Below are positions 1 to 64,000 of a stretch of DNA of 64,000 nucleotides, piece by piece. Below the pieces are notes generated by a model. That model made no database searches, had not been told where the DNA came from, and worked only from the letters and a program-made list of their open reading frames with translations. This DNA comes from Vermamoeba vermiformis (taxonomy: Eukaryota): NCBI GenBank assembly GCA_045837725.1, contig JBEWZL010000166.1, forward strand, positions 1 through 64,000. Direction: 5' to 3'. Position numbers and translations under genes: made by a program. The number at the start of each line of letters is the position of its first letter. The stretch's first letter is position 1.

Positions 1-1
1 A

Positions 2-2455
2 AGGAGCATTCTGCGTTACCTGGTAACGCAATTTTTGCTCGTTATCTTTTTCTACCGAACACCACACATCACCATTATAATATTGCTTATATCTTATTGT
101 ATTTGTTCGTCCTTAACTCCTGTAACACCAAAATAGAAACAACTAAGCTAAAACATTCCGCATTCGCATCCAAATCCGTAGTTCCGTGGTTTAATAATTC
201 CAATTTAGTAGTAAACAAATACAAGTATGTACATAATCGTATAATTGCATGTCAAATACTTAAAATAAGTAAAAATAAATTAAATATTATTTCTTCGAAG
301 CTTCATCCATCGCTTAACATGCGCCGAGTGAGCAAGGAGAGCAAGGCGGCAATAAATAAGAGACAGAAAAAATTCAGAGCGATTAATGGGCGAAATCAGA
401 TATCATTGAGCAAATCTGTCGCTCCCAGATTTTACGCGCTTCGGGAGCAACTACAACTCAAGTCTAATTCGCAATTGATATCCATATTGATAGATCGATA
501 TATTTCAAGTCAATCAGTACCAGCAGAAGATGTAGATAACTTGAATCTGGCTGCTTCGTTGTCTGATTTGCTTCCCGCGACACCAGTTGATCCAAACTCT
601 ATTCCAACAACCGAAGAACTTCGCAATCAATTCAAGTTCTCCTTTGCACTCGTGCAGCGTTCTCAACTATCTCAATTAATTACAGCCTGCTATTGTTCAT
701 GTGGTGGTCGCTTGTACACCCAGCACGAAACTACCTTCAAAGGCAGCTTGAAGTATCAAATTAAGTGCAACACATGTGCTGTTAGCTTTGAATGGGCTCC
801 TATATCTTATTCCTCAAGTCAGTTTCCCGCAGCTGCAGTAGTGTTAGCTTGTCAGTTGTCAGGAATTACGCACTCAAAATGGACTCATTTTGGCCAGACA
901 CTTGGCTTACCATCGATCTCAAATGATTTATGGTACACTACTCTCGAAAGAACTATCAATCCCCTTATTTTTCAAAGCCACATTAATGAATCTTACGAAT
1001 TGTTACGCGCAGCCGCCGCGACCAACGAACCACAAATTGTAGTCGCTGATATGACATGGGACTCTTCTAGAGATGGTTGTTATGGTGTTGAAGCATTTAT
1101 GGACTATAATACGAAGAAAGTACTGCACTTTGAAGTCATACCAAGCAAGGATGCTGGCCGATCCGTTCATTGCGAAGTTATCGGCTTCAACCTTGGTCTT
1201 GCACATCTGAAGCAATACATACCAATCAAAGAGGTCATATATGATGCTCATGGGTCTATTCCAAAGCAGATGCGCGAGCGACATCCTGACATAGAGCATT
1301 TATCGACTGACTGCTGGCACTGGGTCGAAAAGACAGAGAAAAAGGCAAACAAGTGCTTTGAAGCAAAGAAGAAAGAATCTTACTGGGACCAATTGAAGGA
1401 TAAGCCAGTATTCATCAAGAAGCATGCCTGGTATTGCTTGCATCACTGTGGCGGTGACTCGGATCTATTCGTGAAGCTCTTATCTAACTTTGTCAACCAT
1501 GTTCAAAACGATCACTCACTATGCTATAGCTACAATAATAATGCATCATGCGCCACCCACAATTGGGCTTCATATGACGACTTGGCTGACTTGGATGCGG
1601 ATGCGAAGAATCCTGTGCCTTTCACAATCGTAACAAATAAGGAAGCCTTGGATGTACTTGACAAGTTTATGAAAAAAGGAATATTTGGCAGCAAAGGTGC
1701 CCCGAAGGAGATAGCTGGCCGTCTTGTGCGTGCGCGTCACTCTAGTGAACTTGAATCGTACTTTCATTCATGTCTAGTCTACACACCAAAATACTGCCAT
1801 TTCTCAAAAATAGACAATTTTAGTGCACTACGAGCAGTTGGAACACTAAATTGGAACGCAGCGAAAGATCCAGTGGCCAGAGATGCAGGCCTTGCCGTTT
1901 TTGAGCGACAAATTATTAAGAGGCTTGCTCTTGATATATTCAAAGACCCAATCGATGCAGCAGAGCTCACAGAATTTTCAATGGCAAATATCTACAAGAA
2001 GTACTTCATCTTGCAGGAGCGAGAACGACGCGAAGCTGAAAAGGCAGCCAAAGAGGCCCAAAAAAAGCTTAATCAACAGAAAAAATTGACTAATGCTCCT
2101 GCAAATGACACACCGAAGGTTGCAGGCAAGCGAAAGCGAGAAGACAATAAATCCACAACGGAAAAAAAGCAAGAAAATTCCAAATCGAATCCAAAGCGGC
2201 GGCGCACCACTACTAAAGATGAATACAATTTTTTAGTAGCTTATTTAGACAAGGATTCACCTTTATCGGACCAAAGTTTCGAAGAAATCCAAAAAAAGCT
2301 TGGATCGGAGTGGGATGCAGCAAGGATAAAATCATGGCTGCGAAATAATAGACAAAGGCAAAGGAAAAGTAAAAATAAATAGTAAGCTCGTGTGGTGTTC
2401 CGTTCAATTTTTCCCGTTTGATTGGTCACGTCAACCAGGGCGCCAGAATGCTCCT
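2..2455 (+). mobile_element. Kolobok-type DNA transposon, apparently full length
   Basis: AGGAGCATTCTG at 2-13 is the exact reverse complement of CAGAATGCTCCT at 2444-2455. The right end is followed by TTAA (2456-2459), and base 1 (A) fits the last base of a left TTAA. RR..YY termini and a TTAA TSD are Kolobok hallmarks. The element encloses one transposase ORF. Confidence 0.85.
319..2382 (+). CDS. Kolobok-like DDE transposase with C-terminal homeodomain-like region
   Basis: Intronless ORF, first in-frame ATG at 319. Motifs: CxC..CxxC zinc ribbon, ADMTWDS, YDAHGSIPKQMRERHPDIEHLSTDCWH, HAWYC..HVQNDHSLC, SSELESYFHS..YTPK. The C-terminus reads KRRRT..IKSWLRNNRQRQRK. Confidence 0.85.
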   Translation: MRRVSKESKAAINKRQKKFRAINGRNQISLSKSVAPRFYALREQLQLKSNSQLISILIDRYISSQSVPAEDVDNLNLAASLSDLLPATPVDPNSIPTTEELRNQFKFSFALVQRSQLSQLITACYCSCGGRLYTQHETTFKGSLKYQIKCNTCAVSFEWAPISYSSSQFPAAAVVLACQLSGITHSKWTHFGQTLGLPSISNDLWYTTLERTINPLIFQSHINESYELLRAAAATNEPQIVVADMTWDSSRDGCYGVEAFMDYNTKKVLHFEVIPSKDAGRSVHCEVIGFNLGLAHLKQYIPIKEVIYDAHGSIPKQMRERHPDIEHLSTDCWHWVEKTEKKANKCFEAKKKESYWDQLKDKPVFIKKHAWYCLHHCGGDSDLFVKLLSNFVNHVQNDHSLCYSYNNNASCATHNWASYDDLADLDADAKNPVPFTIVTNKEALDVLDKFMKKGIFGSKGAPKEIAGRLVRARHSSELESYFHSCLVYTPKYCHFSKIDNFSALRAVGTLNWNAAKDPVARDAGLAVFERQIIKRLALDIFKDPIDAAELTEFSMANIYKKYFILQERERREAEKAAKEAQKKLNQQKKLTNAPANDTPKVAGKRKREDNKSTTEKKQENSKSNPKRRRTTTKDEYNFLVAYLDKDSPLSDQSFEEIQKKLGSEWDAARIKSWLRNNRQRQRKSKNK

Positions 2456-2634
2456 TTAATAATCTGTTCGGACTTTCCACACACTTTCTCACCTGGACCC
2501 TACCAGGGTGAAAGTGATTCACCGGTCCGATTTGCTACCCGCTACACGCTTATTTCATTCCTTGCCTTCGTGTTAACTGGCGTCTTCAAACAATAATGTT
2601 TTGTTGTTGTTGAGCTACTTTTTATTGCAGACAT

Positions 2635-4504
2635 CTAAACAACACGGCTGCGAATTAGCAAGTCCCAAATTTTTAGAACGATTGGTGTGGGTAGGCGCGT
2701 AATTGGCTCAAAACTCTTCAAACTCCACACATTGATCTCTTGTACAATCTGACTGGATGAAACTTTGATCGCGTGCTTGTGGGAGGCGGTATGTTGGTAA
2801 TTCAGATTCTGTTCGATTTCGCGAAACAAAGCGACTATTTCCTTCAAAGGAACATCGCTATGGAGATGTAGCTCATATGAACCAGATCGCTGATTTTCTA
2901 ACACGCGGAATTCAACGGAGAGAACTGACGGCAGATCTTCATCGACGGGCAGTTTGTAGCGAGGCAAGCGAATCAATTGGTGCCTTGTATTGATAATGAT
3001 TAGATGATGACGTATCTTACTGATATAATATTGAAATAAGCTATAACGGAACTCTTCCTCTGCTACAAGTGCTTACCCAGGGAAAGTCGGAGGAGCAGGT
3101 GTGACTAGTCCGTCGCGCAATGGGTTTGGAATTGATTTGCTGAACAATATTGAATCGAGAATGTGCATAATCTTCTTGATGCTGCCGTTCTTGTAACCGT
3201 TTGTTTTCACAGTGTCTGGATCGTCAGACAGGGTGCACTCGTGGATATAATACTCTATCAAACAGTTAAGTTTGAAGATCGATACAAAGTAAGAAACTTA
3301 CATTTACGAGCTTACTTTTGCCATTCAGATTATAATTCAGCTGAAAGACCCTTGAAAAATAAATGCCACGACCATCTTCATCCAATTCAGGCACTGGTTT
3401 TGAATGCTTGCTGTACACGATGATTTCTTCGAGTTGTTTGAACACTTTGGGTGATGTACGCATTTTGACATCAATAGGGTGTTTGTTCATCGTCCACATG
3501 TGCAAATCAATATCGCCTTCAGGAGTGATATACAGATGTGCCCAGACTGATAACGGGTGATAAATGACATCTAATTTAATTCCTTCGAAATGTTCGCTGT
3601 TTTGCTCGGACGGAACAATCGGTGCTTCGTTGATCAGGTTGTTCAACCGCTTGACTGTATTATAATCGATGACATGTAAATCCTTTAGTATCATGCTCGG
3701 AGTAATATATGGGGTCAGCGTGTATTGGCTTAACTTTGACGAAATAATTTTCCGGATTCACGTCTGGTATTTTGGAGTTTTCTTGCATAATCTGATTGAA
3801 TGCCGATAGAAACTCTTTGAGGGCAGATACATTATCAAACCATCCATATCTAACTTCCACTATCGGATAGGTTTTTGGCGGTCCTCTTCGTTTAGATCTC
3901 TTCAGCCAAACATCATTCCCTATCCAAAGGTTAGTCTTCCGTGTATTTAAGCTTAAAAAAATTCGTTGACTATACCTATACCATTCTTAAGCATAAAGAC
4001 TCTGTTCACGCGAGAAAAATGCTCAACGATTAAAATTGTCGGATGCTCCATCAAGCTTTTCAATTTGGCACGCCAGTAGCGATTTGACATCCAAATTGAT
4101 GATATTGCCTTCAGAGAAGTATGGCGAATGATAATTTGCATCAATTCTTCGGGTAATAAACCGAACAACCCTAAAATGATTTTATTTTGATTATTTTATA
4201 ATTTTATAATATTTTCTATTTATATGGAAAATATTCCATATATTGTTAGCCCGATTCAACCCCCTGTGCATTTAGGAATTTATTTTAAGTTGAGGATTTT
4301 TTGGCGCTCAGTCGAACCAGCCGCCTGGTCTTAGCGGAGGAGCATAATTCCAAATGTGGACGGGGGACTCCACGAGGATATTTTTCGACAAGGGGATTTG
4401 AATCGGGCCAACAATAATTTATTTATTACGAAGTAATTATCCGTGATTTCAAATTAATTTAAATTGCAATGGTCGATTATGCAATTAATACCTTGCGAGT
4501 CCAT
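2635..4504 (-). CDS. F-box-like protein, paralog A (multi-exon; apparent +1 frameshift at 3678-3680)
   Basis: Exon 1 ATGGACTCGCAAG/gt; LPEELMQIIIRHTSLKAISSIWMSNRYWR is F-box-like; colinear with paralog B over its whole length. Confidence 0.7.
4241..4416. mobile_element. MITE-like element in intron 1 of F-box paralog A
   Basis: Imperfect TIRs of about 25 bp: TATTGTTAGCCCGATTCAACCCCCT (4241-4265) and AGGGGATTTGAATCGGGCCAACAATA (4391-4416). TA at both extremities. Absent from the shorter equivalent intron of paralog B. Confidence 0.7.
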
Positions 4505-4688
4505 TTACTCTAATATCTTTCGTAACGTGTTAATTGATGCTTTGTGAACTGAAAATTGCACGTTTCACAGACATCCATCACAAACGGACAGGTCAAATTT
4601 AGTATCTTTGCCTTCATACTTTGTTTTGTCTACTCGATTGTAATTATTTGCAACTAACTACGACAAGAAATTGTTCTTTAATTGTATT

Positions 4689-6395
4689 CTAAACCAGGCC
4701 ATAAACAACGTTACTGCGAATTAACATGTTCCAGATCTTGACCACGATTGGTACAGGCAGTCGAGTAATAGGCTTAAAACTCTTCAAACTGTACACTTTG
4801 ATTTCTTGGATTCGTTCGTTTGGCTGGACTTTGATCGAATGAGTGCAAGTCTTCGTATCGTTGTAATTCAAATTCTGCTCTACTTCGCGCAGCAAAGCAA
4901 CGATCTCTTTCAACGGTACTTTACTGTGCAAACTGAGCGTGTATATATGGTCGTGCTTCGCTTTTAATTCGACAGCAAGAACTGACGGCAGATCTTCATC
5001 GACAGGCATTTTGAACCGTGGTAAACGAATCAATTGGTGCCTATTGGTAATTATTATGATATCAGTATTTGCGTATGTAATGTTATCTTTGCCAAGACAG
5101 CATACTAACCCAGTAAATGTCGGAGGAGCAGGTGTCACTTGTCCCTCGTACAACGGACTCGGAATTGATTTGTCGAACAGTACTGGCTCGAGAATGTGTA
5201 GAATCTTCTTAATACTGCCGGTCTTGTATCCGTTTGTCTTCACCGTTTTTGGATCTCGCAAAAACGTGCATTCTTGGATGAAATATTCTTAATTGGCCAG
5301 ATTCTTAGTCATCAAGAAGTGAAATTGACAAGACATACCTTTGCCGTTCTTCATATACTTTAAATTGAAACTGTTTTCTTCGCACTCTTTGTCAAGCTCT
5401 GGTATTTGCTTCACATGTTTGCTATACACGACAATATCTTCTAATTGCTTGAATAGTAGTGGTGACGTGCGCTGCTCCACCTCAAAATGGACTTCGTTTA
5501 CGGTCCGTACTTTCAATTTAATATCTCCGTTTGTATTGATGTATAGATCGGACACAGCGGTGACGCCTTTTGTTACCGAATTATGGACTATCTTCAGGGC
5601 TATGCCTTCCTTTTTTGGCTTTATGTTATCCTTTTTAGGTACCGGTTTCTCAAGCGGTGCCACAATCTTCGCGTTGTCGATCAATTCACGCAACTGCTGA
5701 ACCGTGTATTTGCCAATGACATTGAGGCCACTGGACTCTTGCGTAGAATAGTACAAAGGCTCGGCGTCTGTTGGCTTAACTTTGACGAAGAACGCCAGTT
5801 TCAGCAGAGGCCACTTGAGGCTTACCGACCCAAAGTCGCCGCTAAATTTTAGATGCTCGTACCATTCACTGCTCGTTCTGCGGCTGTCGCGCATTATCTG
5901 ATTGAATTCCGCTAAAAACTCTTTAAGGGCCGCAATGTTGTTGAACCATCCGTGCTTGACGCGCACTACCGGATTGGGCTGGGTGCCTGCGCGATAAAAC
6001 GACGATTTTCCACGATAAATATTGTATCCTATCTGAAATTAGATACTCGGTTAAGTTGCGTCTTCTCCGTACCTATTCCGTTCTTTAGCATAAAGATTCT
6101 GTTTGCGCTGAGGTTCTGTATGACGAGAATTCTCGGATGTTCCAGCACACAGCTTAATTTGTTGCGCCAGTAGCGACTAGACATCCAAATTGAGGATACT
6201 GCCTGCAGAGAAGTATACTGAATGATGATCTGCATCAATTCTTCGGGTAACGAACCAATCGAGCCTTTAAAAAAAAAATTAAGTAATTTTACAATTGCGC
6301 TAGAGTATTATTCAAAAGAATACATATAATAAAAAAAAAAAAAAATCAGAATTCGCAATTAATTTCGAAGTTATTCTCGTACCTTGCAGTTCCAT
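4689..6395 (-). CDS. F-box-like protein, paralog B (multi-exon)
   Basis: Exon 1 ATGGAACTGCAAG/gt; LPEELMQIIIQYTSLQAVSSIWMSSRYWR; intron positions shared with paralog A. Confidence 0.75.
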
Positions 6396-6562
6396 TTCTC
6401 CTTCGTAATCGCTTGTTAGTAATGTGCTGTTAGTCGTCGTTTAAACTTCGATTTAAACCAGCTCGAAGATTTTGTCGCTAAAAATTCAAGAATGTCAAGG
6501 CCCACTTAACAGATCGCTTGATGTGTGACTGAAGCGAGGAAGAAACGTCCAAGCAGTGTTAT

Positions 6563-7578
6563 TTATTGTCCTTGCCGCCTCTGTGCATCATCATGATAGA
6601 AATGCTCCCAAATATCCATTTCGGTGCTCTCCTCAAAGCCGATCTTGCGGTAGATCTTAGATGCGTCTCTGACTGCTTGCAACTCTGCATATTCGACGCC
6701 TAGTTGCTTCAATTCGAATAATGCCCATGTAAGTAATGATGAAGCAAGACCACGACCACGGAATGCAGGTACAGTGGTCACATCTGAAACTTCGGCAACT
6801 TTGAGGAGCGTTTTTGGATCGTTATCCAGTGTTGGGCCATTCTTAATGCAATATCCGACAGTAGTAACTGGTTTATCGTCCTATAACCACTAAATTAGGT
6901 TGAAGACGCTGGTAGAGTATTTTCAATCGCGTACCTCACATCCAAATATAAACTGCCAAGGAGGCGACTGAACGGACAAGTGGCGCACCTTCTCTAGCTG
7001 TGCCTGAAAAGGTTCTTCAGGTCCTTCCATAAATGATTTGCTAACAAGCGAATGATAGAGATCTATTGACGCCTGATCGGTTGGATCGACTTTCTTCGCT
7101 GAAAAGCCTGGTGGAAGAATAGGCTGCTTCGGATTAAAATCCGCGAGCTTAATTTGCATTCCTCTTAATGTGCCCCATCGCTCAGCTCCACTCGCTTGTA
7201 GAATAGGCACGAGCAATTTCCTATCAAGATCACAAAATCATTATTTCGTTAGAATAATTTCCAAATATTATTCTATTCCATAATTACGATCAACACTTAC
7301 TGTATGTGCTGATCATCACTGAAAAAATACCAATCAAAATTCGCTTTCTTGTTGTCAAAATATTCATTTACAGATCTGACAAAACTGGTGAGTCTATCAA
7401 CGTCGTGAGTGGGTAATTCTTTCACTAATACACCGTTCCACGCGTCCATTCCGGTATAAGTGATATACGCACCGAAATCTGGATCAAAGCGGTGCTCCGA
7501 TCCCTCATTTGGCTTAGCCATTGACAGGAACCAGTCGATCATACTATCAAAATAAAAACCTCGCCAATTCCACGACAT
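6563..7578 (-). CDS. GNAT family N-acetyltransferase (3 exons)
   Basis: VTTVPAFRGRGLASSLL acetyl-CoA motif A, LQA..ASKIYRKIGF motif B; start at MSWNWRG inferred. Confidence 0.85.
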
Positions 7579-7937
7579 TTGTGTTATTTGCACTGACTGA
7601 AATGCAATTTTTGTCCTAGATGATTTCAGATCAAACACATTTGCGAAGTTCCACAAACGGGCTGACGCTGGCACTAAATTATTAAACACCTAAAAATACG
7701 TTAGGACTCAATTGGCAGACACCCAAACGTTCGTGTTCGCCATGTAATTTTAAGTTCGTTCGCGGAAGAGCAGCCAGACCGAAAATGGAAACGCGCATTT
7801 CTTGATTCAAATGCGCTGCTAAACCAAATAGTTTAAGTATGGTGCTATTTCCTAATAACAGCTGCTATTAGTTTATTTTGTGAGTACACTGGTACAATTG
7901 GAAATTAATCCGAATTTGGGATTAAACTGTGACCGCT

Positions 7938-8123
7938 CTAGTAGGTCTCTGGAGGGAACGGGAACTCAGGCTCAGTAGGGTATCTGGGGTTTCTAGGCAA
8001 TGGAATAGGGTCGGTGGGCCATTGAGGAGGAAAGTCGTCGTCAGGTTGAGGGAAGCAAGGACCAGGCATGCGAGGAACGCGAGGCCAAGTAGGTTCAGTG
8101 GGGACAAACGAAAAGCCGTCCAT
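7938..8123 (-). CDS. Putative 61-aa proline-rich microprotein
   Basis: ATG-initiated GC-rich ORF with sharp AT-rich flanks; repeated PT(E/D)P motif. Confidence 0.5.
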   Translation of the reverse strand: MDGFSFVPTEPTWPRVPRMPGPCFPQPDDDFPPQWPTDPIPLPRNPRYPTEPEFPFPPETY

Positions 8124-8516
8124 AATTAATTTTAGTGGTAGTTACTATTACACGAAAAAATTAGAATGAAATAAGAAAACGTTCGGTACAAAATCTATTT
8201 TTCTATTTTTGGAAGGAGGATTATCCTTTCAACAAACCGTACACGTGATTTTTTCTAGAAAGCTTGCAGTATTAAATATAGCCGACCAATGAACGAGGTT
8301 TATGTATACTTGGAAAAGGACGTTGCGTCCATAAAGCGAGTATTGCCTAACTACGCATAGGACGGGTGCAGTTGATTAATAAAATGAAGTCTAAAGCTTA
8401 AAATTACATTAGTAGACTCAATCCAATAGCGAAGATGAATAATGCTAATCTTACAACACCGTTCAGTATCATCTTGAAATGTAATAATATTAGAGTTTAT
8501 ATAACACAAAGCAGAT

Positions 8517-9554
8517 TTAGAACTGCGTAACGGGTCTGGCCTTGAGCCAAGCAGCAATACCAGGACGAGCACCAACGCGATCGTGCAAAGCAGCCAATAA
8601 AGGATAATCGTTGAGAATAGTAGCGTCAATAACCTTCAAGTTTTCTAAAGCATTGAACATCCAGAAATCGGCGAAAGTAATCTGAAGAAGAAAGAGCCAC
8701 AAATTAGATTTCGTTCTTGAATAGCGCATAACGATAGTATACTTACATCGCTACCAACGAGGTAACCGTGACCGCCGTTGTTGTTCTTCAACAAACGTTC
8801 AAAGTGAGATAACCACTTGCGACGAGCTTCGGCCTTAGCAGCATCCTATAATGCACCTGCATTAGCATATTTACATTTAATAGTATCAAGATTTATCGAA
8901 TTTCTAGCTAACAACGTGGCGCGTGAGGCAGATCGAGTCTCTAAAAATTGAACTGGTACTTACATCAACACCCTTGTCAACAGCGGCTCTCATATCGTGC
9001 AAGCCATCAATAATAGCATCGGCCAAGGCACCTTCGGCGGAACTCTTGCCTAAAATAAAACGCCTAAGTATGAGGACGAGATCCAGACCGTTTCAAAAAA
9101 ATTGCGCGTGAGCTCAAATAGAATTCACGAACAATAAGCTCAAAATTAGCAGCTTAAATTCATTGCGTAATTAGCTTACCATAAAGACCGTATTCTCTGG
9201 CCAAATAACGAGTGATCGCAACAGATTGAGGAATTACAACGCCGTTGACTTCTAAAACAGGCAATTGACCGAAAGGAAGAGTGGGCTTGAGTTGCGCAAA
9301 TCCATCGGACACACGGTCATCTAAATATTATTACTTTATCAGAGGGAGAAATAAATTTACTGATCGGGGATTGGAATTTGAAAAATGATTTTAAAATGCT
9401 CAATTTCAGTTTTGGACCGTTAGACAGCGTCATAATATTACTAATGCAATTACTTACCAACATATTCAACTCCCTTGTCAGCGAGGATCAAACGAGCAAC
9501 TTCAGCGCGACCACGTCCGTTGAAGTAGATGAGCTTTGGTTTTTGTGAAGCCAT
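8517..9554 (-). CDS. Glutathione S-transferase (sigma-like), multi-exon
   Basis: MASQKPKLIYFNGRGRAEVARLIL, LPFGQLPVLEVNG..QSVAITRYLA, ITFADF, WLKARPVTQF. Confidence 0.95.
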
Positions 9555-10340
9555 AGTAGTAAATGATGCTAGGGTATTGAACTCGTGTGCTTGTTCGTTA
9601 TTTAGTCAAGAGACACTGATAAAGGTGCTGCGGGTAAAAAAGATTTTATGCAAGCGATTTTCAAACCTTCTGTTATTCCCAGCAGAAATAGAACCTTCTA
9701 GAACACCTATGTTTGTACTTGGTGAGGTTAGCCTCCGATTGCGGAACGTTTGCTCCGACACGGAGGACAAAAAACGGAGGGATGGAGAAGAATTTTCTGT
9801 CGTCCTTTCAAGACAGCATGTTTGTTTCCAAACTGCAACATAGCATTAATTGGCACGTATAAATGGTATTTTGCTGCAAATGGTGAGGTAAGGAGAACAG
9901 AACTCCCGAGCACGTAGAAAAATTTTTGATCAAAATATCATTTCGGAATTATGCCAAACAAGTCTATATGTCAATATGTTAAAAGCACGGTAAAAAATGA
10001 ATTAATATACTTTCAACTGATATTATTATTAGCCGAAGATTTTAGTTTTTCCTCACAAAAGGGATTTGCGAACGATTCTAATGTTGATCTTTGGGAGCTA
10101 TTTTTATGGTACTCACGCTTAAGGGTGGATTATTTTGCAGAATTGGTTAACCCTGTTTCTATCCGAATTGCGATCGAGAACTTGGTTGGAGATTTGATCA
10201 CTTTTGCAATGGCGTTCGAAACGGTTTCTAATCAAAACGTTACGGCGGATAAACTAGTTGTATGCTATTGTGCTCTTAGTGTCGCTTCTGATGGTTCAAT
10301 GTCAAAAACGTGTCACTTTTGCCTGAAGGAAAAACAAAAT

Positions 10341-11017
10341 GGTAGCACCGCCATGCGGGTAGGAATTTGGGCAATAAAACCTACGGTTTTGTGGTGCGGG
10401 TAGCATTAACCAATAAACCAAACAGTTTCATGCGGGTAGCACCGCTAATTGGGATAGCTAGCGTTGGGCGATAATTGGTTAAGCTGATAGCAAAACCACC
10501 CAGAAGGCGAATCGCTATTTCCTATTAGCCCGTTGTGAATGTTACTACTTTTCCTGAAATATGAGTTGGAAAATAACTAAGTCCGCACAGCAGTACTCCA
10601 TCCAGTGAAGTGAAATCTGCCGATATATTTACGCAAAATCAATTTATTTTGTTTATACCTAATATATGCTTTCATTAAGGTTGAAGCAAACATACAAGGT
10701 GCTCAAATACCTGGGTAAGTTCGAATTTTGGATTCAGTCTCAAACCTAATAATCTAACACCGTTTTTTTTAGGATATGTCAGTGTATTAAATATTTAATT
10801 AAATAAATATTTTACCCAAGTAACATCTCATCTGTTCTATTGCGCGTAATTTGACGGAATATCTTTTATCTATTATTACTTTTCTACCAGTTAAAACCTA
10901 GCCGCTTGTTAGCGACACGAAGAGGGCGGGTAGCATTTGTACTATTCAAAATGTCACCGTTGTGCTACCCGCTTTCCGAGACAAAACGCTAGTAGCGAAA
11001 GTTGGTTTGCTATCCGC
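10341..11017. promoter_or_regulatory. Cluster of GCGGGTAGCA motifs in the divergent GST/Ras intergenic region
   Basis: Exact copies at 10396, 10432 and 10926, inverted copy at 10963, variants at 10341, 10355 and 11008. Confidence 0.5.
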
Positions 11018-11146
11018 ACAAAATCTGCTCAGGTGTCACGCGCTCAGTTATTTTTGTTTTAGCCTCACGCGTATTGTTCTATAAGACTTGCGCTGGTATA
11101 CATAATAGCGCATTAAATCATCATCTTAGTTACACTTATTTGCAAG

Positions 11147-13359
11147 ATGACTGAAGCCACAGAAAAGCCCAAAATTAAATTGGCTGTAATTGGTGCTGGA
11201 GGATGTGGCAAGAGCTGCTTGGTCCTTCGGTTTGTTAGTGATGCATTCAGTGAATAGTAAGTTTATATAATGCATGCCCGATGTGCAAAATCGGGCTTGA
11301 TTGAATTACAGATGCATCTCTAAATTCTGAATATTTTTTGAAACTGTGCGGTACTAACCGATATTTTTATTTAATATAGCTACGATCCTACAGTTGGTAT
11401 GCACTAAGAACAACGGAATATCACCCATTTTAATGAATATAAATTGGAGTTACTGAGCAAATGTTAATTTAATTGTATTTCAGAGGATTCATACCGGAAG
11501 CACGGCAAACTGAACGTAAAAGGAGAATCAGTAGAAGTTACATTCGATATATTCGATACAGGTGCGTTATTCAGTCACCCGTCTCCGGATTAATTTAACA
11601 TCCGAATCTGACGCTGTCTGAAATATTGAATTACCTATTGATTCAGTTTCTAATTTACTTATACAGCCGGTCAGGAAGAAAATGCAGCAGTTAGGAATCA
11701 ATATATGAGGTAAGAATCAAGAAGATACTGCTTCAATAATTCATCCTGATCTTCAACGGATCCCACCCAAATATGGACTTGATTCATGACAGTGATCCGC
11801 GTTAAATAATACATCCTATTTCATATCATATAAGATATAATTGCAATTACACAACAATTAATACGGGCGAATTAGATCGTGCACAAATATTGCGAGCTGT
11901 CTTTTTTTTTATTTTTAAATGATATGCTGTTGTGGATGTGACTAACGATTTTATACCAACAGCTCGGCAGATGGTTATTTATGCGTATATGACATCACAC
12001 AGCAAAACAGTTTACGAGATGCAGCAAAACTGTACCGTGTTGCGCAAGAACTCAAGAAAGACGATAAAGTGCCGTTCGTTTTGGTTGGAAATAAGCTGTA
12101 AGTAATCAATTTAATTCACCGACAATTCGCCAACCGCAATTCAATTTAATTGATTGCAAGTACAATGATGACTTTTTTTGACATCTAACTTTCGTACACG
12201 ATTTTATTTAAATAATAACGCTAAGTAAATATTTTATGCCTATTGGCGACCTTGGCCCTAAAATCTAAAATTATTGGCAATCCGGCACCTATTTTTACTT
12301 GAATACACAGTCTTGTCAATTCACAAATCGAAACGTTCAATAGAAAATCGAACTATTGATCTGGCGTGGCTATATACATGTATAATACATATTTTAAGCG
12401 ATACCGCGGACAATGAGACCAACCAATTCTAGATTTATTTTCGGATCGGAGACAGTTTAAAATTTTTATCAACGAATCACCATTTTGACGCTATTTACGG
12501 CTACGTACCGGTCTAAATATAAACTAATTAATTAACGCACATTTTTGAACGATCGGAAGAGCCGCTTCAATATTACGCTCCCTATTAAATTTTATGCGGT
12601 GTCAACCGTCCAGAGCGACATCTAACGATTTTTTTGTCTAGGGATCTTGACCCGCAACGAGAAGTTGACGTTACTGATGGAAAGACGTTAGCGGAGCGAA
12701 TTGGCTGTCCATTTTATGAAACGAGCGCAAAGAATAATCAACAAGTGCAAGAAGCTTTCGAAACTCTCGCAGGATTAGTTCTGGATCGGCAAAAGAACCT
12801 TGCAAGCACTCCTAGCACCGCCTCGTTAAATAATGGTAAGTACATGATCTTATTACACCAAATTTACCGTTAGAATTCCAAATTCTCGTGCACCAGCGGA
12901 GCGGATTTCGTTCGTTGGGAAAAAAGAACCAAATTCGCTTTAAAAATAGCAGTAATAATTGCTACGTCATATTTTGTATTGTGTTTGCATTATTTGAGAA
13001 TCATTTTTACAATGCAAAAAGCTAATCAGTCGAAATAATTTCGGGTCGATGACTAGATTTGGTTGTTCGGAACGAAATAATCGTATTTACGTAACCTTCA
13101 TTGTTTCAAATAATACAATATGCAATTACAAGAGTTAATATACGTGGCCGATCAGATTAAGGCTCAAAAGTCAAAATTTTGCCTTGGCATCTACTGATCA
13201 GAAATTTTCTCAGGCAAAGGAAAAGGAAAAGATAAAAAGGATCCTAAAGATAATACACCGCGAGATAAGAGAGCTAGCACTAAGAATACACCAACTACAC
13301 CAAAACCAAAGTCAAATAAGGGCAACAAAAAAGACGGCGGATGCTGCGTAGTTTCTTAG
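11147..13359 (+). CDS. Ras family small GTPase, multi-exon
   Basis: GAGGCGKS, YDPTVEDSY, DTAGQEE, NKLD, ETSAK, lysine-rich tail ending GGCCVVS (CAAX). Confidence 0.95.
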
Positions 13360-13779
13360 TCGAAGCGTAATAGAATGTCGCTAGTAATGTGGTATAGATA
13401 ATTTTAGATGAATTTCGGTGTTGTTTCAATTCAGTTTAGTTTTGGCTTGTAATATAATAAACTAATCATATTTATTAATTTTCCTCTGCAGTCGGCAAGC
13501 CAAATAACATGAGAGCAATCATAATAATAATAGTATATTCACTTACCTTAATAGTGCATTAATAATTCGCACCTTTGTGGTGAACGGCGCACGCCGGATT
13601 TGGTCAACTGTCGAAAACTTGGTACGGCTCCAGGCTTGGTACACGAACTGTTTAGACGGTTTGTATAGACAGCTAAATATGTTATTATGCGTGACTAAGA
13701 ATTTATTCGTTTATCTATAGGTTTACATAGTACAAAGCTGGATTTGACCGTTACACAAGACCTTAGATCTTCAACGGGC

Positions 13780-14229
13780 TTATTTTGGCACCATCGATTT
13801 AACTTCGAAGTGTTGAATCTGTGTAATTTGTTGTACGTACGGAGACAACTTATAGCGACGTCCAGTAACGATTACTCTCTTGCCATCCAACTACAAATTT
13901 AAATTTCAGTACATCCGCTGAAAAATTTAAACTAAAATTCTAATAATTTTTTCGCAATAAATACGATCGCGATCGATTGAAGAAATGGTACAAATTTAAA
14001 TTTTTGGAATTCCTCGTCAAATCCAATTTTTACTTACATTGCGGTACTCTTCCATTGGCTCGTACGAGCAAATCATTCTTTCTCCATCATCAGTGGTGAT
14101 ATAACAAGGGAAGCATCGTTTTCCAATACTACGAGTTGAGATCTCGAAGTTGCCTTCGAAGGTGGTTTCAGGATCATAAGTGTTAGCGAACATATCAGCT
14201 CCTGACACGGCTTCTTGTGCTTCTTGCAT
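13780..14229 (-). CDS. Small hypothetical protein (about 100 aa, 2 exons)
   Basis: MQEAQEAV..EEYRN/gtaagt..ag/LDGKRVIVTGRRYKLSPYVQQITQIQHFEVKSMVPK*; canonical intron splices in frame. Confidence 0.6.
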
Positions 14230-14331
14230 TTTGGGCAGTTGGTTGTGGTGCAGATCAACGAAAAATAATGAATTTAAGCTGTTCGTTAGAACGAACAAAT
14301 CACCAGGAAGGACTCCATAACAGATTTCCAA

Positions 14332-16088
14332 ATGAAAACAAGGAAACGTAAGAGTAGAGGCGACGGCGAGGCAGAAGAGCAAGATAATATTAAGAATAAA
14401 CGTGCCAAAGTTGCGGATTCGGATGACCAACTGTCCGATCCAGAGCGTGAGGAAGCCAACAATGATAAACCTCCTACTGAACAATATACGGGCCAACGTA
14501 ACTCCAAGGGAGAATATCATGGACGAGGAACATTGCGGTAGAGTCGTTGATCTAATTAAAAAAATCAACAGAAAATTAACAAAAAATCCAAATTGATTTA
14601 GATACGTTGAAGATAACGTCACATACATTGGAAAGTTTGCCAATGGCGAAAAGTAAGTTAAACAAAATACGATAACAAAGATCCGGATCCTGATCGTCCA
14701 TTTTTTGCAAGGCACGGGCGAGGAGTAATGCACTTCGGTGAAGACGGAGATTTAATGCAAGGCACATGGGTTCATGACGAAATGGTTGGAAAAGGAGAGT
14801 ATATATTCGCAGATCAAAGTAAATTAGGTTTGTATTCCATACCTTGCTCGTAATCACCGCACAAATTTAATAATTCGCAATAATTTAGTTGGCACGTACG
14901 AGCATGGCGTACTTGAAGGCACAGTAGACGAGTACGACCCTGTTGGCAAGTTAACTTTCCACGGCGAGTACCAGAACGGAGTCCGACATGGTCCCGGCAC
15001 GATGTACTTTCCAGTAAGTATCACCAAATTATTATATGATACCATTAACGCTCGTTTCAGACATCAAATTAAATGACACGTGTCATTTTTGTTGCAATGC
15101 GAGGTGTAATGTTTTAACAATAATTTTGCTTCTAGGAAGGAACTCGAATTGAAGGCGAATGGGTTGAAGGTGTACTAGAAGGCACTAATGTGCGATATTA
15201 TTATCCTGATGAGAGCTACTTAGTCGGTGAATGGGAGGAAGGTGTCATGAAGAAGGCAGTCTTCAAGAGCTGTTTCGACAAAAAAGAACGGAAAGGTAGG
15301 GATTCAAGCCAACTTAAACACTCGGATTTTAATTAACACCGGGTCCTAGGAGTGTATTATAGTTACGATGAGTCCGACAAAAAACATCTATCAGCAGATC
15401 CGTTGTTGCCAGATCCGTTCGAACAACAGTATGTTTACGTAGCCACTTCCACACTACCAAACTCCGGTGAAGGTTTATTTGCTAAAAGAGACCTGCCTAA
15501 AGACGTACGTAAACTATCCAAAGAATATTATTAAAGCTAAGCTAATTGTGGTCAGTTTGTTTGCACGTTTTACAACGGGATCCGAGTTAGCCAAGAAAAG
15601 GTAAGCGACCTATAATAAGTGCTTTAAAATACATTTCAGAGCTAATAATAATATTTTCGTTCTTTTTAGGTCGATAGAAGACCTTGGAGTGAAAATAACA
15701 ACACGATTACAGTTGACGATTACGTGATAGATATTCCGCCACAATGGAGCAGCACGAAGAAATATTGCGCATCATTGGCTCATAAAGCAAATTGCAGTGA
15801 ACTTGCGCGAATTAATTCTAAATATGATTTGTTCTATAATCACCCCAGGTACGCTGTTACTCTTATGAAAAAAAAGAGGCAGCACTAATCTTATTTTTGC
15901 AGGTTCGGCAAAATTAAATGCATTAGAACATTGCGCGAGATTAAAAAAGACGAAGAAATATTTGTTGATTATGGTAAGACAGTGAGTATTCATTGGATCT
16001 GCGTTATTGACCGTTATTTCTCGTAGGATACAAGCCAGGTACTGGTCCTCAATGGTGGAGACAATTGCGTAATCAAGAAAAAAGTTAG
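14332..16088 (+). CDS. SETD7: SETD7 (SET7/9)-like lysine methyltransferase, MORN repeats plus SET domain
   Basis: N-terminal MORN repeats; DPLLPDPFEQQYVYVATS..GEGLFAK, FYNGIR, KYCASLAHKAN, HPRFGKIKCIRTLR..EEIFVDYGY, PQWW. Confidence 0.9.
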
Positions 16089-16222
16089 TGTAATTATGGA
16101 GAAATAATAATACGACGGTTCATTCATTCAAAAAATTGTTTTTTTTCATTTCTACAACAACATTTTCTGTAAGTAATCAATTCATGAATTATTATACCAT
16201 AGGCGGGCTTACAATTTAAGGT

Positions 16223-17939
16223 TTAGGGAAGTCCAGCCCAGCCAGTTTGAGCGTGCGTCAAGGTATCCCAAGCCATCATCAGATCCGTGTACTCAGGTCC
16301 TTTGTTGCGCAATCGAGTCACTACTGACGTTGTCTGCGGCAAAGAGTATCCGAGACGAGCAGAATAGTGATTATAAGCAATTTCCCAAGCTGGCAAGTCA
16401 CTCACACCGCGGATCTGGCCCAAGCAAAGGTAACTCTCAACGGTGGTGCTGTTCAAGTTCAAATAACGGCTGTTGAACTCGAGCGTCGCCAGAAAACGGT
16501 CTTTGCCTTCAGCGTAGAGATCGACGCCTTGTTGATACGCTGTCTCGGCAGTGTTGACCATGGCAGAGAGACCCATTTGCGTGTGACCCAAGTCACGGCA
16601 AGTCTCTTGGCACAGGCCGTTGAGTCTTGAATCGAAGACTGTCTGGTTCCAGTACGTGTAAAGGCTGTTGCCTGGTGGTACTGAAGGAGCGGATCCATCA
16701 CTGCTGGTGAGGTAAAAGTACCACGGCAGACGAGCACGCCAGATCTTGAGACCTTGTTCGAATGTCGTACGATTATCTGCGAAGATGCCAATATTCACCA
16801 GCGCGTCTGAGATTGACGCATCCCAGTTGCCATTGCTGTTCCAGCCGTTGTAGATGAGTGGTTGGATTAGATCTGGAAGACCAAGTAAGTTAACAATTAT
16901 TAGTCAGACTATCTTTTGACACGTGTTGAAGATATTTTTTTTGTGACACGTGTCAGAGTGTCAAAGTGTCGCGAAGAAACTTACTTGTTAACATATTTTG
17001 GAATCGTAAAGCATCAGCAGGAGCCCAGCCCGAATTAGTGTGTCGCAGAACTTCGGCTGATCTCGTGAACATTTCTCCGAGCCACGCTGCGTTGAGGAGG
17101 CCATTGCGCACTGAAATGTCCGATACCGAGAAAGGCACGCTTTGCAACGTGGACGACCATGCGTTCAAGATGTTGATCGCAGCCGTAGCGTAGGATTGAT
17201 TGCCAGTGTAGAGATAACGAAGAGTCAATGTCCAGGCCGCAAGAGCGTCAAGTCGTGAGCGAGAACAACCCACATCCGTTGCAGTAGGTTTTTCTTGGCC
17301 ACATTTGATTTCAACCACAGGACTGGCAGTGTAAGTCGCTTGTCCAATTTTCAGACCATTTCTCGATGTAACAGCAATTTTATCCATCTGTCGTTTCCAA
17401 GGCTGCAGACCGGCAGCAACTTTTGAGCGCACAAAGTCGATCTGGGCCTTGTTGATTAAAATGCCTGGATGAGCGAAGCCAGAAGCGACTTTAATCTCGT
17501 TAATGCTGCACCAAGTATTAACGGTGTTCCCTCTGAAGGTCAAGCGAACGTAACGAGCGGATGTGACTGGAACTTGGTAGATTTGAAGAGCGGTCGTTAA
17601 AGAGCTGTTGCCAGAGTAGATAAGAGTGAAGGTAGTGCCATCCAATGAAGTAGATAAGTCGAAGTAATTCACTCGGGTGTCTCCTTGGTACCAAGCAACG
17701 CTAACGCTGCAGATTTTGGTCAACTGTCCCAGATCGAGCATTATGAATACTCCTTCACCACTGGCCGACCAACGAGAAGTAATGTTTCCATCGATAGCTT
17801 GCGTAGGAGGGTTGCCTGTTTGAAAGGTGCTTGCGGTTACTGACTGAACAGCAACAGATCCAGAGCAAGCGAGTACGAGTGCTGGAACGAACCCAGCGAA
17901 GAAGAGAAATGCAAGAGCTGAGCGATGCATCATGTACAA
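16223..17939 (-). CDS. Secreted F5/8 type C (CBM32) plus alginate lyase-family protein, 2 exons
   Basis: Signal peptide; AIDGNITSRWS..ARYVRL discoidin domain; FAHPGI, NGNWDAS, GLCQETCRDLGH, WEIAYNHY, WDTLTH; intron about 16873-16984. Confidence 0.85.
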
Positions 17940-18645
17940 AGTGCTGCAGATGTGGTGTTAAGAAACATATGATTAACTGAATAATTGCTTTTATGCATGG
18001 CGCAGAATCTTATTCGACTTGCAAGAGAAATTTCACCGGATCAGCTGATCTTACTTTCCTAGCGCAACACGTTCCTTTCTTGATAATATAATGAATTGCC
18101 CTCTAATTAATTCGATTTGCGAATAGTACGCGTAGTCAAATTTGATTATGCCAGTAAATCCTTTCTTATGCGAATTGTTGTGTACTTTTTAAGCGGATTG
18201 TCAGTTACATCCTTAAAACGAAGAGATTTCGATTGAAAGATTGCTTTTGCGAAATAAGATAGCCAAGAACGAGAATGTAACTACTCAACTCTGCAAATCG
18301 TCACTCTTAAACTTTACTTGTTACTCTTTTTTTTTAAGCTACCCGACGACTCTCAAAAGGAATTACAATGACTCAGCTGTCACACTCGCTACCCAATATT
18401 TTTGTTTTCGCCGAGATACTATGGAAAATCAAGTGCTTATTACCTTACCCTCACGGGTACGTTGTCCGATTTTCCTTAATTTTCCTAACATTTTTCAGAT
18501 CGGTTTTTATATAAAAATTTTACAAATTACGAACACACCTAGCGTTCAAAATAGCTTAAGATGAATCTTGTATAAGGCCTTTATTAATGACGTCACAGAT
18601 AGTAGTGAGAGGAATTCCTAAGGGTTTCCTTAGCTCATACAAGAT

Positions 18646-21447
18646 TTAGATTTGCTTCGTGCCTTTGAAAGGTAAGAAATGCAGTTTGGACGCTGCCTTA
18701 CGATAGACGCCCTTCCAGTTAGCCTTGACGTATGATGCAGGTGCGCTTTCTCTCGCGGGCAACTCGGTGTTGGCAATCGGAGTGGCAGAAAGGTTTTCAA
18801 TGTCGTAATAATCAACGCCAGTAGTGTAACATCCAACACAAAGAGTCGATCCGTAAGCAGATGCAGCTCCGAACTCTCCATTGACTTCTTTCAACACTTT
18901 TCCGGAACCAATATCGAATATAGCGATAGAGTCTATCATCGTCGTGACGAGTTTGTCGCAAGGGCCGTATTCAGTGTTCATCATAGAATACAAACTTTCT
19001 TTGTGGGAATGTACGAATGAGCGAACCACTGCTTTGGGATTTTCACGGAGATCTACCAAGAAAGCATTCTCGTAGCCCATTACATAGAGCACATCCGGGC
19101 GATGACGATCGGTCTTCAAACCACAAACGTACATCTTGCTTCCTCCATGCGACACGTGTATCTCCGAAAGGCGTCGACCAGTAGCCATGTCGTGCAAGTT
19201 CAAGTCATCTCCACCAATAACAATTTGAGGGGCAGATCGAGTCATGACAGTCAGTGCTCGAGGGGTGAATCCAATGTTTTTGATTGTTGATTTCGGAGTT
19301 TTGAAGTTATCGAAGCTGAAAATAGACACAACGTCGTCGCTGCCTGCAAGCAAAGTCTTTGTTTGCGCGTGAGGATAGATGCAGCTGATGCCTCCACGGT
19401 ACGTTGAAGAATCTGTGCACAAGCGCTCTACGAAGTTATGCGAGTGATCGTAGACGATGACTCCGTCAGATCCGCAACCCAAAATACTGAACGGATAATT
19501 GTCGGGGTTATCGATGCCTTCAGCGACCCATAATTGCGTCGAATAGCCGTGTCTGTCGTTCTCTGCTACAGATGGAAGTCCTTCTCCCTCGAGGTACTTT
19601 GTAGTGAACGCGGTTGGCTTGCTTGGCACAGGAGCATTGACGTTGTCTGCAAACGAATTTGCAACAGTTTCACGCTTAGCACGGCGAACTCCTTTTTGAG
19701 CAGGGGCAACGCCACCGGCAGTAGTAGATGGAGCACTGACTTGTCTGACCATAGGCGTGCCGTTTAGGGGTGCTTGCCATGGTGCGTGCATGGCATAACG
19801 ATGTTCCACTGCGTAGATTCCTGCACGACAACGTAAGAAAAAAAACTGTTTCACCGACAAAATTTCGACTTGCGTACCAGAACTATTGGCGGCGATGAAG
19901 TTTCCACCAGAGCAAGGAATCTTCGAGTCCTTCTTCGTGTTAAAGTACGAACCACTTTCAAAGTGTTCCCAAGAGAACCAAGAAACGATCGGATCCGAAC
20001 CACCACGGTTAAATCTTCCAACCGCAATCTGTTCTCCATACGTGGCCAGACCAATGGCCGCAATATCAGTTTTTGCAACGCCGAGCGTAGTGTGTTGATA
20101 TCTTGCTTTACCAGCAACCAGATCAAACATGACGAGCGCATTGCCCTTTGAGTACACAAGTTTGTCGCAGTTGTCGTACGGCTGAATAACCATATGATGA
20201 ATTTCATCTTGCCACTTGATCCAACGAGCAGCACGGTTCATTCTGGTGTCTACCACGGCCAATCCAGTTTCAGAGGCAAAACCTAAATAACAGACGTTTG
20301 GACGAGCGGGATCCATCACCAAATTAGGCTGATTGGCGCCACGAGTGATGACTGGGTGCTTATAGTCGTGTTCGTAGCGTTTGATGGGAATGTTAGCGGT
20401 TTGAGATCCAGAGTTCAGATCGTACAGCATGACAGTGTGCAGTGACTTCGAAGTGTAGCCATGAATAACAGCTTGATTGCCATTTTCAGTTTTTATCACA
20501 CCAATAGCTCTCGGATTGTATTCGGTGGGTAGATCGAATTCCAAAACAATGTCATCCGGATCCGACAAACTTCCAACGGTCACCTTTAATGCCTCTCGGT
20601 GCAGATAAATTAAGCTTTCTGAGTCCAAGTCAGAGGCAATAGCACTAATTCGGTCCGCAGGGCAGTACTCCTTAGCCATGACGTGCTGCTTGTTGAAGAA
20701 ATGAACGCCACCGGATCCAACTGTCGCGAAGCTCCACGGGTACTTGTTTGGGTCTTCTAATGGGCCAGGTGTCCACAGATAATCGTAACAGAAATAACTC
20801 CCCGGGTCGTTGGACGCAGCGGACGGAATTTCTTGCAAAGCATCGGGCGGATCGAGAGTTTCGGGTTTCGACTTTGAAACTTTTGTTTGAAAAGCCTCCA
20901 CGGGCTCCGGTTCATAGTAATTAGGATGAGGTCCCTCGGAGAGTCGAAGGTTAGGATCATAAGTTAATCCATTCCAACCAGGGCTATCTATTCCGTAATC
21001 CGTTGCGTATGATGCACATTCGAGAAATTCTTCAGCGCTTAATTGTTTAAGTGGCGACAAGTGCTTGAAAACGTGCTTGACGAACATTTGATACGGCAAC
21101 CAATTCCAACGAGAATCTTGTTGGAATTCAGCGAGAGATGGACCTCTTGGGCCTACACCTTTATAGCGTCGTCCGAATTTCGTTTCTGGGTGCATGAAAC
21201 CGTCTTGGAGTGAGGGATCTGGTTCGCTGAACTCAGATGCGGATGAATCATTATTATCCACTTGTGGCGATGGCTGAGAAGAGCCGGATGTACGAGCGCA
21301 TTGTTCATTAGAGCATTTGCAACAATTTCCAGGCTGAGATCCGTTGGTGCGACAAATTGCGCAAGATGGCTGCTTGCACGCTTTACAAGATATTGGTGTA
21401 CCAAGAAATAAGGTGGCACAACAGGTGCATTTAGTTTTCGACGCCAT
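18646..21447 (-). CDS. Protein with Cys-rich N-terminus and two duplicated WD40-like beta-propeller regions
   Basis: 933-aa ORF with internal duplication (LWTPGPLEDPNKYPWSFATVGSGGV vs LWVAEGIDNPDNYPFSILGCGSDGV; YDNCDKLV vs YGPCDKLV); probable in-frame 57-nt intron at 19821-19877. Confidence 0.75.
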   Translation of the reverse strand: MASKTKCTCCATLFLGTPISCKACKQPSCAICRTNGSQPGNCCKCSNEQCARTSGSSQPSPQVDNNDSSASEFSEPDPSLQDGFMHPETKFGRRYKGVGPRGPSLAEFQQDSRWNWLPYQMFVKHVFKHLSPLKQLSAEEFLECASYATDYGIDSPGWNGLTYDPNLRLSEGPHPNYYEPEPVEAFQTKVSKSKPETLDPPDALQEIPSAASNDPGSYFCYDYLWTPGPLEDPNKYPWSFATVGSGGVHFFNKQHVMAKEYCPADRISAIASDLDSESLIYLHREALKVTVGSLSDPDDIVLEFDLPTEYNPRAIGVIKTENGNQAVIHGYTSKSLHTVMLYDLNSGSQTANIPIKRYEHDYKHPVITRGANQPNLVMDPARPNVCYLGFASETGLAVVDTRMNRAARWIKWQDEIHHMVIQPYDNCDKLVYSKGNALVMFDLVAGKARYQHTTLGVAKTDIAAIGLATYGEQIAVGRFNRGGSDPIVSWFSWEHFESGSYFNTKKDSKIPCSGGNFIAANSSGTQVEILSVKQFFFLRCRAGIYAVEHRYAMHAPWQAPLNGTPMVRQVSAPSTTAGGVAPAQKGVRRAKRETVANSFADNVNAPVPSKPTAFTTKYLEGEGLPSVAENDRHGYSTQLWVAEGIDNPDNYPFSILGCGSDGVIVYDHSHNFVERLCTDSSTYRGGISCIYPHAQTKTLLAGSDDVVSIFSFDNFKTPKSTIKNIGFTPRALTVMTRSAPQIVIGGDDLNLHDMATGRRLSEIHVSHGGSKMYVCGLKTDRHRPDVLYVMGYENAFLVDLRENPKAVVRSFVHSHKESLYSMMNTEYGPCDKLVTTMIDSIAIFDIGSGKVLKEVNGEFGAASAYGSTLCVGCYTTGVDYYDIENLSATPIANTELPARESAPASYVKANWKGVYRKAASKLHFLPFKGTKQI

Positions 21448-22431
21448 TGTGGTTGCGGTGCCTACGAGGTGAACTACTAAGATAAAAAAACGATTTTTAA
21501 GTTAACTTTTTCAGTCGGCAATTTATACTAAATTGGAATTCCGACAGTAAATAAAAATGGAATCTCTTTGTGGTGAATGTAGGTAAAGTGGATAGACTGG
21601 TCTCGTACCTTGTAATAGGACCATCAGAGTCGTTGTCAGGGCTTCTACAAAAATGTACTCGTTGAATAATAATAATACGCTATTACAATAAGAATAGCTA
21701 TATTAACGAGTGTAATCATGACGGAATGCTGAGATTAAATGACGCACATTCAATAACTTAAAAACTCTAATTATCGAATTGCTCAGTACTTGCTGTCAGA
21801 TGGAGTACAAGGCGCTAGCGGCTAAAGTAAGTAGGTCATAACAACATACAATTTACTTTACGTAGTACAATCCAATAAATAAATTCGTTTTTTCTATTTT
21901 TTTTTTCGGTAAACGGATACGGTACCTAGATCTTACGGAAAACATAAATTTTATTAATTAATCGAGTTAAACTCTGCTAAGTTATGATTGCATGCAACGT
22001 ACTCAGCACTAGACGTGAGGTTGTAACTGAAAACCAAATTTGGATCTTCATTACGGGCCGCATAAAACTAAATCAATGTAAATTATATGACTTCTTACGT
22101 CAAGAGCTTATTATTATAATGGCACTATTTTACTCAATGTACATGCTTATCATCTAAGATAGGTTTGGCAGGAAAATCCAGATGGGGTCGGTGGCTGCCG
22201 AAGATAAAGTGAGAAGTACCGAATACGGCAAGTTCCGCAAAGATTCCTTGAATCATGAGTTTGATGCCATTTCTAGCAGGGCCACGTGAAATTAACGAAA
22301 AAAGAGGTTTTTCGACCAATCAAATCGGTTCAACCAGGGCGGATTCGTTTTTTTTGAAGCTTTAAATGGACCGGTCGTCTGCGGAGTTCTTTCTTCAAAC
22401 CAAAACTCAAACGCAACAACACAATACAACA

Positions 22432-22596
22432 ATGGAAGTCACTTTAGTCACTATCGACGGAAATGTCTACGCTCATGGTGGCACCAACACCGATGGTGTT
22501 CTCGGCACTGGCGAAAGATGCGTCTTCTGGATAAACGCTGGTCCTGTTCCTCAACCCGAGGCCGTCGACTTGTCTTACCTCTCGTTGAACCAGTAA
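22432..22596 (+). CDS. Short ORF resembling a single RCC1 repeat (fragment or microprotein)
   Basis: VTIDGNVYAHGGTNTDGVLGTG resembles the RCC1 repeat consensus; A/C-rich leader before the ATG. Confidence 0.4.
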   Translation: MEVTLVTIDGNVYAHGGTNTDGVLGTGERCVFWINAGPVPQPEAVDLSYLSLNQ

Positions 22597-23212
22597 CGAG
22601 CTCGAGTTCAAGCAATGAGAACAGCTCTTTCCTCATTGGAATTGGAATTGTAGTGGAATTGTAGTCTATAAATAAACAGTACTTTTGTACCACTATCGGC
22701 ATCTTTTTCCGTATAGTTCCAAAATGTCGGCGCATGTAAAGCATACCGTCTTCCATGGCTTCGCTACTAATAGGTCAAAATTAGCTGAAAGTTCGAGTTT
22801 GCCGTTAAATTTACCATTAATTAACGCAGATTGAAATTCGCATACAAAAAGTCGGACAGCATTCCATCATCTTGTTAAACACCGATTTTAGGGCTTACTC
22901 GCAGGAAGACCAGCACGGTAGTTAGCCAATATTTACACAATTTATGTACATCTGGTACAAATACGTATCGTCATTTAAGTACCACGTATTAGTTCGTTGA
23001 AATTACAATATGAAGCTGAGTGCTGTGCGTGCACAGTGCCTCCCATATCGCCCCAGTCTCCAACAGACCATCGCCACTCGCTGCTTTAACGATCTATTTT
23101 ATCCGAAATTCAATATCCAATCAACGACTTCATGCTGGCGATTTTTTATTTTTTTAATTTCTGGTGTATGTAATCGTTGATTCTTCCACTTAAGGCACTT
23201 TTAAACTATTAT

Positions 23213-24706
23213 CTATTCGACCTCGTCATCCGAATTGTACAAAAAGTTGTCTTCAACTGTTGCATCTTGATACTGCTGGTACTCTGCGGTCAAATCTTCC
23301 AAGTTCGAGATCGCTTCATTGAATTCCATCTCGTCCATGCCTTCTCCAAGATACCAATGCAAAAAAGCTTTGCGCTTGTACATTGCGTGAAATCTTTCCG
23401 CAGTGCTCTTAAAAGCATCGATTATAGCCGTAGTGTTAATTAGGGCTGCTCCGGACATATTGAGATTGATCGGAGATATTGAACATAAAGAGGTTTTGAT
23501 ATTGTCCGGGATCCACTCGATAAATGATGAAGAATGCTCGTTTTGCATTGATGCGATCGATTCGTCTATTTCTCCGATCGGAGTATCTCCGCGGAAGATA
23601 CAACTCGCGGATAAATGTTTGCCATAATTTTTTCCGTAATGCGTGGCATTTTCAAGCAATAAATTCTGCCAGTTGAACAATTGCGCTGTAATGTCTTTAA
23701 TATTCGTAATTTCTTTCTCGCCTTTGAAACTATTGGCTGAAATTGGGGATCTGGCTGGGACCAAAAAATGAGTACGAGGGAACGGCACCAGATTGAACGA
23801 TAATTTGCGTAAATCTGCTCGAGATTGCGTTGAAAATCGCATTCCACTCGTAATATCGCTTAATACACTCGCCCATAATGTGTTAAGATGGGTGTACGTC
23901 GGATTCACTATTTTGCTTTTCCAAGAAAGTGAATAGGCTGCATCGTCTTCCAAATAGACCACTGCATCAGTATTCTCTATCAATTGGTGCAATGATAATA
24001 CGTTATTATATACAAATGCTATTGAGTTGCCTCCACGAGTAGTTCCGACATGGGAGTAAGCCCAAACCAGTCGATCTGGATATTCTTCGCGCAGTTTTGA
24101 TATTATTAAAGTGCCCATACCAGAACCTGTACCACCGCTAATACTTTGGAGTATTTGAAAGCCTTGTAGGCAATCTGCGCGTTCAGTTTCTGCTCGAACG
24201 ACATCCATAACTTGATCAGCCATTTCAGCGCCTTCAGTGTAATGTCCTTTGGCCCAATTGCAGCCTGCGCCTGAAGAGCCCCATACAAAGTTATCAGGAC
24301 GATAGAATCTGGAGCTATCAGCAGATGTTATGCTGTAAAGTGGCTCTGATAAAAAAATAATGTCAAATCTGAGCTTGGAAAAATCTTGTCGACAAAATTG
24401 ATTTTTATAATATGATATTAATAGGAAAATTTCGTTTCATAATTTTAACGGACGTTGCTATTTGATAATAAATTTATTTTAATATTTTTTATTCTTACCT
24501 AAATCCACGAGCAATGCACGAGGCACGAAATGATTTTCTCTATATTCGTGGAAAAATACGCCATTTTTTTCAGCTACTGAAGCAGGTGCGTTGGGTTTAA
24601 GCGCACCATTGGAGTCCAAACAATGCTCTTCTCGCAGTAAAGACCAAAAACGGTCTCCCATTTGATTTCCACATTGTCCAAATTGTAGATGAATAATTTC
24701 GCCCAT
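23213..24706 (-). CDS. Divergent beta-tubulin (2 exons)
   Basis: GQCGNQ, VPRALLVDL, RPDNF, NWAKGHYTEGAE, GGTGSGMGTL, DLRKL, AFLHWY.GEGMDEMEF, EYQQYQDAT. Confidence 0.92.
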
Positions 24707-25083
24707 AATGAGGTGTAATTAGCTCGTAAGATCTGATTTTGACAAGATGTGATCCTTTTGTCACGTCTCTGAATTACTCAGATTTTAAATAACATATATT
24801 GATGTGTTTGTGTTGCGCGTTGATGTAATTGATAAATAAATGGATAAATAATCTTTGTTTCAGGAGAAAAAATACGGTTTTGAATCGCACGTGCGATTTT
24901 TTCTCACTCTCGAAACTGTTTTAATGCCATCAAAGGGATGTATTGCGGGTCAAATTCAGTTAGTATGTACAATGGTGAACGAAGTACTGCCCGGACATAA
25001 GTATGACAGAGAACCGTTCAAAACCCAAAATAGAAAGAAACCGTCAAAACACTACATAATTTATCTGTGTCAATGACAGCGCT

Positions 25084-26613
25084 TTATCTAACTAACTTGT
25101 TCGCATAAGATAAAAATGAAGGACCACTGCCATCCGACTTAGCAGATGTGTTGCTGCTGCTCGTCGTGACACGGGTACTTCGTCTGAAACTGTTCTCGTT
25201 GATTTGATATTTGACCTCAATAGCTCGTTTGTTCATTGCCGCTGTAATTTTCGGATATTTTTTCGTCAATGTTGCGTGCAATTGTTTTTCACGAGCACCA
25301 CGCGTGTCCAAAAATTTCAACAGATCATCGACCTACAGAGTTACGTTAGCTATATATTGAATATAATAATCAAATCATCAAATACCTCTTCTTTAGTGCT
25401 ATAATAGCCCCAAGCAGTAGTCGCGCCTTTCTTCATCAAGGTGATTTTGGGATCTACATCCGCCATCGAAAATCCTTGCGACTCAGCATGTGCTTCGTTA
25501 TCGTTACTATTGTTATTATTATTGCCGTTATTCTTTAGAGATTTCAGAGGAGACGAAGCTTGTCTCTTTAACTTTTCACGAGCTTTTCTTTTTTCATTTC
25601 GTGCTTCACGTCTATTTTGGCCATCAGTTCCAATTTCCTAATATAGTAATACGCTATTCAACCATACCCTGAAGATTCTCCCGAGTCCTCGGAATTAGAC
25701 TCGTGCTCGGATCGAACTTCCTCTTCGTCACTGCTGTACGAGTGCTCTTCAGAGTCATAAGGATGCAATTCTTCTTCGGCGTCCTCATCCCAGTTGTGCG
25801 GAGAATACTGGACTAGGACTCGTGCTGAAATTGGACTCGTGATGGAGGCATTATAGTTCTTGCCGAACCACCAGTACCTGGTAACATTTGCCTTTAGAAT
25901 TGTGGTCCTCATACGAAGATCCAACCGGTGCGAATTAACCCTTAACCAAGATTGGTTTGTCTAGAATATATGCTCTAATATTTCTAGCAATTTAAATGTA
26001 ATATTGGGCTTGAAAACGTATATATCGAACTTCACGAGATAAACCTTACCTGTTATTGTACCGATCTAAACCGAGTGGGTTAGCGCGTAGTCGTACTTTT
26101 TCAGCGGCTTCTTCAGCTTTTTGCTTGATAGCTTCAACTTCTTTCTTTTGTTCCTTCAATTGCTCTTTGTTTTCGGCTTTCTCTTTCTTCGCTTTTTCGT
26201 CCTCTTTCTTGGCCTTAGCATCAGCCGCGGCAGATTTCTTAGTATCCTTTTCTTTAGATTTTCTCGCTCGTTTCTTCTCGTTGCTTCTTAATTTCGCTCA
26301 ATTTTTTGCTGAAGAAAGACGTTGATCAGATCCAGTACGCGGCAATGTTTTTCTTTTCCGATAAAGAACATACCTCTTCTCCTTATTTATCTCCTTACGA
26401 GTCTCCAAATCGCCAATAATGGCTTCTCTAATCGCATTAGAATTCATAGCCTCGTCGCACAAAAATTGTATGATGGTCAATCGTTCGCTCATATCCAGCT
26501 TGAAGAAAGACTTGCTAATCAGTTTCTTGGTCAAATTAGGGTGGCCGAATTCGTATTTCTTTTCCTATGAGACAAAAAGTTATTAGCCAACATGGCGATC
26601 TTGAAAAAATTTT

Positions 26614-26667
<54 letters not shown>

Positions 26668-28594
26668 TTTTTTTTTTTTTTTTTTGTTTTTTTTTTGGCG
26701 CCCCCGCGCAAAAAATTTCCCAAACAAACCGCGAAAAAAAAAATCATAAGTTGGCCGTGCTTACCTTTAGATATTGAGGCAGTATCTCTTGCCAAGTTTT
26801 GACGTTCAAATTCTTCTTTTTGATCTTCGTGTCATCGGAGTCTACGGTGTCCAAGGCTAATTTTAGCACTCGGAACATTGTATGAGCCGTCAATGCGCAG
26901 TTACTATGGTGGTTCAATGCCGCAGAGTAGTCCTCTACGGTATAAGGCGATAAACAAAGCGCGTTGCTGAACGAAGTTAAGAAGGACCAAGTCATAAACA
27001 GCGACGTCAAACAGTTTTGTGGCTCTTCAAAGTCTGTCGAAGGCTGCGGGGGCATCAAATCACGTGACTTTTCATCGCGTTCGATATCCATATCATCAAG
27101 TTCCAACTTGATTTTTTTGCGCTGAACGAGAAACAGATCGTAAGTCAAGGCCGTGAGTACAAACAAAATTGACCGAAATTCTTCCTAAATATGGCCATAC
27201 TAAACACTTACGGGTCCTTCCTCGGTACTGACATCACCTTCTTCACGCTTTCGTTTCTACAAAAAATCGTCAGCGTACATATTTTGACAAAGTATAGTAT
27301 TGATAATATAAGCTGTAATGCTATTGAAAAACACATACTCTATTTTGCTTGTTTTTGAACTTATCTTCGAGTTCTTGAAGCTCTTTCGGAAGTTCTTTCG
27401 CCAGACCAAATTTTTCGACCCACCTATTCGAAGCCTATTAATATCGTATCGTGCAGTAAATATTATAACGAATCATACTCGTTGGATACGATCCAAGGAG
27501 CACCAGTATAGTTGTGCTTGTCATCGGTGATTTGTTTCACTGTTTGGCGTAAGACAGGTTTGGAAAGTACGAACCATCGACGACTAAAAGTAGCAATAAG
27601 CGATTAGAGTACATCGGATTACATTACGACGAATAATTAATACTCACGAAATTGAAGATTGAGGCACTGTAGTTACTTCAGGAGGTACGTCGTGTCGTGT
27701 TTCTTTCTTCTCTTTTTTCTCTTTCTCTTCACCGCCTTCATGACCCTCCTCTTTCTCTTTATCCTCTTTATCCTCCTTATCACCTTTCTTGGTATCATCT
27801 TTTTCTTCATTAGTGCTCTTTTCTTCGTTGTTGGTAGCAGATCCCGCGTCTTTTTTCTTTTTACGAGAGTCGCTACGGTCGCCTTGTACTGCAGTCCAAT
27901 TTACTTCTAACTGCTTTTCTTTGCCTTTAGTAATTATTTTCAGCACAGTTCCTATTCGACGCCTGCATCACCAAGCATTAGTACGAGATCCAGATCTAAA
28001 TTTTCGTGCTTGCGTACTTTCTCGCATTCATGGGCATTACTACTTCTTCGCCGACGAAATAGTGGTCCTTCAAATAATCTGAAATCTCCCATACGAGGTC
28101 TTCTAGATTTTTTGTGCCTTTTATGCAAGACGCATCCATTAAATTTTTGAAGCATTATAACGGAATATCGAGTTAACTTACTGTGGTGCGTAATCTTAGC
28201 AATAGGTTCGATATAATAGTCTGGAATTAGCTTTTTTGCGGCTTCTGCTTCCGACGCCAATGCTTCTTCGTAAGTCAAGTTACTTTTGCCCGTAATTTTG
28301 CATGAAAAAATCTTCTGATTATAATATTCTAGCCGTTCCAAGTATTCTCTGCATTAAATTAATAATAAATTCAAAATTAATAGCGGTAAGTGACAGATAG
28401 CGTTTTATCAAATCTTCTACGGAGAAAATGACGCCAAAATGCCTCTAAAAATATTTCAAAATTATACTTAGTAGCACATACTTGTTGTCAGTAAATATTT
28501 CGTTGGTGAAGGGAATCTTGAAAACTTCTTGCTCAGGCTTCACATCCGGAGCAGTCTTAAACTCTACAGGCGTACGACCATTAATTAATGGCAT
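25084..28594 (-). CDS. ACF1/BAZ1A/Itc1-like ISWI partner (WAC, DDT, WHIM1, WSD regions), multi-exon
   Basis: EVFKIPFTNEIF..YNQKIFSCKITGKSNLTYEEALASE (WAC); WSFLTSFSNALCLSPY (DDT); ERLTIIQFLCDE (WHIM1); PLGLDRYN; LDTRGAREKQL. Confidence 0.88.
26607..26725. repeat. Degraded poly-T low-complexity tract, probable sequencing artefact
   Basis: About 90 nt of near-pure T followed by homopolymer-smeared sequence, inside the ACF1-like gene. Confidence 0.75.
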
Positions 28595-28852
28595 TAGGAA
28601 TATGTTTATGCGAACCACGGTAAGAGAACAAAATGAAAAAAATTGGCGCGCAACCAAAAAAAACAGTTCTTCGCCTTTTTATTGCTCAGGCTGCAACACA
28701 AGCTAACTGCCATTAAATGCAGTTTGCAACAATTTACTTGAGCAGCCGGCTTGCTGAATTCACGCTTAAGAAAAAAAACGGAAAATCGCAAACGAAAATA
28801 CCTGCATAAACAGCTAAAGCAAGTCGTTACCTCTTCAACGATAGATACAACA

Positions 28853-30242
28853 ATGGCTAGCGTTTTAGGTACGGCTTAAAATACCAGGCGTATTCAAATT
28901 CTAATTATTTAATTAAGCCTTTCTGCAGGTCAACGAGATTCGCTCGAAGATGCCGGTAAATAATTATATTGGTATTAATGTAATATTATTTACAATTATC
29001 CTGCTTAGATTTCGCAATTATTGTCGAGAACGAAGAAGGAGCCACAGTACACAAAAAAGCTCATAAATTTATGCTTCGACAGAGCCCATATTTTGCGGCG
29101 GTAAGAAACGCCGAATGCTTATAATTCACTAATTATAGTAATTATACGTAGCTATTTCGAATGGATGGCCAAGAAGCGCAAAAAAACTTGGTCGAACTTC
29201 CGTCGATCAGCGCTGAATCCATGGACCTCATTCTCGATTTTATGTACGGAAAACAGCCCGCTATAACACGTGATAACGCACTGGATCTAGCACGAGCAGC
29301 CAATTACTTGCAGTTGAACGAGCTGAAAATTTTGTCCGTCAACGCATATTTCGAAACATTCAAAAGGCTAGTTCCCAATGCAATTATTACAGGATTGCGA
29401 GCTTTGGAAGAATTTGGCGATACCTTAGCACCAGGAGAGCATTTTACTGCAAGAAAATTAGTCGAGTAAGACCAGATCCAAAGCCGAATGAAATTGTAGC
29501 TCACCACAGCGTTTTATAGGAAGCTTCTGATATGGTCCAGTACATGGACAAATATAGATTTGGTTACAGACACTGTCCTGGCAGCAATTATGCAATACAA
29601 AACAATTCCAAATGTCGTGTTTTACATCCTCAACGAATGGAACAAACTCACAAAGCCAGACCCTGAAAAACTCAAGATGTTCATATATCTCTATTTTAAA
29701 GGAACCAAAGACAAAATTGACATGCCCCCTTTGGCTGTAGCAATGCTAGCCAAGTTGGAAATTATGAACAAGGCGATTTTATCCAAGTTCAATATCAGCG
29801 ACAAGCTCGTGGCTACAAAGCCTAACTCTATGCACTGTAAGCTCTTTAACGATAGGTGGGGCACTATTCAATTGGAAGACAAAATTTTGTGGTAAGTACA
29901 CATAGAAATTCCAATGCTTTTTTTCATGTAATAACTCGTTTTAGCATGTATCGCTTTATGGGGTTTAGTGAAACACAAGACGACCAAGATGAGCACCATG
30001 AAATATTTTATCTAGTAATGCTGCGAATAGTTGGCACTGAAAGTATTACCATTGAACTGAAAAACAACAAACAACAAATAATTGGTGTTTGGACGAATAA
30101 GTTTGACAATGAAAACCAAAAGTTCCAGGGAAAGCTGAGCCTGAAGTCATGGCGCAACTTCCAACAACAAGTGCTAGACTTGACAAATCCAGAAGAACGT
30201 TGGTGTTCGCTTATCATCAAATTATCTCCTGTAAATCAATAG
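28853..30242 (+). CDS. BTB/POZ domain protein, multi-exon
   Basis: DFAIIV..AHKFMLRQSPYFAALF..ILDFMYG..LARAANYLQLNELK. Confidence 0.88.
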
Positions 30243-30509
30243 CCATCGTAGATAAGATTACCATTTCGACTATAATCAGAAACGAAATTGAAACCATCTA
30301 TAATGTCCATGTACGTCGGATCGAGCCAAACTGAAACGACCTATACTAATTATAGTATGGCAAAAAATAAATAAATGAGCTCTTATCAAATACTGCCATT
30401 AGCAATTGTTCTTCAATCGCTCCTCGATCCGATTGTGATCCCGTTGCTTGTACTACAGTTTCCTTTCTAGAAAAAAACTGCTTTACATAGTATAGTTCGT
30501 ACAAATCAT

Positions 30510-31470
30510 TTAAGAAGACTTCTTCAACTTCATCTTGCGTTCCACGATGCGTTTGCCAGCCATAGACTTGACCTTGGTATGCAAATCCGGTCTGTAGTTA
30601 GTGAACGAGAATAGGACTTCCAACCAGACGAAGAGCGGTGCGAGCACGACAGATTGGAACAAATTGTCGAGTAATGCAGGAGAATTGCCTTCAGCAAAGC
30701 GATGAGCAGCAATCTGGCTGGTCCATCCAACAATTTGACAGATCAAGACGATAGAACCGACGGAAGTAGCATAGTGGTACTAATAATATTGTATTAATAC
30801 TGTAGTTAATACAAAACAGTAAATACGATGCAATGAGAGAAATTTCATGAATGAGTGGATCAACGGCCTTCACGTACCTTAACGTAGTTCAAGAGAATCC
30901 ACATGCCCATAACAATACCAGCCATAGAGACCTAAACAAACACGAATTAATATCCAAAAAATAATATTATTTAAGCGAGATCGTGGTTGCTCGAACTGGA
31001 ATCTCGACTTACACCAGCGAATTTGCGCTCCAACAGAATGTAATAGGTTCCATAAAATACAGCCAATAAGAAGCCAGCGTTCATTTCGGTTAAGTAGTTG
31101 CCTTAAGAAAATAGGTCAGACGGAGGATCGAGCGGAACGTAATTAAGCATTATAAAAATTTGCAAATTATAAATTATAATGATATAATATAATTTATATA
31201 GTAGGCAATGCTTAGGATTAAATTCTGAGATTGCTTGTTTCAAAAGTTGTTACCTGAATGCGGCAAAAAGGAGAGAGGTCCAGATAACTGAGCAAAATAG
31301 AGAAATGCTGACCAAAGAAGTACTGGTACGAATATAATATGGACTAATTGGTTGCTACGATGAAGAGAGATCAGAAATGAGTCACATCCGTAAAAATTTC
31401 TAACTTACGTCTTATTTGTATGATATGAGGCGTAGAACGCGAGTTGTGAGGTCAAATCAAATATACCCAT
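30510..31470 (-). CDS. Mpo1/DUF962-like membrane protein
   Basis: QLAFYASYHTNKTNQLVHIIFVP, GWTSQIAAHRFAEGNSPALLDNLFQS..APLFVWLEVLF. Confidence 0.9.
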
Positions 31471-31575
31471 CGTATTATATATTCTAATAATAGCTCTATT
31501 GTGGTGCTAAAGATACGTTTCAATTCAGAAAATAATTTGCTCGTCTTTTCATAAAACAACACCCATTGAACACAA

Positions 31576-33462
31576 ATGGCATCTCAATATCGTTTATTAA
31601 TTAAGAATGCCAAGCAGCTCGTTACTGTTTGCAGTAATGGCGAGAAGATGAAGATCGGAAAGCAGATGGAGGAGGTAAAATATTGCGCTTACAGAATCTT
31701 CGCAAGTCCATCAATTTATTTGCAATTATAATTTATTTTGTATTTTGCACGAAGAAATAATTTATTGAGCATTATTGGTACGCGACAAGCCTCGGATTGA
31801 ACAAGATAATTGTTTTTTTGGACATTTTGAAGCTATTTTCCACCTTTTGAGCATTAACTCGTCGCTATATTCATTAAAGTAACATAATTAATACAATAGG
31901 TCGCTATTATTGAAAATGGAGCTATTGTGATTGATAATAACGGTAACATCGTCGAAGTTGGATCTACCTCTGTTATCGAGCAAAAATATCAATCAGCCTC
32001 ATTTGCCAATACTATTGATGCTACTGGAAAGGTCGTGTTGCCTGGTAAGTTCAGAGCATCAATCATAACGAGATCCATTGCTGAAATTTTTTGTAGGACT
32101 TATCGACGGTCACACACATCCAGTATGGAGTGGCGATCGTGTTCATGAATTTGCCATGAAATTAGCAGGAGCTACATATATGGACATTCATAAAATGGGT
32201 GGCGGTATCGGATTCACCGTAAACCACACGAAACAGAGCAGCGAGGCTGAATTAGAGGAGCTGCTTATTAAGCGATTGTGGCGCATGATTAGTCAAGGAA
32301 CTACTTTAATAGAAGCTAAGAGCGGTAAGCGGTCATGAATGAGCTGCTTGAATATTGGATTTGACTCGATCTGGTGCAGGTTATGGACTCGAAGCAGAAA
32401 CAGAGCTTAAAATGCTGAAAGTATTGCACAAAGTGCAGAGCAAAGTGCCTATTGATATTGTATCGAATTACCTTGGCGGTCATTCAGTTCCTAAAGGCAA
32501 ATCTGCAGCCGAAGCTACTGAAGACATTATCAACGTACAGCTTCCTCTCGTAAAGGTAAATACTCCTTTGTAATATTGTTAATATGCACTAACTAACTTA
32601 TTGCGCATTTTACTAGAAACTGAACGAGGCTGGCGAAATTTCTGCATCGTTGATAGATGTGTTTTGCGAGACCGGAGTTTTCGAAGTAGAGGATACTAGA
32701 AGGATATTGAAGGCAGGCCTCGAACATGGCCTCGAGATAAACTTCCACGGCGATGAGCTGACCCATATTAAAGCTTCAGAATTGGCTGGAGAGTTGAAAG
32801 CATTGGCCATCAGCCACGTTGAAAAGGTAACACTTTTCCTCGTACACGAAGCATCTCTTAGCCCTATCTATACATTATATATGATATAGGTACTGACTCA
32901 ATATTATTTAGGTCTCTGAAGAAGGAATTAAAGCACTAGCTATTCGTCCAACGGTCGCTGTTTTGTTGCCTACCACAGCTTACATTTTAAAGCTTAAACC
33001 ACCTCCAGCAAAGGATTTAATTAATAACAGTACGTACATAACATCTTGATATTGCAAAAATGTAACGCGCGATTACTTATCGACGAGCCAACGACAGATG
33101 TGCCCGTGGCTCTCGGATCTGACTTCAATCCGAACGCTCATTGCGTGTCAATGCCATTCACAATGAACTTGGCTTGCGTGTTGATGGGTATGACTATGCC
33201 TCAAGCACTTAACGCTGCAACTATCAATGCTGCTGGTAAGTCAAATCTAGTTTACCCGATCAAATCTTCGGGTTTTGCTGATGATTGTCCTGTAGCTTCG
33301 GTCAATAAGAGCAATACACATGGTTCATTAGAAGCAGGCAAGCAAGGAGATATGATTATTTTAAACGCGCCTACATGGGAGCACTTAATTTATCAACTTG
33401 TGGATCCACCAATCCAATCTGTAATTAAGAAAGGCACCGTAATATTCGAGCGCAAAGAGTAA
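31576..33462 (+). CDS. AMDHD1: Imidazolonepropionase (HutI/AMDHD1), multi-exon
   Basis: PGLIDGHTHPVWSGDRVHEF, EAKSGYGL, DVFCETGVF, NFHGDEL, ALGSDFNPN. Confidence 0.97.
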
Positions 33463-33639
33463 TAAACGCACCCGAATCGTTAATTAAATACGTGGAATTC
33501 CAAACGTTAAGAGATTGCGATTATTTGAAACACGTGATCGTTCGTTCCATTTTTAGCTCAATAAAACTGCCAGTTTTTCTCGGTGGCATGCATAGCAGTC
33601 AAACGCACGTAAGGGATAGCACATTAATAACAAGTTACT

Positions 33640-36600
33640 ATGTCAGGTAAAACTTCCGGCCAACTAACGTCCGGATTTATAACGTTGGAGGTGTCCGAAT
33701 ATTTATTACTTTATTTTAGATTCCCCTACGCTATGTCCTTTATGTGATAAAGGAGTATTATTGGTCGATCATGTTCAGCTGGGCAAGAAATGGTACCATA
33801 AAGATTGCATTAGCCAGTAAGTTGAACCGTTAATAAAATAGGCATTCGGTCTGGTCGATAGGACCACATTAATTAAAATGTTTAACATTTACAGTAAAAT
33901 AGAGTATTTTCGATTTAGGATTATTTATTTTTTCAACTATTTTCTGAATCTGTTTATTATATTTGCTTAGGTTCCCAGAAGCCTTTTTTATCGATGACGA
34001 TGAAGTAGCCGAAGAAACACCTACAACTAAGTTGCAATTTACGCCATACGATCAACAAAATGACGGATCGAACAGTAACCCATCCGGATTTTACACCGTG
34101 CAAATTGATAACCAGTCTGCAGGATCATATGGCTCTTACGCATATAAATTTGATTACGGTGATGACGAAGAGCTTTCTGAAGAACCAGATGCAGCGGATT
34201 TGCACGAAGACGCTTATGCTCAAGTTACAGGGGACTCAGAAGACGAAGAAAATTTACAAGAAATTAAAAAAAATATTCCTGACATTACAGTTAGCATTGG
34301 ATACGCTAATGAGCAGAAACAACAGAATTACACGAATGATACCACCTCAAATACTTCTTATGCCACAACGTTAAGCACTTATACCAGTGACAGTTATGAA
34401 TCCTATTCAGGCGATGATAAATCTCCCTCGACCTCGCCTAAAGTGTCAATTACACCACGAAATTATCGCGAGAACATGGCACAACAAAATAACTCTAATA
34501 ACAACGAGTCTGATTTACTCAAAAAGAGCAATTCATTGAACTCTATGACAAGTAAGTCTTTATTAATAGAGATGCTATATTATATAAGGGTTATATAATT
34601 ATTTGTTTAGCTCTTCATGACTGGAACAAAGAGTACCAACAGATCTTATCTGAAATGCCGTACAATACTATTGACGAGAAGATAGAGAAAGAACACAAAA
34701 TCTGTTTGCTCGTTGAGGAGTTTAAAAAGGTGGTTGATCGCGTTGGTCGAAAACTCATTGACGAGATCCACGTCGCATCCGCAGACAAAACTTACAAGCC
34801 GTTAGATGCTGGTGGTATCGCAGGTAAGAGTTTCATATGACGATTTATAATAAGTAATATGCTAATGGAGTATAGGCGGTCAAAAGTACGTTGTCGAAAA
34901 CATCTTTTTCAAGTTGTGCATTGACCTGAACGGAATCTACGGGGATGACGAGTACGCTCGAAAAGTTTGTAAGTAACCGATTATAGATGCCGAGTCTAGT
35001 GCTAACTTATGGTAGCTAACATGGAATTGATCGGCCTTTCTGCGTATCTTCGTTGTCAACAGGCCGTCACACCGGATCTGCGATTACCTTTTATGGCCCT
35101 CCTTGACTACAGGTACGTCATTCAACACGCCACACTGCATTTATTAATATGTATTTAATAGAGGATACCGACTATTAGCAATTTCAGTATTGCCTATCGG
35201 AAAAGACACTTTGGTTTACGGATCTGGTGACGCAGGTCGAACGATTCAAAAAGACGATCCGTTAGTCAACGAGTGGATGGACAAATGTGCCAAGTTCTTG
35301 AATATTAAGCCGCATTTGGTGTCAAAGCAGAAAGTTTTGTTGTCCTCTGCCGCTGACATCGAAGTGCACAAAGGCAACGATGGCTATTACTACGTACGTG
35401 TTAATTATTGATTGATTTCTTATGAAATGTTTGTTAATGCCTCGTAGATCTTAGACACCGCTCGTGCATTGCCACCAGAGCAGGCGGTGGATCAATACAC
35501 TGCGATTAAGATCTTGGCGAACAGTTCAAAAGGTCAAGTGCTCTTGAAGCTAGACGTAACGAAAAAAGACTTGAAAGCAATTATTGGTGACGATTTGCAA
35601 GTTAGAGTGCTGGGCGAGGGGTCTCTGTTCTACGAAGGTCAGTAGATCGAATTCAGTGAATCGGCGATTCAGTGAAAAATCTTACTAACATTTTTTCTGC
35701 AGACAAAGGAGACCTGAATCCTGTTGCGTCAGCCTTAGCAGGGTTTAGAGTACATGGTGCAGCGTATCTGATTTACGGATCTGAGCGCAGATTTTTGTTC
35801 TACTTGCTCCGTCCAGAACTGGTCTCGCAATACAAATCACCACTCAGTCCCGATGCAGTACGTAATACGGTTAAGAGGTTTTTAGGTTGCTAATTTTGGA
35901 AAGTTTTCTGGTTTTGGTGCACATGACGAACATTACAGAGCGCACAATGCCGAAGTTACAGAGGCCACTAACTATTTGCGCCACACAGTCTTGACTCAGT
36001 AAGTATTATTGACTTATAATCAGGCACTGCTGACGTAGTGATTAGGTTCTCAGAAGATTTGAAGTCCAACAAAATTTACATTACTTCGCGCAAAGAATTA
36101 GTTCGGGAGATGCATGCACACGGAATCAACATTCGTTATTTGGGTTTGTTGCGATCCCTTGTCTACAAAGTACCTAGATTACAAGCGTAAGTCTCGCCTA
36201 CAATAACTTAATCAAGTATCATCTAATTATGAATCATAGTATTGCCGTGCAAGAGATGGTGATTCGATGCATCAAAAACTACGTCGGACGAAAGTTCCGA
36301 AAGATGACGGATAATTGGAAGTTAGTTGTGGTCAAGTACTTGAACGTGTTCCTAGGCGTGTCTCCGCAGTCCAAATTCTATTGGTCGAAACTGATCAAGG
36401 TGCAATTGGAAGCAAAGTTTGGACAATACGGCCCGTCACTGAACTCTCGCGAGATTTACGATAAAGATAGTATTAAGTAAGAGCCATAACAAGTTGTTAA
36501 ATAACTTATTACTAACTTTCGCAACGTAGGGATGTATATCCGGTCCATTTGCTATTTTTGGATTTGGCGGACATGCTGGGAATCGAAATCGATCCGAAGA

Positions 36601-39600
36601 TTCACTGCGAAGTGCTGTCAAATCCGGAATTTTTCAAAACTGCCCAGCCGATCACAGCAGATATGATCATCAGGTTGAAAAGCAACATTAAAATGCCGGC
36701 ATTTGGTGACCGATCATTGGTCAAGAGATTATTGAAGTTGAAATCTCAGCAAGATTTTCCGCTGGAGAGAGTGGATCAGTTGAAATTTGAAGTGAAGTTA
36801 ATGAAAGAGTACTTTGGTGACACCAGTGCGGAAAAACTCAAAAGCAACATCCGCCTGATCAAACATTTGACGGACATTGGACGATTAGACGAAGCTTTGC
36901 AGTTGGTCAACGACAATTTGAAACAATTACCCGCAATGAATAGATGCAATGCGTTGTTGCCGACCCGATTGTATCTCCACTTAGCGGAGATACAGTTCAA
37001 GAAAGAGGACATGGTGAACGCCTTATTCAACATTTGCCGCGCACTGCGGTTAGTTTCACTGAGCATCAAAGTCACCATGAGCGGAGTGGACCACAATGCA
37101 TCAATGGACTTTTCGTTCCATCCAGTCTTCGTGGCTGTGCTCCATTACGTCATGTTCATCGCACATCAATCGGACACTCTTCCGCTGTTCTTGACCTGGC
37201 TGTACATAATGTACGGCGTTGAAAAAATGTTCCCGTTCCCTGGCTACGTCCCAAGACTTTCAGTAAGTCTTTCGCGTTGACCTGTACAAGCGGTCTAATT
37301 CTCTTTCTTAATTAGGACAATCTTCGGATATCCCGTGTCCCTCACACCAATTTCAGCGACTGAATTTGAAGGTGCAGAATTTATCTCCAGATTGGCGGCT
37401 AACTTCAAGTACGGCAGCCACAATACGACGGTGCAAAAATGGTACAAAAGAGGTACGACAAAGATTATAGGAAATTTCGTAGCTAACGTTTGTCGCAGTA
37501 TTTTCTATGAAGGATGGCATGGTATACGACGTTATACCGAATTTATACGACTTCGAGAATTTGCACGTGGACAAACTGTTTAGCAACGCCTCACAGCTCA
37601 CACGACAAATAATTCATCCTCAAGTCATTCAACGAGATCAGCCATTCGAAATCGTTGCAGTTATTCCGCCCGGTTGTGAAGGAACCAATCATTCGGTCGT
37701 GTTCTACAAAGATGCCTCGCTTTGGTGCGATAAGATGCAAAACTATCCCGAAATTTTCACAGTTCTGCTTGGCGGATTTGTTCGCCGCTGTACAATTGGA
37801 AAAGAATTCTGGGATAATTGTCCGTTGGATACCGAAAAGGTCGGAATTTCGCTACGATACACTGATTCATGGGGTGGCACTGGATACTTAGTTTCAGCCG
37901 AAATTTCAATTGGAAGACCAGGTACGCAAAATTTTCAGTTCATTTTATGTGGCTAATATTTGCATTTAGATTCGCTACAGGTGGCATATATTGGCGAAAA
38001 AGCTTGCACACCAGATGGTACCATTTATATTCAGCGACAGTAGTTAATAATTTTTTGTATTAATGGTTATTTTTTGTAGACTCGAGATCTCGCGAGAAGC
38101 CGTTCATTCAGTATCAACAGGCTGTGCGTGTTGTTTCGGATTGGAAAAACGAACGTGAAGCCCGTGTGGTTAGTGGATGGAGCAATTTTATGCGAACGAA
38201 GCACTATGTCATCACTGAAGATGTAAGAACTACATAACATATAATCAATATTGATTTTTTGTAACGAACCATTATAGTACAAAGTTTTGATGTTCGGAGA
38301 ACATGTTGAGTACTCGCCAAATGTCAACATGACCTCGGTGCCGAAACCACTTGAAGGATTTTTGGGCAAAGAGATTGTTCAAATTGTTGGCGGAAACACG
38401 TTTGGACCGTAAGCATGCAATGTAATTCTCAAAATTTAATTGACGCCCTCTTTTCTAGCGACAATATCAAACCTCCATTTTTCGCGGCAGTTTCAAAACG
38501 TGGCCTATTGTACACTTTCGTAAGGCTTATTGATAGTAATGCAATATATTTAGAGCGAAAATTAAATATTTCCTTTTTAGGGCAATAATCAAGACGGAGC
38601 GCTAGGGTTAGGGTTTGGCGGTGAATTAGAGCCTAATGCTCGTCTCGTGCAAGGCCTTTTGACAGTCAAAATTGCTCGCGTTGAAGGCGGCCACTCATTT
38701 GCAGTTGCGTTGTCACGTGACGGCAAAGCATTCATTTGGGGTCACTTAGGAGAACGAGAATTATCTTCGTACCCAAAGTTAATTCATTTCTCGGAAGGAA
38801 AAGGCGAGGATAAAATCAGAATCAGGCAAATTTCCGCCGCAGGAAGTCGGTGCACGTTTTTGACTGAACATGGCACGTTCTTCTTTTGCGGAGATTTGTA
38901 CCCAGCTCCGAAACGAAGCACTGATCCTACGAAATTTGTTTGGCTGAAAGAGTACAAACACGGCAACAAGAAGATCAAGCAAGTGCAGTGCGGAGTGATG
39001 CACACCGTGTTTGTCACTGAAGACGACGAGGTCTATTGTTTCGGAGACAATTCAGTGAACCAGTGCGTCACCGAAGTAAGTACCAATATTTCCAAATTAG
39101 GAAAAGTCATCAGTCATGCTCAACACTTTTTCTTGCAGGCATTGGAATGGCCAAGTGAAGATATGAAGCCGCTCAAGCTCATCTACGCGGGAAAAGAACG
39201 AAAATCCCAAGTGAAACAACTTGTCGGATTGAACTGCTGCACCGCCTTGTTGACGACTGATGGTCAGCGTAAGTGTCAAAAACATTTGACACGTGTCACT
39301 CAATCGTGTCAACTAAAAATTTTCACGCCAATTTTTGCTTCTCGATGGCTTTTATTGACTGTCCTTATTCTAGTATGGATGTGGGGTGGCAGTTCTGTGT
39401 ACCCGCGTTATCAACCAATCATGGACAATTATGGCAATCACATTCCTGTTGTGGCAATTGCCGCTGTAGGCCGAAACACTGTTGGAGTTTACTTCAAAAT
39501 GCCGTTCAGCACCAACTTGCCGATCGACCTGCCCATCATTCCTGAAGAACAAAAGTTCAGTCATTACGATGAAGATTTAGCGTTGCCTAACAACAGTAGA

Positions 39601-39762
39601 TCCGCCAGCCTTGCAAAGCGGAGTAATTTGACGACAGAAGAAATCGTTTCGTACCAGCAAGACGTGATTGAAGAGTTGAAAAAAGAAAATACGGAGTTAA
39701 AAGAGCGATTGCGCGTGGTTGAACAGTATTTCCAGGAAGTTACGCGGTACAAGAATCTCTGA
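33640..39762 (+). CDS. Large Clu-domain protein with N-terminal half-LIM finger, helical region, RCC1 repeats and C-terminal coiled coil
   Basis: CPLC..WYHKDC; GGIAGGQKY..FFK, LDYRGYRL, LVYGSGDAG, DIEVHKGNDG, LLRPELV, MHAHGINIRYLG; RCC1 repeats FGNNQDGALG, CGVMHTVFV..FGDN. Treating it as one gene is an inference. Confidence 0.75.
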
Positions 39763-39899
39763 TGTAATTGCATTCGGATAAATAAAATAATTCACTCGAT
39801 TAACCAGAAAAGAATAAGAACACCACAAATCCAAACACTAATTGGCGTAAGGACATAATTATAGCGAATTATTGTTGCGATAAATCTAACTGACTAATC

Positions 39900-42158
39900 A
39901 TGGATCCATCGCACAGAGTCTTTGCAAGATTTTCCAGATCAACGCAACCAATGGAAGATTTATTGCCAGAAATAACATTAAAAATATTTTATTATATTCC
40001 ATTTCGTCTTAGTCTAAGGACAGTCGCGTTAGTTAGCAAGAAATGGCTCGATCTGCTCAAAATTACCAAAAATTCGAATTTAATGACAGTTGACCTCAGA
40101 AATACCAATTATTCATTTTATCAATATAAAATAATAGCAGCAAAATATAATATTGAACAATTGGTCATTTCACATCTGGGAGATTCGCTTTTTCCTTTAG
40201 CAGCACTTATCAACGCTTCGCCAGCACTCAATACGCTAGCAATTGGCAGATCAACAAACGGTGGATTATTTGAAAACATTATGTGCCAAGGAAGAACCAT
40301 TCCAAAAATTTTCTTAGTGTTGGAGCAGATGCGATCAAAATTATCCTTCAGCAAAATTAGACGACTAGAGATCCCTTCTCACTTGCTTTCAATATTACGT
40401 ATATTTCCCAACGTACGACAGCTCAAATTTGACATGCTAGAGTCTCTTTTTTCGGAGGACGATGACACGTGTCAAAACCAAAACTTAGGACCATTTGAAA
40501 GCGTCAAAGAAATTGACACGCGAGTATACGAATACGAAGAAGTAGACTTCAAGCATTTGAAAACAATATTTCCTAATTTGGAAACGTTGCATTTAAGTAC
40601 TAATGACAGCGAAGAGATTGAAAATAAGTGCAAAGGCATAGTGACAGTACATTGCAAAAATATCAGTCTGTTTCCGAGGACACTGAATCAGCAATTCAGT
40701 GAACGAAGTTATGCGGAATATTTTTTCAGAAATGGAGAAACTCCGTTCGTCTCTTTGTTTAAGAGCCGAGGGCCCTCAGCTTCAGACGTCGAAGAATTTT
40801 TGCAAAGACATTCGTTTTTGACAGCAGAGTACGAATCAGATTTTTCAGCACGTGACAGAGAAGTAGTTTTTCCGTCGGAAAGCGAACTTTATGACGTCAC
40901 TCAAGTGACGCCACCATTACTACAAAATCTCCCAGCGGAGATACAAGCCGTATTACACAAGCACAATATTATTCCACCAGCATTGCTCAAAGAACGACCC
41001 AAACCTGCAAATGATTTAATGAAACTAGGAAGCATACAACCTCCGACCGAAGAATTCAATCCGATACTGCAATGGCATGCCAAAATTAGCAATAATAATA
41101 ATCCTCCAACGGACGAGGACGATGAAGCGGAAAAATTTTGGAAGAAACTTGCGGCATTATCGAATTCACTCGTCATAAGTGATATTTTGGGCCACGTGAC
41201 AGAGCTTAAAAACTGGCCAATTAGAAACTATTCGGACCTGCAAATATTTGCAAAGTTTCTGTATCCAATGTCAATGGTGGAGCCTTTATTTGAAGAAGTT
41301 TATTCCGTCATCGGCAAAGAAACATTAGCAAAGTTAATTAATACACGAATGTCTGGTGTAACGGTCATTCATTACTTTGTAGTGCGTGGACTGAATGTAG
41401 AGTGGGATTTGATAGCTGATTTAGTTGATTGGAGCATCGAAGATGACGATGGACGTAATGCCGCAACATTGGCATTCTTGGTTGGAGAACACGGATTATG
41501 TCAGAAATTTCTACAATTTGGTGTGAAACTGCAAATAGAACATATACTTTCATCGTCATACTTGCAATATTATAAGTGTGGCTATGATACGATGGATTCT
41601 GAAGCAGTAGTCAGCGATGCGGATCTCAAAAGATGGGTCTTCTCGTACACAATCAAAGAAAAGAATTCAGAGAAAATTAACAAAAGCATTGACTACATAA
41701 TCAATCGATTGAAATTAACGGAGCAAGATATTCTGACAATAATGAACTGTCACGTGACTGCAGCAGGTCAGTTGGCGTTAGTTTTGCATCTGAAACATCA
41801 CCACGAACTAGACCTTAACAAGCGTGATAATAATAATGAAACAACGCTGCAAGTAGCAATTAATTCGAAGAATTTCAGCGCAGTCAATTTTGCGCTAACT
41901 TACGGAGCTGATCCAAATCTGGAGATCGCAGATGGAATGTCCCCATTAGTTTATCTTTGCAATACGCCATTTAATAGTGACCAAGACATGATATTCTTTC
42001 ATCTAACAATGGATGCGTTGGTTGCACTAGGCGCTGATATTCAAAAAGTCTATCAGAATCAGCATGGCGAGAAATTGAACCTGATAGAAGTCGCGCAGCG
42101 AGCGGGCAATCCAATTGAATCAATAGTGCATTATATTAACAAATCAATGAAGAAGTAG
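39900..42158 (+). CDS. Intronless F-box, LRR-like and ankyrin repeat protein
   Basis: LLPEITLKIFYYI..VALVSKKW (F-box); FPNVRQL and FPNLETLHL; DDDGRNA, NETTLQVAI..YGADPN, LGADI (ankyrin). Start may be the ATG at 39951. Confidence 0.85.
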   Translation: MDPSHRVFARFSRSTQPMEDLLPEITLKIFYYIPFRLSLRTVALVSKKWLDLLKITKNSNLMTVDLRNTNYSFYQYKIIAAKYNIEQLVISHLGDSLFPLAALINASPALNTLAIGRSTNGGLFENIMCQGRTIPKIFLVLEQMRSKLSFSKIRRLEIPSHLLSILRIFPNVRQLKFDMLESLFSEDDDTCQNQNLGPFESVKEIDTRVYEYEEVDFKHLKTIFPNLETLHLSTNDSEEIENKCKGIVTVHCKNISLFPRTLNQQFSERSYAEYFFRNGETPFVSLFKSRGPSASDVEEFLQRHSFLTAEYESDFSARDREVVFPSESELYDVTQVTPPLLQNLPAEIQAVLHKHNIIPPALLKERPKPANDLMKLGSIQPPTEEFNPILQWHAKISNNNNPPTDEDDEAEKFWKKLAALSNSLVISDILGHVTELKNWPIRNYSDLQIFAKFLYPMSMVEPLFEEVYSVIGKETLAKLINTRMSGVTVIHYFVVRGLNVEWDLIADLVDWSIEDDDGRNAATLAFLVGEHGLCQKFLQFGVKLQIEHILSSSYLQYYKCGYDTMDSEAVVSDADLKRWVFSYTIKEKNSEKINKSIDYIINRLKLTEQDILTIMNCHVTAAGQLALVLHLKHHHELDLNKRDNNNETTLQVAINSKNFSAVNFALTYGADPNLEIADGMSPLVYLCNTPFNSDQDMIFFHLTMDALVALGADIQKVYQNQHGEKLNLIEVAQRAGNPIESIVHYINKSMKK

Positions 42159-42475
42159 ATGGCAAGAGGTAATTAATTTTATTGCCATTTTATTACCGCC
42201 AAAATCGCTTATCATTATTTTCGATAGCCCAGAAATGGCATTACTACCGTTACGACACTCCGCCGACGACAGGGAGGCTTTTGAAATTCCTGATAACGGC
42301 TCACCCAGTATTAAAATATGAAACCTTGGATAATAAAAGATTTTCATTTGCTTTTCTTTGGATTTTTTGACTGCCGAGGAAGCAGATGGACACAACAGAA
42401 GACAGGTGTTAAAAAAATAATACTCCGTTGTGAAATACTTACAGCAGTGCCCAGGATAAACAAAGAGCAACTAGG

Positions 42476-45400
42476 ATGGAGGCATCCACGAGGTTAAGCC
42501 TCATCTGCCTTTTAATACTAGCTCTTGGTGGTGCTATTCAATCCAAGTATGTAATTAATGTTTAATAATATTTTTATATTATATGCTTTGAAGAGTTTTA
42601 AATGCGCTTGTGGTCTGATCTTATTTATTGGCAGAGCAGAAATAATTTTGGAAAATTCCAACGCTCGATTTACCTTCGACGAGAATGATTTTGGACTTGT
42701 TGCACTCGAATTTAAACAAAATGGGCAGTATTTTAATTTTTTGAACGATTCTTCGTCTCAACCAATTTGGGCGCTTCACTTTCGGGACGAGCAAGGCGTT
42801 GAATATGTAATAACCAATGATTTTGTTAATAATTAATTCATTATAATCTATTTATTAGGTTGTTGATGGCTCAGATACGACAGAACAGCGGATGTACGAA
42901 ATCCAAACCCGCAACTCGACATCATCTTTATATTTAAATTGGATAAACACACGTACGTATACTATCATATTAAAAAAAGTTCTATATATCAAATTGACAC
43001 TATTTAAAGAGATTCCCGATGTTAACTTGCCGGTGAATGTCTCGGTCGAGATCCAATTACTTCCTGTTGGCTTAATTGAGAGCAAAATAACTATAGTACG
43101 TATTTAAAAATTCCTAGGTATAAGTTTTTTCTTAATATTCGAGTATAGGGAGCTGTTGGTGGAGAATTGGCCTTAAACCATTATTTCTTTTTCATCGTTA
43201 CAAATATCGGAACCAAAAATTCTTCGCAAGACACTGCTATTGTTCCTGGAGGTAATACCATATATAGTATAATTATTTAGTTTTAGGATGCTAATTTTTT
43301 GATAGAACTTGGATTCAAGAATCAAGATCCGAAAGGCTTTTGGTGGTCAGCACGATACCCTTCAGGACCAGCTTCAATGCCTTTTATGTTGTTCCATCAT
43401 AAGATTAATAGCACAGTCGATCATATTAATGTCAATTGCTCACGTGGTCTTGGACTGTTCTACGCGGCTCTCGAACCACATCCATCACAAAAAGACTTCA
43501 ACATTTACCCGACCTCGCTAGGTAATATTATTATAGTATTTAATTAATTCTATTATAATATTTTTCATATGATTAGGCTTGCAAATGAGCGTACGACAAT
43601 ATCCTGAAAATAATATTTTGCCGCACAACAAAAAGATAGAGTCGCAAGTGAGATTTGTCATAGGTAATCATATAATAATAATTAATATCGTTATTTTTAT
43701 AATATTTAATATGATTTGTTAATTAGGACCTTATTGTGGAGACTGGTGGGATGGTGCGCAGATCTATCGAAGTTGGGGTATAAAAAACGCTCCGTGGACA
43801 AGGTACGTGACTCGCAAATGACATTTTGTATAGAAGCCATCGGATATAGTATAGGACAATAGGAAATAGTTAATATTGATTATTTAGTGCTGGTCCGATC
43901 AAGTACCGAAGTGACATCCCGCAGTGGTACAAAGATACGACACTGTGGATTAATTCCCATTGGATTCCCGGAAATTTAAACAATTCACTAGGTAATTAAT
44001 TAACCTACTATATTTATTATGACGTTCAGTCCGGAGAACAAAAGTTGTATATCCGATCTTCGACATCCGATCTAGTGTTCAACTTAGCTCATATTTTTGT
44101 TAATGATAGGGCTATATTAATGTTGTATTATTTATAGGCAATCCTAATATTATCGAAGCAAATGTAAACAAATTTATTGACGCGATCAGCCCGTCAAAGT
44201 ATTTCAACGCATCCACTGTGGCATTTCATTGGTACGTCTGGCATCAAGTGGCATGGCAAACAAATTACCCCCACTATTTTCCCGCAAAAGATGGGTTCAG
44301 AGAAGTCACGCAAAAATTGCAACAACAAGGTACATCCGGATCGCAAAAATTCAATTTTTTTCCTAATAATATTTTAGGCATTAAAGTGTTTCCATATATT
44401 AACGGTCGTGTATATGACATTAATAACCAATCGTGGAGTCATGACGAAGCCGAGAGCCACTGCTGCAAAATGAGTGCGGCAAGATCCAAGCCGTTACGCG
44501 TCCCTGTACAGCTCGAATCATATTCTAATAATCAATATTGGGCCATTATGTGTCCTTCAACACCTTTTTGGCAAGACAAGCTCACGTAAGTAATCACGTC
44601 TAATTAACGGAGAAAATAATTATCCAACCACATCCAGCTCTCTGACCGTTGGCCTAACTAATGACTATAAGACGAATGGTGTATATATCGATCAAGTAAG
44701 CCCTTACTATTATAGTAAATGTCAAAAAAAATTAACATTTGATGCAATAGTTGGCGTCAAAAGATCCAGTACTTTGTTTCGATCCGCACCACAATCACCC
44801 GCAAGGCGGTGGATCATACTGGGTAAGTATAGCAATAATATAATTAGATATTGCGCATTTATTAATTACTATTGATACTACACTACAGACGGACGGATAC
44901 AACAGAGCCCTGAAGAGAATCAGATCCGCCATGTCCAAGACAGCCGTGTTGACTTCAGAATCAAATGCTGAAGTGTATATGAAGTATATTGATGGATTCT
45001 TAGTCATTGGTGGCTATCATAATTGTCCTATGGTACGCAACCTGTAATATACCCTTTTTTAGTTTCGGCCGGATCCAGCCAGAACTGAACGGTGCTTTTA
45101 CCTTTTAATTCTCAGAATTTTAATTGATATGTTTAACTTCGCTTTTTAGATCCCATTGTTCCAAGCAGTCTATTCAGACTACGCTATCACCTTCGGCAGA
45201 TATTTTCAGGCCAGCAACTCCAAGACTCAATTCACCCAGATGATGGCACAAGTAAGGTTAAATATTATATATATAATAGTATTATTACAGTATTCGTTTA
45301 ACGTGAAAAAAATCGTGAAAATTTTAAGGTGGATCTTGCGAAGGCTAATTTTTATTTTGCACAGATGTTTGTCTACGGATCTCAGACTTGGATGGTTTGC

Positions 45401-45950
45401 GCTTGACGGCAGCGATGGATTATTACCATTTTTGGCAAATGAGACGAACTTCAAGTACATGGATTACGTGTCAAACTTGACGCGGTTCAGAACACTAGGC
45501 GCGGAGTATCTTTTGTACGGACGATTGATGCGACCATTAGATACTACACCCCAAGACATTGGTATTATAGACAAGCATTGTTTTGCAAAAATTGCAATTG
45601 CTGTTTGGCGATCTCAAGGCGGAGATCTAGGTAAGTCACATCCAATAATTCCGCCGGACACCTAAAATTCATTTAAACACCTCAATATTGCTCAAAATAT
45701 TATGTTATTATACTTATAACTTATTTTAGCCATATTCGCGGTCAATGGAAGAACTTCTGTCGAAAATTTTGAGTGGACGATGGATGTGGTACAAGATTAC
45801 GGCTTAGACAGAGCTAGGAGCTACATATTGCAAGAAATTCATATTGATGGTACTAGTAGCGTCATTGGACAGTTTAGTTCATCACAAGTGAGCGGATCCA
45901 TTCAAATCGCCCCTATGCAGATCCGATTTTATCGAATATTACCAAATTAG
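42476..45950 (+). CDS. Secreted DUF6259-like putative glycoside hydrolase, many exons
   Basis: Signal peptide; GDWWDGAQIYRSW, HWYVWHQ..YPHYFPAKDGF, PYINGR, MCPST.FWQ, GVYIDQ, HNHPQGGGSYW, ESNAE, PLFQAVYSDY. Confidence 0.75.
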
Positions 45951-46045
45951 GGCAACAAATAGAATATAAACAATGACAAGTAAGCAAAAAATTATCCATA
46001 TTTTGTTCAATCAACGAGAAATTGTAGTTAATTCGCAATTTATTA

Positions 46046-47791
46046 TTACTTTGTACATTTTTCGACGAGCAGATCTGCATGCTCAGGCTTAATTCCAGTT
46101 ATCGCGTAACTATTGTTCGCGTTATTTCTAATTTGTTCTTGGAATTGTGTTAATAATTTACCAGCCCAGGTGTCTTGTCCCCAAGAAAGTGTCTTGTACA
46201 TGTTATGGAAATGGTACGCATAAGCGCCGTCCCAAAATTTAAATTCTCCGTTAACTTTGCTAAATAAGTACGCGAATCTACAGTAATAATAATAATCGTT
46301 AATTATGAGACAGACGTTTATAAAAAAAATGCGAAATTTTAAAATTGAGATCTGCATCCGGTAAGAAAACGTTAAAAAATGTTGTATATTTAAATTACGT
46401 ACCTATCATAAGGCAAGTTATTCTTGGCGCTAGCTTTTTCAACGATGTTCCAAACTGGATCGAAGTAAGCAGCTGGATAAAGAACCACAGGCAGATCCTG
46501 CTCGATGATAATTTCGTATAATTTCCACGGATGAAAATTGTTTTTTCTGCCAATAATGCGCTGAAACATTGTTTTAACGGATTTGCCGCCTCGTTGCAAC
46601 GAAAATACTGCCGTGTTCATCTTGCCCGCTTGCGCAGCCCACAAGTACGCAAATTCATTTTGCTAATATAAACCGTACGTTAGTATTTATCAACCACTGT
46701 ATTTTCCAGTCAAAATTTTGGGATCCAAAAAAACAGATCCGGATTTCGCAATGTTTGAGTATGAAAGTGCAATGCTTGCGTCGAATAAATCAAAGGGGAA
46801 TTCGTAATGAGTATGAGCGTTAGATATGAGCACATAGCTTACCATAAAAGTGTGCATTGGTCGCAAGAAAATGACATCCACATCCACGTACATTCCGCCG
46901 TACTTGTACAATATTAACATGCGCACTAAATCACCCCACAACGCTCCTTTAGCATCTAACAGACCAATCACATCCTGTTTTTGCTTCTCGTCAGTAATTT
47001 TTGACAGATCCAATGGCGTGTCCTGACAAAAAAATTAACCGTTAAAAGCAATTATTAATGAAAATCAATTCGGTGGAATTAATTATAGAATTATTGAGCA
47101 ATGTAACTAACTAACATAGACGTACCTTTGCGAGATCAGACAAATTGAAACATTTGAAATAAATATTCGGATGATCCGTAAACGGAGCCAACATTGGATT
47201 CGACGTAAAATTTTCATATTGTCGTGCTTCTAGCCAATAAATCAATACGGATTTGTTCAAGTCTTGCGTGGCCAAGTACGAGTAAAGCAAGAACTGATGA
47301 ACAGGTACCATTTCGCCGGTCCAAGCAGTATGAAATACGGTCAATTCGTCGCTAATATTTCTAATTTGCATTGGCTCATGATTTCGAAGAAAATTTAAGC
47401 ACTTGGTAGTGTCGTTGTTGGGACAATCTATCAACAGGTCAGATGAGTGTCCAAAAGGTGTCATTAGCATATCTTCCCAAGGATTAAGTGGTGTATTAAT
47501 TGGTGCATTTTCGGACGAATTGTTAACCGGATTCAGTACTTGTTGCAACGAATCCTCTTCAGGATCCAACCAAAACCTTGAAAAAATAAATAAGTATTTA
47601 CTTGTCCGTATTTCGGAACGTTAAATAACATTCTTAATGATAGAATCATTAAATACACTGGTCTTATAAGATGTCATTAACTCCGGATCGACATCCTACC
47701 TAGATGAGTTCGTTCGTACGAGCACAATAGCTAGGAAAACAAGCATAACAATGAGGGCACCGCGCAGTGCAGTTGCTCGCGTTGGCCTCAT
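46046..47791 (-). CDS. GT32 (DXD, OCH1/Gb3 synthase-like) glycosyltransferase, paralog 1
   Basis: Type II membrane anchor; DLVRMLILYKYGGMYVDVDVIFLRP; AYAYHFHN. Confidence 0.88.
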
Positions 47792-48191
47792 ATTGCGTCG
47801 TGCTGACAACAACTGAAACAGAATAAAACAAGAAATTGCTGTTGGTTCACAACCCATGAAATCACTACTGGTCTCAAAGTGCCGAGAACCTCGATCGTTC
47901 AGATACAATTTATTATTATAGATTGCCAGGATTGCAAGCATTACGTTGCGGTCAAAATATTCCCATGACATTTCAGATCCAAGATCTGAAAGCGGATCAA
48001 TTATTCAACAAGCTATTAACAACTTGAAGCGTTTGTAGCAATAGTTATTCAAGTACACCTCTATTTCATAATAATCCCTCGCGTGATAAGTGTTTCAAAA
48101 GTGTCATTTGTCCATCTAGATGTAGCTCGGCGACCACTTCATTTGATCAAATTTGTCTCCGTACGGTCGAAATATGCTACATGTTGTTTAT

Positions 48192-50044
48192 TTATTTACA
48201 TTCGCTGATGAGCAATTCATCGTTCTCTTTTCGCCAGAACTTGATCTGGTTTTTCCTCGGCATCCGCATGAATTTATCTTTCCATTTTCGCTCTACGACG
48301 CCAGCCCAACTATCAGCGGTCCAATTTGTAGCTTCGTACATATTATGGAAATGATTGGCGTACGCGCCACCCCAGAACGAGGTCCTGGTTAAATTCGCTT
48401 GGTTGAATAGCCCAGGAAACCTGTAAATAAGCATTAATATTGTCATTCGAATGATATACACATAATTTTATATTATAATAATCAATAGGACGCCTAGAAA
48501 TTTTTGAATGAAATTTCGTTCGTAGATGTGCTGATCCAGATCGTTGAAATAATGATTTAAATACGTACTTTGCGTAAGGATTATCATCCAGCGGACTAAA
48601 TCTGTCGGAAATAGCCCACACCGGGTCAAAAAACGTTGATGGATAAATAATCAAGGGCAATGTTCTATTCATGACGGCTTCCATCAACTTGTGCGGATGA
48701 AAATTATCCTTCTTTTGCGTGACAATGTAGTCGAATAGTTCGTTAATTACGTGACCACGTGCTTTTAAGCCTAACACCGCTGTGTTCAGACTGGCAAAAG
48801 CCTGACCACGTGTAGGCGAATTCATTGGCCTGAGGTGAGTAATTAGAATCGGTAAATACACTGTAAATGCACCGTAAATACTATAAAAAAATGCCTGAAG
48901 AGGAAATTTAGACGACTAATTTGTTAATTCAAGAAAATTACAGTTGTTCTTTTTTTGCGCAAAAAAATAAAATTTTAAATATGACCATGCAATGTCATAT
49001 TGGATACCTGATGTTGTATTGCAATAATATAGTATACGGTATATAAGTTTATCAATTTCAGAAACTTACCATTAATGGCTCGAAAGATCTGAGAAACATC
49101 ACATCCACGTCAACATAAATTCCTCCATATTTGTACAAAATAAGCATGCGGAACAAGTCACCAGACAATGGTCCATATAATACATTAAGCAGCTTCATAA
49201 TATGGTCCTTGTTTGTCTCCATGGTCGATAGCTGGATCCAGCGGTGTTCCCTACATTGCCAAAATATTAGTCTTATTCTAATACTATAGTCTATTATATT
49301 ATTATAATTATACTCACACTGGCAAGATCAGTGATATTATAGCACTTAAATACGATGTTTGAGTGTTTTAAAAATGGCGCCAAAAGTGAGCTGTTCATCG
49401 AGCTGGCGAAAGTCGCTTGATCGATCCAATAAATTAAAATTGTGCGAGATAAATTCTGCGTGGCTACAAATGAGTATAATAAGAACTGATGCATCGGAGA
49501 AATTTTGCCTCGCCACGCTGTGTGAATGATCAACGTTTCGTTATCGTTTAGTAGTCTCCTTGGCGGTGTTTGTCGTAAAAATTGAAGGCACTTGGTAACA
49601 TTACTAATTGGGCAATTTTTTTGGACTTCTTCGATGGTGCCGTACGGCGTGATTAGCGGATCTTCGCCAGTCAAATATTCTACAACAATTTCTGGAGAGA
49701 TATCAAGGTCAGCATCGTCATCTACAATATTAGCCGCCTCATCCGTCCATCCATTGGAGCTAAGATAATAAAATCAGCTTTTAATTATTATTAATTGCAT
49801 TTTGATAAACGATCGGATTCATTTATTATCGAAATTAAAAGGAAAAAAAGATCAATTCCGACTTCTAGCAAAGTATACGTGTAATTTATGATAATGAAAT
49901 TTGGTTTTTTAATTATTACCTGAGTAGTTGTGGATTCAAGCGAATAAAAAGAACAAATAAGAATACGACTCCAACAACAATGACAACCCGAAGCAAGCTT
50001 AGTCTTAATATCAGGTTACTAATAGGACATTTGCTTTCTTCCAT
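48192..50044 (-). CDS. GT32 glycosyltransferase, paralog 2 (apparent +1 frameshift at 48796-48799)
   Basis: DLFRMLILYKYGGIYVDVDVMFLRS; AYANHFHN; same exon layout as paralog 1. Confidence 0.85.
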
Positions 50045-50496
50045 TGACGACACAGTAAAATAATAACGCCATTCGCCAATTTCTGAAACGCCAAAAAAGC
50101 GAAATCTCCACAATTACGTTGCATTTCTATGAGAATCATAATTAATGTCGGTGATCATAGCGAGTAGAGCCCGCTTGGTTGCAGTTTAATTCCAGCAGAC
50201 TAGTTGCGTATTTGTCACTTGCCAAAAAAGCGAATCCGTCGGAACAAAGAGGTAGTTCTATTTAAAATTTAATTGGAGTGCTATACTGTGCAATAAGAGG
50301 CACAACAACTTTACTATATGACTACGGAGAGACGGCTACTATTAACCTGACTTTACTAGAGTTGGATCCACCAGTCATCCTCGGATCAAGCCCAGCGAGC
50401 CTCCGTCGTAGTTGACCTACTCTTAAAAAAATACCTTTACTAATTAATTAAAAGTAACTAATTATTACTTCAGTGGCTAGTATTTGCGTACAATGT

Positions 50497-53400
50497 TTAT
50501 TTTTTGTCCGCGTGCTGATCCGAGCCAATTGAAAAATTAGCGGGGATGTTGAACGAGACTATTTTAACAGTCTCATTAAGAAGTCCAATAATCATATAGT
50601 CTTCTTTGACTATGAGTGTCTTTGGTGCAGTTTTCAGCGGAATTGTGTAGACTGGCGGTGACTTGGGTGGTTTTCTCACGTCGTACACTTCAATGGCACA
50701 TTTGCTGCCTTGAAGGCCTGCAAACACAAAGTCGCCTTTTGACGCCACGCATGTGTACTAACAATGCAATATTAGCATAAAGAGCGACAGGAAATATCTT
50801 CTTTAAGTTTAAAGCTGTCAAAATATATTATGACACGTGTCGTGAAAAAATGAGTGTCACGTGTCATTTTGCGATCATCAAATGTATAGTAAAGATGAAG
50901 TAAAATGTAGTTTTGTTTGGATGGAGTGAAGAAAATGAAATTTCATTTTTTTTTGCAAATTTAGATTTGACGTACCTGCCAGACGCCACGTTCCCATTTT
51001 GTCGGTAAAGCTTTGTAATCTTGTTCTGACAGGCGCAAGACCAACTCGCCCGTGCTTAATTTGGACACGAATAATTCCGCACATGCAACGGATATAATAC
51101 GATCATTTTCCTCGTCAATAATCAAATGACTGACTGCCGTGCTTGAATGTGATTTGTGCTGCGAATAAATTGACGCGTACGTGCTCCTGTTGAAACACTC
51201 GAAGCCGTGCGCACATGCGTTGATAATGAAATTCTTGCTCAGCCATATTTTGCCAGGCCTCGATTGATCTATTCAATAGTTTAGGTTAGCCACTACATTA
51301 TTTCGAGCTGTGAAAAATATAATGTCACTGGGGTGTTTGACTTTGACGCGTGAAAAATTGGTTTTGATGACACGTGTCAAACACTGACCCGTACAGCCGA
51401 ACGCTAAGCTGTAACATAATGTAGACTCTTTGTTGGGAAATTAAGTTGACACGTGTCATCGACTGTCATCTTGACACTTACGTTCGCTTTGGCTGATTGG
51501 CGTGAAAGTATTCAAGTTCCAAAATCTGACGCACTTCTCGCCCACTGTGATCGTAATTGCCACGTCATCAGTCAAACTCAACGAAGCAGGCTCGCCTGTT
51601 CCATGAAAAGTCCATAGCCGTTCATTTGTGGCCCACTTGGCCCACACATAATCATTCGTTTCAGTGAAAAGAATGTACTGGCCGTTGACGTGGAAACCTG
51701 TGAAAAAATTAGTTTGACACGTGTCAAAAAGAGATAGTTTGACGCCTACCAGCGTGCATGTTTTTCTTTGTTAGTTCGAGTTCAATATCAGTCTCGTAAT
51801 TATATACTGCTAATAGTCCTTCATTTCGGTTGTAAATGATTGATTTTTCAGCTGCGCAAAGGTAGATTTGCTTAATCTGTCTACTAACGATCGGAAGTTG
51901 TTCCTTATACGGTATAATCTGCGAAAATAATAATTTTAATTTGTTGTATGCAAAAGCAAATTGCCAAATTAGGAAATGAATAATATTACCTTGACAACAG
52001 AGTTCGAGGCCGTGTTGATAAAAACAATATTTCCAGAGTAAGTTCCAACGACTAGTAACTCGTATTCTGGATCAAAATCCATGCACGTGACGCCAAGTAT
52101 GTTCGTGCTAGAATAATATGCATCGGGCTTTTCTTCCGTAATTTTGAGTTGAATTGTGTTGACCACGAAATTTCCTAAAATAGTAAATGAATCGGATTAG
52201 TGGCAGCAAGGTTAAAACATCAAAAAAGATGACACGTGTCAAATACGGTAGTAGCTAGTGATTGACACGCGAAAAAATTGGTGCTGTCAAGTGACACGTG
52301 TCAAATCGAAAGCGTCAAAGTACCTTTAGTCATATTCAGTTCTCCAGCTCTCTTCAAAATAAGTTCTTTTTTGATATTATTAGCTCCAGACTCTCTGCCG
52401 TAAATTTTCATGAAAAGTTGGCGCCAAATCATCGGATGTTCGCTCCATTTTTTGAATTGTCTGCAAACCATTGAAAATGCGATCAAATCTTCAATACTAT
52501 TCTCTAATAATATTCCGCTGATAGTCTCTTGCGCTAACGATAAGAATAACGATTCTTGGCCCGTGTCGAAATTATAGCCTGCGACACATCCGCTGGTTTA
52601 AATTCATATCCCCGCTTCAGCGACACTAAAAATCGAAGTAAATACATCAATAACGTGACTTGCCTAAAAAGGAAATAATAATACTTACGTAAGATGGACG
52701 GATGCAATTTTTTGTAATCGAACACGGAAATTCCGGTTTTAGCCGCGCCCATAATATCTCCTTCGAGCAACTTTGCAATGCCCTATAACACCAACATTAA
52801 TCTTTGCAAGAATTTTTTCTGGTGACTTACTTCGTTGCCGTTATTTTTCGCTACATCGATCGGAGTCTCGCCTTCAATGTTAACCGCTTTTTGCAAGTCT
52901 CGGATCGTTTTTGCATTTACTATTGAAAATGTGTCAATATTGATAATTTCTTTCCATATTAGGCAAATTTTTGGTTTAATCTTACCGTGCTCAGGTCCGA
53001 TGAGCAATTTCAGAATTAACTCCGGATGGCACTTTGCTCGACACAAAATATGCAGCACATTGTCGCCTGATAAATCTTCAACGGTCAAATCGATAGTAGG
53101 CACTCGGCACTATGACAATACAACATGTTAATTTATGAAGATAATCTACGAGAAAGAAAAAGGATCGAAGAAGTGATCCGGATCTTTGAAAAATTACCGT
53201 TGACAGAATTTAGAATACTCCCTTATTTGGTAATTTCATTTATGTGTAGTTAAAGGATTGTATGGGACACTTACCAGGGCGCGAATAACGGACAAATTTT
53301 CACTTTTGACAGCGATCATGATCGGAGTTCTACCGTGTTCAATGTCCGTTAAATTGACATCAGCGCCGTGTCGCAACATCAACTCCACGATTGACGTGTA

Positions 53401-56127
53401 GTCAAAGTTGAAACCGCGCCAGAAATCGTTTTGTTCATTTGACGCGATCATGTGAAGCGGCGTGTTGCCTTTTTGGGCTCGTTCGTTGGGATCGAACAGA
53501 TCTAAATATTAATACAATATTCGTGAGCACTTCATCATATTTTAAAGTAGCTGTAATTTTGAATAAGTTGTAAAAAGTCAGAATCCATCGTTTTTTGGAT
53601 CACGGATGTCAAAATCGAGCCTGATTGTATCAGCAATGATGGTCTTCAAATAGGAGGACTTACTCATATTCAAAATGTACTCTATTATTTCGATTGATAG
53701 ATTGTTCTCTATTAATCGATGTAGCAGACTGTTGCCGTTCAACCGAAGTGTCGGATCCGCTCCGAAGTTCTCCAATGCCTAAAAAGAGTTATTAGTAAAT
53801 CCTCTATCGACTTATATCTACATAATTTACTATGGTTATAATACGTACTTGAAACTCTTGCAAGTTTTTGGCGTACATCATAGGAGAAAATCCGAACTCT
53901 GAAAAAATATTATTAATAACGTAAAATATAATAAACCATAACAATATCTACTAGCACTTTAGTGTTTCATAGTATTAACATCAAACGTACCATCTGATTC
54001 ATTAAACAAAGCACTCGCGTCATGAAGTTGTTGCAACACATCCACAATCGATTGCACAATTTGATTGTACGCCCCATCAGCGTTATTATTATTGTTATTG
54101 TTATTGTTTCCAGCCATTGTTATTATTAGGCAACAAAGCGTTCAAAGCCGGGTTATTTGCAAACAGTTGTTGCAAATTTTGAAATTGATTTTGTAAGTTT
54201 TCAAGCTGATTATTAAAATTCTGCAAATTCTGCAAATTATTGCCGGCCAATCCAAGCCCGATACCGAGTGCTGTCACAGAGTTCAAATAAGAATCCAATT
54301 CTTTCGGTAACGGATACGATTTTAACGCCACATGAACTAACGTCGCCTCTAACAAAGGAATAAATGTTAGTATTAAACCTATAATAATATACTAGTAATA
54401 GTATCGATATATACATAACAATTTGCTCATAGAATGTTTTTTCTGTCAGTTAAAAGTTAAGATGAATTCGAATCTAGTCTGGGGCAAAATTTCCGAAAAA
54501 GGAAATAATACGTACTGTTCGGATAAATCTTTGTTACAATAGCACCCCGCTCAATTAATATTCTGAGTGCATTGGCATTCTTTTGTCTGCACGCAAAATA
54601 AACTTCATCGTAGTCACTCAGATCCATCCACCGTGCTCCTCGCTCTTAACAAATACAATGTATAATTAATCATATTTAACTTGACATTAAATAAGCGTAA
54701 GTATTAATAATTAATTTTTACCTAATAGCAAGTCCACTACAGGTCGTTTTCGTTGCGCTAAAGCGATGGACAGCGGTGTCAATTTGATGTCGCCGTAACT
54801 GTTCACATCAGCGCCTGCATCGAGAAACAATTGAATGTTTTGTGGCTGTTGCCAACCTAGGAATAGATTTTTAAAATCCGTGAAACGGTACTACAATCCT
54901 TGAAAAAATTATGTCCTGTTGTGTGACAGATGTCATCACACTTCATTAATTATTTGTTAATTAAATCAAAAAACTTGCAATTAGAACGCGTTCTAATAAT
55001 TCCTCATCGGTCCTTTTTACGAAATTCCAGCTGACAACAACGATAATGCCAAATAATGATTGATCAATATTTTTTGTACTTACAGCGAACCACGCAGCAC
55101 AAGGGAGGATCAGGAAAGATTTTCTTGTCATTTGAGTTCAGCTGCACAGGTTGAATTTTTTGTTCGAGCAAAAACACGACAATGTCTCGCAGTTGCAGTT
55201 TAACGGCTAAATTGATCGGCAAATCGATTGTTCGGCCAAAATAATTCACATCGACTCCTTTGTTGAGCAATATTTCGAGCATTTCTGAATAAAATCGATG
55301 ATTAATTCCAAGAATTAGACCAGGCAAAAAAATTTGCGTTATTTGATCGCTGATTAACGTGCAAGTTCTAAGAATAGAAATTTAAATCCAATAAGGAAAA
55401 ATTACCTGTACTATTTCCTTTTATGGCATAATGAATCGGATTCCCGTCCTTGGCAATAATGTTCAATTTGGCACCACGTTCAATCAAGTGTTTGGCTTTG
55501 TCAACGAATCCTCTGCTCAGCGCGATGAACAGCGGTGTCTCTTCGTCTCCTTTTTGTGCGTTTATATCAAATCCAGCGTCGAGTAGCATATCAATGGCAG
55601 CTGCAAGAAAACAGCGTTAATATTGCAACCGGATCGCCGATCATCCGCTTTACGTCAGTAAATTATTAGTATTACTACATAGTTATACATATTATTTATT
55701 GTTTAACAACTAGTATTAATCTGAAGAAGAAGAAGAATAATTAAAATACGCAATGAAATTTCTTTTAGATCAATGATGCAATCTTACCTGTATCAAATAC
55801 AGCATTCTCCACGACTAAAAATAAAGCAGTAGCGTAACCATATAGTACGTGCGAATAATCTACTTCGCACTCAGCGATATACTCTTTGACTAAAAGGAAA
55901 AATTAGATCATCGGTATCCAAAAATCTATTAAAATATTTGTTTATTTTCGGAATTATTTATTTGATCTATAATCTGAAGTATTATGGCCAAAAGATTTGT
56001 TTTCAGAATTTTCTGAATTAGGGAATATTTTCGATTTTATGTTTCGGAGGCATAACTTACATTTTTCGACTTCATACTGTATTTTCCCTTGATTAATACA
56101 TAACACATAATTAAATAAGGGGTCCAT
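50497..56127 (-). CDS. Ankyrin repeat, F-box and WD40-like protein, many exons (apparent frameshift at 54114-54115)
   Basis: Many ankyrin repeats (ETPLFIAL, GRTPIMIAV, GNTPLH), N/Q-rich insert, F-box LAQETISGIL..SMVCRQFKKWSEHPMIWRQLF, WD-like VTCMDFD and VRFWNL. Confidence 0.8.
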
Positions 56128-56368
56128 TCAGAAAAATACAGGCTTTACTTAGTCTTCGAACTCGAAGACTAAATCAATTGGTCGATAATTGCGAGCTATT
56201 AAATAATTAAACAATTAGGCTACTAGTGCCATTAATCGGATTTTTGTTGATTAAAATCGAAGTTGAAAAATTTGTAACTTCGACACGTTGTTTTACTCCC
56301 GCCTAGAAAAAACCGCCCTTACGAAAATAATAAATGTGTTTTTGAAGGAGAACTTATTACAACGTTTA

Positions 56369-57831
56369 TTAATAGGCTATTAAACCAAGAGAAAGGAAGA
56401 AAGACCAAAACCAAAAGCTTGCGCCTAATGTTCTGCTGGCACCTGAAGTGAGCTGCCCGGTCGAGCCTCCCATTGGTCCAGACATTGGTCCAAACGAGGC
56501 TGATGGTGTTAAAGCAGTACTTGGGGCAGCGGGGATAGTATTTGGACCGGGGTTAGATCCCACGGGTACAGATCCAGAACTTGGTACAGTGGCTGAAACA
56601 GGAGCAGATCCAGCAGTCGGTGTTGAAGGGGCGTTAGAACCAGGCACGAGTACTCGGAACCAAGCAAATTCAGAGACAGCAGGGAACACGGCACGTTGAA
56701 TGCCAGTGGTCGTGCACGAAGGGTAAGTGCCACCACGAGCACATCTGTTGGTCGCGTTCAAGTACTCTCTGTGCGTGGCGTTGTAGGGGTCAAAATACAC
56801 TGTGCCACTCGTGTGCAGCTGTCCTAAAGGAGACTCGTCTGGATCTCCTGTCCACTTGCCACCCACTGCAAAATTCAGTGCAATGTCCCACGTCTCGTTC
56901 AACGGTGCCTTAGCGACCCATGTAGGGTTGTTATCGACATACGAAAATGTGTTCGTAGTATCCACGAAGAACTTGAAGCTAACACTACCGTTAGTAAGTT
57001 TTTGGATCTCGACTGCGTGGATGTGCCACTCGGAAATATTAACGGAGGTGTAGGACATGCCGGGATTACGTGCGTAGTTGTCGAAGTGAAGCGTTTGTTG
57101 CGTGCCATAATGTTGTGAATGAAATTCTTCCATTATGTCAACTTCAGCGTTCGGAGCACCGGAACGATGACGCAGCCAAATCGCGGGCCATAATCCTTGA
57201 CCTTGTGGGAAGCGCGCATTGAACTCGAACCTAACATATGAATTAAATACTGGCAACGAAAGTCATATTGCATAACAAGGAAAATAAAGATTTAGGTAAA
57301 ATGCTTAATACCGCAATTTTGCAAATCTTGCAATTAGATTGCGAGCCGCTTGAAATCAAAAGCATTAAGGCATCTTATTAAGTACTATAAGTATTAAATT
57401 TCTTATTAATAAAAACCAACTTCGCAACCTTGTACCGGAAAAGCCGGCACATCCGTTGCCAGTATTGCACAACAAAATTATGCTAATTACCTTGCAAAAG
57501 CAGGGAAATAATTGCTGGTGTCTCTAGTTCCTATGAAACAGCCAGCAAAGTGCCGAGTGTAACTTGGTGTCGAAATGATTCTTCGATCTGCCCACAATTG
57601 CAACACGGAACCAGCTACTTTGACTTGCGAAGGCACTTGAGCCTCGAGCTGATTATTGGAAGAGCCATAGATGTCGTTGTATCCGTTGCCATAGGCGCGG
57701 AACACTGACGGAACAGATCCGTCGCTGAAATCAAATGTGGCATAAGGAGTCCAGCCTGCTTTAGGCACAGAAGGTGTTAAGCCGTAGCAACACAACGCAA
57801 AGCACAACGATAGTATTGCTATAATGTTCAT
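56369..57831 (-). CDS. GH16 glycoside hydrolase, secreted and probably GPI-anchored (2 exons)
   Basis: Signal peptide; GLWPAIWL, catalytic EVDIME, NFAVGGKW; S/T/P-rich stalk and hydrophobic C-terminus. Confidence 0.9.
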
Positions 57832-58921
57832 CAGTGGTTGTGTTTGTGCGGGTAAGTGTCGAGTAATTAACTGAATTCAAAACCGTGTCAAAGGGTACTT
57901 TTCTCGTGTATTGTCATTTTTCATACCTTGCACGCTAATAAATGGTGAATTTAGATCGCAGGGCCTTCTACGGCTAAAGTGACCATTGATTTTTGGATTA
58001 GGTACTAGATCCGCAACAGACAACCAACACGACGCTCAGTGTGCCTAGCTTGCTAATAATCCGCTAGCAGAATAAATCATGCTGCTTCTAGGTCGGATTT
58101 GGGACCTGAAGCTGAGGTGGCAGATCAAAAATCAGTTGCAAGATTTATATTTGGCGGTAATAATTTTGTCTTGGTACCTCGATTATTTATTTAGAATTTA
58201 TTCTGAGCGAGGCTCTTGGAGGTTCTGAGGACCTCAGGATGCGTTTAGGAAATCAATCTCGACTTGAATCGGTTCGTTTACCCCTAACATGGCGTTGGTA
58301 CGATGTGCGTACGTGTGGTTGTGGTTGCACGTCAGTGATCTGTTTAAAAATGATAAAATTGATTGGCGCCATTAATTAATTAATGCGTTGCATTCCAGAA
58401 CACGTAACTAAACAAATTTCGACCACAAAAATTGATCAATTTCCGTTTAGCCTAAAATGATTATTCCAGTATTTATTAACTTTTTTGTAGAAGGTTCGGT
58501 TGGTGGATTAGATTTGATTTATTTTGATCTTGCAAAATTAATAACAATTTATCAACTCCCAAGCCGCAGTGGATATAAATATTAAATATAAAAGAATTTA
58601 CCAGAGTCGTAGAACGTGCAGCGGCGAAATTCTACCGGAGCTAGTGTGATCCAATTTCAAGAGGCTGAAACTCGGTAATAAGCGACGATTATATGTTTGC
58701 TAATAGAATTTAAAAGTCACAATTTGGTCCCATCAAATTTCTTATCCCGCTTTGTGCCCTGTTGGATTTTTCATAAATACCAATCTTGCCATGTTGGGCA
58801 GATTATTTTTTCCCGCTACCAGTCCCAAACACCACGACACACAACGGTATGTACAAAGGCCGGCGGGGACTACCCGCCATAGTCTTGCTAGCGTATTAAA
58901 TTCATTTCTATTATAGGCCCG

Positions 58922-60886
58922 ATGTTCAAAAGAGTGCCGTCCACAGTGTGGGTTTACACCCTATTTTTCTTCTGGAACATTCAAAGCGCGCATTCGCTAA
59001 TAGAAATTAACTTGATTAATGGCACTTTAATTGAAATGGATAGCGTTGAAATTCTTTACGTTGGTAAGACCAAAAAGAAATTTGTGAGCGGATCTGACAC
59101 TTGTCGGTCTTGGCTAAGACTTTTGTTTTAGGCGGTACTATGGCCTTGATTACAGAGCCTATTACTCAAGAAGTGTCAGTGGATATAAATCAAGTTTACA
59201 ACCGAATTTTCATGGTTCGCGAATTGCTGGCGATCGACGAACTTGTCGTTAAAGCTCAAGACAATGGAGCCGTTGCCGTATTATACGTCTCTCCGACATA
59301 TTGTGAGTATATTACCTTGCTAGAGCGATCCTAATCCTGTTCTGCAGACAAAGCAGGCTACTTGAAATTTAGATTCAACAGCCGAGAAAACTTGAAGCAG
59401 ATAAAAATACCCGTATTCGAATTGGCATTGCTAGAAGGCAAAGAGATTTTGAGCTTGTATAATAATGGAAGCATTGCAAATGTCAGTTTGATACCCAGCG
59501 GTACGAGATTACAAAATGTCAGATCTGTCATACGGTAGATCTAACGATATGTTATTCCAAATCTAGAAAAAGAAACAAATCCTTGGGCCGACGTATTTTT
59601 TGCGCCCTATTATTACATATGGACTGGTAAGTTCATTAATAATATTCGAGAATACGTGTCTCGGATTTTAATGTTCATTCATTCAATTCAGTGTTCTTGG
59701 GAGTTTTCCCAGCAGTAAATATCGGCTTAGTTATATGGAAGCTAAAGATATTCACTAACTACTACGGTGGCTGTCGTTCATCGCTCGCGATCTACGTACT
59801 TGTAATAGAGCTCACCGCCAATTGTCGTAAGTTACTTATTCATAGTGAAGTTGGGTTGACATTTGCCATGCATAATAGTAAGAGAAAAATCGATAATCTC
59901 TATATACATCCTAAAAGTAGGGTGGATCCAGTTTTTTGAATTCTTCCGTTAAATTAACCGATTTCGTAACTTGGCAATTTTTAATAAATTCCATTTTAGT
60001 GCGTATAATGAACATCATCGATGCCCTGTGCGGCAATTCAGTGTATCCAGAACAAGTGTCCGTGGCATTCACGCGCCTGTCACTTCCATTCGCCTTGTCG
60101 TCATACTTATTGATTATATTATACTGGCACGAGATGATGACAAGCGCCACTATCGTCGTGCATCCATTCGTAGTCAAGATGCGTATACCTTTCTTCGTCT
60201 TATCTGGCGCTTTGATGGTAGTTCAGCTGATCCAGATCTTCTTGCGCAGCTTCACACCAATCGAAAACTCCATTTTAATCACAGGTACGATCATTATTTT
60301 ATTACACTTAACGCTCAAGCTTAATATAATGTTTGCCTTAACTCATTGGCTGATCGCGTTTTCTCTGAACAGGTGTCACGTACATAATTGTCTCTGCGGG
60401 CGTTGTTGTATTCCACGTGGTTACAGGCATCAAGCTGTTGCGAAGATTGCATTTGAGCAAACATTTAGGACGAGTAGTCAGACTGCGAAAGGTAACTATT
60501 GAACACTGAGACCGCGTGTTTTGTGGTACCGATTGCTAACTCCATTTACAGAGTACAGTGAAAATACTTATCAGCGCTAGCTTCTTACTCATGTTCATCG
60601 TGTTTGCTGCGCTATTCTCAACAAGCATTGCGTTCTATCCTGTCAGTAAGTAACACGTGCTGATCTGGATCTTACGACCACTTCCTAACCATTCCTAGGC
60701 TACATGTGCGTATGGTACTCGACTTATACGGCTCTGAATGCGGCCTCCATGATGAACATATTGTCGTTTGAACAGCCTCCTGGTGCCTCATCGAAGTCCT
60801 CGCAAGGATCTGGCTCGTTGAACACGACATCCAGGCAGAACAGTTCCGCGCTTACTGAAAGTAAGAAAACCAACTCTTTAGTGTAA
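58922..60886 (+). CDS. PA-domain plus multi-pass (about 7 TM) membrane protein
   Basis: Signal peptide; VVKAQDNGAVAVL and IKIPVFEL (PA-like); NPW followed by several hydrophobic helices; Ser/Thr-rich cytoplasmic tail. Confidence 0.7.
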
Positions 60887-61230
60887 AATAAAATTCTAAT
60901 ATTATTATAATCAAACGCACGCTGTTGGCTAAGTGATACCGCCAAAATATCTCAACTTCCATATTAGGAATATCTTAATGTCGCGCGCGATGTTGTAAAT
61001 TATTTGTTTAGTTAATCACCAGACAATAACCACGAGAGGATTAGCTTGCAATGAGGTAAATCCAAACAGGTACGATACAATTTAAGCTGGCTATTTCGTC
61101 GTGTCAAATCTACCGACCTGCGGAAGCAAGCTGGTTAACTTTAATGCAATTTATTGTTAAATAATCTATGTAATTTTTTTGGCAATTTTTCATTAATAAC
61201 AACGTTAAACTAACTTTCGGGTCGTGTCAG

Positions 61231-63362
61231 ATGAGACTTTCGACGACAAGGAACGCACCAAAAATAGGATTGGCTGCTATTTTATTACTAGCAAATATTT
61301 TATTTGCACAAGCTGCCGTTAATAAGAAAGACATATACTCCGAACCAAAGATCTCAAATTCTCCGAGGGTCGATCCGTCTTCAACGGGCACTAAATGCAC
61401 TTTAGACACTTACGAAACCTCTAAACGCACCATTATGAGCAACGAAGAGATTATGCACAATGTAAGTCCCTTGATTCGTTCTCAAAAGACATCAAATTTA
61501 CCCTCTATTTTTAGATCTTCAACCAACAAGCAAAACTTGTAGAGAAACGGACTAAATCCTTTTATACGCCTCTTAATGATTCTCTGTCGCCTATTTTGCT
61601 AGTTCCTGGGTACTCAGGTACGTTTTAAACTTCTACTTTATATTCTTATTTTCGCACCCTTAACACCTTCGTATTATAGGAATGCACTTATATGCCTATT
61701 TAAATGATGCTCAGCTGCCCGAGTACTGCCTGCGAGATTGTCCTGAAGGTTATCGGGTGTGGATCGACGATGAATTTTTGTCGCCATTCCGTTCGAAAGA
61801 GTACGCAGACTGTTGGTATAGAACAATGGACTTACAATACGAAAATAACACGAGGACATATAACTCGGTACAAGGTACGCTAAGCCGACTTTAAGTCAAA
61901 TCCAACGTTGGATCATCCTGCGCGACAGCAGAAGACTAACTACTTCCCCTAGGCGTTAAAATATTACCTCAAGAATATTGTGGTACTGGACCAGGTGGCG
62001 GTACATATGGCTGCGACTACTTGCTTAGTGTTTGGGGCTACGACCTTGAGTCTTACTTCGGCGACTTAATCGAGCAATTGGAAGCCATCGGATATAAGCG
62101 CGCTGTTAATTTGAGATCAGGTAAGCACATATTATTCTTGTTCTATTAGCATATAATATAAAGATCACTCCTGAAATCGAGTTTGAGACGATCGGTTTCT
62201 GGATGTCGGTCTAACCGTTATCTACTTAGCTAATTACGACTGGAGAGTATCACCCGATTCGATAAGAGATACCTTTTATGTAGATTTGAAGGTAAGTTGA
62301 GATTACGTATGAAGTTAAAACTCACTTGTGGATGCGCAGGCACTAGTTGAGAAAATGAGCGCGGAGAATGGCGGTAAAAGAGTTCAATTGTTGGCACATA
62401 GTCTTGGGAACTTGGTTACTATTGATTTCTTGAATACTATGACGAACTCTTGGAAAGAAAAATATATCAAGAACTTCGTATCGGTTTCTGCGCCTTGGGC
62501 AGGTAATACTTATAACATATATAGCATTGTAATGATTTTATCAAGTATATTGTACTCATTTCTTCGTTATTTGAATAGGTGCTAGCAAGTCCTTGCGAGA
62601 TCTGTTGTCCGGCGACAACATCATTGGCAACACTTGGTATAATCGCTGGTTCGATATCTTCGATAGAATAAGAGTACGTAGCAACACTATAGCATTATAG
62701 TATAATTCAATTTATGCCTCAAATTTTGCAATTTTAATTCACTGCGCTTTTGTACTGGCTAAGATCTGACTTCAATTGTAACAGATTGCTCATATGGCGC
62801 AAAACTTTGGTGCTATTACGTTCTTATTGCCAACATATAACCTATGGGAAGGCTTTCCTCTAGTCGAGTTCACATCCATCAACCAAACTTTGGATGCGAC
62901 GATGATCGACAAGATTTTCGCTCTGACCGGAAATTATCAGCCAAGAATGATATACAATAATATTAAGAACATTCTCGCAAACATTCAGCCGCCCGGTGTA
63001 GATCTGCATTGCATAACCGGATCTGTACGTTGAAATGCGCTGTGGCTTAGCCAGAGAGCCTTATATCGCTTTAATATCATATTGTCACTATTGTATTAAT
63101 ATTCATGTACTAGGGCCTCGAGACTGAAAAGAGATACGTGTACAATACGCCAGAAGCGATGCATACTGAAATGCAAGCCTATTGCGGCAATGGCGATGGA
63201 ACGGTCCCTGAAGAGTCTCTGCGCGTATGTAATACTTGGGCTAATAATGGCGCGAATAAGGGCAAAGTGGTCACGTATAAGGAATTTAATGGACGCGAGC
63301 ATACGGGGATCTTGAACGATAGCGAAGTAATCCAAACCATTTTAGCATTAGTTGACAAATAA
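61231..63362 (+). CDS. LCAT / group XV phospholipase A2 family, multi-exon
   Basis: PILLVPGYSG, NYDWR, LLAHSLGN, VSAPWAG, GDGTVP, EHTGIL (Ser-Asp-His triad motifs). Confidence 0.93.
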
Positions 63363-64000
63363 TTTATTCGATGTAATATTTAACCAATATTTAAAAAAAT
63401 GATTCGTTCTTCGTTGATAAATCCACCAAGTTACAAGATTCGATTTTAAAAATATTCTTAAAAATTACCTGTAAGGCCCCGTCATGCTTGAATTGACATC
63501 ACCGTTTATATTTAATGGTCTACAGTAGCGAAACGGATCTTCAGTACCGTTTGGCAAAAGTAAATCTGCTGGTACAACGAGTACTGTTAGGACTCCGACC
63601 GCGTTCTACGTAAGTCTTGATTTTTTCGCAAAGCGGAACAAACAGCCCGCAGGATGACCTAGACGCCGCTAGATGATACGCTTTCCATACGGACCTCCGC
63701 TTGCGGGGCAGCCGCATCAGCTACAAAAAAATCGGAAAAGTTGCCGCATCGGTTTCAATTGCTTACTTGTTCTATTTTGATAATTATCACTTTCGCGTTC
63801 TGAATATATCTTAGTTTCCAATAAGTCGAAATGCACCAATCGGATCGCTTTCAAGTTTTCTATTACCATAAAGAGAAAAATCTTTGCTTTCTTATTTGTA
63901 GCAACACCAAGTACACCACCACAACGTAATTTATTCTTATTGCGTAGCTGATATACAAAACAAGAATGAATTCATTGACGAGTGGATTGGTCAGCTCAAA

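Follow-up and report, generated by a model that had tools for sequence, protein, structure and literature searches.

An exact 12-bp palindrome set near 5' splice sites in introns of unrelated Vermamoeba vermiformis genes

The window analyzed here, a 64,000-nt stretch of Vermamoeba vermiformis contig JBEWZL010000166.1, is made up of exons (∼60%), introns (∼26%), and a remainder of ∼14%. Scattered over its genes is a perfect 12-bp palindrome, TGACACGTGTCA, with a CACGTG center. There are nine exact copies (starting at 15074, 16944, 39287, 40463, 51368, 51447, 51715, 52230, and 52292) and three near copies (16917, with two mismatches; 50831 and 50855, with one mismatch each), all of them where a sequence-only reading had placed them. 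As that reading had also held, every copy except 40463 is intronic: 11 of the 12 fall within seven predicted introns of four genes and one falls in an exon, leaving none for intergenic or unassigned DNA (Table 1). These motif introns make up seven of the about 160 introns predicted in the window (∼4%) and are mostly longer than the modal 53 nt; four of them share one gene (50497-54117), where all four are splice-aware gene-finder predictions. Three RNA runs carrying the same species label contributed seven to nine reads each that matched the window. An apparent RNA-contig joint at 51387/51714 (CC..GT) was rejected as a splice, as it came from a foreign contig matching two core copies. The window also holds a DUF6259 gene with about 15 ordinary introns, none of which carries the motif. 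NCBIfam bacterial family models gave no significant match to the lyase-like, DUF6259, and GH16 genes, and a scan of the window found no tRNAs.

Table 1. Motif-bearing introns and the exonic copy in the window
Feature	Position	Strand	Basis	Motif content
122-nt intron, MORN/SET7-like gene	15014..15135	+	flanking exons yield a coherent MORN/SET7-like protein	exact core 15074-15085, 60 nt past 5' splice site
112-nt intron, sole one of alginate-lyase-like gene (16223-17946)	16873..16984	-	protein alignment across the junction	exact core 16944-16955, 29 nt past 5' splice site; near copy 16917-16928; 10-bp terminal inverted repeat CAAGTAAGTT/AACTTACTTG
105-nt intron, RCC1-repeat gene	39269..39373	+	GT..AG joint 39268/39374 in a close relative's RNA-type contig set	half-site GTGTCAA 39273-39279; exact core 39287-39298, 18 nt past 5' splice site; CGTGTCAA at 39305; T-run motif AAAAATTTTCACG at about 39315-39327
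Exonic copy, the only one	40463..40474	+	inside an open frame; covered without a break by RNA contig 40402-41006	reads D-T-C-Q in F-box/ankyrin ORF 39894-42158
218-nt intron, ankyrin/F-box gene (50497-54117)	50758..50975	-	gene finder	one-mismatch copies 50831 and 50855 with CGTGAAAAAATGAG between; CGTCAA 50967-50972 adjoins 5' splice site
213-nt intron starting GTAAGTGTCAA, gene 50497-54117	51269..51481	-	gene finder	exact cores 51447 (23 nt past 5' splice site) and 51368, a 15-bp perfect inverted pair; T-run motif 51349-51361
52-nt intron, nearly all module, gene 50497-54117	51698..51749	-	gene finder	in order: GTAG, GCGTCAA, 9 nt, TTGACACGTGTCAA, then ACTAATTTTTTCACAG
149-nt intron, two module units, gene 50497-54117	52175..52323	-	gene finder	exact cores 52292 (20 nt past 5' splice site) and 52230; TTGACGC 52312-52318 adjoins 5' splice site; TTGACACGCGAAAAAATTGG at 52262-52281

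The palindrome is sharply defined. Copies with zero, one, two, and three mismatches numbered 9, 2, 3, and 27, against 0.003, 0.11, 1.95, and 20.4 expected, and no exact copy arose in 100 dinucleotide-preserving shuffles of the window, bearing out the earlier estimate that chance would supply far less than one. Among the 8-mers and 10-mers of the window, words derived from the core show the strongest over-representation. There is no excess of two- or three-mismatch variants that would form a halo of decayed copies. Further two-mismatch sites at 54924 and 59095 look like chance. When 22 copies were compared by anchoring on the core, conservation stopped at the 12-mer, leaving only weak TT/AA in the flanks. 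The mismatch spectrum and the unconserved flanks together point to selection on the 12-mer rather than decay of a longer repeat. The motif introns are also enriched, as had been proposed, in extra half-sites: TTGACRC outside the cores occurs at 6.2 per kb, compared with 0.32 per kb in other predicted introns. A full-text literature search found no published element with the 12-mer or its central 10-mer, and Rfam gave no hit at gathering score across the window, nor any over 50700-52400 when E values up to 1 were allowed.

Copies stand at a set distance past the 5' splice site. Nine of 12 motif introns have a copy beginning 18-29 nt past it (2.2 expected; simulated P about 5e-5), and the first copy lies at 20-23 nt in six of 12 (0.8 expected), where both ranges were set after inspection of the data and the 12 comprise the seven window introns plus five from metagenome contigs at loci picked for paired copies. 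Within the window, a half-site starts at +3 to +8 of the intron in five of the seven motif introns and in none of the 153 others. Two introns of different genes, at 39269 (+) and 51481 (-), indeed both begin GTAAGTGTCAA. The splice signals themselves appear normal: donor scores in motif introns were not significantly different from the rest (6.2 vs. 5.3; seven vs. 151 introns), their acceptor matrix scores were not below those of the same 151, and each has an ordinary CTAAC/CTAAT-type branch site. As this site is nearer the 3' end in every case, we ruled out the core as the branch site.

Predicted folds of motif introns are more stable than those of the other introns (mean z −1.69 vs. +0.23; Mann–Whitney P 2e-5), a difference that follows trivially from their inverted repeats. 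In the predicted stems, the half-site proximal to the splice site pairs with the core. The idea that paired copies loop out intervening sequence and so restore an effective length of 53 nt was rejected, since computed lengths ranged from 47 to 182 nt.

Relatives allowed a limited look at the age of these introns. A protein from another organism (P0007; 63% identity) reads through the orthologous intron of the lyase gene as GKLDLFDTCQF, in which DTCQ matches the core read in frame 2 and is located some 16 nt past GTAAG. Reading through the same intron in the window gives SKFLRDTLTL and then a stop at the TGA of the core, so that the two differ outside DTCQ. Judging from this peptide, the core seems to have been retained in one orthologous intron. 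The shared position suggests that the intron was not gained recently. The continuous homologs of the lyase-like gene (P0008 and P0009) look like bacterial lipoproteins, on the basis of lipobox-like N-termini only; given these nearest continuous homologs and a sole intron that is a motif intron, the intron may have been gained after gene transfer. Searching protein representatives with the RCC1 open frame gave a single informative relative (P0022); its frame begins inside the orthologous intron, and only the 3' part of that intron is visible.

The exonic copy sits in a variable linker, beside a five-residue indel relative to a homolog (P0003). Half-sites near it encode residues conserved in a 46%-identity homolog, which indicates that they are not an insert. 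A 13-mer is common to exon 40501 and intron 52308; paralogy of the two F-box/ankyrin genes was considered as its source, and tblastn detected none.

Outside the window, a metagenome scan for paired cores yielded 101 loci, none overlapping the window and only about six resembling this eukaryote type. In five eukaryote-like metagenome contigs the motif lies in probable introns. One of these introns is proven, because the Helicase_C_2 Pfam profile runs continuously across it (positions 61-103, then 106-169). The 12-mer has a second setting as well: in more than 20 similar metagenome contigs (45%-60% G+C), paired 12-mers bracket two TTGACA-like boxes, and a tailed-phage contig carries 18 copies between genes. 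Other matches in the viral scan were at chance level.

We tentatively favor, with somewhat less than even confidence, the reading that TGACACGTGTCA is under selection as a cis element of one special class of introns, where it would act on the pre-mRNA close to the 5' splice site. Intron restriction, a set splice-site distance, a sharp motif, and pairing potential are what we observe; action at the RNA level, any trans-acting factor, and any effect on splicing are what we think may lie behind them. Under this proposal, the module would define a minority class of spliceosomal introns. It would start at the 5' splice site with GTAA/GTAC, followed by an adjoining half-site (GYGTCAA or TTGACRC) and by the full palindrome about 20 nt in, often with a T-run ending in CAC(G) next, and longer introns would hold two or three such units. 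Because the core is self-complementary, any half-site or second copy can pair with it, and a stem could form over the first 30-90 nt of the intron, taking in 5' splice site positions +5 to +12. The splicing efficiency of the whole group of motif introns might then be set by this stem or by a dimeric factor reading the core. Against this proposal, one copy is exonic, and the half-site variants do not favor RNA pairing: on the sense strand GCGUCAA pairs less well with the core yet is no rarer than UUGACGC.

The closest parallel for such an element is the Mer1/Nam8 meiotic splicing regulon. There, unrelated meiotic introns of Saccharomyces cerevisiae carry the Mer1 enhancer AYACCCUY no more than about 25 nt downstream of the 5' splice site; it is 8 nt long, non-palindromic, known in four introns, and accompanied by non-consensus 5' splice sites, which make these introns dependent on the enhancer (PMC3082912). 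Both systems have a short fixed motif near the 5' splice site in introns of functionally unrelated genes, which would mark those introns as one co-regulated set. Ours differs in being a 12-nt perfect palindrome with satellite half-sites, in occurring in ∼4% of predicted introns, and in having splice sites that are not weak.

Among the alternatives, an ancient introner-like cassette of about 52-60 nt, propagated into genes where it created the motif introns, is doubtful but has the most to recommend it. Each unit would bring a 5' splice site of its own along with the palindrome, and then a branch-site-like CTAAT or CCAAT ahead of a T-run and CAG; the longer introns would arise from units in tandem, and the core alone would stay intact because the propagation machinery or the host needs it. 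The 52-nt intron 51698-51749 is almost entirely such a unit, down to its 3' end ACTAATTTTTTCACAG, and longer introns hold two to three units with sub-motifs in the same order. Several sub-motifs recur: AAGATATTTTTTT after the core at 16929 and in L002, GAAAGCGTCAAAG near the core at 40501 and 52308, and CCAATTTTT(T)C-CG-GTCAA at 51349 and 52268. The lyase-like gene, with its bacterial-looking homologs and one motif intron, also fits, and that intron (16873-16984) has GTAAGT on both strands within its 10-bp terminal inverted repeat. However, the motif introns show no end-to-end similarity, and what they share is limited to the 12-mer plus short sub-motifs whose spacing varies. An inverted-repeat scan found terminal repeats in one of the seven, and inspection of the junctions found target duplications in none. 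The apparent age of the lyase-gene intron, the conserved residues encoded by half-sites around the exonic copy, and the motif-free introns of the DUF6259 gene in the same window also tell against a cassette, and the bacterial origin of the lyase gene is itself drawn from N-termini only.

Published cases of intron proliferation match in part. Introners are recognized by similarity extending to whole intron ends, and in many, though not all, families target duplications or terminal repeats are present (Gozashti et al. 2022; PMC9860276). The resemblance lies in a sequence common to introns of unrelated genes, a sole intron in a probably transferred gene, and one nearly symmetrical window intron with a 5' splice site on both strands; the differences lie in a likeness confined to 12 nt plus short sub-motifs, the scarcity of terminal repeats and duplications, and the apparently old position of the one testable motif intron. 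The sister (stw)introns of Hypoxylaceae have 45-55-nt terminal inverted repeats and striking overall similarity (PMC8469720). They offer a precedent for proliferating symmetrical introns that lack target duplications and, like ours, are seamless with internal symmetry able to form double-stranded RNA. They are unlike ours, which have a 12-nt core with 6-8-nt half-sites in copies that are otherwise dissimilar. An unlikely variant of the cassette would be a self-propagating mini-intron of ∼52 nt that seeds new spliceosomal introns, for example via the spliceosome, and leaves neither terminal repeats nor target duplications. Its parts would be a 5' splice site, a half-site, the 12-nt palindrome, a branch-site-like CTAAT, a T-run, and CAG. 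The palindrome would serve as both propagation handle and a splicing signal on which the host came to depend, a dual role that would account for a perfect palindrome amid drifting surroundings.

A palindrome in DNA is classically the mark of a protein that binds DNA as a dimer rather than of an RNA signal, and the E-box/G-box CACGTG is the site of bHLH-ZIP and bZIP dimers. The sequence-only reading had noted the G-box resemblance, and it stands as far as the CACGTG center and twofold symmetry go. The element could accordingly be an extended E-box/G-box for a homodimeric factor of this type, with cooperative half-sites, lying in introns because the genome has almost no other free non-coding DNA; we regard this as rather improbable. 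The half-site variants are symmetrical, as expected of DNA sites, one copy is kept in an exon, the metagenome pairs and phage intergenic copies look operator-like, and for two of the window's four loci the start of the next gene is 0.7-2.3 kb downstream. Against this, none of the 12 copies falls outside predicted genes, a fraction that amounts to 14% or more of the window, and the copies at 15074 and 16944 are remote from any promoter, each in the 3' half of one of two convergent genes. Real factor sites are usually accompanied by many weaker variants, whereas two- and three-mismatch copies show no excess here. The copies' set distance to the 5' splice site has no DNA-level reason, nor has the adjoining half-site; that distance and the absence of intergenic copies weaken the case for a plain transcription-factor site.

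Neutral debris of a palindromic repeat, a MITE or foldback remnant that inserted at random and survives only in introns because it is not tolerated in exons and short intergenic regions, would suit the above-modal length of most motif introns and the several copies that one intron may hold, but is very improbable given positions tied to the 5' splice site, a read-through peptide that fits the core in a distant relative, a 52-nt intron with no room for an older host intron, and the lack of decayed copies across non-coding DNA, of flanking duplications, and of consistent terminal inverted repeats (one 10-bp pair only).

The sequence-only reading had offered either a protein-binding or chromatin element or the relic of an intron-making element. 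The evidence leans toward a functional intronic element, probably one that acts at the RNA or splicing level. The relic loses ground because there is no decayed halo, there are no consistent terminal repeats or duplications, and the P0007 peptide fits the 12-mer only; an origin by cassette keeps the modest likelihood given above. In the one orthologous intron that could be compared, and as far as its peptide tells, a shared position with likeness only at the 12-mer is the result that this reading had said would refute a mobile intron.

To our knowledge, sequence-specific intronic signals common to many unrelated genes are rare beyond the core splice signals, and those we know of, such as the Mer1 enhancer, concern only a handful of introns each. 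The element described here looks like a working signal tied to splicing, not jumping-gene debris. If ∼4% of the introns of this genome carry the 12-mer at a set distance, it would mark a large set of genes controlled at splicing through one factor or RNA fold or, alternatively, a well-preserved trace of intron creation. Both possibilities are directly testable, because the element is short, exact, and easily mutated.

All nine exact copies that the sequence-only reading had reported for the palindrome TGACACGTGTCA (the core) were recovered at their positions in the window, as were its three near copies (16917 with two mismatches, 50831 and 50855 with one each). Its chance expectation of far below one held as well, with 0 copies in 100 dinucleotide-preserving shuffles. 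The mismatch spectrum in the window was very sharp: there were 9, 2, 3 and 27 sites with zero, one, two and three mismatches, against 0.003, 0.11, 1.95 and 20.4 expected, and the top over-represented 8-mers and 10-mers were words from the 12-mer. When 22 copies (12 in the window, 10 on metagenome contigs) were lined up by their cores in sense orientation, the only common flanks were a weak TT before and an A after the core.

The window is compact eukaryotic DNA of ~40% G+C. Genes were modeled with a purpose-written, splice-aware predictor whose codon log-odds came from the long open frames and whose splice matrices came from a first round of prediction. Its ~160 predicted introns have GTAAGT/GTACGT donors, are most often close to 53 nt long and carry (G/T)CTAAC- or CTAAT-type branch sites 10–20 nt upstream of the 3' splice site. 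The models divide the window into exons (~60%), introns (~26%) and neither (14%), the intergenic share being a lower bound because the models fuse adjacent genes and miss a Ras-like gene near 9–13 kb. RNA-type contigs of a close relative supplied 11 GT..AG or CT..AC joints; seven, including 36476/36530 and 39075/39139, match the models at both ends, and four deviate at one end. RNA-type contigs of another organism span most exons in 35001–55000 at 95%–99% identity. Three RNA-seq runs with the same species label as the best DNA matches gave 7 to 9 reads each on that stretch, all partial, and their label may not fit this genome. The 8-mer CAGATCCG/CGGATCTG has 15 window sites versus about 1.1 expected, 13 of them in predicted exons, on both strands; the related GATC-containing words GATCCAGA, CGGATCGA and GATCCGGA are enriched too.

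Set against these models, the intron bias claimed for every copy except 40463 was borne out: of the 12 exact and near copies, 11 occupy seven introns of four genes (four of the seven being consecutive introns of one modeled gene), one is exonic and none falls outside genes. Two copies, each in the 3' half of its gene, belong to a convergent gene pair. The junction of intron 16873–16984 (...MLT^N...) is continuous with the homologues P0008, P0009 and P0010, and the exon directly 3' of intron 15014–15135 has a sub-threshold SET7_N match (E 0.0012). The frame of the RCC1-repeat gene (38581–39762, plus strand) runs unbroken through two stop-free introns whose lengths, 63 and 105 nt, are divisible by three; an intron-blind caller would give a 393-residue protein with 56 intron-derived residues.

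Positions of core copies in the window, with further repeat sites and contigs
Feature	Copies, sites or contigs	Context
Intron 15014–15135	core 15074	gene with predicted MORN-like repeats
Intron 16873–16984	core 16944, near copy 16917	F5/8-type-C plus alginate-lyase-like gene
Intron 39269–39373	core 39287	GT..AG joint confirmed in RNA-type contigs
Intron 50758–50975	near copies 50831, 50855	ankyrin/F-box gene, minus strand
Intron 51269–51481	cores 51368, 51447	ankyrin/F-box gene, minus strand
Intron 51698–51749	core 51715	ankyrin/F-box gene, minus strand
Intron 52175–52323	cores 52230, 52292	ankyrin/F-box gene, minus strand
Exonic copy	40463	read D-T-C-Q in F-box/ankyrin open frame; continuous RNA contig covers site
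8-mer CAGATCCG, example sites	15395, 15410, 16280, 19467, 35073, 44921, 57714	
Eukaryote-like metagenome loci other than L038	L012, L002, L050, L057	
cTTGACAa-box contigs	L001, L005–L007, L010, L013, L019, L020, L026, L036, L037, L045, L049, L065, L067, L088, L090, L093, L095, L096, L099–L101	
AT-rich contigs with the 12-mer	L009, L022, L066, L068, L024, L046, L034, L077	

The extra half-sites that had been noticed in the host introns are also there: outside cores, motif introns have 6.2 TTGACRC per kb and the remaining predicted introns 0.32 per kb. A half-site starts at intron position +3 to +8 in five of seven motif introns (GTAA-GTGTCAA twice, GTAG-GCGTCAA, GTA-CGTCAA and GTAC-TTTGACGC) versus 0 of 153 others. 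The first full copy begins 18, 20, 23, 23 and 29 nt into five motif introns and 60 and ~108 nt into the other two; 3' of the core there is often, on the sense strand, a T-run ending CAC(G), of the form (C)CAATTTTTTCACG. This T-run is the actual 3' end of the 52-nt intron 51698–51749 (ACTAATTTTTTCACAG), which is therefore little more than the module, and longer motif introns contain two or three module units. Predicted folds of motif introns were more stable than those of other introns (mean z −1.69 vs. +0.23, P 2e-5), their stems pairing the core with either a second copy or the half-site next to the splice site; the extra stability is a consequence of the inverted repeats and not independent evidence.

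Scanning metagenome contigs for two cores 40–70 nt apart yielded 101 loci of very mixed kinds, none overlapping the window. Five resemble the window's eukaryote (34%–41% G+C, short GTAAGT introns, the pair within a probable intron); in one, L038, the motif intron lies in a Rad3/XPD-type helicase gene and is flanked by Helicase_C_2 profile positions 61–103 and 106–169. First copies in these five introns start at 23, 29, 56, 22 and 22 nt, with the donor sites of L050 and L057 assigned by inspection alone. Across window and metagenome, a copy starts 18–29 nt past the 5' splice site in nine of 12 introns (2.2 expected, P about 5e-5) and 20–23 nt past it in six of 12 (0.8 expected) when placement is random with intron length and copy number kept, the offset windows having been picked after data inspection and the five loci selected for paired copies.

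Intron-blind gene callers translate exon into intron, and their products expose intron sequence in relatives. Read through, the window's lyase exon gives SKFLRDTLTL and stops at the TGA of the core, and P0005, from a 97%-identical strain, does the same. P0007 (63% identical, from another organism with contigs up to 531 kb) ends ...RFQNMLT-GKLDLFDTCQF; here GK is compatible with G^GTAAG, and DTCQ is the second-frame reading of the core, as at exonic 40463. In this organism the core most probably sits ~16 nt inside the orthologous intron, the remaining read-through being different, in what is a single orthologous comparison made via a peptide whose DTCQ other codons could also encode. A weaker hint of intron conservation comes from P0022 (64% identical over the covered part), whose start lies within the orthologous RCC1 intron and which has K-I-F in common with the window reading of AAAATTTTC. 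The exonic copy at 40463 is not conserved, the 46%-identical homologue P0003 having a 5-residue gap there; the half-sites beside it encode residues conserved in P0003 (FESVKEIDTRVYEY).

An ancient intron-making cassette, of the introner kind treated in PMC9860276 and PMC8469720, is a less likely source of these introns. At the motif introns we found no consistent terminal inverted repeats, no target duplications and no end-to-end similarity; a 10-bp terminal pair, CAAGTAAGTT/AACTTACTTG, occurs only in intron 16873–16984, which thus has GTAAGT on both strands. Flank likeness beyond chance was seen in AAGATATTTTTTT, located 3' of the core at window position 16929 and again in the eukaryote-like locus L002, and in GAAAGCGTCAAAG, near cores 40463 and 52292. 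The secreted lyase-like gene (16223–17946, minus strand; signal peptide start ~17946) has the motif intron as its single intron, and its nearest full-length continuous homologues, P0008 (55% identity) and P0009 (52%), have lipobox-like signal peptides. Both look bacterial, making the gene a candidate transfer from bacteria, and the intron would therefore postdate the transfer. The shared flanks and this presumed gain keep an old cassette origin alive; recent mobility is without support. Relatives of the gene also occur in two EukProt transcriptome entries (P0006 and P0010).

A little less likely again is a DNA-level E-box-type site, to which the palindromy itself lends some weight, as does the operator-like appearance of the 12-mer in a phage contig and in bacterial-looking contigs. 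The former, L105 (record G001, loci L122 and L123), is a 31,704-base tailed-phage contig with portal, terminase gpA, capsid E, baseplate J and P2-type tail genes. Its 18 exact copies, each extended to (T)TTGACACGTGTCAAA, lie nearly all in short gaps of co-directional genes, often ~16 nt upstream of a start codon; they look like a genome-wide operator or "stoperator"-like system, one unrelated to the eukaryotic introns. A family of mutually similar metagenome contigs of 45%–60% G+C has two 12-mers ~52 nt apart around two inward-facing cTTGACAa boxes, a layout that looks like a divergent promoter between two operators. In AT-rich contigs (26%–33% G+C, up to 75 kb) the 12-mer and GCCACGTGGC-type palindromes occur inside longer inverted-repeat structures with A/T-run flanks, a different repeat family in other organisms.

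Full-text searches for the 12-mer and for its central 10-mer brought up plant G-box/ABRE work and primer lists; judged by titles and abstract starts, none dealt with such an intronic element. The Mer1 enhancer is the nearest parallel to the module: in unrelated meiotic introns it sits no more than 25 nt from the 5' splice site (PMC3082912). Mer1 targets have weak splice sites, unlike the window's motif introns. Three things point to selection on the 12-mer: the sharpness of the motif, the lack of decayed copies, and a core that seems to have been retained in an orthologous intron. Neutral debris is a highly improbable account of it. On an evidence base of one 64-kb window and five short contigs, we tentatively favor a cis-element reading, in which the 12-mer would work on the pre-mRNA close to the 5' splice site.
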